Positions 1-64,000 of a DNA stretch of 64,000 nt are shown here, piece by piece. Location: assembly GCA_965209035.1 (NCBI GenBank), contig OZ242372.1, positions 832,001 to 896,000 of the forward strand, in the 5' to 3' direction. Made by a program: the position numbers and the translations under genes. The notes beneath the pieces were generated by a model that was not told where the DNA came from, searched no databases, and was given only the letters and a program-made list of their open reading frames with translations. Source of the DNA: Gammaproteobacteria bacterium. GTDB taxonomy: Bacteria > Pseudomonadota > Gammaproteobacteria > CBDBNL01 > JAAOII01. Position 1 is the first letter of the stretch, and each line of letters starts with the position of its first letter.

Positions 1-2244
1 AACAACCGAAATTGTATAATTGCGCGCGTTATCCAAGTTCTCTACTGCGTATGCGGCCAACGCGTGCGAAGCACGCTCGGTTCGCTTAACAACACTTCCG
101 CGCGAACCCAAAGTCTGCCAGGTAATGTTAAACAATTCTGTTTCACCATGCGGATTTTGCCAACTCAATCGGATACTATTATTCGCCGGAATACCCGCAA
201 GATCGCGCACGGGCGCCGCAGCCGGAAAATACTGCACGGCACGCGCATTGGAAATACAATTCAAATACGGATAACGATGCGCCTCACCGGCACGCCAGGC
301 AATGTTAGCCGATTGGGCAATCGCATGACTCGCATCCGTCGTGAATATGCCGGCAGTCGCATCACACCAAGCATTACTCCAGTTCGAATAAATGCTACTG
401 CCGATTTGAGCGGTTTGTAATTCCTCACCGAATTGACCCAAACCACCGCCCGAACTCTCGCTTTGATTCGTCGTGCGATTATCCCAGTAAGAACCCCCAA
501 TTGTCGCGGCGTCCCCAACGCCAGCCAATCCGCCCACCAAACGAGTGCCACTTACCAAACCACCGGCAACATAAGACTGACGCACCCGCGCCCGCGGCGC
601 ATGACCCAACAAACCGCCAACCGCAACATCACCGCTAACGGACTCCCGCCGCGCATAAGTGGCAACAAAATCGGCAGCCGAACCATCACCGGCCAAACCC
701 CCTACCGCATAGTGACCCAACACCGCAGCACCGCTTGCAAAAGACGCGGCAACAGCCGACATACTGCCGTTACCTACCAGACCGCCAACAGCTCTTTCGC
801 CTCGCACCGGACCATCAAATGCAAACGAAGCAACCATGCCGGCCCCGCGCCCGTCACCAACCAAGCCGCCAACCCGATTCCTTCCGTTAATCAGAGTTAA
901 AGCGGAAAATGAAAAGTTAATCTGCGCATCCCGGCCATCGCCAATCAAACCGCCAACAGCATCCCCACCGCGCACCGAACCGGCAGCCGCGGATGCAAAG
1001 CGAACCGTCGCATTTTGTGCATCGCCCAACAAGCCGCCAACACCCACGGAACCCACGGCCCCAAATACGCTCCCTTGCACCGAAACATTGGCAACGAATG
1101 CCCCCCGAGCATAACCGGCAAAAATACCAACCGCCGACAAACCTTCGCGAATTTCGGCATCCGGCACCCGCAGATTTTTCAACTCACCCGAAACCGCACC
1201 AAACAAACCCACACCAATCTGTTGGACACCGGCATTTACGAACAAACCACTAAGCCGATGACCATTACCATCAAAAACAGCCGCATAAGGACTACAAGTA
1301 TCCGCAGACGAACAAAAACCAATCGGCACCCAGTCGCCACCACTCCAGCCGGCATAATTGGTAGCCGGATCCCGATAGGATGTCCTGTTTTTAAAATCCA
1401 AAGAACGCACCAATTCATAGCCAACGCAGCCCGCGGGCAGACAACCTTCGCTCCCCAAGGTCACCACATTATCCGCAGGACCATTAAAACGATTATCGTC
1501 CTCGCCATCCCCGTCAAGATCATCGCGCAACGATGCCAGATCTTCCAAAGTGTAAATCTCTATGAGAGCATTGCCGTCCCGATCACGGTCATCAATGTCC
1601 GTCACATTATCATCATCCGCATCACCGCAAGCATCGCCGAGCGCATCCGTCTCACTGTTAAAGTTCGCCTGATCCGGGTTGGATACCAACCGGCAGTTAT
1701 CATCCGCATCCGCAATTCCGTCACCATCCGCATCCGCAATTCCGTCATCATCCGCAATTCCGTCATCATCCGCATCCGTGTGATTGTCATCATTGTCATC
1801 CAAAGAATCCGGCAAACTGTCATTATCCGCATTCGAACCGGGCCGACGGATAATAGCAACGGAAGGATACGCTTGACCGTCCGAAGTCTGCAGCAATACG
1901 ACAATGGTGTAATTGAAAGCATTATCCAGATTAATGATGTTATAAGATGCCGACAGCTGAGATGAAATTTCGTCCGTCTTCATGGCAGAACTTGAGCCAC
2001 CGCCGCCCATTCCCTGCCAAGTGATATTAAAAAAGGCTATACGGCCGAACGGATTACGCCACATCAGTCGTATCGACTTGTCCGCGGGAATACCACTAAG
2101 ATTGGATACAGCTTCGCTGGCCGCCAACTGTTGTCGGATGCCGAATGTAGTACCTCGGTTACTCGCATTCTCGCAAGCGACGAGAAGTAAAACAAACACT
2201 AAGAGAGTAGGAAAAAACCCGCAGGCTTTTTTAATAATCATCAT
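1..2244 (-). CDS. Large surface lipoprotein with FN3-like, TSP3-like Asp-rich and GLUG-like modules; runs off the left edge
   Basis: Not in the ORF track because it runs off the window edge. Manual minus-strand translation of both ends from ATG 2244 gives MMIIKKACGFFPTLLVFVLLLVAC (lipobox), an FN3-like segment, DADDDGIADADDNC, IEIYTLEDLASLRDDLDGDG, GCVGYELVRSLDF, WSNAWCD..YPYLNC, then a second FN3-like unit. Motifs are shared with 33374..35611 and 50713..52740. Confidence 0.85.
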   Translation of the reverse strand, partial: MMIIKKACGFFPTLLVFVLLLVACENASNRGTTFGIRQQLAASEAVSNLSGIPADKSIRLMWRNPFGRIAFFNITWQGMGGGGSSSAMKTDEISSQLSASYNIINLDNAFNYTIVVLLQTSDGQAYPSVAIIRRPGSNADNDSLPDSLDDNDDNHTDADDDGIADDDGIADADGDGIADADDNCRLVSNPDQANFNSETDALGDACGDADDDNVTDIDDRDRDGNALIEIYTLEDLASLRDDLDGDGEDDNRFNGPADNVVTLGSEGCLPAGCVGYELVRSLDFKNRTSYRDPATNYAGWSGGDWVPIGFCSSADTCSPYAAVFDGNGHRLSGLFVNAGVQQIGVGLFGAVSGELKNLRVPDAEIREGLSAVGIFAGYARGAFVANVSVQGSVFGAVGSVGVGGLLGDAQNATVRFASAAAGSVRGGDAVGGLIGDGRDAQINFSFSALTLINGRNRVGGLVGDGRGAGMVASFAFDGPVRGERAVGGLVGNGSMSAVAASFASGAAVLGHYAVGGLAGDGSAADFVATYARRESVSGDVAVGGLLGHAPRARVRQSYVAGGLVSGTRLVGGLAGVGDAATIGGSYWDNRTTNQSESSGGGLGQFGEELQTAQIGSSIYSNWSNAWCDATAGIFTTDASHAIAQSANIAWRAGEAHRYPYLNCISNARAVQYFPAAAPVRDLAGIPANNSIRLSWQNPHGETELFNITWQTLGSRGSVVKRTERASHALAAYAVENLDNARNYTISVV

Positions 2245-2287
2245 GAGTATAGTTATATGATCACCGGACCTTCCTCTCTAATCTAAC

Positions 2288-3081
2288 TCAGAAGAGCAAT
2301 GACCACCTCCCGATGATCTTCTGATAAGTCAAGCACATCCCGCGCACATTCGCCGGCAAGCAACTGATCCGAGCCATCTTATCCGTCTCACAATTGCCCT
2401 CATTCAAACGAAATGTAAACTCGCTCAGATAGAGAGCCGGATGCTGCTTAGAAAAATGGTGAAACGTGCCATGATACCCGAGCTTCAACACCGCCTTAAC
2501 CGCACCCCCGCGCTCGCGCAGCCCAACCACCGCAACCTTCGTCTGCGCACTACGTCCCGGTACACCGGCTACGCGCTGATCGCGATGCTTATTCTTTTGC
2601 AAACCACCGATATAGGTCTTATCCGCCTCTACCAGACCGCTTAATAAACGACGACTTTGGTCACTCGCCGCCCGGATGCGATGACCTAAAAACCAAGCCG
2701 TCTTTTGGGTCCCTCCGGTTCCTTGGATAATTGTAACGACGAGATACTTTTGCGACTCGTCTGAATCAAATACATCGCATACAGCCGGGTCTTAAATGGC
2801 AGATGGGTATCTTCAAAAACCGTCCCAATCCGAACTGTAAAGTTCTTCCGACAATCCTTACACCGATAACCCGCCATACTCGCTGACACGACGACTAGCA
2901 CAATGAGGACACTGTGCACCTCCCGGCCATAACTCCTTCGCGACAAAGGCCGGACATTTTCCTCCGTTGAAAACATCTGAACGAGGTCAAACATCGAGAT
3001 CGTTTTTGCTAACCTTTTTTCTCTCATAACTCCATTATAACACCCAATATTGCCGGATGAGTTGACAAGTGTGTAATTCCC
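2288..3081 (-). mobile_element. IS1595-family (ISXO2-like) transposase pseudogene, frameshifted
   Basis: Fragments YRCKDCRKNFTVRIGTVFEDTHLP..ISSLQLSKE and AVVGLRERGG..GTFHHFSKQH..YLSEFTFRLN. Terminus-like GGGAATTACACACTTG at 3066-3081 (minus). Confidence 0.8.
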
Positions 3082-3265
3082 ATTTTTATTTGTTTAGAGT
3101 TTAAATGACAAATCTGTGAGAATACGAAACGATACGCGTAACACGAGCCTGCGGGTGGTGCCCCCCATCCGGGCCGGCGTCGATTGTGAGAGAAATTGTT
3201 TGAGCACACTTTTTTATACTAAAATTCAATCTCGCATAATCTCAGCAAGGTGTTGGATTCTAAGT

Positions 3266-3365
3266 TTGGTATAATTTCGAACACCCCTATCATGCTCACA
3301 AACAACTCTCGCCGATCCAATTCTGACAAAAACACGAAGAGTCCAAGACCGGATGGGATGATACA
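3266..3365 (+). mobile_element. IS481 3'-end remnant
   Basis: ttggtataat..aaacaactctcgccgatccaatt..gtcc..gggatgataca aligns to the 3' end of the transposase at 52786-52885. Confidence 0.75.
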
Positions 3366-3414
3366 AATCTTTACGGACACACAAAAAAGTGCTGTTACTA
3401 TCCCGTCCCGCAAG

Positions 3415-6400
3415 ATGAACGACTTTTTTATTATTGAAGGGAAGTCTCTAAACAATTCCCCCCGGCTTTCGCAACTACTCAAGAGACTTAAACAGTCGGA
3501 AGAAACGGAGTTCGTCTTGAATGCCCGGGAAATTTTCTTATCGCAGTTTGCAACATCCGCCTTATCACGAAAAAAATTGGCAAGTATCCCGGGCGCAGAC
3601 GAACAACTTTCAAAAAAACGAAACTCACCCATCCGAAGATTCTACGTCTTGCCGCGGCGCGGCACCCGATCTCCTTGGTCCAGCAAGACCGGCGATATAC
3701 TCAAAGATGTCCTTCTGCCGGATGCTCGCCCGACACATATTGAAAAAGGAGTTCTTTATGCAACGAACCTCCCGCCCTCTCTGTTCCGCCTTGTCCGACA
3801 AGAATTGTGTGACAAGATGACCCAAGAGATTTTCGAAGAAAAAGAATTGCCATCTTACTTTGCGGAGAGCGGGCAACGCAGTAAGCTGCTTTTTGCCGAA
3901 GCGCGCGAAATACGAATCCTGAAAAGAATGAATCTTGAACGGGGATGGGCACTCGATGAATCGGAACTTGTATATATTAACTGCCTTTACAAAAAACTCG
4001 ACAGGAAGGCGACCGAGGCCGAACTGACTGTGTTTGCCCAGTTAAACTCGGAGCATTGTCGCCATAAAATTTTTAATGCCTCCCTGATGACGGAGAAAAA
4101 AGAGCGTCTCACCGGACTCTTTGAAATGATCCAACAAACTTCCAAGGCAGCTCTCGCGTCGCATGACATTTTGTCCGCTTATAAGGACAATGCCACTGTT
4201 TTCTCTCGGCGGACTTCCTCGCATTTTTTTGCCCCCGGCCGCACTTATGGTTACCAAAAGAAGGTGCGACATTTAATACTTAAGGCCGAAACCCACAATC
4301 ATCCCACATTTGTTTCTCCCTATCCGGGGGCGGCTACGGGAGTGGGCGGTGAGATTCGCGACGAACTGGCAAGCGGGCGAGGCGGGGAAACGAAAGCGGG
4401 ATTTACGGGGTATGCGGTTTCCGATCTGTTGCTGCCCGAAATGCAATTACCTTGGGAACAAAATTTTGGCAAAAATAATCGCAATGCCGACAGCAAACAG
4501 GTGATGCTACGGGCACCAATGGGAGGAACCAACTATGGCAATGAGTTTGGCAGACCCGGACTGGCGGGATTTTTTCGCACACTTTCCTGTGAAAAAGACG
4601 GCATCCGTTACGGCTACCACAAACCTATCATGCTTGCCGGTGGTTGGGGAGAAATTCATACAAAACAAGTGCACAAAATAACCGACCTGCCCGCTGCCGG
4701 CGGCACTCGTCTTATGTTATTGGGCGAGCCGGCTCTGCGGATTGGGCTGGGCGGCAGTGCTATGTCTTCGCAATCTTCGTCTCACGCGGAAAGCAAACAC
4801 GAACTGGACTTTGCCTCGGTGCAGAGAGATAACGCCGAGATGGAAAGACGCTGCGCCGATGTTATCGTAACTTGCGCCCAACTCGGCACCAAAAACCCGA
4901 TTCTGTTTGTGCATGATCTGGGTGCCGGCGGACTGGGCAACGCTCTGGCCGAGTTACTTAAGGACTGCGATTGCGGCGGGGTCATTAATATGAACAACAT
5001 CCCCGTTGCCGACAACACGATGTCGCCGACCGAAGTTCTCGTCAACGAATCCCAAGAACGGTTTTTGTTGGCCGTAGATGCCAAAAAGTTAAAAACTTTC
5101 AAAGAAATCTGCCGAAGAGAAAATGTCCGTTACGCCGATATCGGTACAACAAACCGCTCAAAGAAGATCTGTGTCAGAACCGATGACAACACAGCCGCCA
5201 TCGATCTGCCGGTAGCCGCTCTTTTTCCCAAACAAAAAAAATCCGTCACCGTCGCCGCGGAACGAGTTCAACACAAAACCGAAAAAGAAATCTTGCCCCC
5301 CAAGACAGACCTGAAAAAACATGCGACCGATGTTCTGCGTTTACCCTCCGTAGCATGCAAATCTTTTCTCATCACCATCGGCGACAGATCTGTCGGCGGG
5401 TTAACTGTGCGCGAGCAGATGATTGGTCGCCGCCAAATACCGGTCGGCGACTACGCCGCCACCCTGTCGGATTATCGCGGCCATAGCGGCGAGGTTTTTG
5501 CTCTGGGCGAGCGCATGCCGGTCGCCGTCGTCGATGCGGAAGCATCCGTTTCCCTGGCATTGGGCGAAGTGATTTCCAATCTGGCGGCAAGCGGTGTCCA
5601 AAACATACGCGACATCAAACTTTGTGCCAACTGGATGGCGGCCGTCAACGCGGACGGGCAGATGTCCGCGTTACAAAAAGCCGTCCGGCATCTCACACAG
5701 GATCTGTGCATACGATTGGGGATGGCAATACCCGTGGGAAAAGATTCGCTGTTTATGCGCGCGTCACTTCACAAGAACAACAAACAAACCGAAACCATTG
5801 CGCCCGTATCCTTGGTGCTTGCCGGATTGGCACCGGTCAAGGATCTGCGGCTCGGACGCACCCCCGAGCCGGCGACCGCCGGGGACATTTGGTGGATACA
5901 CCCGCACCGCGAACATGAGATCCGTTTGGGAGGATCCGCATTGACTCATATTACAAACGCCCGATCTGTTAAGCCCCCCGTCCTATCGGCCGAGCAGATT
6001 GGCACTTTTTTTAACGGAGTCAGTGCGGCAGTCCGCATGGGGAAAATTTTAGCCTACCACGATCTGTCAGACGGCGGTCTCTGGACAACAGTTTGCGAAA
6101 TGGCATTTGCGGGTAATCGCGGTCTTAACCTAAACCTGGATGCCACCCGGCCGGAGGACATCCGACGGGTTCTCTTCGGCGAAGAGATCGGCGCGGTCAT
6201 TCAGGTCGCGCAAGAGGACGAAGAGTTTGTTCAAAAACTGACGGAACAGCATCGTCTTAGGATGGTGCGCCTCGGCAGTTTCTCCGACGAGGATTGGATT
6301 TCGGTCCGTCGTTCGGACGGAGTTTGCCTGGAAGAGAAAATGACGACATTACGCGGTATCTGGGGAGAAGTCAGTTGGCGAATGAGCCGGCGCAGAGATC

Positions 6401-7308
6401 ACCCGGACTGTGCCGACGCCGAACACCGGCATCTTTGCTCCTTTAAAGCGGGCGGACTGTTTGAAAAACCTGTTTTTGATTCGCACAAACTCACCCCCGT
6501 TGTGTCTGCCGGAACGCGACCGCGCGTGGCAATTTTGCGTTGCCAAGGGACAAACGGGGCGCGCGAAATGGCGGCGGCATTTGATGCGGCCGGATTTGAG
6601 GCAACAGATGTCGCCATGCAAGATTTTAAAACAGCCGAACGGACTATTAACATGCAAGACTTTAAAGGGGTGGCATTTTGCGGAGGCTTCAGTTACGGTG
6701 ATGCCTTGGGCGCGGGCGCGGGTTGGGCGACAGTGATTATGCAAGACAACCGATTGCGTGATCTGTTCGCCGAGTTCTTCGCCCGAACGGATACCTTCGC
6801 CCTGGGCGTATGCAACGGATGCCAGGTATTGGCAAGAATCTCCGAACTGATCCCGGATGCCGACTGGGATTGCCGCTTTCTTCCCAACAGGTCGCAACGC
6901 TACGAGGCGCGCACCGTCATGACACGGATCTGCGATTCGCCAAGCATCTTCTACCGCGGCATGGCGGGGAGTTTGCTGCCGATTGTTTCCGCACATGCCG
7001 AAGGCAGAACCGCTTTTGGCAAAAAGGAAACCGCCAAACGAATGGAGCGGGAAAACAAGGTGGCGATGGTATATGCGGACGATATCGGTCGGGCAACCAT
7101 GACCTACCCGTTAAATCCAAGCGGTGCGGAAAATGCGATTGCCGCCCTGACTTCCGCAAGCGGCAGGGTGACCATCACGATGCCACATCCGGAACGCATA
7201 TTTAGAGGTCTTACCCAAACTTGGAAACACCCTGCGGGCAATACCGAAGCGACCGAATACAGTCCATGGCTGGCAATGTTTTGCAACGCACGCAACTGGG
7301 TTAATTAA
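3415..7308 (+). CDS. purL: Phosphoribosylformylglycinamidine synthase (large, fused type)
   Basis: NSEHCRHKIFNA, KAETHNHP, GGEIRDE, GGFSYGD, GVCNGCQ, MPHPER. Start moved to ATG 3415 because the upstream in-frame part is IS481 remnant. Confidence 0.97.
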   Translation: MNDFFIIEGKSLNNSPRLSQLLKRLKQSEETEFVLNAREIFLSQFATSALSRKKLASIPGADEQLSKKRNSPIRRFYVLPRRGTRSPWSSKTGDILKDVLLPDARPTHIEKGVLYATNLPPSLFRLVRQELCDKMTQEIFEEKELPSYFAESGQRSKLLFAEAREIRILKRMNLERGWALDESELVYINCLYKKLDRKATEAELTVFAQLNSEHCRHKIFNASLMTEKKERLTGLFEMIQQTSKAALASHDILSAYKDNATVFSRRTSSHFFAPGRTYGYQKKVRHLILKAETHNHPTFVSPYPGAATGVGGEIRDELASGRGGETKAGFTGYAVSDLLLPEMQLPWEQNFGKNNRNADSKQVMLRAPMGGTNYGNEFGRPGLAGFFRTLSCEKDGIRYGYHKPIMLAGGWGEIHTKQVHKITDLPAAGGTRLMLLGEPALRIGLGGSAMSSQSSSHAESKHELDFASVQRDNAEMERRCADVIVTCAQLGTKNPILFVHDLGAGGLGNALAELLKDCDCGGVINMNNIPVADNTMSPTEVLVNESQERFLLAVDAKKLKTFKEICRRENVRYADIGTTNRSKKICVRTDDNTAAIDLPVAALFPKQKKSVTVAAERVQHKTEKEILPPKTDLKKHATDVLRLPSVACKSFLITIGDRSVGGLTVREQMIGRRQIPVGDYAATLSDYRGHSGEVFALGERMPVAVVDAEASVSLALGEVISNLAASGVQNIRDIKLCANWMAAVNADGQMSALQKAVRHLTQDLCIRLGMAIPVGKDSLFMRASLHKNNKQTETIAPVSLVLAGLAPVKDLRLGRTPEPATAGDIWWIHPHREHEIRLGGSALTHITNARSVKPPVLSAEQIGTFFNGVSAAVRMGKILAYHDLSDGGLWTTVCEMAFAGNRGLNLNLDATRPEDIRRVLFGEEIGAVIQVAQEDEEFVQKLTEQHRLRMVRLGSFSDEDWISVRRSDGVCLEEKMTTLRGIWGEVSWRMSRRRDHPDCADAEHRHLCSFKAGGLFEKPVFDSHKLTPVVSAGTRPRVAILRCQGTNGAREMAAAFDAAGFEATDVAMQDFKTAERTINMQDFKGVAFCGGFSYGDALGAGAGWATVIMQDNRLRDLFAEFFARTDTFALGVCNGCQVLARISELIPDADWDCRFLPNRSQRYEARTVMTRICDSPSIFYRGMAGSLLPIVSAHAEGRTAFGKKETAKRMERENKVAMVYADDIGRATMTYPLNPSGAENAIAALTSASGRVTITMPHPERIFRGLTQTWKHPAGNTEATEYSPWLAMFCNARNWVN

Positions 7309-7332
7309 GGAAACGACTTTTACTTTTTTGCA

Positions 7333-8148
7333 ATGAGCTCCCTTACAACCCGAAGAGAATTCTTTCTGTTTTCCGGCTTTCTGGCAGCTATGTTCTTTCT
7401 TTTCGTTGCCGTAGGGGCCACACAAACCAACCGGGAGATCTTTCTCATCACCAACCGCCTTGCTTCCGCCCTGCCGTCCGGGGTTTGGGCGCATCTGAGT
7501 CTCCTCGCCGATGCGACCGCGGCCATAGCTGTTCTGAGTTTGTTTGTCTTTAAATACCCTAACTTTGCGGTTATTTCAATTTGGGGAGGGGCTCTGTTGG
7601 GAATTTTTGGACAGATCATCAAGAGGACAGCGGATATCAAACGCCCGGCGGCAATCTTGCCCGACACGGATTTTCAAATCATTGGTGATCCCTTGTTTGC
7701 GCATGCTTTTCCTTCGGGACATTCTTTGACCGCACTTCTGTTTGCATCCTGTGTGATTTTTTATTTTCGCCCCCGACTCGCATTTTCCGTTGCAATTGCG
7801 ACAGCCGGTATGCTGATTGCAAGTTCGCGCATCGCGGTTGGAGCACACTGGCCGCTGGATGTCCTTGCCGGCGGTATGATCGGCTGGACGGGCGGTTACT
7901 TATTGATGACTCTCCTGCGTCAAAAAGAATTTGGAATATTTGCCAAAGGAATCACGCTGGCCCTTTGCTGCGCCGCTGTTCTAATTCTTCCGTTTACGGA
8001 CACCAACCTGCCGCAAACCGGGTTCTTTGTTTACATCGCTTCCGCCTTATTAGGTATCTCGGCTTTCTTCAAGATCTGCAAGATCTGTGCCACTTGGCGG
8101 CGAAAACAAAAAATGAACCGGAAAAAAACGCCGCAACCGCCAAAATAA
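7333..8148 (+). CDS. PAP2-family membrane phosphatase
   Basis: K..RP, FPSGHS, SRIAVGAHWPLDV motifs; hydrophobic helices. Confidence 0.88.
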   Translation: MSSLTTRREFFLFSGFLAAMFFLFVAVGATQTNREIFLITNRLASALPSGVWAHLSLLADATAAIAVLSLFVFKYPNFAVISIWGGALLGIFGQIIKRTADIKRPAAILPDTDFQIIGDPLFAHAFPSGHSLTALLFASCVIFYFRPRLAFSVAIATAGMLIASSRIAVGAHWPLDVLAGGMIGWTGGYLLMTLLRQKEFGIFAKGITLALCCAAVLILPFTDTNLPQTGFFVYIASALLGISAFFKICKICATWRRKQKMNRKKTPQPPK

Positions 8149-8295
8149 GATCGTCGCCGCCACGCGCGATATCCGGCACGGAAGTTGCATAATAAATACT
8201 CGATAAATACTTGGTGGGGCGACAGCAAAAGCCTGTTTAATGCGATGTCGGTTGTTTGAGTTGTGTTTGGGTTGTGTTTAATTGGGGCAAGAAAT

Positions 8296-8368
8296 TGGGC
8301 CCGGTAGGATTTGAACCTACGACCAAAAGATTATGAGTCTTCTGCTCTAACCCCTGAGCTACAGGCCC
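8296..8368 (-). tRNA. ileX: tRNA-Ile2 (CAT anticodon, lysidine type); CCA not encoded
   Basis: GGGCCTGTAGCTCAGGGGTTAGAGCAGAAGACTCATAATCTTTTGGTCGTAGGTTCAAATCCTACCGGGCCCA forms a cloverleaf; position after rpoD is as for ileX. Confidence 0.9.
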
Positions 8369-10272
8369 TTCTCGGATTCGGCCTCCTTCTCCTTCTCCTT
8401 CTCCTTAACCAAACCCAGTAATTCCCGCCATTGGTCGACATTTTCGTTCGCCTTTAACTTACGCAAGGCGCGTTGTTCCGCTTGGCGCACCTGGGCTTTG
8501 GTTAAATTAAGGCGCGTGCCGATTTCTTCCGGACTATATTCACGCAACTCGCCTATGCCGAAACGCATTTGCAAAATTTCCGCGTCCAGGCGCGGCAAAT
8601 TTTGCAACATTTTCAACACATTTTGGGAGACATTGACTTTGAATGCTTCGTCATAAGGAGACACGGCATTTGTATCTTCGATAAAATCCTTCAAACTCAC
8701 ATCTTCCTCTTCACCGAGTGATGTCTCAGTGGAAATAGTTTCCTTGCCAATTTTGAGCATACGTTGAATCTTCTCCTCCGGCAATTCCATCGCATCCGCC
8801 AGTTCGTCGGTCTGCACCTCACGGCCGTGTTTTTGCATCATTGACCGTTGCGTCTTGCTAAGACGGTTCATGCTCTCTATCATATGAACCGGTATGCGAA
8901 TGGTGCGCGCCTGATCCGCAATAGAACGGGTGACTGCCTGCCTCACCCACCAGGTTGCATAGGTGGAAAACTTAAAGCCGCGCTTATATTCAAACTTGTC
9001 CACCGCCTTCATTAGTCCCATATTCCCTTCCTGAATCAAATCCAGCAGTTGCAAACCGCGATTGGCATATTTTTTTGCAATAGAGATCACCAATCTTAAA
9101 TTGGCCTCCACCATACGCCTCTTGGCAAGCTTGGCCTCGATATCGCATCGCTTGATATTTTTTGCCAAATCCGCTATCTTTTCAAAAGACAAGCCGTGGA
9201 GTTCGCGGTTCTCTCTTAGAACCTTAACCGCTTTCAAAATCTTGGGCATCCGGTTCTTAATAACACGCCCCTTGTCATCCCGACGCGCGACAAGACTGTG
9301 ATAGTATTCTTCCTCAAAAAGATGCTTTTCTATGGTCGCCGCCCGGTAACCCGCCTCTTTGACAGCGAACTTATAAATTGTTGATTTGGCGGCAATAATA
9401 TCCGAATTCACTCCCAGCACATATTCAACCAGATGATCATAATACTGCGGCTGCAGTTTCATCAACGAAAATTGTTTGCTGAGATTTCTTTGTTTTGCCT
9501 GCGTTTTCTTATCGCCTCTTCCGTGCTTCTCGATGGATTTGTGAACACTCGTAAGTGCACGGTGCAACTCCTCAATCCAGCCGTCCATCTCTTTTCGCAG
9601 TTTGGTCATGCGCTCGCTAATATTACTGCGTTTTTTTCTTTGAGTGGCGCCCGTATTAATACTTTGTTTGACCTTGGCGATTTGTCTTTCCATGTCCACC
9701 TCACCTTCCATATACAACGCAACGCACACCTCGTTGACCTTGTTCTTTTCCCGGCGTGCTATAAGATGAGACACAATAATCTGTTGGACTGCCGGATGAA
9801 ACAGAGAAACATTGCGCATCACTTTCCGCATATTGTTTTCAATCGATCTTGCCAACTGAATTTCCACACTGCGCTCCAAAAGTTTATGGCTACCCATCTG
9901 ACGCATATACATCTTAATTGGAACCTTAAATAAATTCCGCATTCCCGCTTCGCCGACCCCGGATAACAGGATACGCCCGTCATCCCCGCTATAGTCGCCG
10001 TCTCGATCGGCCGGTGCGTTCGGATCTCTTCCCGCTGCAAAAGAGCTTTCATCGTCCCTGGCATCTCCGTAGGCGGAGGAATTTCCTTCCACTACTTCTA
10101 TCCCCTTTTTTTCGATGAGCACCATAATATTTGGCAGCTCATCAATCGCATCCGGGGTGTCTTCCAAACATTCGCTGATCTCCTCGTAGGTTAATGAACC
10201 TCCTTTCTTGCCTTTCTTAATCAGGCGTTCCAATTTTGTCTTATTGACAGACTCTTTGCAATAGTCGCTCAT
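8359..10272 (-). CDS. rpoD: RNA polymerase primary sigma factor sigma70
   Basis: [60 protein letters not shown]; region 1.1 present; downstream of dnaG. Confidence 0.95.
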
Positions 10273-10339
10273 TTTTCTATCTTTCTTACCGAGAAATAAT
10301 AATCAATACTTTTAATAATATGCATGCATTTTATAAACA

Positions 10340-12190
10340 TTACCGCGGCCGAGTGATCTGCTCGCCCTCCATACGATGCATTATACGAGACATTTTTTGC
10401 TTCACCGCGGGAATGTAGTCTTTCTTGAGCCGTTCCAACTTGTCTTTTTCGCTCTTTTTTGTGGCTACGACAAGTTCGCTCTTATAGGTTTCTAACAGGA
10501 GACTGCCAACATCCTTAAAAATCCAGTCTCTGCCGAGCGGCGGTTTTCCTTGCCAGGGTCCCAAATAAGCATCACACCCCTTTAACCAACCGTAAAGATA
10601 ATCACCGCCATGATCGGCCGCCTCAAAAAGACGCATCACCTTATGCAGCATCTCCGTATCCGAGCAAGAAGCCGCTGTTTTCAATTCCTTTGCCCAATAT
10701 AATTGCGTCTCTTTTGCCAACTTCCTATCCGCCAGAAATAACAATGCCATTCTGTGCAGTCTGTGTGGCATCGGCTCCGCGGAGACGGACTTTGGAGACC
10801 GCCCGGCGGAAAATTTTCGTTTAACCGGTTTTGCCTCGGACAGCAGGATGGAAATACCCGCCAGTTCTTCGGCATCCTTGTGAATAAGCGTCTTACGATA
10901 GGACACGGGCATCAGAGCCAAACGCTCCGCCAACATCTTAATGGCGCGTGTTTTTGCATCTGTCCCGGCGGCGGACCGTAATTCTTGCAGCAAAAACTCC
11001 TCCAAAGAAACTGATTTTAATTGCTCCCAACCTTGTATGCCGTCTTTAAGCAACAGGCTATTCGGGTCATCACCGGGCGGCAAAAAAAGAAGCGAAAGAT
11101 TTCTGTCGTCGTCAACAAAAGGTAAACACCGAACAACCGCTTTCAGGGCGGCCGCCGAGCCGGCATCGTCTCCGTCAAACGCAACCACAATATTTGCGGT
11201 ATAACGAAATAACTTTTGAGCATGCTCTGCGGTAAACGCCGTTCCCAGACATGCCAGGACCCGTTTTTGCATCCCAAATGCCAAGACATCCGTATAGCCT
11301 TCCACCAAAATCATCTCATCCTTGGGGTCTTTAATTTCCAATGCCTGCGGCTGCCCGTAAAACTCTTTGCTCTTGCTAAAAATGATGCTCTCCGCGGAAT
11401 TGATGTATTTTGGCCCTTCGTCACCCAACCGACGACCGCCAAATCCGATGGGTCGGTTTCTTTGATCATGGATGGGAAACATCACTCTGTTGCGAAAAAA
11501 ATCATACACATCACCCCCCTCGTTCTGTCTGACAAGTTCCAGTTTCAAAGCCACCTTGCGTATTCGATCCTTGTCCAAGGATCTTAAGAGTGCCGCTTTG
11601 CCGGTCGGGGAAAGTTTCGCCGCCAAGGCGGCCGCTCGTATTTTGTCTTCGGTCAAGGACTGCCAGAGTGCCGTACCGCTTGCCGGGGCCACACCCAATT
11701 CATAAAAGCGGGCTGTTTCCTCGGCAATACCCCGTTCCCGCAAGTCATCCGCCAGACCGCTCTTGTCGGCGCGCAATTGCTCCTTGTAAAAGTCCGTGGT
11801 GTGACGCAACAAGGCATAGGCGACATCCGTATCTGACAGCCGCTTTTGCCCTTGGGTACTTTCCTCCCCCGCGGCATAGACAATCGGCACCCCCTGTATT
11901 TCCGCCAAACGCTCCACAGCCGGTAAAAAATCTAACAACTCCGTCCGCCGTAAAAAATGAACGGCATTTCCGCTCTCTTGACACCCAAAACAATAAAACA
12001 AATTCTTCTCGGGGTCAACCGTAAAAGAAGGCGTTTTTTCTTGATGAAAGGGACAAAGACCGACATAACTTCTGCCGGCTCGTTTGAGTTTTACCTTGGT
12101 GCCGACAATACTCACCAGATCGGCGTTTGCCACCAACCCTTCCACAAACCCTTGGTCAATGGGCCTGTTTGAACTTTGCGAAGAAGACAC
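10340..12190 (-). CDS. dnaG: DNA primase
   Basis: CPFHQEKTPSF..CFGC zinc finger, FRNRVMFPI, KYINS, VEGYTD, FDGDDAG TOPRIM. Confidence 0.96.
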   Translation of the reverse strand: MSSSQSSNRPIDQGFVEGLVANADLVSIVGTKVKLKRAGRSYVGLCPFHQEKTPSFTVDPEKNLFYCFGCQESGNAVHFLRRTELLDFLPAVERLAEIQGVPIVYAAGEESTQGQKRLSDTDVAYALLRHTTDFYKEQLRADKSGLADDLRERGIAEETARFYELGVAPASGTALWQSLTEDKIRAAALAAKLSPTGKAALLRSLDKDRIRKVALKLELVRQNEGGDVYDFFRNRVMFPIHDQRNRPIGFGGRRLGDEGPKYINSAESIIFSKSKEFYGQPQALEIKDPKDEMILVEGYTDVLAFGMQKRVLACLGTAFTAEHAQKLFRYTANIVVAFDGDDAGSAAALKAVVRCLPFVDDDRNLSLLFLPPGDDPNSLLLKDGIQGWEQLKSVSLEEFLLQELRSAAGTDAKTRAIKMLAERLALMPVSYRKTLIHKDAEELAGISILLSEAKPVKRKFSAGRSPKSVSAEPMPHRLHRMALLFLADRKLAKETQLYWAKELKTAASCSDTEMLHKVMRLFEAADHGGDYLYGWLKGCDAYLGPWQGKPPLGRDWIFKDVGSLLLETYKSELVVATKKSEKDKLERLKKDYIPAVKQKMSRIMHRMEGEQITRPR

Positions 12191-12208
12191 CGATATATGT
12201 ATGTTTGT

Positions 12209-12784
12209 TTATTTTGTCGCCGGGATATCTCCCGCAACTTGCTCCGAGTCCCGCCCGGAATCCTGCCCGGAAACTTGCCTAGAAGTTTGCATAGCCTCTT
12301 TTATCTGATCGTAAGAAAACCCGCGCCCCGCCAAAAAACGCTGTTGGCCGGCTCTGGCGGCCGGGTCCGGCGCCACCTTGCCGTATTTTTTTTGAAACAA
12401 TTCGTATGCCCGGTCGTTCCAAAATCTCTCATCATACGCTTCCAAACAGTTTTGAATATGTGTGTCCGCAACACCTTTGCTTCTCAGATAATGAACGATT
12501 TTGACCTTCCCCCATCCTTTTTCCAAACTCAGGCGAATGTAAGATTTTGTAAAACGCACTTCATCCAGAAACCCCTCACGCGTCAGTTTGTCCAATACCG
12601 CATCTATGCGCGACGCCGCCCGATTCGTTCCGCGCACCCGCAAGAGAAGTTTGTTCTTTAATTCACCCCCGGAATGCTCTCTGCGCGCCAGCAACCGCAA
12701 CGCGGCATTCCATAAAAAATTGTCCGTTGCCGAATTGTCGCTGTCGTCAAACATTTCTCCTTCCGCCGCCGCGACACAGGTCAT
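12209..12784 (-). CDS. recX: Regulatory protein RecX
   Basis: ALRLLARREHS..EL, GFLDEVRF, RFLAGRGF; directly downstream of recA. Confidence 0.9.
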   Translation of the reverse strand: MTCVAAAEGEMFDDSDNSATDNFLWNAALRLLARREHSGGELKNKLLLRVRGTNRAASRIDAVLDKLTREGFLDEVRFTKSYIRLSLEKGWGKVKIVHYLRSKGVADTHIQNCLEAYDERFWNDRAYELFQKKYGKVAPDPAARAGQQRFLAGRGFSYDQIKEAMQTSRQVSGQDSGRDSEQVAGDIPATK

Positions 12785-12802
12785 GTTCTTGCCATGCGGT
12801 CT

Positions 12803-13882
12803 TTATGTTCCGGCTTCCGGCAGGATTGGGGCATTTGTTTTCTCGGCTTTGTCCGTTTTCTCCATGATCGCCGCTTTCTTTGCCGGCACACTGTCGGGCA
12901 TCAGTATCTCCCGCAATTTTTGTTCCAGTATTTGTGCAACTTCCGGCGTCTCTTTAAGGAAAGTAATGGCACTTGCCTTGCCCTGGCCGATCTTTCGTCC
13001 TTCGTAACTATACCAGGCACCGGCTTTTTCTACCAGATTATTCTGAACTCCCAGATCAACCAATTCGCCAAGACGATTGATCCCCGCGCCATATATAATT
13101 TCAAACTCCACCTGGCGAAACGGCGGCGCAAGTTTGTTCTTAACAACCTTGACGCGCGTTGCATTCCCTTTAATGGTGTCGCCTTCCTTAATTGCGCCTA
13201 TGCGCCGGATATCCAAACGCACCGAAGCGTAAAACTTGAGCGCGTTTCCGCCGGATGTTGTTTCGGGATTACCGAACATGACGCCAATCTTCATTCGTAT
13301 TTGATTAATGAAAATAATCAGCGTATTGGAGCGTTTGACATTGCCGGTGATCTTACGCAACGCCTGACTCATCAAGCGGGCTTGCAACCCCATATGCGCG
13401 TCTCCCATGTCGCCCTCTATTTCGGCGCGGGGAGTGAGTGCGGCAACCGAATCCACTACCAACAGATCCACCCCGCCGGAACGCACCAACATATCGCAAA
13501 TCTCCAATGCTTGCTCGCCCGTATCCGGTTGAGAAATAATGAGGTCGTCCACATTGACCCCCAGTTTCTTGGCATATGAGACATCCAAGGCATGCTCGGC
13601 ATCAACAAAGGCCGCACTGCCGCCCTGCTTATGGCACTCGGCAATCGCTTGCAGGGAAAGTGTTGTCTTACCGGAAGCCTCGGGGCCGTAAATCTCAACG
13701 ATTCGGCCGCGCGGCAAGCCGCCGATACCAAGGGCGATATCCAAACCGAGTGAACCGGTCGGAATCACCGGCACATTCATCTGTTTTTCAGAATCTCCCA
13801 TTTGCATAATTGAGCCCTTGCCAAACTGTTTCTCAATTTGAGCCATTGCGGCTTCCAGTGCTTTTTCTTTTTCTTTTGTCAT
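12803..13882 (-). CDS. recA: Recombinase RecA
   Basis: [33 protein letters not shown]. Confidence 0.99.
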
Positions 13883-13940
13883 GTTTTGTTGTTCCTCCTT
13901 TAATTAATAAATAAATAAAAAAATAAAAATCATTAAACTG

Positions 13941-14489
13941 TTAATTCTCTCCTTGCCGGCCCCGCCGGCCCGCGTTCTTTTTCAACAGGACATACAAAGC
14001 ACCGGTTCCGCCGTCTTGCGGTTTGGCACTGACATATGCCAAAACTTCCGGCACTTCCTTTAACCATGCGGTAATCCTATTTTTCAGTAACACCGGCTGC
14101 GAAGAATTTTTTCCCTTACCGTGAATAATCAACACGGCTTCCGCCCGCCCGCCCGCAAGCACTTCGGATAAAAATTCTTGCAGTTTTTGCCGAGCTCCGA
14201 CCCCGGTTTCACCGTGAATATCCAAGCAAAAGTCCGTATTCATTTTACCGCGTCTTAGCGATTCCAGTTTGCCAACCTGCAACCCCGGCCTCCGATATTC
14301 AACCGCATCTGTGCCGGCATCACCGTCCGCTTGCCCGCGATCCTCTATACGAACCTCTGTCTGCTTGCCGGTGACCCGTACGGAATCTGTCCCCGGCAGC
14401 GGCATGTATTTCGTTTTTTTCATCGCATCCTTAAATTCCGCAACTTCCGATTCGGTGATGTATGATTTATGTTCTTTCACTTTTTGCAA
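13941..14489 (-). CDS. Smr-domain protein (SmrA-like)
   Basis: LDIHG, IIHGKG, DGGTGALYVLL; start uncertain. Confidence 0.85.
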   Translation of the reverse strand: MQKVKEHKSYITESEVAEFKDAMKKTKYMPLPGTDSVRVTGKQTEVRIEDRGQADGDAGTDAVEYRRPGLQVGKLESLRRGKMNTDFCLDIHGETGVGARQKLQEFLSEVLAGGRAEAVLIIHGKGKNSSQPVLLKNRITAWLKEVPEVLAYVSAKPQDGGTGALYVLLKKNAGRRGRQGEN

Positions 14490-14538
14490 CTTTAATCAAG
14501 CAATCATCAATCAATCATTAAAAGGATAAAAGGGTGTC

Positions 14539-15945
14539 CTAAAGGATGTACTTGCTCAGATCCTTGTCCTGTTGAATACCTCTCAGCCGAGATTCCACCA
14601 TTTTATCGTCCACAACAAGCGGGTTATCCTTGGAATGTTTGGTGGCGAGTTTCTCGGCTTTAAAGGATATATCTTCCAGCAATTTTTCCATCAGGGTGTA
14701 TAACCGTCTGGCACCAATATTCTCGGTATTTTCATTAACTTGCCAGGCAATGTTGGCGATGCTTACGATCGCGGAATCGGAAAACTTCAGACACAGCCCC
14801 TCTGTCGCCAGCAATTCTTGATACTGCAAAATCAAAGAGTTATCCGGCTCTCTGAGGATGCGCTCCAGATCATTCGGTTGCAGAGAACTCAAGTTCACTC
14901 GCACCGGCAATCTTCCTTGCAGCTCCGGGATCATATCGGCGGGAGTGCTCAGATGAAATGCCCCGGAAGCGACGAACAGGATATGATCGGTTTTGATCAT
15001 GCCGTAACGAGTTTTCACCGAAGACCCTTCAATGATTGGCAAGAGATCACGTTGCACTCCTTCGCGCGAAATACCGCCGGCACTTAATCGCCCGTCGCCG
15101 GATTGCGTGATCTTGTCCACTTCGTCCAAAAAGACAATACCGTTTTCTTCAACAGAACGCACCGTGAGTGTTCTTATTTCTTCCTCGTTGATGTTCTCAT
15201 CGATGATCTCTTCGGTCAGGACACGCCTTGCTTCGCTAATTTTGAGTTTCCGTTTGGTCTCCTTGCCGCCGCGCGAATTTTTGAACAGGGATTGCAGTTG
15301 ATTGGAAATCTCTTCCATACCCGGCGGGCCCATAATTTCCACCCCGACGGCCGGAGTATTTGCGCTGATCTCAATCACCTTGTCTTCCAGTTCTTTTTTA
15401 CGCAGTTTGGCGCGAAACCTTTTACGTGCCGGTGAATCACCGTCCGGGGAAAAAGAAGGTTCTTCCGCCGAACTATCCAATTCGCCCAATTCGCCCATAC
15501 CGGCGTGAGGGTTCTCTTTTGAAGACGGCACCAGCGCATTCAAAAGGCGTTCTTCCACTTCTTCCCGGACCGCTTCTTTAATCTCCGCCCGCATCTCATC
15601 GCGCAGCATGTTGGCCGCCACATTGGCGAGATCCCGAATGATGGACTCCACATCGCGCCCCACATAACCCACTTCGGTGAACTTGGTTGCTTCAACCTTA
15701 ATAAACGGCGCGGACACCATATCCGCCAAACGCCTGGCGATTTCTGTCTTACCCACCCCGGTCGGCCCAATCATTAAGATGTTTTTGGGTGTCACCTCGC
15801 GTTGCATCTTCGGTGAAAGCTGCATACGCCGCCAACGACTGCGTAACGCCAGGGCTACCGAACGCTTGGCATCGTTTTGACCGATAATATATTTATCCAA
15901 TTGTCGGATAATCTCTTTCGCCGACAGTTCTTTTTTTTCAATCAT
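14539..15945 (-). CDS. hslU: ATP-dependent protease ATPase subunit HslU
   Basis: [35 protein letters not shown]-terminal KYIL. Confidence 0.98.
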
Positions 15946-16504
15946 ACTTCAATATCTCCATAGTAAACCTGTGATTTGTATAGATACAAATATCCGCGGC
16001 AATCGCCATCGCCTTCTTGCCAATTTCTTTGACGGACAAATCGGTTTCGTTCAGCAGGGCCCGGGCCGCCGCCTTGGCATAGGTGCCGCCGGATCCGATG
16101 GCAATCAGATCATCCTGTGCTTCTATCACATCCCCGCTACCCGTAATGACGAGAGAATTTTTGTTATCCGCCACTATGAGAAGTGCTTCCAGACGGCGCA
16201 GATATCGGTCTGTTCGCCAGTCTTTCGCCAATTCCACCGCAGAGCGGACAAGCATTCCCTGATGTTTGGAAAGTTTGCCCTCAAATCGTTCAAACAGAGT
16301 AAACGCATCGGCGGTGCCGCCGGCAAAGCCGGCAAGAACCTTGTCATCATATAGTCGCCGCACCTTGCGCGCATTGGGCTTCATAACGGTATGCCCCATA
16401 GAAACCTGGCCATCGCCGATCATGATGACTTCGTTTTTCTTCCGAACGGACAAGATAGTCGTTCCCCTGAGCCCGGTGAGATTGGAAGCGGAATATTCTG
16501 TCAT
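15938..16504 (-). CDS. hslV: ATP-dependent protease peptidase subunit HslV
   Basis: [28 protein letters not shown]. Confidence 0.98.
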
Positions 16505-16721
16505 TGTCTTACTTATTGTATGTCATGTTCTAAAATTGCTTTGGATACTCGGATACAAGTGTCCCGTCAAAATACAAGTAATCGTTTTGAATTGATACAT
16601 AGCCTTAAACACTATAATAAGAAACAAAAGACACTTTTTCAAGGTTACCGGACGGGTTTTGAGAGTAAAGCATTAAAATTTATGAAAACTTGCGGTTATG
16701 CATTAAAAATCTTAAAAACCC

Positions 16722-16750
16722 TTGCAATCGTCGCTTACCTTGTTTATAAT
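16722..16750 (+). promoter_or_regulatory. sigma70-type promoter of the rpsF operon
   Basis: TTGCAA-N17-TATAAT about 87 nt before the rpsF start. Confidence 0.6.
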
Positions 16751-16836
16751 TGAATTATATTTGCTGTCGCCTCGTTCTGTTTTATTATTTTTAAGGCGAT
16801 GGCTGTAAGTCCAAAAAAAACGAAATATTAAAAAGT

Positions 16837-17604
16837 ATGGAAAAAAGACACTATGAAGTTTTGTTGATTCTTCGCCCGACCGAAGACGAAAAGATCGCCG
16901 GGCTGGTTGACGAGTATGTGCGTATTCTTAAAGAAGACGGCGAAATAGAGCGTATGGAGCAATGGGGGTTACGCCGGCTTGCCTATGCCATCAAAGATCA
17001 CCGGCGCGGCTTTTATGTTCTGATAAACACCTGTTGCCGGTCTTCCGCCATAGAAAAATTGGAAGAACGGTTCCGATTTGAAGACAATATTTTGCGTTTT
17101 ATGATCATGCGGCAACGAAAAGCACAAACCGGAGAATCACCGGTTGTCCTATCCGCAAAAAATTCAAGGGACAGAGACGGGGACAGGGACAGAGACGGGG
17201 ACAGAAACAGAGACGGGGACAGGAACAGAAACAGAAACAGGAACAGAGATACCGGTTATCAAAAAACCGATACAAGTCCTCCCAAAGAATTGCCGAAAGC
17301 CGCAGAACGCGCGGAAGATTGGAGCGGCGAAAATGTGGACCCGGACGCAACGGACATAACACAACCCAAGTCGGACGATACCGATACTACGCCGGAGAAT
17401 CCCAAAAAAGAATCCGAGTCGAACCCCGTCCGGCAAGACAGCGATCCCGAATCGCCCACACCCGAAATAACGGGCGAAGCATCGGATGCTTCTCTTAAGG
17501 GTAAAGAAGAAACAAGCGAGCAATCGGACAAGCCCGGCAACCCCGACAACGACAATCAAGATAATACCGAAGAAGATAACACCAAAGAAGAAAAGAAAAA
17601 ATAA
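16837..17604 (+). CDS. rpsF: 30S ribosomal protein S6 with ~150-aa low-complexity C-terminal extension
   Basis: [27 protein letters not shown]; precedes rpsR. Confidence 0.93.
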
Positions 17605-17852
17605 TGAAACAAACCAAAAGAGCCTTTACACCTTTCCGAAAGAAGAAATGTTTCTTCACCGAAAAAGGCTATACCGACATTGACTATAAAGATACGGACC
17701 TGTTGAAAAAGTACATTGAAGCCGGCGGCAAAATTGTGCCCTCTTATTTCACCGGCACCAGAACCTTTTATCAGCGCAAACTGACCGCGGCAATCAAACG
17801 TGCCCGGTATATGGCACTTTTACCCTACACGGATAATCATAAAAAGAAATAA
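17604..17852 (+). CDS. rpsR: 30S ribosomal protein S18
   Basis: [33 protein letters not shown]. Confidence 0.97.
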
Positions 17853-17854
17853 TC

Positions 17855-18310
17855 ATGCAAATTATTTTGTTAGACAATATTGACAATCTGGGCAAACTCG
17901 GCGAACTTCGCAATGTTCGTCCCGGTTATGCCCGCAACTACCTCTTCCCGCAGGGAAAAGCCTTGCCGGCAACGGAAGAGAGTAAAAGAATTTATGAAGC
18001 ACGACGGGAAGAACTGGAAAAAGAAGTGCTTGCCAATATGGAAAAAACCGCACAACAGGCGGAAAAAGTAAAGGAATTGGTTATTCGGTTTAGCAGGCGC
18101 GCAAGTGACGAAGGCAAACTTTACGGATCCGTTAGTCTGGACGATGTTGTCAATGAATTAGCCCGGGCGGACATCGCTGTGGAAAAGCGTCAAATTATCA
18201 TGCCAAACGGCACCTTGCGCCACACCGGCGAATACGCAATTCAGTTGCGGTTCGATGCGGAAAATGTGGCGGATATCCCGCTTGAGATCAACCCGGAAAC
18301 AGGAGGATAA
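17855..18310 (+). CDS. rplI: 50S ribosomal protein L9
   Basis: LGKLG..VRPGYARNYLFPQGKA, GKLYGSV. Confidence 0.97.
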   Translation: MQIILLDNIDNLGKLGELRNVRPGYARNYLFPQGKALPATEESKRIYEARREELEKEVLANMEKTAQQAEKVKELVIRFSRRASDEGKLYGSVSLDDVVNELARADIAVEKRQIIMPNGTLRHTGEYAIQLRFDAENVADIPLEINPETGG

Positions 18311-18313
18311 CCC

Positions 18314-18691
18314 ATGCCGAATATTCAATCCGCAAAAAAACGAGCCCGTCAAAATATTAAACTGCGTTTGGCGAAAGGAAGTCAAAGAAATCAAGTCATT
18401 ACAGCCGTTAAGAAAGTGATTCGCCAAACAACCGAAAACAAACAAACAGAATCTCGTGAAAGTTTTGTTAAAGCACAAAAACTGATGGACGGCTCCGTCA
18501 ACAAAAAACTATTTCACAAGAATAAGATCTCGCGTCTCAAAGCGCGTCTCAATCGTCGCATCAAAGCAATTACGGGGAATGCCCCCGCATCCCCGGAATC
18601 CGAAAGCCGCAACAAAGAGGCATCTCCGGCACCATCCCCCGAATCCCAAACAGAAAGCAGTACGGATACAAAAAACGAGAATACCTCGTAA
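18314..18691 (+). CDS. rpsT: 30S ribosomal protein S20 with C-terminal extension
   Basis: PNIQSAKKRARQ, HKNKISRLKARL. Confidence 0.93.
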   Translation: MPNIQSAKKRARQNIKLRLAKGSQRNQVITAVKKVIRQTTENKQTESRESFVKAQKLMDGSVNKKLFHKNKISRLKARLNRRIKAITGNAPASPESESRNKEASPAPSPESQTESSTDTKNENTS

Positions 18692-18918
18692 AACACTTTT
18701 GGGATTGTCCTGAGAATTATTTGGAGATGGCTTGAAAATACCGCGTAGCGGATCTTCAATCACATCGGCTCACCCAAACGATAACCCGCCGAGGATCCTC
18801 CAAAAAAGGATCCTCGCGCAAAGAATATTCGAAAAAATATTCTTGCCCCATTATTGCCCCGCCTCTGTCACAAGTATGTGACAGGAGGACGCTCAAAGCA
18901 AGGCCTTAAGCCGCCCGA

Positions 18919-19440
18919 TTAAAACGGAATATCGTCGTCCGGATTTTCGGCCTGCTCGGCGGAACTCGCCGACTGCTGACCGCCGCCTGTCTTTTGTTCT
19001 CCGCGGGCACCCTGTTCGGAACGCTCGGAACGAGGAGCATTGCCCGTATTATCCTTCTGTGCTTCGGGATACCCGTCCTCATAAGGAGGAGCACTGTCAT
19101 CCCCTCCTCTGCCGCCGAGCATCTGCATCTCCTGGGCAATGATATCGGTGGAATATCTTTTCACGCCGTCCTTTTCCCAACTGTTGGTTCGTAACTCGCC
19201 TTCAACATAAAGTTGCGAGCCCCTTTTCAAATATTGGGACGCGACATCCGCCAAACGATTAAAAAAGACAACCTTGTGCCAATCGGTCCTCCGTTGTTCT
19301 TCACCGTTGCTATCTTTCCATATTTTGTTTGTGGCAATGCTGCATCTTGTCACACCGATTCCGTTAGCGGACTGACGATACTCCGGATCGGAGCCCAAAT
19401 GTCCAACAAGAATCACTTTGTTTACGCCTCTGTTAGCCAT
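18919..19440 (-). CDS. ssb: Single-stranded DNA-binding protein
   Basis: GVNKVILVGHLGSDPE, WHKVVFF, C-terminal DDDIPF. Confidence 0.98.
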   Translation of the reverse strand: MANRGVNKVILVGHLGSDPEYRQSANGIGVTRCSIATNKIWKDSNGEEQRRTDWHKVVFFNRLADVASQYLKRGSQLYVEGELRTNSWEKDGVKRYSTDIIAQEMQMLGGRGGDDSAPPYEDGYPEAQKDNTGNAPRSERSEQGARGEQKTGGGQQSASSAEQAENPDDDIPF

Positions 19441-19685
19441 AATGATATAAATGTTATGATGTTTATTTTTAATAATAATTATCCGTTCATTATACTTTAA
19501 TCACTTGCATAAATTCGTCAAAATAAACGGATATTTTCACAAAACCGGTCCAATCTCTCATCGCCGGATATTGGACGCCCCCCTTTTTGCAGATCCAAAT
19601 GTTTGACGACTTCTATTGGCAACCAATCAATGATTCAATACAGGCCCGGACGGCACCTCCGCAATTCCCTAAAATATCTGGCATA

Positions 19686-20501
19686 ATGTTTCGCATAAAG
19701 TTTCTCCGCTTCCTTTCATCTCTTGCCGGTTTTTTAACAGATTGCAAACAGCCGGCGATCAAGAACCTTCTCATTCGTCTTTTCGTGTTTCTCTATAAAC
19801 CCAATTTATCCGAAGCCCTCTATAAGAATCCGAAAGACTATGCGACATTTAACGAGTTTTTTACGCGTCCGTTAAAAAGCGGTTTGCGCCCTTTGGCAAG
19901 CACCGACCTGATTTCTCCCGCGGACAGCAGATTAATCAATTCGGGAGCACTGACAAACGGAAAAATACCAACCATTAAAGGACACCATTACGGTCTTGAC
20001 ACATTACTGGGGGTCACCGGCAAAGATGCCGAGGGCATCCGCCAAACATTTGCATCCGGTTTTTTTGCTCTGTTTTACCTGTCGCCAAAGGACTACCATC
20101 GCGTCCACTGCCCCTGCGCGGGCCAACTCACACATATTCGGTTTATACCCGGGAAACTTTTACCGGTGAATGATTTTGTTGCCCGGCGCAGGCCTCTTCT
20201 TTATGCCGAAAATCAGCGAGCCGTCTTCTCGTTTGACACTGAAAAAGGAAAAATGATTCTGGTGATGGTAGCCGCCCTGTTTGTTTCATCCGTTGAAACC
20301 GTTTGGTCGGGGCGGCACTCCGCTCTTTCGCCGAAACTGGAACAGACACCGAATGTCCGCTTAAAAAAAGGAGAGCAGCTCGGAAAGTTTTTAATGGGTT
20401 CCTCGGTACTCCTGATAACCGAGAGACCGGCAGATTCCCGGGCAGTGGCCCCGCCTGCCGGCACACCGGTTCGTGTCGGTCAGCCTCTCATTAATCTGTA
20501 A
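19686..20501 (+). CDS. psd: Phosphatidylserine decarboxylase proenzyme
   Basis: FNEFFTRPLK, SPAD, YLSPKDYHRVH, FLMGSSV (LGST-like cleavage motif); start uncertain. Confidence 0.9.
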   Translation: MFRIKFLRFLSSLAGFLTDCKQPAIKNLLIRLFVFLYKPNLSEALYKNPKDYATFNEFFTRPLKSGLRPLASTDLISPADSRLINSGALTNGKIPTIKGHHYGLDTLLGVTGKDAEGIRQTFASGFFALFYLSPKDYHRVHCPCAGQLTHIRFIPGKLLPVNDFVARRRPLLYAENQRAVFSFDTEKGKMILVMVAALFVSSVETVWSGRHSALSPKLEQTPNVRLKKGEQLGKFLMGSSVLLITERPADSRAVAPPAGTPVRVGQPLINL

Positions 20502-20758
20502 CTATGGAACTACATTCTCCAAATGCGGCGGCAGCCCGGATCCCGGAAAAATGCGACACTCTTTTTTTCGCGTCGGCATCCGGCAGGGACGGAAGGAATG
20601 ACACCGGGAAACAGGTGCGAACCAAAAATGCCAAACCGAGTGCATACAGGCACCGAAGACGCCCTTGCTTCATACTATAATAATTAATACACGAAAATGA
20701 GAATGTATCACAAACTGGTCATGGAAGAAAACATCCGGCTACGGAGGCAGCCTCTCGC

Positions 20759-23023
20759 ATGCTAAACAGAGAATTACGTCGCTCTCTTAAGGAAGCGGAA
20801 AAAATTGCCAACGACCACAGACACTCCTATGTGACTCTGGAGCATCTTTTATACACTCTTTGTTTGACCGAAGATGTGCGCGCCACCCTGGTCAGTTGCG
20901 GTGTCCGGACAGAAGTTCTCCGCAGAGAACTATTCGTCATCATGAACAGTCATCGCTCCGCGGCGGATATCATTGCAGACGGACAATCGGCAAAACCGAA
21001 TAATTCCGTCCGCCGTGTCCTCAGACGCGCGGCCGTCCTCTCCCAAGCGGAAGACGAAAGCGGGCAGCCCGATGTCTGCGGCAACGATGTGCTTCTTTGT
21101 CTTTTTAATGAAGAGGACAGTCATGCGGTTTATCTGCTGCACAAACAAGGGCTGTTTCGTTCGGATGTCCTGTCCTATCTGTCGCAGAACTCGGGCAAAG
21201 TCAATCCGAATCCTTCGTCGCCCGAAGAAGAATTCGGTGAAAGAGAAATACGCATCAGACCGCGCCCTAAAAAGAGTGCGCTGCAACGATTTACTCTAAA
21301 TCTTAATACCATGGCGGAAAACAACCTCCTGGACCCCTTGATAGAACGCGAACAAGAATTGGAATCCGTAATGCACGTTCTTGCCAGACACCGAAAAAAT
21401 AATCCGCTGCTCCTCGGCGACCCCGGCACCGGCAAGACGGCAATCGTACACGGTCTAACCAATGCTCTCCGCAAGGATGCGCCGGAATGGATACGGGGCT
21501 TTCACATGTTCGCCCTGGATGTGGGCGGACTCCTGGCCGGCACCCGTTATCGGGGTGATTTTGAAAAGCGAATGAAAGCATTAATTGACGAATTGGAAAG
21601 CATCGAGAACAGTATCCTGTTCATAGACGAAATTCACACACTGGTAGGGGCCGGTGCCACGAGTTATAACAAAATAGACGCTTCCAATCTGCTCAAGCCC
21701 GCCTTTGCCGGCGGCAATATTCGTTTCATCGGAGCCACCACCTACGAGGAATATCGCACATCCTTCGAGAATGACAAGGCCCTCAATCGCCGATTTCAGC
21801 CGATTCACATCAAAGAACTGGACACCGAAAAAACCGTCAAAGTTCTGGAAGGACTCAAAGGCCAAATTGAAAAATTTCATTCGGTCTCTTTTACCGGGGC
21901 CGCCATCCGGGCCGCCGCAGATCTTTCCGAAGTCCATATCAAAGAAAGACACCAGCCGGACAAGGCTTTGGATGTTCTCGACGAGGCGGGTGCATCATAC
22001 AAAATGCGTCTCAAAAATAAGAAAAATCGCCCCATCGATGTTAAGGACATTCATGCCACTGTAGCCCGAATAACCTCTCTGCCGGTGGAAACGCTCGGCA
22101 GAGACACGCGCACTGTTCTGCGCACCCTGGAACAAAAACTGCGGGCGGAGTTGTTCGGTCAAGAAAATGCCGTCGAACAATTAGTGGCATCCTTAAAACT
22201 GGCAAGATCCGGCCTAACCCCGCCGACACGCCCCCAAGGATCTTATCTTCTGACAGGTCCCACCGGAGTCGGAAAAACCGAAATGTGTCGGCAGCTATCC
22301 GCTCTGACCGGCATCCCCCTCACCAGATTTGACATGTCCGAATATGCCGAAGGACACAGTATCTCGCGTCTTGTCGGCGCGCCGCCGGGCTATATCGGTT
22401 TTGACAAAGGCGGGCTGCTCACCAACGCGGTCCGCAAATCCCCGCACTGTATTGTCTTGTTTGACGAAATAGAAAAAGCACACCCCGACCTCAGTAATAT
22501 CCTGCTTCAGGTAATGGATTACGGCAACCTGACGGACAGTAACGGGGTGCGGACAGACTTCTGCCATAGCATCCTGATTGCAACCACAAATGTCGGCGCC
22601 GAAGCACTCGCAAAAAATAAGGTCGGATTCTCCCGAGCATCCGCCATAGGCGAAGATCGGGCATCCATTAAACAGGCATTCCGACCGGAATTCTTAAATC
22701 GTCTGGACGCCATCATTGACTTTTCACCCTTGTCGTTTGAAGCAATGCTCGGCATTGTTCGCAAGAAAATTAATGTTTTGAGCGAGACCGCCGCAAAACA
22801 AAACATTTGTCTTAAATTCACACCGGGCGTCATAAAATGGCTGGCACGCCGGGGCCACGATAACGCCAACGGAGCCAGGCCATTGGCGCGCCTGATCACA
22901 ACTAAAATTGAAGTCCCTCTTGCCGATATGATCCTATTTGGCGCATTAAAAAACAACAAAGGCGGAACAATTTGGATTGAACTAAAGCAAGATGATATTC
23001 GCTTGAGAGCCGGGGCTGACTAA
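20759..23023 (+). CDS. clpA: ATP-dependent Clp protease ATP-binding subunit ClpA
   Basis: Two AAA modules ([16 protein letters not shown]), AGTRYRGDFEKR, GAPPGYIGF, VGF loop; 754 aa. Confidence 0.93.
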   Translation: MLNRELRRSLKEAEKIANDHRHSYVTLEHLLYTLCLTEDVRATLVSCGVRTEVLRRELFVIMNSHRSAADIIADGQSAKPNNSVRRVLRRAAVLSQAEDESGQPDVCGNDVLLCLFNEEDSHAVYLLHKQGLFRSDVLSYLSQNSGKVNPNPSSPEEEFGEREIRIRPRPKKSALQRFTLNLNTMAENNLLDPLIEREQELESVMHVLARHRKNNPLLLGDPGTGKTAIVHGLTNALRKDAPEWIRGFHMFALDVGGLLAGTRYRGDFEKRMKALIDELESIENSILFIDEIHTLVGAGATSYNKIDASNLLKPAFAGGNIRFIGATTYEEYRTSFENDKALNRRFQPIHIKELDTEKTVKVLEGLKGQIEKFHSVSFTGAAIRAAADLSEVHIKERHQPDKALDVLDEAGASYKMRLKNKKNRPIDVKDIHATVARITSLPVETLGRDTRTVLRTLEQKLRAELFGQENAVEQLVASLKLARSGLTPPTRPQGSYLLTGPTGVGKTEMCRQLSALTGIPLTRFDMSEYAEGHSISRLVGAPPGYIGFDKGGLLTNAVRKSPHCIVLFDEIEKAHPDLSNILLQVMDYGNLTDSNGVRTDFCHSILIATTNVGAEALAKNKVGFSRASAIGEDRASIKQAFRPEFLNRLDAIIDFSPLSFEAMLGIVRKKINVLSETAAKQNICLKFTPGVIKWLARRGHDNANGARPLARLITTKIEVPLADMILFGALKNNKGGTIWIELKQDDIRLRAGAD

Positions 23024-23101
23024 TTAACCACACCGAATCTCCGAACGGCACTATTTCTTTTAACTTCTTTTTCACCCTTTCTTTTTCTTCACCTGTCTTT
23101 C

Positions 23102-24289
23102 ATGCCTGATATCAAAATCAAATTCATGGCACAGGCTTTGGAACTGGCGAAGCGCGGTCTCTTTTCCGCGGACCCTAATCCGCGTGTCGGCTGCATCATT
23201 GTTAAAGAGGATCAAGTCATCGGCAAGGGATATCATCCGCGAGCCGGCGCGCAGCACGCGGAACAGATGGCATTGGCGGCAGCCGGGGCGGGGGCTAAAA
23301 ACTCCGATGTTTATATCACTCTGGAACCCTGTGCCCACCAAGGGCGCACAGAATCTTGCACAAAACTTCTGATCCAAGCCGGGGTGCGAACAGTCTGTGT
23401 GGCCACCGCGGATCCGAATCCTTTGGTGGCGGGAAAAGGACTGGCTATGTTACGGCAAGCGGGCATTAAAGTGGAAACCGGTATTATGGATAAGCCGGCG
23501 CGCGAACTGAATATTGGTTTCATCAACCGCCATCAATTCGGGCGTCCCTGGGTCCGATGCAAAATAGCCATGAGCCTGGACGGAGCCACCTCTCATCCGC
23601 ATACCGCCAATACAAAAAAAGATACACAAAAAGATGCAAGAAAAGACACAAGAAAAGAGAAATGGATCACCGCGCAAGAAGCGCGTTTGAATGTGCATTT
23701 TTGGCGTGCCCGCAGTTCGGCTGTGATTAGTTCCGCCAAAAGTGTGGCGGCGGATCACTCGCGCCTCAATGCGCGACTGCCGTTAACCGATTCCGAACGG
23801 CTGCATCAGCCGCTAAGAATCGTCTTGGACAGCCGGTTTGAACTGCCTCCCAATGCGCTTTTTTTTAAAACTCCCGGCGCAAAACTTTGGGTCGGCGCGG
23901 AAGACACACCGCTACCGCCTCGGGTTCCGGCGGAAACCGAGATGATTCGCCTCCCGACCGAAACAAGCAAAACACAACATATTTCCCTGTCGGCCCTGCT
24001 CAAAGAATTAACCGCGCGCGAAATCAACGAAGTGCTTGTCGAATCCGGGAAAACACTCATTGCTTCTTTTTTCCGGCAGAATTTGGCGGACGAGTTCATC
24101 CTTTATATGGCACCTCATTTTTGGGGTCTGGAGGGTTTTGGAGGGACAGAACAACAAAATATAAACGGGCAATCGTCGCACTCCTCGTCCGGATTCCCGA
24201 TATTTGAATGGAACGACATTCGTTTTTGGGGAAAAGATCTCCGTTTGACCTTGCGTCCCCGGCGCGCAGAAATAACAACGGCAACATGA
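23102..24289 (+). CDS. ribD: Riboflavin biosynthesis deaminase/reductase
   Basis: PNPRVGC, HAE, TLEPCAHQGRT..C, AMSLDG. Confidence 0.95.
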   Translation: MPDIKIKFMAQALELAKRGLFSADPNPRVGCIIVKEDQVIGKGYHPRAGAQHAEQMALAAAGAGAKNSDVYITLEPCAHQGRTESCTKLLIQAGVRTVCVATADPNPLVAGKGLAMLRQAGIKVETGIMDKPARELNIGFINRHQFGRPWVRCKIAMSLDGATSHPHTANTKKDTQKDARKDTRKEKWITAQEARLNVHFWRARSSAVISSAKSVAADHSRLNARLPLTDSERLHQPLRIVLDSRFELPPNALFFKTPGAKLWVGAEDTPLPPRVPAETEMIRLPTETSKTQHISLSALLKELTAREINEVLVESGKTLIASFFRQNLADEFILYMAPHFWGLEGFGGTEQQNINGQSSHSSSGFPIFEWNDIRFWGKDLRLTLRPRRAEITTAT

Positions 24290-26391
24290 TACCCGGCCCG
24301 CACCGCCGCAGACACTCCGTCTGTTTTCTCGCGATTCTCTTTGTTCTTCTGACCCTTGCCGGTTGTGCGACAAAGCCCAAGCAGCCGGATACCGACAAGC
24401 CGGTTATCACCAAAGAACAAAGAAAGAAGCAGGACAGTCTGTTGGTTCAGTTGGAAACTTCTCTGGCGGAAGAGAACACCGCCCGTGCCAAGAGGTTGAT
24501 TGCACAATTGAAAACGAATATCCTCAATAACGAGCAAAAAATTCGCCGTCAGATTGCCATTGCCCAATATTATATTCTTACGAACAATCCACGGATGGCT
24601 ATTCCCATTATGCAAGCGGTGGACGATCCCTTCTTGGCAACAATAAAACGCGAACTCCAAATAAAATGGTTTTTTACCTATGCGGATGTCCTTGATGCCA
24701 ACGACGACCGACGCGGCGCAATCAGAATGCGTCTTCTCACGGATGAGAGATTAAGCCTCGGCGAAAGCGCACCAAATCACCGGCAACTCCGGGCTCTTGC
24801 GGAAAACATCGACATCCGGGAACTGCTAAAAGAAGCCGGCAGGGCCCCGGATTTATACATGCGCGGCTGGTATGATTTTTTTATACTCAAGCACCTGGCA
24901 CCCCGATACGGCAGAGATAATGTAAGAGAATTATGGCAAAAAACATATCACCGCCATCCGGCAAATCGTTACTTGGCAAGAACACCAAAACAACTACCCG
25001 GAAATCCAAAAGAACAGATCACACGGGTAGCATTTCTGCTCCCGTTTAGCGGCATCCTCGCCCCCTATTCCGAGGCAGTATTGCGCGGCTATTCGGACGC
25101 CGCCGCTGAAAATGACCCAACTATTCTCGCCAACCGGTACGACACGGAAAGCGAAGTCAGCATCAACACACTGGCCCGACAGATTCGCGGAGACAACAAT
25201 CAAGCGATTATCGGTCCGCTAAGGCCGCAAATGATCGACCGATTCGCCGCCGCGAATATTGACGAAACATCGCCCGTGTTTCTTCTAAACGAACTGCCGG
25301 TCCGAATGAGGCACCGCAAAAACATACATAGCCTGGCATCGACAGTTGAAAAGAGCATTGCCTTTGCGGCCGGGATGGCTTATGATGACGGCTGTCGGCA
25401 TAATCTGCTCATTGCCGAAGATACAATTCTTGGCGACAGAATGCGAGCCGCCTTGCAAGATGAATGGAGTCTGCAACCGGATGTCACCCGAGTGAAAGAT
25501 ATCACCCTAAGCGAAGACACACCGATTAATCAACAAATATCCGATTTTCTTGAAGTGAACAATGCGGAAGTCGCCGCGACAAAAGATATTTACCGACGTT
25601 ACCTGTTAATTTTGAGCAGGATCGGAGAAAACGAACAAAAACTTGACAACGCTATTCCGGAACACAGGGGAGACGTTGTGCGTATTCCAAACATACTGCC
25701 GGTTGAAAGCAAAAAACTTCTTTTAAGTAAAACGGAGATTGCCTTCCTCGCCCGGGAATATTACGCAAAAAATGAACTTGCCCTTAAAAAAGAAAATAAA
25801 AATGCCAAGAACGCAGATACCGCCGAGATCGAAAAAACGGATGAATATTACAGTAAGTTGACACCGGCAGAACTACTGAATGAGTTTACACACAAAATGG
25901 AAAATTCTTACGATCGCGTCGCCGCCGAATGCATCTTTTTGGCAACGGACAGAGCCACGGCGACAAAAATTCGCCCCTATCTTTCGTTTTACCTGGCAAA
26001 CGACATGCGTGTTTACGGAACTTTTTTGTTGTATGACAGCCGACCGGGCAGCAGCCTTTATGAAGATCTAAATCAGGTGTATTACGGAGAAATGCCGGGA
26101 GTGACGGAAGCATTGGACGAAATCAAAACAAAAGGCGGGGACACTTCCAAACTTCCCGCAAAAGATGCTTATGGCTTGCGTTTTTATGCCCTTGGTCGCG
26201 ATCTTTTTTCAATTGTCAAAGCACAAAATCAACTTTCCTCTCAAAAACCGGCGGATCAACAGCCTATCCACATTATGGGGGAAAGCGGCATCTTGACTTT
26301 GGACGGTCAAAATATTAATTTTCTCGTTCGCCCTTCCGTCTTTGTCCATGGCACGCCTGTCGCACGGCCCGGCAAGAGTGTTTTTCAATAA
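24286..26391 (+). CDS. lpoA: LpoA/LppC-like penicillin-binding protein activator lipoprotein
   Basis: LAGC lipobox, W...Y..HPA, VAFLLPFSG, IIGPL, LRFYALGRD; upstream of yraN as in the yra operon; ATGA overlap with ribD. Confidence 0.75.
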   Translation: MIPGPHRRRHSVCFLAILFVLLTLAGCATKPKQPDTDKPVITKEQRKKQDSLLVQLETSLAEENTARAKRLIAQLKTNILNNEQKIRRQIAIAQYYILTNNPRMAIPIMQAVDDPFLATIKRELQIKWFFTYADVLDANDDRRGAIRMRLLTDERLSLGESAPNHRQLRALAENIDIRELLKEAGRAPDLYMRGWYDFFILKHLAPRYGRDNVRELWQKTYHRHPANRYLARTPKQLPGNPKEQITRVAFLLPFSGILAPYSEAVLRGYSDAAAENDPTILANRYDTESEVSINTLARQIRGDNNQAIIGPLRPQMIDRFAAANIDETSPVFLLNELPVRMRHRKNIHSLASTVEKSIAFAAGMAYDDGCRHNLLIAEDTILGDRMRAALQDEWSLQPDVTRVKDITLSEDTPINQQISDFLEVNNAEVAATKDIYRRYLLILSRIGENEQKLDNAIPEHRGDVVRIPNILPVESKKLLLSKTEIAFLAREYYAKNELALKKENKNAKNADTAEIEKTDEYYSKLTPAELLNEFTHKMENSYDRVAAECIFLATDRATATKIRPYLSFYLANDMRVYGTFLLYDSRPGSSLYEDLNQVYYGEMPGVTEALDEIKTKGGDTSKLPAKDAYGLRFYALGRDLFSIVKAQNQLSSQKPADQQPIHIMGESGILTLDGQNINFLVRPSVFVHGTPVARPGKSVFQ

Positions 26392-26414
26392 TTAAGAGAT
26401 TATCCGGGCATCTT

Positions 26415-26789
26415 ATGAAACTTGCTTTCAATCCCGTAAGAGCCGGTCACCTGGCCGAAGAAACAGCTTCTAATCGCCTTCAAAAAACGGGTCTGCGTCT
26501 TCTCGCGCGCAATTACCGTTGCAGATACGGTGAAACGGATTTGATTATGCGGGACGGGGAAACGCTTGTCTTCATAGAAGTGCGTAAAAGAAGTTCCGAT
26601 GCCTACGGCAGTGCGGCCGCCAGTATTGACAAAGCAAAAATGAAAAAACTGGTTCGCTGTGCCGGCCATTATCTTTCCGTCCATTACGGCGACAACCAGC
26701 CGTTCTGTCGCTTTGATGCGGTCGTTTTGGACGGAAGCGATTTCAACTGGATCAAGAACATCTGCCCGGAAACAGGGGAATTTATTTGA
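26415..26789 (+). CDS. yraN: YraN family endonuclease-like protein (UPF0102)
   Basis: RNYRCRYGETDLIM..LVFIEVRKR, CRFDAV. Confidence 0.93.
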   Translation: MKLAFNPVRAGHLAEETASNRLQKTGLRLLARNYRCRYGETDLIMRDGETLVFIEVRKRSSDAYGSAAASIDKAKMKKLVRCAGHYLSVHYGDNQPFCRFDAVVLDGSDFNWIKNICPETGEFI

Positions 26790-26796
26790 CTGCCGG

Positions 26797-27375
26797 ATGA
26801 CCGTTACCACCAATATTGCCGCCAATTTCTCCGTCTTGTTGCGAAAAAACAGTGGGCTCGCGCTTTGCATTCTCTTGATCGGATGTGCGGGCGTTAGCAA
26901 TCTGCAAGATCCCGCGGTGCGCTCCGGCGGGGTCACTGTTGACGACCGGGCATCCGAATCTCTCTTACGGCGTCATATCATCGCCGAAGGCGACAAACAC
27001 CCCTTGCGCGTGAAAGTCAAGGTGTTTAATCGTTATATTCTCCTTGTCGGCGAAACGGAAACCCTTGCCGTATCGGAAAGTTTGGAAGTCAAAGCGGCCC
27101 AGTTAAAAGGAGTGCGCCGTATTTTTAACCGATTAAAAGTGGAAAATCCGCTACCGAATTACAAAGGCTTTGAAGATCTTATTCTCAATACTCGGGTAGG
27201 CTTCTCCATCAAGAGTATTCAAGAACTGGACGGAGTTCAAATTGAATACATCACGGATCGGAACAGAATTTACCTCATGGGTTTGGTGACGCCCGAGCAA
27301 GCGAACATCACAACAAATGCTCTTAGTAAAATAAAAGGCGTCCAAGAAGTGATCACCCTGTTTGAATATCTGTGA
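26797..27375 (+). CDS. Dual-BON domain lipoprotein (YraP/DolP-like)
   Basis: LIGC lipobox, ILLVGE, GVRRIFNRL, IYLMGLVT, GVQEVITLFEY. Confidence 0.85.
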   Translation: MTVTTNIAANFSVLLRKNSGLALCILLIGCAGVSNLQDPAVRSGGVTVDDRASESLLRRHIIAEGDKHPLRVKVKVFNRYILLVGETETLAVSESLEVKAAQLKGVRRIFNRLKVENPLPNYKGFEDLILNTRVGFSIKSIQELDGVQIEYITDRNRIYLMGLVTPEQANITTNALSKIKGVQEVITLFEYL

Positions 27376-27394
27376 GATCGGCAATCGCCGACAG

Positions 27395-27777
27395 ACCGAT
27401 TGTTTATCCTTGCTTTAGAATTTCCATTTAATATTGCAGCCACCGGAAGGTTTTTGCTCCTTCGCCGGCTGCCGACCGCATAACAATGCGTCCAAAGATG
27501 CCCGCAGATCGCGACCGGTCACCGGGATATGATTGCCGGGACGAGAATCATCCAACTGCCCGCGATAAGCGCACTTAAGATCACCGGCAAAAACATAAAA
27601 ACCCGGCGTGCATGCCACCGGATAGGCGCGTGCCACCTCTTGGGTTTCGTCATACAAATAAGGGAAAGAATAGCCCCGTTCTTTGGCTCGCTCCCTCATT
27701 TTTTCCGGCGCGTCTTCGGGAGACTTGCTCACATCATTCGCGCTAATTGCTATGCATGCCACTCCCCTTTTTTGATA
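27395..27777 (-). pseudogene. Duplicated 3' two-thirds of the redoxin gene plus 20 bp downstream (copy of 28331-28713)
   Basis: Ungapped 383-bp direct repeat at offset 936; lacks the N-terminal CNHCP motif. Confidence 0.9.
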
Positions 27778-27790
27778 AGGAAGACAGCAC

Positions 27791-28246
27791 CTATTGCAAG
27801 TCTTGTAAAAGGGTCTTGAGGGTTTTGGATGAGAAATGGCCAACCAGGGTCATTTCCGGCCTGTACATACCTTGTTTGTCTATGAAGTAAACGCTCGGCG
27901 GCCCCAGGACATCAAAGTGTGCCATGAGTTGTCGGCTGTCGGCATTATTTTTTGTTACATCCGCTTTGATCAAGTTTAACGCATTGAGATCTTCGGCCAG
28001 TTGCCGATTGCCAAATACCCTCTTTTCCAATCTCTTGCAAGTAACACACCACTTGGCTGAGTAGTAAACGAGAGTCGGTTTGCCATTTTTCCGAGATCCT
28101 TGCAGTGTGTTCCGGAAGGTTGCATAGTCGCTGACTTCGGTAAACATCGACAGAGAATCCGCTTTCGCCAAATGGTAATAACCGAAACCCACCGTCAGAG
28201 CAAGACAACAGGCGGCGACAAGGGTTGGTCTGAGTCGCATTAACAC
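27791..28246 (-). CDS. Exported thioredoxin-like protein (DsbD-gamma-like)
   Basis: Signal peptide, YSAKWCVTCK, ADVT, VLGPP. Confidence 0.85.
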   Translation of the reverse strand: MLMRLRPTLVAACCLALTVGFGYYHLAKADSLSMFTEVSDYATFRNTLQGSRKNGKPTLVYYSAKWCVTCKRLEKRVFGNRQLAEDLNALNLIKADVTKNNADSRQLMAHFDVLGPPSVYFIDKQGMYRPEMTLVGHFSSKTLKTLLQDLQ

Positions 28247-28350
28247 ACTCTTTGCGTCCTTATTATTAACCCATTAAATAGCCGCAAGAATAACATACGG
28301 GCCGCTGTCAGTGCGAATAAACGATACACAACCGATTGTTTATCCTTGCT

Positions 28351-28908
28351 TTAGAATTTCCATTTAATATTGCAGCCACCGGAAGGTTTTTGCTCCTTCG
28401 CCGGCTGCCGACCGCTTAACAATGCGTCCAAAGATGCCCGCAGATCGCGACCGGTCACCGGGATATGATTGCCGGGACGAGAATCATCCAACTGCCCGCG
28501 ATAAGCGCACTTAAGATCACCATCAAAAACATAAAAATCCGGCGTGCATGCCGCCAGATAGGCGCGTGCCACCTCTTGGGTTTCGTCATATAAATAAGGG
28601 AACGCATAGCCCCGTTCTTTGGCTCGCTCCCGCATCTTTTCCGGCGCGTCTTCGGGATGACTGCTCACATCATTCGCACTAATTGCTATGAATGCCACTC
28701 CCTGTTTTTGATATTGTTTGGCAATGTTGACCAATTCCTCTTCAATATGAATCACAAAAGGACAGTGATTACAAATAAACATCATCACCGTCGCCTGCGG
28801 CGAACAAAGTTCTGCCAGGCTCTTCGTCTCGCCGGTGACCGTATCCGGCAAAGTGAATGCGGGTGCCTTTGTCTCAAGTGGCATCATTGCGGAAAGTGTC
28901 AAACTCAT
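28351..28908 (-). CDS. Thioredoxin-family redoxin (AhpC/TSA-like)
   Basis: FICNHCPFV, AISAND, ACTPDFY, YRGQLDDSRP, GCNIKW. Confidence 0.92.
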   Translation of the reverse strand: MSLTLSAMMPLETKAPAFTLPDTVTGETKSLAELCSPQATVMMFICNHCPFVIHIEEELVNIAKQYQKQGVAFIAISANDVSSHPEDAPEKMRERAKERGYAFPYLYDETQEVARAYLAACTPDFYVFDGDLKCAYRGQLDDSRPGNHIPVTGRDLRASLDALLSGRQPAKEQKPSGGCNIKWKF

Positions 28909-29024
28909 ACTATGTATTTTACTTTATTTTGTTTTGCTTTGCCTTGTTTTGCTTTGTTTTATAGCTTAATAAAGCAAGCCCGACTTCGGATACTTTTAGT
29001 TAAACAGAATTTCTGCGGGTACAC

Positions 29025-30278
29025 TTACTCTTGCAAAAACCGAAACATTGCGCACCGGACCGCATGCATACCCGGCAACCAAGTATGCAGATGCACATGC
29101 CTGCTCCAAGAAATCGGTAACAGATTAAGAACACGCGCCACGAACTCGCTTTTTTCAAAGTCTCGGGCGGAAACGGTTAACAACTCGGTTCCTTCTTTTT
29201 CAATTAAAAAGTCCGGCTGCGCGCCGGCACGGATCACATAGCCATCGCCCTCTTTTGTCCAATCGGAAAAATCAAAACTTATTGCGTCCCGTTGTCCCTG
29301 CTCGCTTAATTGCTTCTTTAATAAAATCCGCTGACGCGTTCTTTCGCCCACACCCGCAACAGCCAACCAGGGGGTTTTGTTTTCACGCAGAAGTTGCAAT
29401 TTCTGTCTGTATTCAAATCCCTGCCGCAAAAAAATATCCAACAGATCCGATTTCAAGCCAACGCTATTTTGCCAGCCAACGCGATCTTGCCAGCCAACGC
29501 GATCTTGCCAGCCAACGCGATCTTGATAGTCTCGCAGCATTCTTAAAACCTCCGACGACCAGTTATCTCGCCGCCAAAGGTCCGTTTCACAAATCGTCTG
29601 ATCCGGCAACAGATGATACGCCGCCGGGACTAATTGCAACGGCCGGCGATGCGCATGCAATCCGCACAGCATCTGCCAAACAATTTCGGAGCTGCCCGCA
29701 AAGGGTGAGCCAAGCGTGACGACCTTATTAATATTGCCGGCACATTGCGGTCGCCAACCTTCCTTTCTTCTCGCGGATGCAAGATAGCCGGCGGCAAGCA
29801 GCCCGCCCATGGAATGACCGACAAGATTCACCCGATCGGCAACCGAATTCGGGCGAGTTGGAGTTGCATCCTTGTTTCCATTGGCACGCATGTCGTCGCG
29901 ATGCACGCCGCCGCCGCCCAACCGAGTATCTTGCAAAACCGCCTTTATAAAGTCATCCAGTTTGCGCTCTGTCTGTTCCAACGGCATACGCCAATCATAG
30001 GGAAACGGATAAACACCCGTGAGATACCGCAAGTTTACAAACAACTTTCGGTAAACAGCCGGGATAACGGAAAGTGGCAGGATCCTCCCGTCATGCCCGT
30101 CGTTCCCATTATTGCCCCGCAAGTTTAAATACTCGCCCGGATGCGGAATAATCGCCTCCATTTCCGCCGGCTTTGGCTTGAAAAAACTGCGCAGTTCCCA
30201 AATCACTTTTGGCGGCACCTCGTATCTTTGTGCCAAGACAGATGTGGGAAAGCCCGGCAAAATGATCGTAGGGAACAT
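29025..30278 (-). CDS. alpha/beta hydrolase, LCAT/PGAP1-like lipase or acyltransferase
   Basis: IILPG, FPYDWR, LVGHSMGG, TLGSPFAGS, GDGYV. Confidence 0.8.
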   Translation of the reverse strand: MFPTIILPGFPTSVLAQRYEVPPKVIWELRSFFKPKPAEMEAIIPHPGEYLNLRGNNGNDGHDGRILPLSVIPAVYRKLFVNLRYLTGVYPFPYDWRMPLEQTERKLDDFIKAVLQDTRLGGGGVHRDDMRANGNKDATPTRPNSVADRVNLVGHSMGGLLAAGYLASARRKEGWRPQCAGNINKVVTLGSPFAGSSEIVWQMLCGLHAHRRPLQLVPAAYHLLPDQTICETDLWRRDNWSSEVLRMLRDYQDRVGWQDRVGWQDRVGWQNSVGLKSDLLDIFLRQGFEYRQKLQLLRENKTPWLAVAGVGERTRQRILLKKQLSEQGQRDAISFDFSDWTKEGDGYVIRAGAQPDFLIEKEGTELLTVSARDFEKSEFVARVLNLLPISWSRHVHLHTWLPGMHAVRCAMFRFLQE

Positions 30279-30303
30279 TAGGCCGGGTTTAATCTTAGGT
30301 TTG

Positions 30304-30906
30304 TCAAACCGGGTTCTCGGACCTTAAGAGACCAAAATGTGTCTGTCCGTGTCGCCCGGTTTTGAGTGAACAAAGAGAATGACCCGCTTGGTCGGTTAGC
30401 CGGGAGATATCCGGCGGCTCGGCCGCTTCATAGTAAACAAGTCCGCCATCTCTTAAAAGACTCTTGTCCCAAAGAAGTTTCAATGCCGGCTCCAAAAGAT
30501 GATCGGCATAAGGGGGATCCAAAAAAATCAGATCATAATGATGGTTGTGCCGACTGTTCGGTCTCGCTCTACTTAGCCAAGCACGAACATCCGCACAAAA
30601 AACCGATGTGACACGAGAGACGGACAAAACATCCGCCTGCCGCCGCAGCCCGGCACAAAAAGCCGGCGATTTCTCCACCAGCACAAGTTTTTCCGCACCG
30701 CGCGACAATGCCTCCCAGGATAAAGCACCGCTGCCGGCAAACAGATCAAGACAGTGAAACCCGCTTACATCATTGTGTAGCCAATTAAAAAGAGTTTCCC
30801 GCACAATGCTCTGCGTCGGTCGGACAGCATAACGTGCCTTAACCGCCAGCAAACGGCGACCCTTGTGTGAACCACCGGTCAACCGAATGACGGCATCATT
30901 GGGCAT
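30304..30906 (-). CDS. rsmD: 16S rRNA m2G966 methyltransferase
   Basis: RPT...RETLFNWL, LDLFAGSGAL..EALSRGA, IFLDPPY. Confidence 0.93.
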   Translation of the reverse strand: MPNDAVIRLTGGSHKGRRLLAVKARYAVRPTQSIVRETLFNWLHNDVSGFHCLDLFAGSGALSWEALSRGAEKLVLVEKSPAFCAGLRRQADVLSVSRVTSVFCADVRAWLSRARPNSRHNHHYDLIFLDPPYADHLLEPALKLLWDKSLLRDGGLVYYEAAEPPDISRLTDQAGHSLCSLKTGRHGQTHFGLLRSENPV

Positions 30907-31056
30907 TAAAAAACCGGTATCCGCCCGAAGGGCGCCTCAAAAGACGCCTCAACTCAAAAGTGCCTCAAAGGTTGCCTCAAAAGCACCTCAAAGGCCCGGG
31001 GATACAAGTATTGCACAACCGCACTCAACAAAGAGTGCGGATGTACAAATCAATGC

Positions 31057-31512
31057 TCAATAAGAAAGAACAACCGAACGGCGATTCTTCGCCCAGGCAT
31101 CCTCATTGGAAGCGGGATCAGCGGGTCTTAGTTCACCGTAACTTACGGTGGCAAGATTTTCCGCAGGGACACCGCGGACACGCAAATAACGACTGACCGC
31201 TTCGGCCCGTCTGTTACCCAACGCCTGGTTATAGTCTTCCGAGCCACGTTCATCGCAATGACCTTCTACTGTGACCAGCAGGCTCGAGTCTTCTCCTATT
31301 TTGGCTTGAATTGCTTCGGCATGCTGATCCAATGTTGCGAAGTCCGCAGGATCAATATCCGACTTATCAAACTCAAAATAAAAAGTATCTGTCTCCGGAC
31401 CGATCGGTTCTTCTTCCTCCACAGCAACAGGCGAACTTGTGCTGGCACAAGATGCAAGAAAAGCTGCCAAGACCAAAAGTATGAACGGCGCGATAGATTT
31501 AATGTTTTTCAT
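31057..31512 (-). CDS. pal: Peptidoglycan-associated lipoprotein
   Basis: LASC lipobox, YFEFDKS, EGHCDERGSEDYNQALG.RRA, SYGE, NRR. Confidence 0.9.
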   Translation of the reverse strand: MKNIKSIAPFILLVLAAFLASCASTSSPVAVEEEEPIGPETDTFYFEFDKSDIDPADFATLDQHAEAIQAKIGEDSSLLVTVEGHCDERGSEDYNQALGNRRAEAVSRYLRVRGVPAENLATVSYGELRPADPASNEDAWAKNRRSVVLSY

Positions 31513-31554
31513 TGTAGTTACCTCTGTTTTTGATAAAAATAATATTAAAAATTG

Positions 31555-32187
31555 TTACTGATTGGTATATTTTATTTCCACTCTTCTGTTTTCCGCCCAC
31601 CTAATCTCACCGCTCCCGGAGGAAATTGGGCGCGACTCGCCATAACTGACGGTCTGCAGGGTTCTCCTTGCAATCCCTTTTGTACTAAAATATCTGGAAA
31701 CCGCACTGGCACGCCGCTGCCCGAGTGCCAAATTATAAGCATCACTGCCGCGCTCATCCGTATGCCCTTCCACGCGAACCACGATATTTTGATTGCCTTT
31801 TTTCTCCAATTCTTCTTTAATCTTCTCTATCGTATTGTCCAAAGCCGTCCGACCGTCCAATGCAAGATAAGCACTGTTATAATCAAAGTAAATGGTCGTA
31901 TCCGCATTGCTTTTCTTGCCAACATACCTACCAACCACGCTATTTTGTGCGGCATCGCCGAAAACATCTTCAAAACCTTCAAAGTCCTCCAATTCCTTGG
32001 TCTCCGCATCCGAAACAAGTCCTTCCGGCCCGCCCGCCTGACGACTGGCACAAGACACCAAAAAAAGTGATGCCGTCAACGCCAATGCAATGCCAAGAGA
32101 GCCGAGACCTTTAACAGGGCTAGCAGGGCAACAAGGCAACGAGGCATCCCCCCGCGTATCTTTAGTTGAAAACAAACAAAAACGCAT
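31555..32187 (-). CDS. Second Pal/OmpA-family lipoprotein
   Basis: LVSC lipobox, YFDYNS, EGHTDERGSDAYNLALGQRRA, SYGE, NRRVEI. Confidence 0.85.
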   Translation of the reverse strand: MRFCLFSTKDTRGDASLPCCPASPVKGLGSLGIALALTASLFLVSCASRQAGGPEGLVSDAETKELEDFEGFEDVFGDAAQNSVVGRYVGKKSNADTTIYFDYNSAYLALDGRTALDNTIEKIKEELEKKGNQNIVVRVEGHTDERGSDAYNLALGQRRASAVSRYFSTKGIARRTLQTVSYGESRPISSGSGEIRWAENRRVEIKYTNQ

Positions 32188-32228
32188 TTAATCAATAATT
32201 CTTTCGTATTATTATATGGATAATCAAT

Positions 32229-32630
32229 ATTAAGAAATAACATACATATCTTTTATTTTATGGCATCCGCTTTCAAAATCAACAGCATTGCAAGCATTCA
32301 CATCCAAACAAACGCGGATATGCATTCTTTTAGCACACCAAAATTAGGGAATTGCATACTTTGTAACCCATAAAGAAATAAGTGTCATTATTATTACATT
32401 AAATGAGAGTTGAGGAGTAATGTATGAGCATGAATACCGGTAAAGGCAAGAAAAAAGAGGGTTATTTTCTGTTCGCGGCCTTCAGAATGGAAGTTTTGGC
32501 AGATCAGATCCCCGGGCTGTTTGCCATGGATCTTGAGGCAAATGGCAAATTTTTTGAAGCGCATAGATTGTCAAGTGTATAATTCCCGGATTAAAAAGGT
32601 GTTTAATATAAGCACCGGGGACAGTTTCAA
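32229..32630 (+). pseudogene. Degenerate copy of the murB 5' region (36139-~36280) interrupted by a MITE
   Basis: atggcatccgctttcaaaatcaac..atccaaacaaacgcggatatgcattcttttagcac vs murB atgacacccgctttcaacatcaac..atccaaaccaacgcggatatgcgttcttttagcac; match resumes after 32587 with gattaaaaag. Confidence 0.8.
32347..32587. mobile_element. 241-bp MITE-like element with IS1595-type termini
   Basis: Imperfect TIR GGGAATTGCATACTT / AAGTGTATAATTCCC; same motif as the IS1595 terminus at 3066-3081. Confidence 0.6.
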
Positions 32631-32739
32631 ACTGTTTCATTCATTAATGCCAAATGGCTAATGCTCAACCCCCCACTCCAGCCCCAACCTTTAATGTCCT
32701 AATACTTACGGGACAATTTTCGGTCGTTCGGGGCGGTTT

Positions 32740-33265
32740 GAGGTTCGGTGCGAACACGGACACCGACACACAGAGTCCAAAACCGGGTGAGATCGGACAC
32801 GTCGGCATTGACCTATTTTCTCGCTTCTCGCTGGTCTGTGTCGAACCTTCCGCTGCTTCGGCCCGTTCCGCCCGGCTGTTTACCGCCATGCAAAATATAC
32901 TCGGCGTGCGGATCGAAAAAGTCCTCACCGATAATGGCAGTGATTTCGCCAAAGACTTTCACCGGGTCGTGACAGCAAACGACAGCACCCACTGGCATAC
33001 CCATACTATATTGTTTTTTGGGGAAACCGCAAATGAATGCACACTGCGAACGGTTTAATCGCACTCCCTAAAAATACCTTGGGGGAAGAGTTCGGTTGTC
33101 ATATGCGGCATCTCCTGTTTAAGGAGATGTCGGCATTCAACGCCAAGTTCATCGCATGGCTGGCTTGGTATCATCGCGAACGTCCCCACTATGCTCACAA
33201 ACAACTCTCACCGAATCCGGTTTTTACAAAGACAACAAAAGTCCGAAAATGGGTGGGAATATGCA
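32740..33265 (+). mobile_element. IS481-family transposase pseudogene, 3' half only
   Basis: HVGIDLFSR, MQNILGVRIEKVLTDNGSDFAKDFHR and the 3' end are highly similar to 52786-53230; frameshifted. Confidence 0.9.
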
Positions 33266-33373
33266 TGATTTTGAAAATTAAAGTTATAATATTTGAAAAT
33301 TAAAGTTATAGTAATAGTTGAGTGATGTCTCAAAAAAATTAATATTAATCATAATAGAAAACAATAGAAAATA

Positions 33374-35611
33374 ATGAATAATCTACACTTTTTTCCTGCG
33401 CGGCCGGCGAAAGAAATGTGCCGCGAACAAAGAGGCACGATATCTGTGCGTCTTCTTAATAATACCTTTAATGTCTTTAAGGCTTTTCCCGAACCCAATA
33501 GGGCACGACGGATGCGCATACCGGCTCGTTTTTACGGTCTGCTGCTAGCGGGTATGTTCGGTTTGGTCCTGACAGGTTGTGGCGGCAGCGGCGGAGGTGG
33601 CGATGACCGCACGCCTCAGAATCCCCTGGCTGCTTCCAATATCAAAGCCGCGGCATCCGGCAATAATATCACCGTGAGTTGGACGAATCCCAACCTGGAG
33701 AATATCACCGGTTTCAATATCAAGTGGGTCAATGTTGATAATAATGCCGATAACGGCACAGAGGAACTTGATTCTGACGAAGCGAATGTTACGGCGGGTG
33801 CCAGTAATACGGACACCATTACGGGTCTTAACTATGACGCCACCTATGAGATCACAGTTGCGGTGCTTTATCGGAATGGCACATCCGTGATATCCGTGGA
33901 TTCGGTTCCGGTTAGAGAAACGATCGGGATGGATCCTGCCACCAATCCGCCAGACGGCAGCACCCCCACTCTGCCGGCTGTTTCCAATATCCAAACCGCA
34001 GTTAGCGGGAATAATATTACCGTGAGTTGGACCAATCCAAACCGGGATAATATCGATGGGTTCAACATTGCTTGGTTCAATGTTGATGATGATGCCGATG
34101 ACGGCACAGAGGAATTCAATCCTCCGGAAGCGAATGTTTCTGCCGGTGCCAAGGATAATACATACCTCATTACGGGTCTCACCTATTCTGCGACCTATAG
34201 CATCACAGTTGCGGTGCGTTCTGCGGATCAAGAACCCGTGGTTTCGGATCCGGTTCAAGACACAATCGGACCGGATCCGGAGGGCGATGATGATAACGAT
34301 GGTGTGGTGAATAGGGAAGATTTGGACTATGACGGTGACGGCTTAATCGAGATTCACAATTTGGATCAACTGGCCCTGCTGCGCGATGACCTAAATGGCG
34401 ATGGGACAGATGATGATCGTATTGACGCGATTGACGCCGTAGGTTCTATGGGCTGCCCGGTTGAAGGTGACGGCGGCTGTATGGGTTATGAACTGAGCCG
34501 CTCGTTGAATTTTAGCGATGCGGCTTCCTATGCCGAGGGCGGCGGCAACCAAACTATCTGGACAACCGGCAGCGGCTGGACACCGATCGGCTCCTGCAGT
34601 AGTGGAACGGATTGTACAAGATATACGGGGATTTTTGAAGGGAACAACCACAACATCGTCGGACTGTTGATTGGGCGTAGATCAGAAGTCGGAGTCGGGT
34701 TCGGCGGGTTGTTCGCTGCCCTCAATGGCACAATTCGCAATCTGCGCTTGTTGGATGCAAGTGTCACCGGTGATGACAATACCGGTTTGTTAGTTGGGGC
34801 TGCCGACAACGCCAGGCTGGAAAACATTTTGGTTTCAGGAAGAGTTAGTAGCAGCGACAGCACAGGAGCTCTCGCCGGCCGTGCCCCGAATGCCATGGTC
34901 AGCCAAGTGATCGTTAAAGATAGCACAATAAATGGAGGGAGCGGTATAGGCGGATTAATAGGATCCGGCGACAATGTCACTATTAGTCGCTCTTATATAA
35001 CCGGCAGCAACCTAGTAAGCAACGGTGTTAGTGCCGGCGGATTAATAGGAACGGGCCAGAGGGTCATTATTGTGCAGTCTTATGTAACCGGCAGCCGCAT
35101 ATCCAGCGATGGTTCCGGCGTGGGCGGATTAATAGGAATGGGCATCGCATCGATCATTGAGCGCTCTTATGTGGCTGATACGAGTGTAACATCTCTCGAT
35201 GTCTCCGTAGGCGGATTAATAGGATTCGGCAGATCTGCAACTATTAGTTTCTCTTATGTGGTCGGTGGCAGCGTATCCGGTTCTGGAGAAGTAGGCGGAT
35301 TAAGAGGCTTTGGCATTTCTTCGGTAAATGCGTCTTATTGGAACACGACCACCACAGGCCGGGCGGGCAGCGGCGAAAGCAAAACCGCAGAGGAATTGCA
35401 AATGCCCACCGACTTCACGGGGGCAGACAATATCTACAATCTCTGGGGTAACTTCTGGTGCAACCCGGACACCGGTGAGGAAATAGAAAGTCCTTCCCAG
35501 CCGCCTGGCGATTTCGTCCGTGTCTGGAATCTTGGCACTGACGAGGAATACCCGGTCTTGAATTGTGTAGTCGGCGGCCTGGAACCCCAAGGCAGGGCAC
35601 CAACACCCTAA
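33374..35611 (+). CDS. Surface lipoprotein: 2x FN3-like, Asp-rich, GLUG-like repeats (probable start ATG 33512)
   Basis: LVLTGC lipobox, duplicated SGNNITVSWTNPN unit, DYDGDGLIEIHNLDQLALLRDDL, GGLIG repeats, WGNFWCNPDTGEEIE. Confidence 0.85.
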   Translation: MNNLHFFPARPAKEMCREQRGTISVRLLNNTFNVFKAFPEPNRARRMRIPARFYGLLLAGMFGLVLTGCGGSGGGGDDRTPQNPLAASNIKAAASGNNITVSWTNPNLENITGFNIKWVNVDNNADNGTEELDSDEANVTAGASNTDTITGLNYDATYEITVAVLYRNGTSVISVDSVPVRETIGMDPATNPPDGSTPTLPAVSNIQTAVSGNNITVSWTNPNRDNIDGFNIAWFNVDDDADDGTEEFNPPEANVSAGAKDNTYLITGLTYSATYSITVAVRSADQEPVVSDPVQDTIGPDPEGDDDNDGVVNREDLDYDGDGLIEIHNLDQLALLRDDLNGDGTDDDRIDAIDAVGSMGCPVEGDGGCMGYELSRSLNFSDAASYAEGGGNQTIWTTGSGWTPIGSCSSGTDCTRYTGIFEGNNHNIVGLLIGRRSEVGVGFGGLFAALNGTIRNLRLLDASVTGDDNTGLLVGAADNARLENILVSGRVSSSDSTGALAGRAPNAMVSQVIVKDSTINGGSGIGGLIGSGDNVTISRSYITGSNLVSNGVSAGGLIGTGQRVIIVQSYVTGSRISSDGSGVGGLIGMGIASIIERSYVADTSVTSLDVSVGGLIGFGRSATISFSYVVGGSVSGSGEVGGLRGFGISSVNASYWNTTTTGRAGSGESKTAEELQMPTDFTGADNIYNLWGNFWCNPDTGEEIESPSQPPGDFVRVWNLGTDEEYPVLNCVVGGLEPQGRAPTP

Positions 35612-36175
35612 GGCGGAACACCTTAAGGCAGAAGGTCTTAAGGCGGCCTGCAGGGACGGGCTGGATGCCCTTTCCCTACCGCAACAATTTAAGCAGGTTG
35701 GGCAATTTGAGCAATTAAAATAACGGGAGCCCTGCGGATGCTCTCCCTTGCTTTCGCCTGCTCTACACCTGCTCTACACCTGCTCTACACCTGCTATAGA
35801 TGCTGCGTTCATTCGCTAAAAATACATCCGTTTGAGGTTGCATTTGTTGTCATTTAATGAATGTGTGGGATCTCCAAAGAACTTTGGAGTGCGGGTGATC
35901 GCCCGGCTGCGCAGATGCGAAAGATACGCAAGATTCGGAAACTTCTTTATCCCTTATCCTTTAAAGGAAGCAATATGGCCCCACCTGTTTTTTTAGAATA
36001 TGCCCGGCAAGTACTTGGAAAGCACTTGGAATATTATCCGCCCGCAGATCCAACCGCGGGAATCACCGGAACTGCCGAGTCTTCTTTATAAATCTTGCCG
36101 AAGTTAAATGATGAAGCCAAGTGATACGGGCAATGATGATTAAGAATTAACATCCGCATTTTTCGTTTCTTTTAT

Positions 36176-37225
36176 GTGATGACACCCGCTTTCAACATCA
36201 ACAACCTTCGTATCCAAACCAACGCGGATATGCGTTCTTTTAGCACGCTCAGATTAAAAAGCACGGGCGCGGCTGTTTTGTCTGTCACAGATCTGCGTCA
36301 GATCCCGCCGGCAATTCAATATGCCCGCGCCCGGAAACTCAAGGTGGTGCCTCTTGGCGAAGGCAGCAATGTGGTCCTGCCCGTTTTTTGGAAGGTTCTC
36401 TGCCTGCGTATTCAACTTCGGGGAATCAAAAAAATACGAGAAACCGCCGACGCGGTGCATATCCGGGTGGCGGCCGGCGAAAAATGGCATGACCTGGTGA
36501 GATACTGCACCGACAAAGAATGGTTCGGTTTGGAGAACCTGGCATTAATTCCGGGTTCTTGCGGGGCCGCCCCCATCCAAAATATCGGCGCCTACGGCAG
36601 CGAGATTAAAGAATTTCTGACACGCGTGCATCTGATCAAAAGACAGGACGGGACAAGCAAAATTGTCCGGGCGGCCGAATGCGATCTGCAATACCGGACA
36701 AGTTGCTTCAAAAGATCCCGGGCGGAAGCATACATCGTTACAGCCATTGAACTGAAACTCAGCAAAACCCCCAACATCAATCTTGGTTACCAAGAACTGC
36801 AAAAGAGATTACAGGATCTGGGAATTGACAGCCCCCGACCGCGCGATCTGTTCAATGCCGTCTGCCACTTAAGAACAGCCAAACTGCCTTCAACCGAGGT
36901 ACTCGGCAATGTCGGCAGTTTTTTTCAGAATCCAACGGTGTCGACAAGCCGCTTTCGTGAAATAGCGGCCGTCTATCCGAGCGTTAAGGGATACCAAGTA
37001 TCTCCCGCCCGAACTCGCATCGCGGCCGCATCCTTGCTTGAAGTGTGCGGTTGGAAAGGGTTTCGCGCGGGAGACATCGGCGTTTACGAAAAACATGCCC
37101 TGTGCCTGGTGAACTACGGGAATGCCGACCAAAAAATGATCACAGACCTTGCCGAAAAAATGCGCGCCGATGTTCGCAACAGATTCGCGATCCCTCTGGA
37201 GATTGAACCGCGCGTGTATGCTTAA
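36176..37225 (+). CDS. murB: UDP-N-acetylenolpyruvoylglucosamine reductase
   Basis: LGEGSNV, GLENLALIPGSCGAAPIQNIGAYG, GNVGSFFQNP, HALCLVN, LEIEP. Confidence 0.96.
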   Translation: MMTPAFNINNLRIQTNADMRSFSTLRLKSTGAAVLSVTDLRQIPPAIQYARARKLKVVPLGEGSNVVLPVFWKVLCLRIQLRGIKKIRETADAVHIRVAAGEKWHDLVRYCTDKEWFGLENLALIPGSCGAAPIQNIGAYGSEIKEFLTRVHLIKRQDGTSKIVRAAECDLQYRTSCFKRSRAEAYIVTAIELKLSKTPNINLGYQELQKRLQDLGIDSPRPRDLFNAVCHLRTAKLPSTEVLGNVGSFFQNPTVSTSRFREIAAVYPSVKGYQVSPARTRIAAASLLEVCGWKGFRAGDIGVYEKHALCLVNYGNADQKMITDLAEKMRADVRNRFAIPLEIEPRVYA

Positions 37226-37316
37226 AAATGACCGCCACGATAAGAAAGAGATACGGATGACAGAGATCCGCTCAATGATTAAATGATTAAACGATTAATT
37301 GTCACAAGGTCAAGAG

Positions 37317-37325
37317 TGCTATAAT
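37317..37325 (+). promoter_or_regulatory. Extended -10 element just before ATG 37332 (candidate leaderless transcript)
   Basis: TGcTATAAT followed by 6 nt and then ATG. Confidence 0.45.
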
Positions 37326-37331
37326 ATAAGC

Positions 37332-37595
37332 ATGACAGAAAATAAAAAAGAACTTTGGCAAAAAGAAGTAGACAAAAACTACAGTGTATTTTTGAAAGAG
37401 CTACCCGGATTACTAAGATCGCATCCGGATAAGTATTTGATTATGCACAAAGGGAAGCAAGTTGGCATCTTTGATACCGCGGAGGATGCTTATCAGACTG
37501 CGGAACTTCTTTATAAAAATAATGAGCCGTATTCTATCCAAAAAATTACGGGTGAACATATAAGCTTAGGGTGGCAGGGTCATGCCCTCTTTTAG
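37332..37595 (+). CDS. Small hypothetical protein (DUF5678-like)
   Basis: NY..F..ELP.LL..HPDKY.IMH..K.VGIFDT.EDAY; AT-rich; overlaps the next gene. Confidence 0.65.
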   Translation: MTENKKELWQKEVDKNYSVFLKELPGLLRSHPDKYLIMHKGKQVGIFDTAEDAYQTAELLYKNNEPYSIQKITGEHISLGWQGHALF

Positions 37596-38037
37596 TGTAA
37601 CTCTAAATGTCAGAAGTGAATTTCTTTGTCAAGTTCAATTAGTAAAAGAAGATAAATCTGTTTCCAATTCACCCGAGCACTTAAATATTGACCTAAATCG
37701 GTTACAGACTTACACTGCTTTAATAGACACAGGAGCAAGTATAACATCTGTTTCGGCAAAAGTGGCTCAAGATCTGTCTTTAATTCCGATCTCAAGAATT
37801 CCGATAAATGGTGCCGGCGGACAAGTTCTTACCAATGCTTATATCATTCATTTGTGTCTACCCATAGCCGTTCATAAAAATAACAAAAATCAAGTTGTAG
37901 TTAATCGCAATTTTTTCATAAGTACCCGAGTTTGTGAATTTGTAGGACCTTCACACTTTGATGTGATCCTTGGCATGGATATTTTGAAACAAGGAGTTTT
38001 TCAATATGCCAATGGCATATTTACTTTCAGTTTATAG
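37582..38037 (+). CDS. Retropepsin-like (clan AA) aspartyl protease
   Basis: ALIDTGAS catalytic motif and DVILGMDIL motif. Confidence 0.8.
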   Translation: MPSFSVTLNVRSEFLCQVQLVKEDKSVSNSPEHLNIDLNRLQTYTALIDTGASITSVSAKVAQDLSLIPISRIPINGAGGQVLTNAYIIHLCLPIAVHKNNKNQVVVNRNFFISTRVCEFVGPSHFDVILGMDILKQGVFQYANGIFTFSL

Positions 38038-38238
38038 CTACGATTTATCTAATTTAGAGAATGCATTACAGACGAACTGATAGCATTTTTCTTAATCGCT
38101 AAGTCTATCAGACTCCGAGCAGCCGCGCCGCAGCACAGTATCTCGGTGTCCCAATCATTCATTAATGCATCACAATAAAAAGATGTTGATAGGCCGAACC
38201 GCATCCCCGATTAAACAAAATCACGCAACTCCCGGACG

Positions 38239-38772
38239 ATGAATGAACGCATCGCGATCGGAGTCCTGACCGGGCGGGAGAGCGGCGCGCCTTCCTCTGG
38301 CACAAAAGACACGAACAGTGCCGGACAAAAGCCGGGAGGAGATGTATTAGTCTGTTGCCGGGCATCTCACCAAAAATGGGCGGGCTATTGGGAGTTCCCG
38401 GGCGGCAAGGTGCGGGCGAATGAGACCGTGTTCCAAGGGCTAAAACGCGAACTGACGGAAGAAATCGGCATTCATTGTCTTGAGGCCGAGTCCCTGGTGC
38501 GGCATACCTATCGCGGCGCGCATCAAGACCCGAATGAAAACCCAAATCCGGATCACCGGCAAAAGACTCTACTGCTTGAATTCTGGCATGTGACAAGATG
38601 GACGGGCGAACCTGTTGGAATGGAAGGGCAAGAAGTTCGGTGGCAGCCTGCGGACGAATTGGCTTCCTTGAAGTTTCTTCCCGGCAACAGACACATCATC
38701 CCCTTTTTGCGTCAATACCTGCAAAGACCGCGCACCGGGAAAACGCCGGAACCTAACTCGGCAGGATCCTAA
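38239..38772 (+). CDS. mutT: Nudix hydrolase, MutT-like
   Basis: WEFPGGKV..ETVFQGLKRELTEEIG, GEPVGMEGQ..RW. Confidence 0.8.
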   Translation: MNERIAIGVLTGRESGAPSSGTKDTNSAGQKPGGDVLVCCRASHQKWAGYWEFPGGKVRANETVFQGLKRELTEEIGIHCLEAESLVRHTYRGAHQDPNENPNPDHRQKTLLLEFWHVTRWTGEPVGMEGQEVRWQPADELASLKFLPGNRHIIPFLRQYLQRPRTGKTPEPNSAGS

Positions 38773-39050
38773 CAAATAAAAAATGTCTTCCAAAGATTCC
38801 ACAGCTTCCGCCTCGCCTCAAAGACCCAAAACTTCCCCGGCTTCCCCGGCTTCCAAAAATCCCCAAATGCATGCCGGCAGGGTGGCGGGGGAAAAACGCC
38901 GGCACCTAACTCAGTCGGATCCTAACAAATAAAAAATGTCTTCCACAGATTCCACAGCTTCCGCCTCGCCACAAAGCCCCAAAACTCTCAAAAATTCCCC
39001 GGCTTCCTCGGCTTCTAAAAAGCCCCAAATGCATACCGGCAGGATGGCGG
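38742..39050 (+). repeat. 153-bp tandem duplication of the mutT 3' end / hemE 5' start junction
   Basis: ggatcctaacaaataaaaaatgtcttcca occurs twice (ATG at 38783 and 38936). Confidence 0.9.
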
Positions 39051-40063
39051 ATGTGCTTGCCGGCCGTCGACCGGACCGCACCCCTGTCTGGATCATGCGT
39101 CAAGCCGGACGCTACCTGCCGGAATACCGAAAACTGCGCGCCAAAGTCGGCAGTTTTCAAAAACTCTATCGGCAGCATGCCGCCGAAGTCACCCTGATGC
39201 CGCTCAAACGCTATGGCTTGGACGCGGCAATTATCTTCAGCGATATTCTGATCCTGCCGGACGCGCTGGGAATGGAGGTGGAGTTCACCGAAGGTTTGGG
39301 TCCCGTCTTGCAAAAACCCGTGCGGGGCGAAAAATCCTTGGCGGATCTCCGAAGTCCGCATCCGCAGGAAGCCTACCAATATCTGGCGGAAGGAATCAAA
39401 GAAACAAAAGCGGAACTGGCGGCGGATACCTCACTCATCGGTTTTGTCGGCAGCCCTTGGACTCTTGCGGTATATGGCACCCAGGGAAGCGGTTCCAAAA
39501 ACTTCGCAATTACGCGGCGCATGCTTTACGAGCAACCGAAACTCTTGCATTCCTTACTGGAACGCCTCACCCGGGAAGTCATTCAACTCGCCTTGTTACA
39601 GATTCGCGCCGGCGCCGATGTGATACAAATTTTTGATTCATGGGCGGGGCTACTCCCCCGTCATCTCTATGCCGACTTTTCCCTGACATACACGGAGCAG
39701 ATCGTCCGGGAAATACAAGATAAAGCACCCAACACGCCGACGATCCTGTTCGCCAGAGAATGCGCGCTTCCCGTATCGGAACTTGCCAAAATCGGCATCG
39801 CAGCCCTCAGCCTGGATTGGAAAAGCGATATGGGACTGTCTTTTGCCGAAACAAAAGGAAGCGTTGTTTTACAAGGCAATTTGGACCCGGCCGCCCTGTA
39901 TGCCGACGATGCCACTTTGGAAAAAGAGGTGCGGCGGATTCTGGATGCCAAGCCGGCAAATGCCGGGCATATTTTCAACTTGGGACACGGCGTCCCGCCG
40001 GATGTCTCACCCGACAAGATCGCGCTTCTTACGGATCTCGTGCATCGCCTCGGCGAATCTTAA
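38936..40063 (+). CDS. hemE: Uroporphyrinogen decarboxylase
   Basis: PVWIMRQAGRYLPEY, AIIFSDIL, QIFDSW, LQGNLDP, IFNLGHG. Confidence 0.97.
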   Translation: MSSTDSTASASPQSPKTLKNSPASSASKKPQMHTGRMADVLAGRRPDRTPVWIMRQAGRYLPEYRKLRAKVGSFQKLYRQHAAEVTLMPLKRYGLDAAIIFSDILILPDALGMEVEFTEGLGPVLQKPVRGEKSLADLRSPHPQEAYQYLAEGIKETKAELAADTSLIGFVGSPWTLAVYGTQGSGSKNFAITRRMLYEQPKLLHSLLERLTREVIQLALLQIRAGADVIQIFDSWAGLLPRHLYADFSLTYTEQIVREIQDKAPNTPTILFARECALPVSELAKIGIAALSLDWKSDMGLSFAETKGSVVLQGNLDPAALYADDATLEKEVRRILDAKPANAGHIFNLGHGVPPDVSPDKIALLTDLVHRLGES

Positions 40064-41066
40064 TCACACCAAGCCGGCAAATGCCGGGGATACTTTTAAC
40101 TTGGGACACGGGATATAAGCCCCGCCGAATGTCTTATGTCTCGCCCGACAAGATGATGCTTCTTACGGATCTCGTGCATCGCCTCGGCGAATCTTAATCA
40201 CACCAAAGACGGCTCGGCAAATCCCGCTTACGCCAAATCCTGCCAATGCTTGCGGATACGCTTTTCCAAGCCGGTAAATGCCGGGAATGTTTTTAACTTT
40301 AACTTGGGACACGGGATACAAGACCCGCCGGATGTCTTATGTCTCACCCGACAAGATTGCGTTTCTTACGGATCTCGTGCATCGCCTCGGCGAATCTTAA
40401 TCACACCAAAGACGGCTCGGCGAATCCCACTTACGCCAAATCCTGCCAATGCTTGCGGATACGCTTTTCCAAGCCGGCGGCATCCAACTTAGGGAATGTT
40501 TTTAGCTTTAACTTGGGACACGGGATATAAGCCCCGCCGAATGTCTTATGTCTCGCCCGACAAGATGATGCTTCTTACGGATCTCGTGCATCGCCTCGGC
40601 GAATCTTAATCACACCAAAGACGGCTCGGCAAATCCCGCTTACGCCAAATCCTGCCAATGCTTGCGGATACGCTTTTCCAAGCCGGTAAATGCCGGGAAT
40701 GTTTTTAACTTTAACTTGGGACACGGGATACAAGACCCGCCGGATGTCTTATGTCTCGCCCGACAAGATTGCGCTTCTTACGGATCTTGTGCATCGCCTC
40801 GGCGAATCTTAATCACACCAAAGACGGCTCGGCAAATCTCGCTTACGCCAAGTCCTGCCAATGCTTGCGGATACGCTTTTCCAAGCCGGCGGCATCCAAC
40901 TCAGGGGATGTTTTTAACTTTAACTTAGGACACGGGATACAAGCCCCGCCGGATGTCTTATGTCTCGCCCGACAAGATGATGCTTCTTACGGATCCTACG
41001 GATCTTGCACATCGCCTCGGCGAATCTTAATCACACCAAAGCCAAAGACGGCTCGGCGAATCCCGC
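40064..41066. repeat. Tandem array of hemE 3' end + intergenic + dxs 3' end units
   Basis: hemE stop context cggcgaatcttaatcacacc recurs with TAA ending at 40063, 40197, 40400, 40609, 40812, 41030. Confidence 0.95.
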
Positions 41067-43058
41067 TTACGCCAAATCCTGCCAATGCTTGCGGATACGC
41101 TTTTCCAAGCCGGCGGCATCCAGCCCACAGGATGCCCGCATTTGAGATTGGGTGGCATGCGCGACAAACCGATCATCAATCCCCAGCATCAGAAGATCCG
41201 CGGAGGACCGAATGCCCGCCAAGTAGCCCGCCACAATACTGCCGGCACCGCCATTAATCACATTTTCTTCCACAGTAACCAGCCTGGTATGCCCGACAAG
41301 CAAGCGATCTATTAACTTGGTATCAAGCGGTTTCACCAGACACATATCCGCCAGAGTCCAATCGTATTTCTCCGCCAGTTTGCGCGCTTCGCTCATCGGC
41401 GCGCCAAACACCAGCAGAGCGGGCTTGTGCTTCTTGTCTTTTTTTCCTTCCCGCAAAATTGCGCCGCCGGTCACCGGCCGCTCATCGCGCATCAGCGCGA
41501 CACCTGTGGCGGCACCGCGCGGATACCGCACCGCGACGGGACCCGGCCCGGCCGGCCGCCCCGGCCCCGCCGCCCCGGCATCCCCGGCCGCCGCCTTATA
41601 GCCGCTTGTCAACATTCGGTAGGTCAAATTCTCATCGGAGGGCGTCATAATCGTCATATTGGGGATACACGCAAGATAACTTAAATCATAGGCACCGTTG
41701 TGTGTGGGCCCGTCCTCTCCCACCAGACCCGCCCGGTCAATCGCCAACAACACCGGCAGATTCTGCAAACAGATATCGTGAATCAACTGATCATAGCCGC
41801 GCTGTAAAAAAGTGGAGTAGATCGCCACCACAGGACGCATGCCGCCGCACGCCAAGCCGGCCGCCAGAGTCAGCGCATGCTGTTCGCATATGCCCACATC
41901 ATAGTATCTGTCGGGAAAGGAACGGGCGAACTCAACCAACCCGGAGCCCTCGCACATAGCCGGTGTAATCGCCACTAACCGCGGATCCTTCTCCGCCATA
42001 TCGCAGATCCAGCGGCCAAATACCTGCGAATAGGTCAGCGGTTTGGGGGCGCTCTTTTCACTCTTGGCAGCCTTTGTGTTCACCGGCACAATCTTCGTCA
42101 GCGCATGATAGCCAATAGGATCCTGTTCCGCCGGCGCATACCCCTTCCCCTTCCGGGTTTTGATATGCAGTAACTGCGGCCCCGAAGTTTCTTTAAGGCG
42201 TTCCAACACCTCCGTCAACTCCGGCAAGTTATGCCCGTCCAGTATCCCCGTATAGTTAAACCCCAAAGTTTCAAAAAAAGAACTCGGCGGCAAAAACAGA
42301 TGCTTAATTCCTTCTTCGGTCTGATGCATCAACTCATGGACAAACGGCAACCCCTTAAATCCTTCCTTGAAAAATTGCTTAAGTGTCATATAGGTTTTAC
42401 CGGCAATGAACTTGGAAAAAAATTGAGACAAGGCGCCGACATTGCCGGAAATAGACATCGCATTATCATTGAGGACCACCAACAGATCCGATTTCATCGC
42501 GCCGGCATGATTGAGCGCTTCAAAAGCCATGCCGGCCGTCATAGCACCGTCGCCTATGATCGCCACATGTCTTCGCTGCCGGTTTGAAAGATGAAATGCC
42601 GCTCTTTCCATTCCAAGCGCGGCACTGACAGAAGTGCTGGAATGCCCCGTCCCAAAGGTGTCATACTCGCTCTCCGTCCGACACGGGAAGGGCGCCAAAC
42701 CGTGCCGCTTCCTGATGCTCTCCATTTGCCCCCGCCGCCCGCAAAGAATCTTATGGGGATAGGTCTGATGGCCGACATCCCAAACCAGTTTATCCTCCGG
42801 CGTATCAAACACATAGTGCAATGCCACGGTCAATTCCACCACCCCGAGACCCGCGCCAAAATGGCCGCCGGTCTGCCCGACCGTCCAAAGCAAAAACAGA
42901 CGCAGTTCTTCGGCCAGGGTAACCAAACTTGTCCGGGGTAACCGGCGCAGATCCGCCGGCTTCGCGATGGCATCCAACAAAGGAGTGACCGGTCTTTCTG
43001 TCGGAATGAAAGTTGACACGGCGCGGGTTACGAAAGGTGCGGCCTGCGTCCGTGCCAT
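41067..43058 (-). CDS. dxs: 1-deoxy-D-xylulose-5-phosphate synthase (likely start GTG 43019)
   Basis: GGHFGAGLG, WDVGHQTYPHK, GDGAMTAG, LNDN, GICEQHA, YSTFLQR, GEDGPTH. Confidence 0.98.
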   Translation of the reverse strand: MARTQAAPFVTRAVSTFIPTERPVTPLLDAIAKPADLRRLPRTSLVTLAEELRLFLLWTVGQTGGHFGAGLGVVELTVALHYVFDTPEDKLVWDVGHQTYPHKILCGRRGQMESIRKRHGLAPFPCRTESEYDTFGTGHSSTSVSAALGMERAAFHLSNRQRRHVAIIGDGAMTAGMAFEALNHAGAMKSDLLVVLNDNAMSISGNVGALSQFFSKFIAGKTYMTLKQFFKEGFKGLPFVHELMHQTEEGIKHLFLPPSSFFETLGFNYTGILDGHNLPELTEVLERLKETSGPQLLHIKTRKGKGYAPAEQDPIGYHALTKIVPVNTKAAKSEKSAPKPLTYSQVFGRWICDMAEKDPRLVAITPAMCEGSGLVEFARSFPDRYYDVGICEQHALTLAAGLACGGMRPVVAIYSTFLQRGYDQLIHDICLQNLPVLLAIDRAGLVGEDGPTHNGAYDLSYLACIPNMTIMTPSDENLTYRMLTSGYKAAAGDAGAAGPGRPAGPGPVAVRYPRGAATGVALMRDERPVTGGAILREGKKDKKHKPALLVFGAPMSEARKLAEKYDWTLADMCLVKPLDTKLIDRLLVGHTRLVTVEENVINGGAGSIVAGYLAGIRSSADLLMLGIDDRFVAHATQSQMRASCGLDAAGLEKRIRKHWQDLA

Positions 43059-44796
43059 CTATGGGTCGCGCCAACTAACACGCCCGCGTTGCAAATCATA
43101 AGGACTGACTTCCACTTGCACACTGTCGCCGATAAGATGGCATCCAACAAAGGAGTGACCGGTCTTTCTGTCGGAATGAAAGTTGACACTGCGCGGGTTA
43201 CGAAAGGTGCGGCCTGCGTCCGTGCCATCTATGGGTCGCGCCAAGTAACACGACCGCGTTGCAAATCATAAGGACTGATCTCCGCTTGTGCACTGTCGCC
43301 GATAAGAATGCGAATGTCCTTCTTACGCATCTGCCGGGCAAGATGGAGATGGCAATAATCTCTCGTCCGTTCTCCAACCGAATGCGGAACATCGCTTTTA
43401 TTTTTACTGTTATAGAGGAGTTTATTAACAACCTTGCTCGTAACAAAAACAGACGCAGTTCTTTGGCCGGGGTAACCCAACTTGTCCGGGGTGGCCAAGG
43501 CAGTCGACGCAGATCCGCCGGCTTCGCGATGGCATCCGGCAAAGGAGTGACCGGTCTTTCTGCCGGAATGAAAGTTGACACGGCGCGGGTTACAAAAGAT
43601 GCAGCATGCGTCCGTGCCATCTATGGGTCGCGCCAAGTAATAGGGCCGCGTTGCAAATCATAAGGACTGACTTCCACTTGCACACTGTCGCCGATAAGAA
43701 TGCGAATGTCCTTCTTACGCATCTGCCGGGCAAGATGGAGATGGCAATAATCTCTCGCCCGTTCTCCAACCGAATACGAAACATCGCTTTTACTTTTACT
43801 GTTGTAGAGGAGTTTATTAACAACCTTGCCCGTAACAAAAACAGACGCAGTTCTTTGGCCGGGGTAACCCAACTTGTCCGGGGTGGCCAAGGTAGCCGAC
43901 GCAGATCCGCCGGTTTCTCTATGGCATCCGACAAAGGAGTGACCGGTCTTTCTGCCGGAATGAAAGTTGACACGGCGCGGGTTACGAAAGGTGCGGCGTT
44001 CGCCCGCACTTTCTACGGGTCGCGCCAAGTAACACGCCCGCGTTGCAAATCATAAGGACTGATCTCCGCTTGCACACTGCCTCCGATAAGAATGCGAATG
44101 TCCTTCTTACGCATCTGCCGGGCAAGATGGAGATGGCAATAATCTCTCGTCCGTTCTCCAACCGAATGCGAAACATCGCTTTTACTTTTACTGTTATAGA
44201 GGAGTTTATTAACAACCTTGCCCGTAACAAAAACAGACGCAGTTCTTCAGCCAGGGTAACCCAACTTGTCCGGGGTGGCCAAGGTAGCCGACGCAGATCC
44301 GCCGGTTTCGCGATGGCATCCAACAAAGGAGTGACCGGTCTTTCTGCCGGAATGAAAGTTGACACGGCGCGGGTTACGAAAGGTGCGGCGTTCGCCCGCA
44401 CTTTCTATGGGTCGCGCCAAGTAACACGCCCGCGTTGCAAATCATAAGGACTGATCTCCGCTTGCACACTGTCGCCGATAAGAATGCGAATGTCCTTCTT
44501 ACGCATCTGCCGGGCAAGATGGAGATGGCAATAATCTCTCGCCCGTTCTCCAACCGAATGCGAAACATCGCTTTTACTTTTACTGTTATAGAGGAGTTTA
44601 TTAACAACCTTGCCCGTAACAAAAACAGACGCAGTTCTTCAGCCAGGGTAACCCAACTTGTCCGGGGTGGCCAAGGTAGCCGACGCAGATCCGCCGGTTT
44701 CGCGATGGCATCCAACAAAGGAGTGACCGGTCTTTCTGTCGGAATGAAATTTGACACTGTGCGGGTTACAAAAGGTGCGGCGTTCGTCCGCGGCGT
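43059..44796. repeat. Tandem array (4 x 392 bp + 1 x 170 bp) of infA 3' part + dxs 5' start
   Basis: infA stop context recurs at 43059, 43229, 43621, 44013, 44405 and the real one at 44797. Confidence 0.95.
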
Positions 44797-45018
44797 TTAT
44801 TTGTCGCGATAAGTAATACGACCGCGTTGCAAATCATAAGGACTGACTTCCACTTGCACACTGTCGCCGATAAGAATGCGAATGTAGTTCTTACGCATCT
44901 TACCGGACAAGGTGGCAATGACCTCTCGCCCGTTCTCCAACCGAATGCGGAACATCGCATTGGGGAGTTTATTAACAACTTTGCCCGTAACTTGAATCAT
45001 TTCTTCTTTTTTTGGCAT
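44797..45018 (-). CDS. infA: Translation initiation factor IF-1
   Basis: [44 protein letters not shown]. Confidence 0.98.
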
Positions 45019-45031
45019 CAAACTATACGCA

Positions 45032-48000
45032 CTAAGCGGCGCGCACCTGTAAATTTTGCGTTAAATTATCTATACCCGCCGCCTTTGGTTTTACCAGCCA
45101 AAAGCGATTGATCCGATCATCAAAATTCAACAGAATCTCTTTACCGCACAGACTTCCGGTAGCCCGCACAAATGCATCCAACAGCCCCCGCAAATGATTG
45201 CGATACACTTCGGTTTCTTCATTCACAATTCTGTCTATCTCTATCAACTCGTCATTATACCGATCAATAAAACTTCTTTGCGGATCCCAAACATAGGCAA
45301 ACCCGCCGGTCATGCCCGCGCCAAAGTTCTTGCCGGTCTGCCCCAACACCGCCACAACGCCGCCCGTCATATACTCGCAGCAGTGGTCTCCCGCGCCTTC
45401 AATCACGGCGACCGCACCGGAATTGCGAACGGCAAAGCGTTGCCCCACAGTCCCGGCAATCATCACTTCGCCGCCGGTTGCCCCGTAAAGACAGGTATTC
45501 CCCGCCAGAGGAAGCGAGCGGGTATTCGGCGGCGGCGGCTTGATCACCACCCGGCCGCCGGCCATCCCCTTGCCGACATAATCGTTGGCAAACCCGCTAA
45601 GAGAAAGATTGAGGCCGCTGATATTCCAAGCGGCAAAACTTTGACCGGCGGTGCCGTCAAACTCCAAGCGAATCGGCGACTGCCCGATACCGGCGGGGCC
45701 GAACTTGCGCGCAATGTAACCGGAAAGCGCACCGCCGATGGTTCTGTCTCTGTTGGTAATGGCGTAATGCAGTTCCGCCGATTTTCCCGCAGCAATGGTC
45801 GGCCGCACTTCTTTGTCTATGCGCTCCGCCAGATCACCGCTGCGAAAAACCTTATTCCGCTTAACCCGGCAATAACGCGCCAAGCCGGTCCCCGGCTCCG
45901 CCAAAATAGGCGAAAGATCCAACTTTTGCATCTTCGCGCTTTGGGAAATTTTGTGTTCGGCAACTCGCAGCAAACTCTTGTGCCCGATCACCTCTTGCAT
46001 GGAACGATAGCCCAGTCCGGCAAGAACACTCCGCACCTCTTCGGCAACAAAATTGAAATAGTTCACAACCATATCCGCTTCGCCGACAAAGTGTTCGCGC
46101 CGCAGCCGGCTGTCCTGGGTCGCAACCCCCGTCGGACAGTTGTTTAAATGACACAAACGCAAGTACTTGCAACCCATCGCCACCATCGGCGCCGTGCCGA
46201 AACCAAAAGACTCGGCACCCAGGATCGCGGCTTTGATCACATCCGTGCCGCTCTTCAAACCGCCGTCCGTTTGTACCCGAACGCGCGAGCGCAACCCGTT
46301 TAATTGCAACGCCTGTTGTGTTTCGGTAAGACCGAGTTCCCAGGGAGTTCCCGCATAGCGAATAGAACCGAGCGGACTGGCGGCCGTGCCGCCGTCATAG
46401 CCGGAAATGGTAATTAAGTCCGCCCCGCTTTTGGCAACCCCCGCGGCGATCACCCCCACGCCAAAAGACGAGACCAGTTTAACAGAGACCAACGCCTTGT
46501 GATTCACCTCCTTGAGGTCATAAATTAACTGCGCCAGATCCTCAATAGAGTAAATATCGTGATGCGGCGGCGGTGAAATCAGCGTAACACCCTGCGCGGA
46601 ATGGCGCAAACGGGCAATCAACCGGTTCACCTTGCTGCCGGGCAACTGCCCGCCCTCGCCCGGCTTGGCTCCCTGGGCAACTTTGATTTGCAATACTTCG
46701 GCATTCACCAAATAGTGCGGCGTCACGCCGAATCGGCCGGAAGCGATTTGCTTAATCTTGGAATTCTTGGTTGTGCCAAAGCGCGCCGCATCCTCCCCGC
46801 CCTCGCCGGAATTGGACCTGCCGCCCAAACGGCTCATCGCCTCGGCAAGCGTCTCGTGCGCCTCGGGGGACAATGCCCCCAGGCTCATCGCCGCCGTATC
46901 AAACCGACGCAGAATATTCTCCCGCGGCTCAACCTCATCCAACGGCACGGGTTTTTGGTCCGAATGAAACTCCAACAGATCCCGCAAGTATGCGGGCGGT
47001 CGCTCGTTGATCAATCGCATATGCCGGGCATAATTCTTGGCGGCTGTTGCGGCCTCGTCGCGCACCAAAAGACGCAGGTTCTCCGTCAGTTCCGGATGAA
47101 ACGCATGATATTCGCCGCCGTGTACATACTTAATATGTCCGCCCGGTAAAACGGGCTTGTGCCGCACCCATGCCCGGCGCGCCCGTTTTCTGATATCCTC
47201 TTCAAAATCGGCAAAGCCGGCACCGCCAATCCGACTCGGAATACCGGGGAAACACAGATCCGGCACTTCCCGATGTAGCCCGATTGCTTCAAACAACTGA
47301 GCGCCGCGATAAGAAGAAAGCGTGGAAATTCCCATCTTGGAAAGGATCTTCAAAAGCCCCTTGTCTATGCCGCGCCGATAATTCTTATGGACGGACTGCG
47401 GGGAAGCAAATACCAAATTGCGCGCCACGCTGTCCTCCAACAAGGCATAAGCAAAATACGGATAAACCGCCGTAGCACCCACCCCAAACAAAACGGCAAA
47501 ATGGTGCGGTTCGCGTGCCATGGCCGTCTCCGCAATAATACTCGTATCGCAGCGCAGATGTTTTTTAACCAGATGTGTATGGACCGCGCCCGCCGCCATC
47601 GGCATCGGCACGGGAAACCGATTCACATCCGTCTTCCTGTCGGACAAAATTAAAATACTCGCCCCTTCCGCACGCACCGCGCGCTCCGCCGCGCGACAGA
47701 TTTCCGCGATCCCCGCCGCCAGAGAAGAACCCGCATCAAAAAGAGCCGGGATTTCAGCGACCCGCATACCGGCATCGTTCTTGCATAAAGCGGAAAATTT
47801 GTAAGGAGACAATAACGGCGAGGTCAGGACAATCCGCTCGGCACTCTCTTCGTTGTCTTCAAAGATGCTGACTTCTTTGCCGATCACCGTCTCCAAAGAC
47901 ATCACCAAACTTTCGCGAATGGGATCAATTGCCGGATTGGTCACCTGGGCAAAACTCTGTCGCAAGTAATCGGTTACAGAGCGCGGCCGCTGCGAAAGCA

Positions 48001-49501
48001 CCGCCATAGGCGTATCGTCTCCCATCGCGGCAACCGCCTCCTGCGCCCCTTCGCCCAAAGGACGCAACACATACTCGCGTTCTTCCTCGTAAAAATTAAA
48101 CAGTTTACAAAACATCTTTAGTCTTTCCGGCGGCATGTCCTCAAAAACATACTCCGGGCTGTCCAGGGTGGATTCCAACCGATGCGCGTTATCGCGCATC
48201 CATTCTTTATAAGGGCGACGGCGACTCAGATACGCATCTATTTCCTCGGTGCGCATCATCTTTCCTTTGTGCGTATCCGCCACAATCAATCCGCCCGGCT
48301 CCACCCGCCCTTTGTCCCGGATTTTGTCCGCGGCCACCTCCGCAACGCCCGTCTCCGAGGCAACCGTAAGAACCCCGTCGGTTCCCAGAATCCAGCGTGC
48401 CGGACGCAAGCCGTTGCGATCCAAGGCACAGACCACATATCTGCCGTCCGTCATCACCACGCCGGCGGGACCGTCCCAGGGTTCCATTTTGAGCGAATTG
48501 TACTCGTGAAAGGCGCGCACCTGCTGTTCCAAGGCATCGTCATTCTGCCAAGCCGGCGGTATGAGCATACGAATCGCGCGCAGCAACGGCATTCCGCCCA
48601 CCAGCAGCAACTCCAACATATTGTCCAGAGTCATAGAATCCGAGCCTTCCATATTGACCGGCTCCATATCGTCCGTCAAAAAACTCAGATGCTTGTTCTT
48701 AAATTTGGATATGCGCGCCCGCACCCAGTTCCGATTGCCGACAATGGTATTCACCTCGCCGTTATGCGCGATGTACTGATAAGGATGCGCCAGCCGCCAC
48801 TTGGGTGCCGTATTGGTTGCAAATCGCTGATGAAAGACCACAATCGCCGTTTTCATCAGCGGGTCCGAAATATCCGGGTAAAAATCGGTGAAGTCCGCGG
48901 AAAGCATAATACCCTTATAGGACAATACCTCGGACGACAAACTGCAAATATAAAAATTGTCGTCCCCCTTGTATTCCCGGCACATCTTCTGCTTGACACG
49001 ATAAAGAGAAGTCATCGTCCGCCTTTGTGTTTTGCCGGAAATGTTAATGAACGCCTGCCAGAAAGAAGGAGCCGTATCCCTTGCCATCTTCCCCAAGCAG
49101 GCCGGATTGGTCGGCACCTCGCGCCAACCCGCCAGTTGCAAGGCGGGCTCGGCTGCCAACAACTCGGCAAACTTTTCTCGCTGCTTAAGAGACGCCACCG
49201 GCTCCGGTGCCATGAAAAAACAACCCACCGCATAATGCTCACCCAACGCAATGTCCCGTTCCCGACACTTTTGAGCGACAAACTCCTCGGGCATCTTAAT
49301 GAGAATACCGCAGCCGTCGCCGGTCTTGCCGTCCGCATTCACGCCGGTGCGGTGTGACATTCGGTGAAGGGATCGCAGAGCCTGTTGCAACAGGTCATGG
49401 CTGGCATTCCCGTCCAATTGGGCAGTCAAACCGAAACCGCAGTTATCGCGAAAATCACCGGGACCGGCAAGTCCGCGGAATTCGTTAAATTGATGATGCA
49501 T
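45032..49501 (-). CDS. gltB: Glutamate synthase large subunit
   Basis: [57 protein letters not shown] domain. Confidence 0.98.
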
Positions 49502-49542
49502 TTGTTTTATTTTAACAGATTATGCCTTGGTTTTTCCTTTTG

Positions 49543-49923
49543 GAGGCAAGCAACCTTTAAAGGAGAGGGAAAGGCGAGGTAAAGAAACTTCCAAAGGAGG
49601 GGGAAGAAGCAAAAAAAGAAACTTCCAAAGGCGAGGAAACGACTCAAAACTTCCGCCCCGCCCCAATACGAACGAACAAACAGCGGCTTTTAACTAACCC
49701 AAGATGTTGTGCCCTTCTTTCTTAAGAGGCAAGCAACTTTTAAAGGAACTTCCAAAGAAGGGGGAAGGGTAGAGAAAGGGGCTTCCAAAGGAGGGGAAGA
49801 AGCAAAAAAAGAAACTTCCAAAGGAGGAGAAACGACTCAATTCAAAACTTCCGCCCCGCCCCAATACGAACGAACAAACAGCGGCTTTTAACTAACCCAA
49901 GATGTTGTGCCCTTCTTGCTTAA
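49543..49923. repeat. ~190-bp tandem duplication upstream of gltB with nested aacttccaaagg subrepeats
   Basis: gaggcaagcaac..caaaacttccgccccgccccaatacgaacgaacaaacagcggc..aactaacccaagatgttgtgcccttctt occurs twice. Confidence 0.9.
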
Positions 49924-49959
49924 ACCGACTAAACTCTTTTAAGTCGCTTTTTTGGATCC

Positions 49960-50083
49960 TTAACTTAAAACTGGCGTTGGAGCCTTGCGTCTCTTTCCAA
50001 TACGCCAAGCCCGCTCTGCCCAATGCCTGTCTGACTGAGTGCATTCCAATATGCCGGCAATGGTTGGTTGCCCGAGAACTGAA
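49960..50083 (-). pseudogene. Copy of the 3' end of the methyltransferase at 55645-55769
   Basis: taaaactggcgttgg..gcctgtctgac.gagtgcattc.aatatgccggcaatg.ttggttgcccgagaactgaa matches 5.7 kb away in direct orientation. Confidence 0.9.
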
Positions 50084-50190
50084 AATGAAGATGGTGCATC
50101 CTGTCTTGTCCTATCCTATATCAGCGATTGATTTTTTTAATGAATAAAGCGATTCCATACTGTTAATGATAAGACCGATTTCCAATGCGG

Positions 50191-50650
50191 TGTGTCGTTT
50201 CTCCCAATGCCGAGCTCTTGTTTTTTGTTGGTCTCGTTTCGCTCGATGCACGGATCTTGTTTTTTTGTTTGTCCGGTCTCACTCGATGCACGGCTCTTGT
50301 TTTTTTGTTGGTCTCATTTCGCTCGATGCACGGATCTTGTTTTCTTGTTTGTGTCGTTTCTCACGATGCCGGGCTCTTGTTTTTTATTGGTCTCATTTCG
50401 CTCGATGCACGGTTCTTGTTTGTCCGGTCTCGCTCGATGCACGGATCTTGTTTTTTTGTTTGTCCGGTCTCGCTCGATGCACGGATCTTGTTTTCTTGTT
50501 TGTCCGATCTCACTCGATGCACGGATCTTGTTTGTCCAGTCTCACTCGATGCACGGTTCTTGTTTGTCCGGTCTCACTCGATGCACGGTTCTTGTTTTTT
50601 GTTTGTGTCGTTTCTCCCGATTCCGGACTCTTGTTTCTTGTTTGTCTCAT
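50191..50650. repeat. Tandem array of 12 units of 31-40 bp, resembling the IS481 right end
   Basis: Consensus approx TGTCCGGTCTCGCTCGATGCACGGATCTTGTTTTTTTGTT; no unique spacers. Confidence 0.9.
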
Positions 50651-50712
50651 CTCGGCCGCCAGTGTTAGCGGCAATCTAATCCGGCCGCCCGGCTTCCTCT
50701 CTACTCGCCCTG

Positions 50713-52740
50713 CTACCTGCCTTGTGCCGAGAGGCCGCCCGGCACGCAATTCAGAGCCGGGTATTGGGAACTCGTTCCTAGATCCCACCGGCGAACGAAG
50801 CCGGGAGGCTGGGAAGGATTTTCTATTTCTTCGCCCGTATTCGGATCACACCAGAAGTTATCCCAGTCGGCATAGATATTGGCCAAACCATCCGCGCCGA
50901 CGGTAGTAAAATCGGTTGGCGATTGTAATTCCAGCGTGGTCTTACCCTCACCCAAATTACGGGCACTCGCAGACTGCCCGGTGGTTTCATTATCCCAATA
51001 GGAAGCAGTGACAGTGGTGGTACTATTGGCAACACCCAGCAAGCCGCCAACTTGAAGAACGCCACCTGAAATTTGCCCGCCGGCGGCATAAGAATAGCGG
51101 ATTTGACTGCCCGGCCCATTTCCTACCAGGCCGCCAACGCGAGCTCCCGCTAAGGAAGTGATACTTCCGCCGGACACATAAGCATTGCGAATATTGGACT
51201 GCTGACCATTCCCAGCCAGTCCGCCAAGAATTGACCCGCCGACAATACTTCCGCCGGACACACCGGCATTACTAATATTGGACTGCTGACCGTTCCCAAC
51301 CAGCCCACCAAGGGGATGGGGGACACCTACTCTCGGCACTAAACCATTTATGTCGGTTACACTGACAGAGCGCATATTAGACTGTTGAGCATTCCCAACC
51401 AGGCCGCCTAATAATGATAGGGTGGTCCCGGCGTTGTGGGGCAGGAGTCGCAGACTGACAGCCGTAACCGACAGATTCTCATAGCGGGCATTGTTGCCAT
51501 AGCCGACCATACCACCCCCATAGCCGAATATGCCACTGATGTTCACATTCAAGAGATGCAGATTTTGAAGATTGCCACTGAATGCACCAAACAAGCCCAC
51601 TCCGTCCGCCTTATCATTCACCGAGACAAACAGATCGGCAAGAGTGTGATTCCGACCATCAAAGATTGTCGTATAAGCGGTGCAATCATCCGTGCCAACA
51701 CAGGAGCCGATCGGTGTCCAACCGCCGCCAGTGCGATCCGTCCAAATAGCCCGGTTGCCGCTGCCCTCGCCATAAGAATCCGCATCGCTAAAATTCAACG
51801 CGCGAGTCAATTCGTAACCATTGCAGCCGCCGTTATCGGGACAGCCGGTATTTCCCATAGCGGTAATCCCGGCAATCGGCCGATCAGCCGTCCCATTGCC
51901 ATCCAGATCGACGCGCAGCCGCGCCAAGTCATCCAAAGTGTGAATTTCTATGAGACCGTTATCATCGTCATCCACATCCGCCGCCGTCGTCGCGTTTGCC
52001 TCATCCGGAAAACCATCATCGTCATCATCCAAGTCACAGGCATCGCCGCCATCGTTCGCTCCATCCGTGTTCGTCTGGCTTGGGTTGTGCACGAGTTGGC
52101 AGTTATCCAACGGCTGACCGTCGGGGCCGACATCGTTCACACCATCATTGTCATCGTCCAAATCCTCATCGCTATCCCGACAGCCGTCATTGTCATTATC
52201 CGTGTCTGTGTCGGAAGTCCAGCCCGTGTCGCCGCGCGCACAAGCATCCGCCAGATCCTCCAGGCCGTCATTGTCATCGTCCAGATCCTCGGGGCTGTCA
52301 TCGCGGCAACCGTCGCCGTCATGGTCCGTAGACGCATCGGAAGTCCAACTCGTATCGCCGCGCGCACAAGCATCCAATTGCGTGATCCCGTCGGCGGCAA
52401 AATCATTCACGCCATCATTGTCATCGTCATCATCACAGGCATCGCCGCCGTCGGTTGCATTCATATCCGTATTATTTTGATCCGCATTCGCTAACCGCGG
52501 ACAGTTATCCGCCGCATCCGCAATGCCGTCCCCATCCGTGTCTGCTTGACTACCGCCGCCGTCACCACCACTGCCACCATCGCCACCATTGCTACAACCG
52601 GCGAGCAGCACCGCCGACAGGGTGATTGTCAATAAGAGTCTTAATAACATTAATAACTTTGCGCCGCTGCGCGCCGTTTGTCCGGACGCGACGGTGAAGT
52701 TGCTACTGAGAGCGTGTCCTTTAAATGTGTGCATAATCAT
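50713..52740 (-). CDS. Surface lipoprotein with TSP3-like Ca-binding repeats and GLUG-like domain
   Basis: LLAGC lipobox, DTDGDGIADAADNCP, DACDDDDDNDG repeats, GLIEIHTLDDLARLR, GGLVGNG repeats, WDNFWCDPNTGEEIE. Confidence 0.88.
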   Translation of the reverse strand: MIMHTFKGHALSSNFTVASGQTARSGAKLLMLLRLLLTITLSAVLLAGCSNGGDGGSGGDGGGSQADTDGDGIADAADNCPRLANADQNNTDMNATDGGDACDDDDDNDGVNDFAADGITQLDACARGDTSWTSDASTDHDGDGCRDDSPEDLDDDNDGLEDLADACARGDTGWTSDTDTDNDNDGCRDSDEDLDDDNDGVNDVGPDGQPLDNCQLVHNPSQTNTDGANDGGDACDLDDDDDGFPDEANATTAADVDDDDNGLIEIHTLDDLARLRVDLDGNGTADRPIAGITAMGNTGCPDNGGCNGYELTRALNFSDADSYGEGSGNRAIWTDRTGGGWTPIGSCVGTDDCTAYTTIFDGRNHTLADLFVSVNDKADGVGLFGAFSGNLQNLHLLNVNISGIFGYGGGMVGYGNNARYENLSVTAVSLRLLPHNAGTTLSLLGGLVGNAQQSNMRSVSVTDINGLVPRVGVPHPLGGLVGNGQQSNISNAGVSGGSIVGGSILGGLAGNGQQSNIRNAYVSGGSITSLAGARVGGLVGNGPGSQIRYSYAAGGQISGGVLQVGGLLGVANSTTTVTASYWDNETTGQSASARNLGEGKTTLELQSPTDFTTVGADGLANIYADWDNFWCDPNTGEEIENPSQPPGFVRRWDLGTSSQYPALNCVPGGLSAQGR

Positions 52741-52746
52741 TATTTG

Positions 52747-53870
52747 CTAATAGTTTACCATATTTCTGTATGATCCCACTTGTATTGTATGGTCCCACCC
52801 ATTTCTGGACTTTTGTTGTTTTTGCAAAAATTGGATCGGCGAGAGTTGTTTGAGAGCATAATGGGGACGTTCCAGATTATACCAAGCCAACCACTCGATG
52901 AGTTTGGCGTTGAATGCCGGCATATCCTTAACCAAGAGATGCCGCATATGACAACCGAACTCTTCCCAGAGAGTGCGATTAAACCGTTCGCAGTGTGCAT
53001 TCATTTGCGGTTTCCTTGGATAAGTATACCAGTGGGTGCTGCCGTTTGCGGTCACGATCCGGTGAAAGTCTTTGGCGAACTCACTGCCATTATCGGTGAG
53101 GACTTTTTCGATCCGAGTGCCGAGTATGTTTTGCATGGCGGTAAAGAGCCGGGCGGAACTGGCCGAAGCAGCCGAGGTATCGACATGGACTAGCGCGATG
53201 CGGGAAAATAGATCAATGCCGACATGCCAATAAAAGCGCCGGCCATCGACGATGCGGACGAGCGTATCAAAGGCAACACATTCACCTCTCCGGCCCGCAA
53301 CAAAGCAGATGTCCTTGCGCTCGCGAGGAGCACCTTGCCGCGGGTTCTTCTGCTCGGTCAGCGATGACTGGTGCCGCATCTTACCCGGTGCATCAGCGAT
53401 GATGCGGGCAATGGTTGACCGGCTGGGTGCCGGCAGCCCCTGCTGCTGGCACCATTCGGGTAACAAGCAGACCAGTTTATTGGGACCGATATTCGGTCGC
53501 TCTTGTCGCCAAGACCGGATCTTGTCAATCAGTGCCGGTGGCCAGGTGTTGGACCGCTTGGGCTGATACCCATAGTTGTTCGCCAGTTCATCGACCCCGC
53601 CTTCACGGAAACGCCGCTGCCACTCGTAGAATGTAGCACGACTGATCCCGGCATGATCCAGCGCCGCCGCGACACCATGTTTGCGCGCGAACGCTAAGGT
53701 GTCCAGTTTGATTTTGGTGGTTTTAGACATGTTTGAATATTTGTTTGCTAAAACCACCATTTTATTGAAACCGCGCACGCGATAACCAATGTAGCGTAAA
53801 CGTGTTCCTCTCATTTCCAATGTGCAGTCCGGCTGCCCTCACAAACCGTACCGTCTCGCCAGCGGATACA
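52747..53870 (-). mobile_element. IS481-family element with intact DDE transposase (ATG 53814; right end ...GGGTGGGACCATACA at 52786)
   Basis: HTH ISRATFYEWQRRF, FDT, IDLFSR, TDNGSEF, PQMNAHCERFNRT, WYNLERPH; left end uncertain (53852-53870). Confidence 0.92.
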
Positions 53871-54085
53871 CCTAGACAGTTTTATCAACAACAAGCCTCC
53901 GCTGTCTGCGGCGGTGAGAGCAAAACAGCTATCCGTCCTTCTTGCCCGTTTCATTCATCTAGCTCCACATACCGAAGACCCGTTGCCGGATCTATTTTCG
54001 ACCCGTCCGACAGAACCTCCGGCTGCTTGATCTGAGGACGCACAATACCAAACTCAGAGTCCAGAACCTTTATGAGACTATGCAT

Positions 54086-54128
54086 TGTATGATCCCACCC
54101 ATTTCCGGACTTTTGTTGTTTTTGTAAA
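54086..54128 (-). mobile_element. Isolated IS481 right-end remnant
   Basis: tgtatgatcccacccatttccggacttttgttgtttttg is nearly identical to 52786-52824. Confidence 0.85.
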
Positions 54129-54405
54129 CGCGTTATTTTGGGCAACAGCCGGATGGGGCGGTCTTTGTTTCGGCTTGTTTGTCATCCTCATCCTATTTGA
54201 TGCCGAGTCCGGCAAGACAAAAGGGGCGATAGCATCCGGTTCGGCACTTTCGGTGTTTGCACAAAAACCGATTGGAATCATATCATCAAGATCCTTTACT
54301 TTCACATACCATAGACTTGTTTTCGGATTGATGTGCTCCGACCCGAGATCGGTTAGGAAAAAATGTGCCGAATCTTGCCGACAGGATGCGGGCAGAAACA
54401 GGGAT

Positions 54406-55425
54406 ATGAGTATAATGCCGTATATGGTAAAGGATCTCTTTGGCGGCCCATCGGATCATCCCGAGAATCAAACTTCAACCGGCAGCAGGAACAATACTTT
54501 GAGTTGCAGTGCCGCTGAGATCTTAAATCTCAGTGCCGAGTTACTGAAATTAAAAGCCCCGGCTGCTCGCGATGATTTGGATAATAAAGTGATATGCCAA
54601 GACTTTTTTGATGCCGTTTCTTATTTACCCGCGGCGTTTGTCGATCTGCTGATTTTAGATCCGCCATATAATTTGACGAAGAATTATAATGGGAATGTTT
54701 TTTCGGCTAAAAAATATTCGGAGTATGAGAGTTGGTTTGAAAAAATGATTGTCCCGCTTAAACCGCTGCTTAAAAAAACCGCATCTGTGTATGTCTGTGC
54801 GGATTGGCGCACATCCGTCATTATAGCCCCGATACTGAGCAAGCATTTTAAGGTGCAGAACCGCATTACTTGGGAAAGGGAAAAGGGGCGAGGAGCGGAA
54901 AGAAATTGGAAAAATAACCTGGAAGATATTTGGTTTTGCACTGTCGATAGCAAGGATTATTATTACAATGCCGCAGCGGTAAAAATTAAGAAAAGAGTGG
55001 TCGCCCCTTATAAGAAAAATGGTCAACCCAGAGATTGGCAAGAACAAAACGGAAAAAATTTTAGGTTGACATATCATTCAAATATATGGACCGATATCAC
55101 CATTCCTTTCTTCTCTATGCGGGAGAACACACCACACCCAACGCAAAAGTCTGAAAAATTGTTTGCGAAATTAATGCTGGCGAGTAGTAAAGAAAATGAT
55201 ATGGTTTTTGATCCCTTTGGCGGCAGCGGCACCGCCGCTGTGGTGGCAAAAAAATTAAACCGCAGGTATTTATTAATAGAAAATAATCGAGAATATTGTT
55301 GTTGGGGATTAAAAAGACTAAGGCTTTCCACCATGAATAAAAGAATACAAGGGTTTACAGGCGGAGTTTTTTGGGAGAGGAATACCTTATCCGAACAAAC
55401 TAAAATGCTTAAATCAGTCGTATGA
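54406..55425 (+). CDS. Site-specific DNA methyltransferase (beta-class order)
   Basis: DPPY precedes HPTQK and DPFGGSGT. Confidence 0.9.
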   Translation: MSIMPYMVKDLFGGPSDHPENQTSTGSRNNTLSCSAAEILNLSAELLKLKAPAARDDLDNKVICQDFFDAVSYLPAAFVDLLILDPPYNLTKNYNGNVFSAKKYSEYESWFEKMIVPLKPLLKKTASVYVCADWRTSVIIAPILSKHFKVQNRITWEREKGRGAERNWKNNLEDIWFCTVDSKDYYYNAAAVKIKKRVVAPYKKNGQPRDWQEQNGKNFRLTYHSNIWTDITIPFFSMRENTPHPTQKSEKLFAKLMLASSKENDMVFDPFGGSGTAAVVAKKLNRRYLLIENNREYCCWGLKRLRLSTMNKRIQGFTGGVFWERNTLSEQTKMLKSVV

Positions 55426-55640
55426 AGCCTGCATTTTTTTATGAAAAGAAAAGTGCTACCGTTGCCAAGAGAATTAAAGATTCTATTAATAAGCACGAAG
55501 CATTTTTAACGAAAGACCCCCCCATAGTCCCGGGGCAGTCGGGGACTCTGTGCAAGGCCTTATTGAAACAGAATTTTCAACTCTTGCCAAAGAATGGATT
55601 GCATCCTATGGCATCAAGTTTTGCCGGGAGATTTCTTTGG
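55422..55640 (+). pseudogene. Probable truncated, frameshifted restriction endonuclease partner
   Basis: ATGA-coupled to the MTase; MKPAFFYE..EAFLTKD, apparent shift at a C-run to SPGAVGDSVQGLIE, then cut at the end of the convergent gene; the family call is inference. Confidence 0.4.
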
Positions 55641-55649
55641 GTTGTTAAC

Positions 55650-56603
55650 CTAAAACTGGCGTTGGCTCCTTGCGCCTCTTTCCAATACGCCAAAGCCCGC
55701 TTTGCCCAAGGCCTGTCTGACCGAGTGCATTCTAATATGCCGGCAATGATTGGTTGCCCGAGAACTGAACTTGAGCCAATTCGTGTTGCCCAGTGTTTTT
55801 AGGATTTTTTGTTTGTCTTTTTTTAAGATTAATCCGTAGCCGGAACCATACTTAACCTCTTCAAAGTCGGTAACGATGGTGATATCGTCGTTGTAAAAAG
55901 AAGAGGAGATATAACAATCGTAAGTGCCTAGCTTATCCAGCCCGCATAGCCTGGCGGGAGACGAACAAACGGTAAATATTTCCGCATACTCGCTGACATC
56001 GTAATCTTCAAAATTGTGTTTGCCATACCCTCGCTTCCAAACTTGAAAAACCGTATTGATACTGACTCTTTTATTGACATCCGGGATATAAAAACAATCT
56101 CCCTTCAACTCCTTGGTGTGCAAAAGTTGCCCGTTTAATACTCTCAGCATATTGGTTCCTTTGCCGTTGGTATAAAAAGACATCGGCAAAATAAAGCCCA
56201 CATATTCGCTAAACAATAAGGCTCTGTTGATAAACGCCAAAGCATAAGCGCCTCTTATTCCAAACGGAGGATTGCCTATCGTGATGTACTTTTTTGAAGG
56301 ATCTGCCGGATACCACTTCAAAAAGTCCGCCTTATTAACATAATCTTTTCGGGGCAAAATGTCTATTGCCACCCTCCTTCCTTCGGGGAGTAAATCATAA
56401 AAACAACCGTCGCCGGCACTGGGGTCTATAAAAGTAAAGCCATGCAGGTCTGCCGGGACGGATTTTGTAAACAACTCAAAGCATTCCTCGGCAATCATCT
56501 TGTCCGTAAAAAAACTATCTTCCGGCAGTTTTTTGTTTACCGCATAAAAAGGAAGTTCCGTTATTTCTTGCGTGTTCCGCAATCCCTTCCAAGCGCTACT
56601 CAT
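55650..56603 (-). CDS. SAM-dependent DNA methyltransferase (gamma-class order)
   Basis: FIDPSAGDG motif I followed by IGNPPFG motif IV. Confidence 0.8.
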   Translation of the reverse strand: MSSAWKGLRNTQEITELPFYAVNKKLPEDSFFTDKMIAEECFELFTKSVPADLHGFTFIDPSAGDGCFYDLLPEGRRVAIDILPRKDYVNKADFLKWYPADPSKKYITIGNPPFGIRGAYALAFINRALLFSEYVGFILPMSFYTNGKGTNMLRVLNGQLLHTKELKGDCFYIPDVNKRVSINTVFQVWKRGYGKHNFEDYDVSEYAEIFTVCSSPARLCGLDKLGTYDCYISSSFYNDDITIVTDFEEVKYGSGYGLILKKDKQKILKTLGNTNWLKFSSRATNHCRHIRMHSVRQALGKAGFGVLERGARSQRQF

Positions 56604-56638
56604 TACTTAAGCAATTTGTTCCGCGTTTTTTTGCTTTG

Positions 56639-57406
56639 TTAAGGCGCCACCGCGATCAATCGCATCCGGTAATGGTCGGGGTTGCCGAGCGGTTTGCGGA
56701 CTTCCAGCAAAATATCCGCATCGCCTCCCCCCTTCACCGAAGTGTCGCTGACAACACTGTCCGCCAAATATTGATCCGGCGAAAATCTGCCGGAAGCCAA
56801 GCGGGTGTTATGAACATCAAAAAAGACAACTTCCACCCAAGGAAACGCCCGCGAGAACTTGGCACGATTACGGATATTGCCCCGGATGACATAGACGGCA
56901 TCTTCGCGCAGATTGACCCGCAGCTCGCCCAAAACCAGATCGCTCGGCTCAACAAATGCCGGCAGTTGGCAATTCAAGTTACGCACCGCACACAAAAAAG
57001 CATACACGGGCCGCAAGTTTTCTTTGGACGCCCAGTCATCAAAACGCACCCATGCCAACTGAAACAAAAACACCGCCAGCAAGGCGCCATTCAAAAGCAG
57101 ACCGCCCCAAATCCTTAGTCTTTTCTTTCTTCTGTAACTTGCATAACCGGTATTATCCGAGGTCAAAATATCTTCCATAGGGTCTATTTTACTTGCATTC
57201 TCGTTGTGTGCTTCGGCAACCGACTTGTTTTTCGGCTTGCTGCCCGTCCGGGAAGAGAAAAATCCTTTCAACAGATGATCCGGGGCGTGAAAACGCAGAT
57301 CGCAATGACCGCAGATTACATCGCCGTCGGCCTTCTCCATATCTTTTTGAGTCAGGTCCATCTCCGAATTGCACGAAGGACAAAGTGCCGTATAAGGAGT
57401 CATCAT
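56639..57406 (-). CDS. Zinc-ribbon + DUF3426-like membrane protein
   Basis: CPSC..CGHC..F, TM helix, CAVRNLNCQLP, NRAKFSRAFP, FSPDQYL. Confidence 0.8.
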   Translation of the reverse strand: MMTPYTALCPSCNSEMDLTQKDMEKADGDVICGHCDLRFHAPDHLLKGFFSSRTGSKPKNKSVAEAHNENASKIDPMEDILTSDNTGYASYRRKKRLRIWGGLLLNGALLAVFLFQLAWVRFDDWASKENLRPVYAFLCAVRNLNCQLPAFVEPSDLVLGELRVNLREDAVYVIRGNIRNRAKFSRAFPWVEVVFFDVHNTRLASGRFSPDQYLADSVVSDTSVKGGGDADILLEVRKPLGNPDHYRMRLIAVAP

Positions 57407-57705
57407 ATATTAATAATTTTATGGCAAGAACCCAAATTCGGTATGATCCGCCCCGCCCGGTTTTGGGTTCTGCGTGCTTGTGTCCGAAGCGAGACGGTGA
57501 TATCGCCCGGGCGGGCGGATGGTGATAGTGCTTCGGTTACCGAAGCGCCATTAAGTATTGGGCGTTAACAAAGAATAGAGAATAGAGCAGTTTGACATTT
57601 GACAAGATTCCCAATGTCTCCAATGTCCCCCGGCATGATCAAAATCTAAATCGGGTTGCAAGATGACCTTGCCGGTTACCCGGGGCGTTCGCGCGCATCG
57701 CGCAC

Positions 57706-58302
57706 TTATGCCCTGCGCTGTGCCGCCAGATCCTTGAGTGCCGCCCGCACCAGTTCTTCGGTGCTCATATCTGACCCTGACCCCGTCCCCGTCCCCGACC
57801 GCTGAATCCTTTCCAATACTGCCGCCGCTTCCGGCCGCTTATAACCCAAAGAGACTAACGCATTTTCCGCTTCGCGCCGGCCGGGACTTGCGTCCGCGGA
57901 ACCTGCCGCGATCGCATCCCCCAATTCATTAATCAATCGCCGTGCCATCTTGTTGCCCACACTCGGCACACGCAGCAGTTGCCGGACCTGTCCTTCCCGG
58001 ACAATGTCGCCGAGTTCGCCGACGGACAGGGTGCCGAGGATGTTCATCGCCAGTTTCGGTCCCACCGAGCTGATGCCAATCAGCGAACGAAACACTTGCC
58101 GCTCTTCGTCATCCAAAAATCCGTAAAGGGTGTGACTGTCCTCGCGCAGGACGGAATGAATGTAAAGTCGGGCATTGTCGCCCACTTTCAATTTTTCGCC
58201 GGCGGACAGCGATATTTCAATCCGGTAACCGACGCCGCCGACATCCGCAACCGCATAGCGAATATGCTTTGCGGTTATCTTGCCTTGGATATACTCAAAC
58301 AA
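57706..58302 (-). CDS. ruvA: Holliday junction branch migration protein RuvA
   Basis: DVGGVGY, REDSHTLYGF, VGPKLA, ALVSLGY. Confidence 0.96.
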   Translation of the reverse strand: MFEYIQGKITAKHIRYAVADVGGVGYRIEISLSAGEKLKVGDNARLYIHSVLREDSHTLYGFLDDEERQVFRSLIGISSVGPKLAMNILGTLSVGELGDIVREGQVRQLLRVPSVGNKMARRLINELGDAIAAGSADASPGRREAENALVSLGYKRPEAAAVLERIQRSGTGTGSGSDMSTEELVRAALKDLAAQRRA

Positions 58303-58336
58303 TATTTGGTCCCGGTACTTTCAAAACCTTCTCTTA

Positions 58337-58410
58337 TATAAACCAAATGATTGAGCGTATAAACCAAGCGATTGAACGTATAAACTAAATGATTGAGCTA
58401 CGATTGAACG
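58337..58410. repeat. 21-bp tandem repeat x3 between dnaK and ruvA
   Basis: tataaaccaaatgattgagcg / tataaaccaagcgattgaacg / tataaactaaatgattgagct. Confidence 0.85.
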
Positions 58411-58512
58411 GCACTCTGTCCCATCCCGACGCACAAACAACAGAGCCGAAGGCGCAATCAATGCTCAATGCCGAGGGCCGAGGGCTCCGGGCTATCGGTT
58501 ATCTTGCCCGCC

Positions 58513-60567
58513 TCACTTTTCTTGCTTTTTGGGCTTCTTGGTCTTTTTGGCTTCGGACTCTGTGTCTGCCGTGTCCGCCGCATCCGCCGGGTCGTCTTGA
58601 ACCTCTTCAAAAGAGGCATCCTTAACACCGGCGTCCGAATTTTGGGCATCCGTGTCCTCGCCGGACTCGGATCGGGAAGCCGCATCGGAAGCCGCATCGG
58701 AAGCCGCCCCGGAAGCTGAATTGTCTCCCTGATTGGCACTGTCGCTTTCGGCCTGCTTGGCGGCCAGCTCGGTCAAAGGAGCGGACTTCTCGCTCAGTTC
58801 CTTGATCTTTTGCTCAAGCGCATCCTTGTCGTCGCCGGCAATCGCTTCCTCCAGATCTTTGATTGCCCCTTCCGTCTCCTTGCGCTGCTCTTCGGTCAGT
58901 TCGTCTTTGTGTTTTTCAAATGCCTTGCGTGTCGCGTTGAGTAAGATATCACCCGTATTTCGCACTGCCACCAATTTTTCAAACTCGGCATCGTCGTCCG
59001 CATGCGCTTCGGCTTCTTTCACCATGCGATCTATCTCAGTTTCTTCCAAACCGCCGGAAGCCTGAATGCGAATAGACTGTTCCTTCCCGCTCTTTTTGTC
59101 CGTTGCCGATACATGCAAAATACCGTTGGCATCTATATCAAAACTGACATCTATCTGCGGGATACCGCGCGGTGCCAACGGCAGATCGGTCAAATCAAAC
59201 TTGCCGAGAGACTTGTTGTCCATCGCGCGCTTGCGTTCTCCTTGCAGCACATGGATGGTGACCGCCGGCTGGTTATCATCCGCCGTGGAAAAGATCTGAT
59301 TCTTTTTCACCGGGATCGTGGTGTTTCGCTCAATCAAATTGGTTGTCATACCGCCGAGCGTTTCGATACCCAAAGACAAGGGGGTAACATCCAAGAGGAG
59401 GACATCCTTAACATCGCCGGAAAGAACCGCCGCTTGAATGGCCGCACCCATCGCCACAGCCTCGTCCGGGTTGATGTCGCGGCGCGGCTCCTTCTTGAAG
59501 AATTCCTGCACTTTTTTCTGCACCAACGGCATGCGTGTCTGACCGCCGACCAAAATGACCTCGTCAATCTCCCCGACATTCAGTTTGGCATCCTTCACCG
59601 CCTGACGACAAGGCTCTATGGTTTTGTCAATCATCTCTTCGGCCAACCCTTCCAGTTTTGCCCGCGTCAATTTGATATTGAGATGCTTGGGACCGCCGCT
59701 GTCGGCGGTAATGTAGGGAAGATTAACATCCGTTTGCTGCGCCGAGGACAATTCTATTTTTGTCTTTTCAGCCGCTTCTTTTAATCTTTGCATTGCAAGC
59801 GGGTCCTTGGTTAAATCCAATCCCGTGTCCTTCTTAAACTCGGCTGTCAGGTAATCAATCAAAAGATTATCCAGATCTTCACCGCCGAGGAAAGTATTGC
59901 CGTTGGTTGCCAGCACCTGAAACTGCTGCTCGCCGTCCACGCTTGCCACTTCTATGACAGAAATATCAAATGTGCCACCGCCCAGGTCGTAAACCGCTAT
60001 CTTTGATTCTTTGTTTTTCTTGTCCATCCCGTAAGCGAGTGCCGCAGCCGTCGGCTCGTTGATGATGCGTTTGACTTCCAGCCCGGCAATGCGGCCGGCG
60101 TCTTTGGTTGCCTGGCGCTGGGCGTCATTAAAATACGCCGGCACCGTGATCACCGCTTGGGTCACCTTGGTATCAAAGTAATCTTCCGCCGCTTTTTTCA
60201 TCTTCTTCAGAATCTCCGCGGAAATTTGCGGCGGTGCCAGTTCTTTGTCGTTCACTTTAATCCAAGCGTCGCCGTTCTTGGCCTTAACGATTTTGAAAGG
60301 AGCCCTTTTTGCCTCTTCCGGCACTGTTTTGTCTTCAAACTTACGACCCAGCAATCGCTTAATCCCGTATAGGGTGCGTTCCGGGTTTGTCACACTTTGA
60401 CGCTTGGCGGGTTGGCCGACCAAGATGCCGTCATCGTCCGTATAGGCGACCACCGAGGGGGTGGTGCGCGCTCCTTCCGCATTTTCAATAATTTTGGGTG
60501 TTCCCCCTTCCACTACCGCAAGGCAGGAATTGGTGGTTCCCAGATCAATACCGATGATTTTTGTCAT
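58513..60567 (-). CDS. dnaK: Chaperone DnaK with extended C-terminal tail
   Basis: [37 protein letters not shown]. Confidence 0.99.
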
Positions 60568-60718
60568 TTGTTTGTTCTCTTTGTACTAACTTTACTTATC
60601 ATTAAATTAAATTAAAATCTTTGCGCTTATCTGCCGGTGCTGTGTAAAAATCCTCGGACAAGAATTCTTAGGCAAGAATCCTCGGGCGGGAATATTCGGG
60701 TAAGAAGCCATAGTAAAA

Positions 60719-60746
60719 ATATAGGGGACATTTTTGGTATTTCAAC
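60719..60746 (-). promoter_or_regulatory. sigma32-type heat-shock promoter of dnaK
   Basis: GTTGAAA-taccaaaaatgt-CCCCTATAT about 150 nt upstream of dnaK. Confidence 0.6.
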
Positions 60747-60870
60747 AGATACACTCCGCGGAGATGTATTGCGTGCCTCGGAGTGGCGCACTCAAAAATT
60801 GGCGGCGGATTATGATTTGGCAACGGGTGTTGCCCCGGAAGATTGGATTTACCTTCCAAACAGGGCAGAA

Positions 60871-62115
60871 TTAATAAGCTATCTTCTTGAAGATGATTTT
60901 TTGTTCCGATTCGTTAACTGCGTATTCTAAAAATACCGGCGGGCGCGTTTCCAAGGGGAATCCCTTTGCTTCTTGTAAAAACTTTTTTGGAAATTGATGA
61001 CCGATTAAGATCGGCTGCACTTTCTTTCTGTTATTCTTTTTGTCGTTGCCAAAAATTAACTGAGAGATCCATTTTGTATAATCGGACACTTGTTTTAATG
61101 CTTTGATGTCCACCTTTCCCTTTTTGAGCTCGATCACATTGACTTTCGTTCTGGCTGTGGGGTCTTTGTGAATTGTCAAAATATCCACTTTTTCACCGCC
61201 TATCCCGTAAAGCATGTTGTTTGCAAAGTATTCCAGATCATGACTGCCGACATCATCTTTTAAAACAGGCAGATCCTTATCGATATTTTGCATTAACCAT
61301 GCCTCAAGAAATGCTTCTACTTGCAACTCGCCGTTTGGATGGGTTAAAAGCGGGACAATTATTTCCTTGGCGGTGTCCGGTCTTGCATAAGGAGTAAAAC
61401 AAACGCCGGTCAGTTCTTCATACAGGTCGTTAAGCATAAATCCCAATTTATGGCTTTCTTCGGGCAAAATCGGGTTTATACTGCGGGCTCTGCCCGCTCC
61501 GTAGGTTTTTCTAAACAACATAGTCCATAAGACGGGCAGGTTATCCTTAATGTAGTTTCTATCGATATAAGCGGTGTTGTCATCTATGACGGCTTCTTTG
61601 TCTTCCGTTTCGTTGTAAAAAAGTTTGACGGGTTGAATTAATATCCTGTTCGGCAAAATACTTGCTGCGAGAATAGCACCGCACTTTACACATCGTTTTT
61701 TTGTTCTATCGTCCGGGTGACTTTTTTCCGATAGATTGCAGGAGCATTTGGGGCAAGACCCAAAGATTTTTTTACCCCGCGAAGATAAACCGAGCGCGGA
61801 ATTTTCCGAGACGCCGTCTATGTCAGTTGTATCGAAAAAAGGCTCACTTTTTATTTGGTAAATACCTCTAAATCCGCATTCCTTTTTTTCTTCATCCACT
61901 CGCATTTGATAAAAAAAGACAAAGTCGCCGGGGCGGACACTGAGCATATCCGCGTATAAACCGTATCGGCTGGTATTGAAAAAGCCTCTTCTGTTTTTTT
62001 CGACGGGGTTCTTCACACCGCAGAATAGTCGGTCTCTGTGAACCGGATAACTGTTTTTGTCAACTACGAAAACGAATGTTTTTCTATGCATACTAAAATA
62101 AGTTGAGTGCATCAT
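60871..62115 (-). CDS. NucS-like PD-(D/E)XK endonuclease with N-terminal EVE/DCD-like region and zinc ribbon
   Basis: VRPGDFVFFY..GFRGIY..SEPFFD, CPKC..CVKC, EAFLEAWL..N, KVDIL..VIELKK, Q..DY..W. Confidence 0.65.
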   Translation of the reverse strand: MMHSTYFSMHRKTFVFVVDKNSYPVHRDRLFCGVKNPVEKNRRGFFNTSRYGLYADMLSVRPGDFVFFYQMRVDEEKKECGFRGIYQIKSEPFFDTTDIDGVSENSALGLSSRGKKIFGSCPKCSCNLSEKSHPDDRTKKRCVKCGAILAASILPNRILIQPVKLFYNETEDKEAVIDDNTAYIDRNYIKDNLPVLWTMLFRKTYGAGRARSINPILPEESHKLGFMLNDLYEELTGVCFTPYARPDTAKEIIVPLLTHPNGELQVEAFLEAWLMQNIDKDLPVLKDDVGSHDLEYFANNMLYGIGGEKVDILTIHKDPTARTKVNVIELKKGKVDIKALKQVSDYTKWISQLIFGNDKKNNRKKVQPILIGHQFPKKFLQEAKGFPLETRPPVFLEYAVNESEQKIIFKKIAY

Positions 62116-63064
62116 TAATCGTATTGTTACGCTTTATTTTTTCGTTCAGAGCGGGTCGGTATTTGATGGAAGCATTTTTCTTGAACACTTCTTCCCCGGT
62201 CGGTTTGTAAAAAATGAGAACATACGAATGAATGTTCATAGATTGGAACGGTCTTTTACCGAAAGGGCGAAATCCGCCACTTCTGTAATAACGCCAAATT
62301 AATAAATCAAACAGGTGCATTTTCTTGTTTCTGAAATAGTTGATAACATCCACATGAATCGGGACAATTCGGCGAGACGCTCCTATGCGGTTATCGGCAA
62401 CAAAGATAACCAGGTATTTGCCTTTCTTTAGGACCCGCCACATTTCTTCAAATGCCTTGTTTATTTCTGTTAAGAAGTCATCATAGTTTTCCAAAGCACT
62501 CAGGTCGTCTTGTTGATCCGAGTAGCGAATCATATCGCCGTATGGTATGTCGGTTATGATGGCATCAAAAGACTCGCTGTCCCATTTTAGTGAGCGAGCA
62601 TCCGCCACCGCCGCTTGGTGAAGCGTTTTTATTAATCCGTCATCTTTAACTTTTATTTTTTCTATGGTATCCGTGTAATCTTTAATCGCCTTGTCAATCT
62701 TTACCAGACCGTAGCGGTGGTTATTATTAAGTGAGAAGCGTTCTTTTTCCAAATCGCCGATCAGTGTTCGATAACTTGCAATCATCTCTTGGGGGCCCAA
62801 AAGACGCAACTTTTCTTTTACGATCCCAATAGCATTTTGATTGATATCCAAACTAACGGAATTTCTGCCCTGTAATTTTGCTTCCACGGCCAGAGTACCG
62901 GATCCGCTAAACGGGTCCAGTATCATATCTTGTTCTTTTGAAAAACGCTTGACCAGATGGTGAAAAACAATAGGGCGAATTTTACTCGGATATTCTCCAA
63001 CTCCATGTACCGAATAATTCACGGTTCCTTGTCGTCCAAAGTCCCATATAGATTTGTAACTCAT
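62093..63064 (-). CDS. DNA amino-methyltransferase (motif I before motif IV)
   Basis: ILDPFSGSGT, IITDIPYG, EMWRVLKKGK; overlaps the nuclease start. Confidence 0.85.
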   Translation of the reverse strand: MSYKSIWDFGRQGTVNYSVHGVGEYPSKIRPIVFHHLVKRFSKEQDMILDPFSGSGTLAVEAKLQGRNSVSLDINQNAIGIVKEKLRLLGPQEMIASYRTLIGDLEKERFSLNNNHRYGLVKIDKAIKDYTDTIEKIKVKDDGLIKTLHQAAVADARSLKWDSESFDAIITDIPYGDMIRYSDQQDDLSALENYDDFLTEINKAFEEMWRVLKKGKYLVIFVADNRIGASRRIVPIHVDVINYFRNKKMHLFDLLIWRYYRSGGFRPFGKRPFQSMNIHSYVLIFYKPTGEEVFKKNASIKYRPALNEKIKRNNTINDALNLF

Positions 63065-63140
63065 AATTTTCTAAGCCTCATATCCTTATTATTATAGAAA
63101 GAAACGGAAAGATTTGTATTCCATATAAAACGAATCGGAT

Positions 63141-63210
63141 GATGTTTACGAACAATTCTCGCCGGCCCGGTTCTCAACAGAAAAAATCCAAAGCCGGGTG
63201 GGGTAGGATT
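63141..63210 (+). mobile_element. Highly degenerate IS481 3'-end remnant
   Basis: aacaattctcgccggcccggttct..caaagccgggtggggtaggat vs IS aacaactctcgccgatccaatttt..caaaagtccagaaatgggtgggac. Confidence 0.4.
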
Positions 63211-63473
63211 GGGCAAGTGCATCATCTCGGCAAGACTCGGAAAGATTTTGAGTATAATAAGGGATGATGATTTTTAAGTTTGTTTTCTTATTAGTGGTAA
63301 AAATGAGAGATATGGGTATCAATAAAAAGGAATGTCTCGCTTCGCACCGGATAGCACATTGAATGCATTGAATAACAACACAACTCGCAAGAACACGCCG
63401 CAGCCGGACAGATCCGGCAATCGCTCCGCCGGTGCGTTAGTGTTTATTCTCTTTTTGTAAGCTTGTCCGGCAA

Positions 63474-64000
63474 ATGGCACAGCCTCGCATAACCGATTAC
63501 GAAGACAACACAAAATGTTGTCTTTTGTATGCGCGCCTACTCTTGGAACTTTTGGAGTTGAAACTTTTGGACAAGAAAACGGAGCCCGTGTATAGGCCGG
63601 CTTTGTTGTCGGCCGCGACCGCACAACTTAACTTCGCCTATGAGGCGTTCATAGAAGAAATTCAAGTGCGATTAAATATGGCCCCGCTTGCCACGCACAA
63701 CCCGAACGAAATTGCCCGTCATTTGTTGACGGCGGATATCCGCTCCGCCGAGCTAAATCAACTCGCCAAACTGGAGCAGGAAGAAACATCCTGGCTGTTT
63801 GCAATGCGCACCGCTCGCCCCGACCGCTCCGCTCGCCCCGCCCTCTCCCATAACAATATCAAAAAAACACCGCGGACCGCAGACATCCGTCTGATTGGCC
63901 GTTCCGGCGACCGGACCCCACAACCGCAAGAATCTCCCTGCGTATGGCTGCAACATATGGAAGACCTGTGCCAACAGATGCGCGAGATGGCGACAGAATA
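63474..64000 (+). CDS. Hypothetical protein, DUF6586-like; reaches the right edge
   Basis: Open frame MAQPRITDYEDNTK..SAELNQLAKLEQEETSWL..WLQHMEDLCQQMREMATE; not in the ORF track; family recalled, not searched. Confidence 0.6.
   Translation, partial: MAQPRITDYEDNTKCCLLYARLLLELLELKLLDKKTEPVYRPALLSAATAQLNFAYEAFIEEIQVRLNMAPLATHNPNEIARHLLTADIRSAELNQLAKLEQEETSWLFAMRTARPDRSARPALSHNNIKKTPRTADIRLIGRSGDRTPQPQESPCVWLQHMEDLCQQMREMATE

Follow-up and report, generated by a model that had tools for sequence, protein, structure and literature searches.

How does accessory DNA come to lie between two long copies of the end of a resident gene? The question is raised by a window of 64,000 nucleotides from a gammaproteobacterial genome, carried on a contig of 2.18 Mb, in which an earlier note had described three such arrangements and taken them for a candidate undescribed gene-acquisition system. 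Self-blastn and pairwise alignments confirm the core observation: three direct-repeat pairs bracket accessory DNA (the cargo), and each repeat is a copy of a neighbouring gene terminus (Table 1). The lengths, however, had to be corrected from 383 to 387 bp for the redoxin repeat, from about 124 to 137 bp for the methyltransferase repeat, and from about 150 bp to about 88–108 bp at 73–80% identity for the murB repeat. The naming of the third as a methyltransferase 3' copy was right, as the PADLOC match to a Type II enzyme indicates.

Table 1. Positions of the repeats, their target genes, the cargos and the cargo-free duplications in the window
Feature	Position	Strand	Evidence or remark
Detached redoxin 3' copy, decaying (case 1)	27391-27777	-	387 bp; 370/388 columns identical to the attached copy (95.4%), E 5e-176
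Cargo 1, 550 bp, single thioredoxin-like gene	27778-28327	-	Pfam, NCBIfam
Thioredoxin-like gene, signal peptide, WCVTC motif	27791-28246	-	Pfam Thioredoxin_7; translation
Attached copy, case 1	28328-28713	-	self-blastn, pairwise alignment
Intact redoxin (AhpC/TSA-like) gene, target of case 1	28351-28908	-	Pfam AhpC-TSA 4.1e-18; full-length alignment with 16 homologues
Detached murB 5' copy (case 2): 37 nt of upstream sequence and about 24-27 codons, 9-nt in-frame gap	32229-32336	+	86/117 columns identical to the attached copy (73.5%); blastn core 88 bp, 79.5%, E 1.4e-7; blastx to murB residues 2-27, E 3e-4
Cargo 2, 3.8 kb	32337-36138	+	461 bp, then IS481 remnant, FN3/GLUG lipoprotein gene, 527 bp
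IS481 remnant, 5'-truncated, frameshifted (cargo 2)	32798-33266	+	
FN3/GLUG lipoprotein gene (cargo 2)	33374-35611	+	
Attached copy, case 2, continuous with murB	36139-36246	+	self-blastn, alignment
murB, target of case 2	36176-37225	+	Pfam scan, repeat alignment
nudix 3'/hemE 5' junction, tandem 152 + 162 bp, 86%	38737-38888, 38889-39050	+	
Convergent hemE 3'/dxs 3' junction array; units of 134, 203, 209, 218 bp, about 5 copies	39948-41122	.	
infA 3'/dxs 5' junction array, 392 bp x 4.7 copies, and separate 170-bp duplication	42891-44958	-	
Non-coding direct repeats of 138 bp (93%) upstream of gltB, spaced by about 195 bp	49559-49923	.	beside the detached copy of case 3
Detached methyltransferase 3' copy (case 3)	49948-50083	-	123/137 columns identical to the attached copy (89.8%), E 2.9e-44; blastx to residues 279-304
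Cargo 3, 5.5 kb	50084-55632	.	array, lipoprotein, IS481, solo IS end, methyltransferase in order
40/32-bp tandem array (cargo 3)	50182-50654		
TSP3/GLUG lipoprotein gene (cargo 3)	50713-52740	-	
Intact IS481-family transposase gene (cargo 3)	52747-53820	-	
IS481 element, internal in cargo 3	about 52786-53871		
Solo IS481 end (cargo 3)	54085-54128		
N6_N4 DNA methyltransferase gene (cargo 3)	54085-55425	+	
Attached copy, case 3	55633-55769	-	alignment, PADLOC
Type II DNA methyltransferase gene, target of case 3	55650-56603	-	PADLOC 7.8e-51

In all three cases the cargo sits between the intact end of a gene and a decaying copy of that same end, and the repeat spans the translation start or stop while leaving the target gene whole. 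It comprises the final 363 nt of the redoxin gene and 23 nt past its stop in case 1, 37 nt upstream of murB together with the first 71 nt of the gene in case 2, and the last 120 nt of the Type II methyltransferase gene plus 17 nt downstream in case 3. Local alignment scores of 680, 85 and 202, respectively, compare with a maximum of 27–29 in 200 shuffles per repeat pair. The copies diverge by 5% in case 1, 20–26% in case 2 and 10% in case 3, by which measure the three structures differ in age. The protein encoded in cargo 1 resembles the DsbD gamma domain (NCBIfam DsbD positions 449–572, E 6.7e-28). Mobility genes are missing from this cargo, which holds no IS sequence, while cargo 2 contains the IS481 remnant and cargo 3 a full IS481 copy. 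No restriction gene was found in the three cargos, and a methyltransferase gene is present in cargo 3 only.

Case 1 is long enough to show what became of the detached copy, which carries a deviant residue at all three near-invariant positions (A119V, D124G, D129A) and differs from the attached copy about equally at codon positions 1, 2 and 3, with a compensated frameshift. The pN/pS ratio between the two is 0.56, as expected when one copy evolves neutrally while the other stays under constraint. Judged by these substitutions, the detached redoxin copy has the features of a decaying pseudogene derived from the resident gene, and its decay fits the copying of a resident target; the evidence of decay is strong for case 1 only, since the repeats of cases 2 and 3 are too short. 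It also bears on a Campbell-type origin, in which a circle carrying the cargo and a copy of the gene terminus integrates by a single RecA-dependent crossover and thereby duplicates the homology. Such a crossover would yield exactly the order repeat–cargo–repeat, and recA and recX are both present in the window; the copy differences, however, resemble neutral decay of one copy and not two functional alleles, cases 2 and 3 offer a homology of about 108–137 bp, which is short, and an earlier joining of cargo and terminus elsewhere is presupposed, so that we regard this route as improbable. RecA-mediated excision, which had also been suggested, is realistic for case 1, whose copies share a perfect run of 105 bp, but not for cases 2 and 3 with longest runs of 13 bp and 20 bp.

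Genomic islands that site-specific recombinases integrate into the 3' ends of tRNA or protein genes are likewise flanked by direct repeats, which restore the end of the target. Those islands need an integrase and a fixed att core, whereas no integrase or recombinase family was matched in 55 ORFs (Pfam) or in 71 stop-to-stop frames at the borders, in agreement with the earlier note; the sole mobility matches in the Pfam scans were DDE transposases, namely IS481 and an IS1595 remnant. Nor is there a tRNA or tmRNA target at the island borders, the only tRNA of the window being a tRNA-Met at 8296–8368. One of the targets is a 5' end, and the three repeat pairs are unrelated in sequence and share no motif at their ends. 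A site-specific integrative island was rejected on these grounds. Insertion of a DDE transposon was likewise discarded, as no terminal inverted repeats join the cargo ends and the flanking repeats, at 108–387 bp, are far longer than transposon target duplications, another point on which the earlier note holds. A diversity-generating retroelement was dismissed because the copy differences are of all base types instead of being limited to adenines in one copy, and the ORF scans contained no reverse transcriptase family.

The same window holds four duplications of gene junctions without cargo, also noted earlier, which lie between the cargo-bearing pairs at nudix/hemE, hemE/dxs, infA/dxs and upstream of gltB. 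The hemE/dxs array has a higher-order period of 412 bp and at least three different joints, one of them at a 10-nt microhomology, and each infA/dxs unit contains dxs codons 1–56 and a frameshifted infA fragment. An intact infA, which we take from its translation to encode IF-1 (44797–45021, minus strand, 74 codons as listed), was missed by the ORF list with its cut-off of 80 aa. The ancestral spacers are short, with about 10 nt for nudix/hemE, 36 nt for hemE/dxs, 0 nt for infA/dxs and 39 nt for redoxin/BON, and neighbouring genes are otherwise tightly packed at 0–40 nt. All repeat pairs and cargo-free duplications fall within one 28-kb stretch, and the cargo-bearing repeats (387, 108 and 137 bp) are in the same size range as the cargo-free units (134–392 bp). 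The density of local direct repeats is about 14 times that of control loci: the window has 7 clusters in its 64 kb, whereas 80 control loci totalling 1,374,952 bases have 11, or about 0.5 per 64 kb.

Several distinct joints occur within a cargo-free locus, their microhomology ranging from 0 to 10 nt, and this variety argues for repeated illegitimate events and not for a site-specific system. We consider it highly unlikely that the pattern is an artefact of misjoined strain variants or the work of an integrase encoded elsewhere that uses the gene termini as att sites. Pseudogene-type copy differences and arrays of up to 5 mutually diverged units are unexpected from collapsed strain variants, and three unrelated repeats of 108–387 bp without a common end motif would call for three different integrases.

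Two orders of events then have to be weighed against a coupled one. The earlier note favoured junction duplications as neutral landing pads, whereby a cargo-free duplication forms first and accessory DNA later enters the spare copy. Such duplications are indeed plentiful in this stretch, and the IS481 debris points to repeated insertions in these regions. The cargo, however, lies exactly at the duplication joint in 3/3 cases, with no split or leftover partial repeat beside either copy, although random insertion would usually split one of them; by a rough estimate of ours, the chance of landing at the joint within 100–400 bp of spare DNA is about 0.01–0.04 per case. None of the four cargo-free arrays has an insert, and the cargo-bearing sites have exactly two copies each, whereas more than two copies or several joints occur at 3/4 cargo-free sites. 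The position at the joint thus argues against later landing in an older duplication and for one coupled event, which leaves the landing pad an unlikely account. The other possibility offered in the earlier note, integration by which the gene terminus stays whole, is in keeping with the data.

In the reverse order the cargo would have settled beside the terminus first, followed by tandem duplication of terminus and cargo together and loss of the second cargo through homologous recombination with a cargo-less allele. PMC3457768 draws this pathway as an alternative route to such a pattern. In its favour, tandem duplications are plainly common here, and the thioredoxin-like cargo of case 1 is related in function to the redoxin next to it. 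On the other hand, each of the three sites would need at least two steps and a polymorphic population, and self-blastn revealed no remnant of a second cargo copy; we therefore think it improbable as well.

The pattern itself is of an already described kind. Insertion with long target duplication was named in 2000 (Nobusato et al., Gene 259:99) and surveyed in 2010 (Furuta, Abe and Kobayashi, NAR, PMC2853133), so the idea of an undescribed system has to be given up, whereas the local density is notable. According to the available text of the survey, accessory DNA of a few kilobases without an integrase lies there between long direct repeats of variable length, from more than 30 bp to 417/423 bp, which are copies of the resident target, often span its start or stop and leave the gene intact. 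The present flanking repeats (all above 30 bp) agree with this description. The class further calls for inserts shorter than 20 kb and free of mobility genes: the present ones measure 0.55, 3.8 and 5.5 kb, and that of case 1 has no mobility gene, whereas the other two contain IS481 sequence. The published cargos include an orphan methyltransferase, and 'other DNAs' are mentioned in the available parts of PMC2853133 and PMC3457768. Those published cases, as far as described there, are mostly restriction-modification genes of naturally competent species, and the survey asks for an insert with restriction and modification genes; the present cargos, by contrast, consist of a thioredoxin-like gene and of lipoprotein/IS481 segments, only one of which carries a methyltransferase gene. 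They were moreover defined against a strain with an empty site, whereas the present comparison is within one genome. A scan for Dxs across genome contigs gave 80 loci at 49–59% identity, none of which shares the gene order; in the protein database the redoxin has no close relative (next best 64–71%), and relatives of RecA were found at 95% and 86%. Cargo-free duplications of neighbouring junctions, present here, do not figure in the available text of PMC2853133.

The reading we prefer, held with about as much doubt as confidence, is that each of the three structures arose in one illegitimate insertion of this type. In the course of break or replication repair, DNA without ends of its own would have been inserted at a closely packed gene junction, with 100–400 bp of the resident target, start or stop codon included, being copied so that it flanks the insert on either side. 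The copy joined to the gene would preserve it, while that on the far side would be dead DNA and decay. Acting without captured DNA, the process would also have produced the four cargo-free junction duplications, some of which unequal crossing-over would later have enlarged into arrays. For the mechanism, the available texts of PMC2853133 and PMC11708052 offer hypotheses only. The anatomy, the place of the cargo exactly at the joint and the decay of the detached copy are shown, whereas we infer that each structure arose at once, what kind of break was involved and where the cargo came from. Selection would leave only junction-spanning events visible, because with genes 0–40 nt apart a short duplication or insertion inside one gene destroys it.

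Some observations speak against a single event. IS481-family sequences occur in two of the three cargos, a type of case that, by its available text, the 2010 survey (PMC2853133) excluded. A gene of restriction-modification type is present in only one cargo, whereas the published class is known chiefly from them. Flanking repeats were detected at 3/5 of the accessory-looking segments lying wholly inside the window, and the remaining two, a low-GC block at 37226–38238 and a restriction-modification pair at 60871–63064, lack flanking repeats above shuffle level.

The IS481 sequences bring a further route into view, in which the cargo was brought into a duplication break by the IS481 transposase or the IS481 ends, or two nearby insertions recombined, leaving an IS segment at the joint. 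The available text of PMC11708052 (mBio 2024) reports a laboratory Dup-IS481-Dup in Pseudomonas fluorescens SBW25, with IS481 exactly at a new tandem-duplication joint and no target site duplication; its authors propose insertion into a break made during duplication and link it to the Helicobacter and Neisseria cases. The exact position at a joint and the missing transposon-type duplication are shared with our cases, and the solo IS481 ends reflect repeated activity. The SBW25 duplication, as described there, spans 59,943 bp, is unstable and holds the IS only, whereas the present repeats are short, old and bracket other genes. An arrangement in which the IS alone abuts both copies was rejected, since IS481 is internal in cases 2 and 3 and absent from case 1: 461 bp set it apart from the repeat in case 2, and the methyltransferase gene lies between IS481 and repeat in case 3. 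As the cargo is also not bounded by terminal inverted repeats, we rate a transposase-assisted route as very unlikely, though the IS481 sequences of two cargos speak for it.

More tentative than the single insertion is the proposal that one break-repair or template-switching process, unusually active in this gammaproteobacterial lineage, makes both the cargo-bearing and the cargo-free duplications. Some cargo-free joints lie at microhomologies of 7–10 nt, which count against the single-event view in that ordinary replication slippage explains them without a break-capture step. Long-period tandem repeats that fill intergenic regions and produce gene fragments are likewise a feature of the small genome of Ehrlichia ruminantium, where Collins et al. 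(2005) reportedly linked them to truncated gene copies. That species is an alphaproteobacterium of very low coding density, whereas the window is tightly packed, and we know of no cargo at the joints of its repeats.

Published insertions with long target duplication are, in the available texts, scattered single cases, mostly of restriction-modification genes; unusual here is the number of events, with and without inserted DNA, in one 28-kb stretch. If they do share one process, such insertion would not be peculiar to restriction-modification genes and would offer a general, integrase-independent entry of any DNA, lipoprotein and redox genes included, into tight operons that stay unbroken. Should the pattern extend genome-wide, the organism would be a natural setting in which to ask whether capture of cargo and duplication of the junction happen as a single event, and could reveal how a compact genome acquires genes with no integrase involved. 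For annotation, dead terminus copies and chimeric Dxs/IF-1 frames form ORFs that should not be called genes; one of the terminus copies already stands in the database as a 115-aa protein.

Direct repeats copied from a gene terminus do surround accessory DNA in the window, as the earlier note had observed: self-blastn and pairwise alignments recovered three such pairs, taken from the 3' end of a redoxin gene (case 1), the 5' end of murB (case 2) and the 3' end of a Type II methyltransferase gene (case 3), with local alignment scores of 680, 85 and 202, respectively; 200 shuffles per pair gave no score above 29. The lengths assigned in the note came near the measured ones in cases 1 and 3 but overstated case 2, where the blastn core spans 88 bp at 79.5%. 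In all three cases one copy runs without interruption into the intact gene (attached copy), while the other (detached copy) lies across the accessory DNA, or cargo, and runs on into the old neighbour, namely a BON-domain gene, ompA and the gltB upstream region in cases 1 to 3. Each cargo occupies precisely the space between two complete copies, neither of which has a partial copy next to it, and inspection by eye of the six breakpoints and the six cargo ends revealed no motif in common. The window has a G+C content of 50% and housekeeping genes of proteobacterial type, and derives from a contig of 2,178,278 bp. Assignment of the case 3 repeat follows the PADLOC Type II methyltransferase model, which matches the gene over nearly its whole length (7.8e-51), and similarity to methyltransferase clusters in the protein atlas; Pfam and NCBIfam gave no match for it. 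A 126-aa ORF on the opposite strand was rejected as owner of this repeat, being without family and of low recognition where its counterpart is a clear methyltransferase.

Features of the window (window positions)
Feature	Position	Strand	Remarks
Case 1 repeat pair	27391-27777; 28328-28713		370/388 columns identical
Case 2 repeat pair	32229-32336; 36139-36246		86/117 columns identical
Case 3 repeat pair	49948-50083; 55633-55769		123/137 columns identical
Redoxin gene	28351-28908	minus	Case 1 repeat: last 363 nt and 23 nt past stop
murB			Case 2 repeat: first 71 nt and 37 nt upstream
Type II methyltransferase gene	55650-56603	minus	Case 3 repeat: last 120 nt and 17 nt downstream
126-aa ORF	55422-55802	plus	Rejected as owner of case 3 repeat
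Nudix/hemE junction	38737-39050		Doubled
Convergent hemE/dxs junction	39948-41122		About 5 copies; units of 134, 203, 209 and 218 bp
infA 3'/dxs 5' junction array	42891-44958		392 bp x 4.7 copies, plus separate 170-bp duplication
Chimeric open frames (127-140 aa)	43198-43620; 43590-44009; 43982-44401; 44374-44757	minus	In the array downstream of infA
Small intact gene, presumably infA	44797-45021	minus	Between gltB and dxs
Non-coding repeat pair	49559-49923		Upstream of gltB
Lipoprotein paralogue	1-2244	minus
Lipoprotein paralogue	33374-35611	plus
Lipoprotein paralogue	50713-52740	minus
IS1595 transposase pseudogene	2291-2986	minus
Solo IS481 right end	3266-3366	plus	Overlaps annotated purL start
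Solo IS481 right end	54085-54128	minus	Overlaps annotated start of N6_N4 methyltransferase ORF
Degenerate IS481 end copy	52741-52805
T-rich tandem array	50182-50654		About 12 units of 40 or 32 bp
Block between murB and nudix gene	37226-38238		36-38% G+C
Likely restriction-modification pair	60871-63064	minus
Ribosomal protein S6 ORF	16837-17604	plus	255 aa; 18-bp (6-bp) repeat at 17167-17249

The cargos differ widely in content. Cargo 1 (550 bp) is a single complete gene, whose product is a secreted thioredoxin-like protein with a WCVTC motif and similarity to the DsbD gamma domain; a captured dsbD 3' fragment was rejected, since the gene has a ribosome-binding-like site, a signal peptide and a CxxC motif of its own. 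Cargo 2 (3.8 kb) carries an IS481 remnant, truncated at its 5' end and frameshifted, together with an FN3/GLUG lipoprotein gene, the two lying between stretches of unknown origin, and cargo 3 (5.5 kb) encodes a TSP3/GLUG lipoprotein, an intact IS481-family transposase and an N6_N4 DNA methyltransferase, besides a 40/32-bp tandem array and a solo IS481 end. The array, directly downstream of the lipoprotein gene, is strongly T-rich, with 75–85% matches between units and periods that are not multiples of three; it matched no Rfam family and, in any frame, no Pfam entry. The absence of an integrase stated in the earlier note held up, since neither the 55 ORFs nor 71 stop-to-stop frames at the borders encode an integrase or other recombinase. 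No tRNA was found at the borders between cargo and repeats, the Rfam scan of the window returned tRNA-Met only, and no inverted repeat joins the ends of any cargo.

Cargo-free tandem duplications, also claimed from the first inspection, were found at four gene junctions between the islands. The hemE/dxs array contains at least three different joints, and each 392-bp unit of the infA/dxs array comprises dxs codons 1–56 and a frameshifted infA fragment. The source of that fragment is a small intact gene which we take to be infA (IF-1), hidden by our 80-aa ORF cut-off and following the gltB stop at a distance of just 10 nt. The four chimeric frames downstream of it, in which the first 56 Dxs codons run into infA-derived sequence, are probably not genes, even though gene callers would predict them. 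The inferred ancestral spacers measure 0 nt for infA/dxs, about 10 nt for nudix/hemE, 36 nt for hemE/dxs and 39 nt for redoxin/BON, and a blastx comparison with 45 window proteins placed gene-fragment copies in 6 of 27 intergenic regions, all six at 27–51 kb. Collins et al. reportedly described truncated genes arising from tandem repeats in Ehrlichia ruminantium in 2005. The same species, as portrayed in PMC10710844, offers a parallel for genomes in which abundant tandem repeats give rise to gene fragments.

As one of two options, the earlier note had proposed duplicated junctions as neutral landing pads, with the cargo inserted later. Such cargo could land anywhere in 100–400 bp of spare DNA and would usually split a copy, but the cargo occupies the exact joint in three of three cases and none of the four cargo-free arrays has received an insert, which makes this order of events unlikely. 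For the same two reasons we favour one event that would both insert DNA and duplicate the target at once. A like event that captured no DNA may leave the plain junction duplications, whose sizes fall in a range similar to that of the cargo-flanking repeats. For some of the plain duplications, ordinary slippage at microhomologies would be an explanation as well, and one hemE/dxs joint, at a 10-nt sequence common to both genes, fits it. In so tightly packed a stretch, purifying selection would leave only those events that span a junction, a point on survival that PMC2853133 makes for its own cases too.

The state of the redoxin copies bears on their origin. The detached copy differs from the attached one in 18 alignment columns, with coding differences spread about equally over codon positions 1, 2 and 3 and a compensated one-base shift. 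The substitutions involve bases of all types, and a diversity-generating retroelement was rejected as their source. When both were aligned with 16 homologues picked from 120 listed, three of the nine differing residues fell in columns conserved in all other sequences and six in variable ones; at all three conserved columns the detached copy holds the odd residue (A119V, D124G, D129A). Nei-Gojobori counts gave 6.5 synonymous and 12.5 non-synonymous differences, and the resulting pN/pS of 0.56 is about that expected for one neutral and one constrained lineage. Judged by these deviant residues, the codon-position spread and pN/pS, all on small numbers and with cases 2 and 3 too short for the test, the detached copy is the resident gene's decaying copy and does not resemble a functional terminus imported from another lineage. 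The RecA-mediated excision suggested earlier would have a good substrate in case 1, where the longest perfect run between copies is 105 bp, but not in cases 2 and 3 with 13 and 20 bp. A protein database search with the detached redoxin ORF returned the window's own two proteins, followed by matches at 64–71% identity and no close relative; a Dxs scan of genome contigs gave, among the matches listed, distant relatives at 49–59% identity and no neighbourhood in common with the window. By RecA, relatives exist at 95% and 86% identity.

The note's suggestion of an undescribed acquisition system finds no support, as the pattern already has a name and a literature (PMC2853133). Insertion with long target duplication, founded on Nobusato et al. 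2000, was described by Furuta, Abe and Kobayashi (2010, PMC2853133) as genes inserted without other mobile elements between long direct repeats of variable length, with examples of 417/423, 384/412 and 388/397 identical bases. Their repeats often cover a start or stop codon, leaving the target gene intact, and their cargos include an orphan methyltransferase. Our cases are alike in architecture, repeat length, insert size and the spanning of starts or stops, but two cargos hold IS481 sequences of a kind that would have been screened out in the 2010 survey, and only one contains a restriction-modification-type gene. PMC3457768 widens the class to "other DNAs" and also puts forward a rival pathway, in which terminus and cargo are tandemly duplicated together before one cargo copy is lost. 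The structures thus work like this class and are probably members of it, membership being defined by comparison with empty sites and judged here from the window sequence. An IS481 element at a duplication joint is on record in Pseudomonas fluorescens: it arose precisely where the two copies of a new 59,943-bp tandem duplication meet, without target site duplication, and the authors propose insertion into the break (PMC11708052).

What gives the finding its value is its density, along with the occurrence of cargo-bearing and cargo-free events side by side; together these make a long-standing question of mechanism easier to study. Seven clusters of local direct repeats of at least 80 bp occur in the window, against 11 found by the same search in 80 loci of other proteobacteria (1,374,952 bases; clusters in 9 of the 80 loci, about 0.5 per 64 kb), an approximate 14-fold excess relative to controls that are regions around dxs and not random samples. 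The pattern is frequent and not universal, as flanking long repeats are absent at two other accessory-looking segments. The first, between murB and the nudix gene, is low in G+C and looks foreign; it contains a 98-aa ORF without assigned family as well as a gene for a retropepsin-like aspartyl protease. The second is likely a restriction-modification pair, in which the gene for a 414-aa EVE-domain protein that matches a model for Type II restriction enzymes (5.9e-14) overlaps a Type II methyltransferase gene.

The IS481 element had no match among plasmids. Only two direct copies of its right end were found and no inverted one, so the left end of the full copy (about 53871) is an estimate. Both solo right ends stop at the same point as the full copy, and their overlap with annotated starts indicates that those of purL and the N6_N4 methyltransferase ORF are probably set too far upstream. 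About the last 15 bases of the full copy recur in degenerate form immediately outside its right end, which hints at repeated insertion at one spot or a subterminal repeat. IS481 debris adjoins each of the three lipoprotein genes, whose products share a GLUG-repeat C-terminal half (34–46% identity) behind variable N-terminal parts with FN3 or TSP3. Within the two islands, the right end of IS481 lies 45–107 nt upstream of the lipoprotein gene, pointing into it, and might drive its expression.

Among the housekeeping genes, the Pfam domain of the ribosomal protein S6 ORF spans residues 5–92 only, the short-period repeat lying in its long C-terminal tail, and several other housekeeping ORFs of the window likewise look extended.
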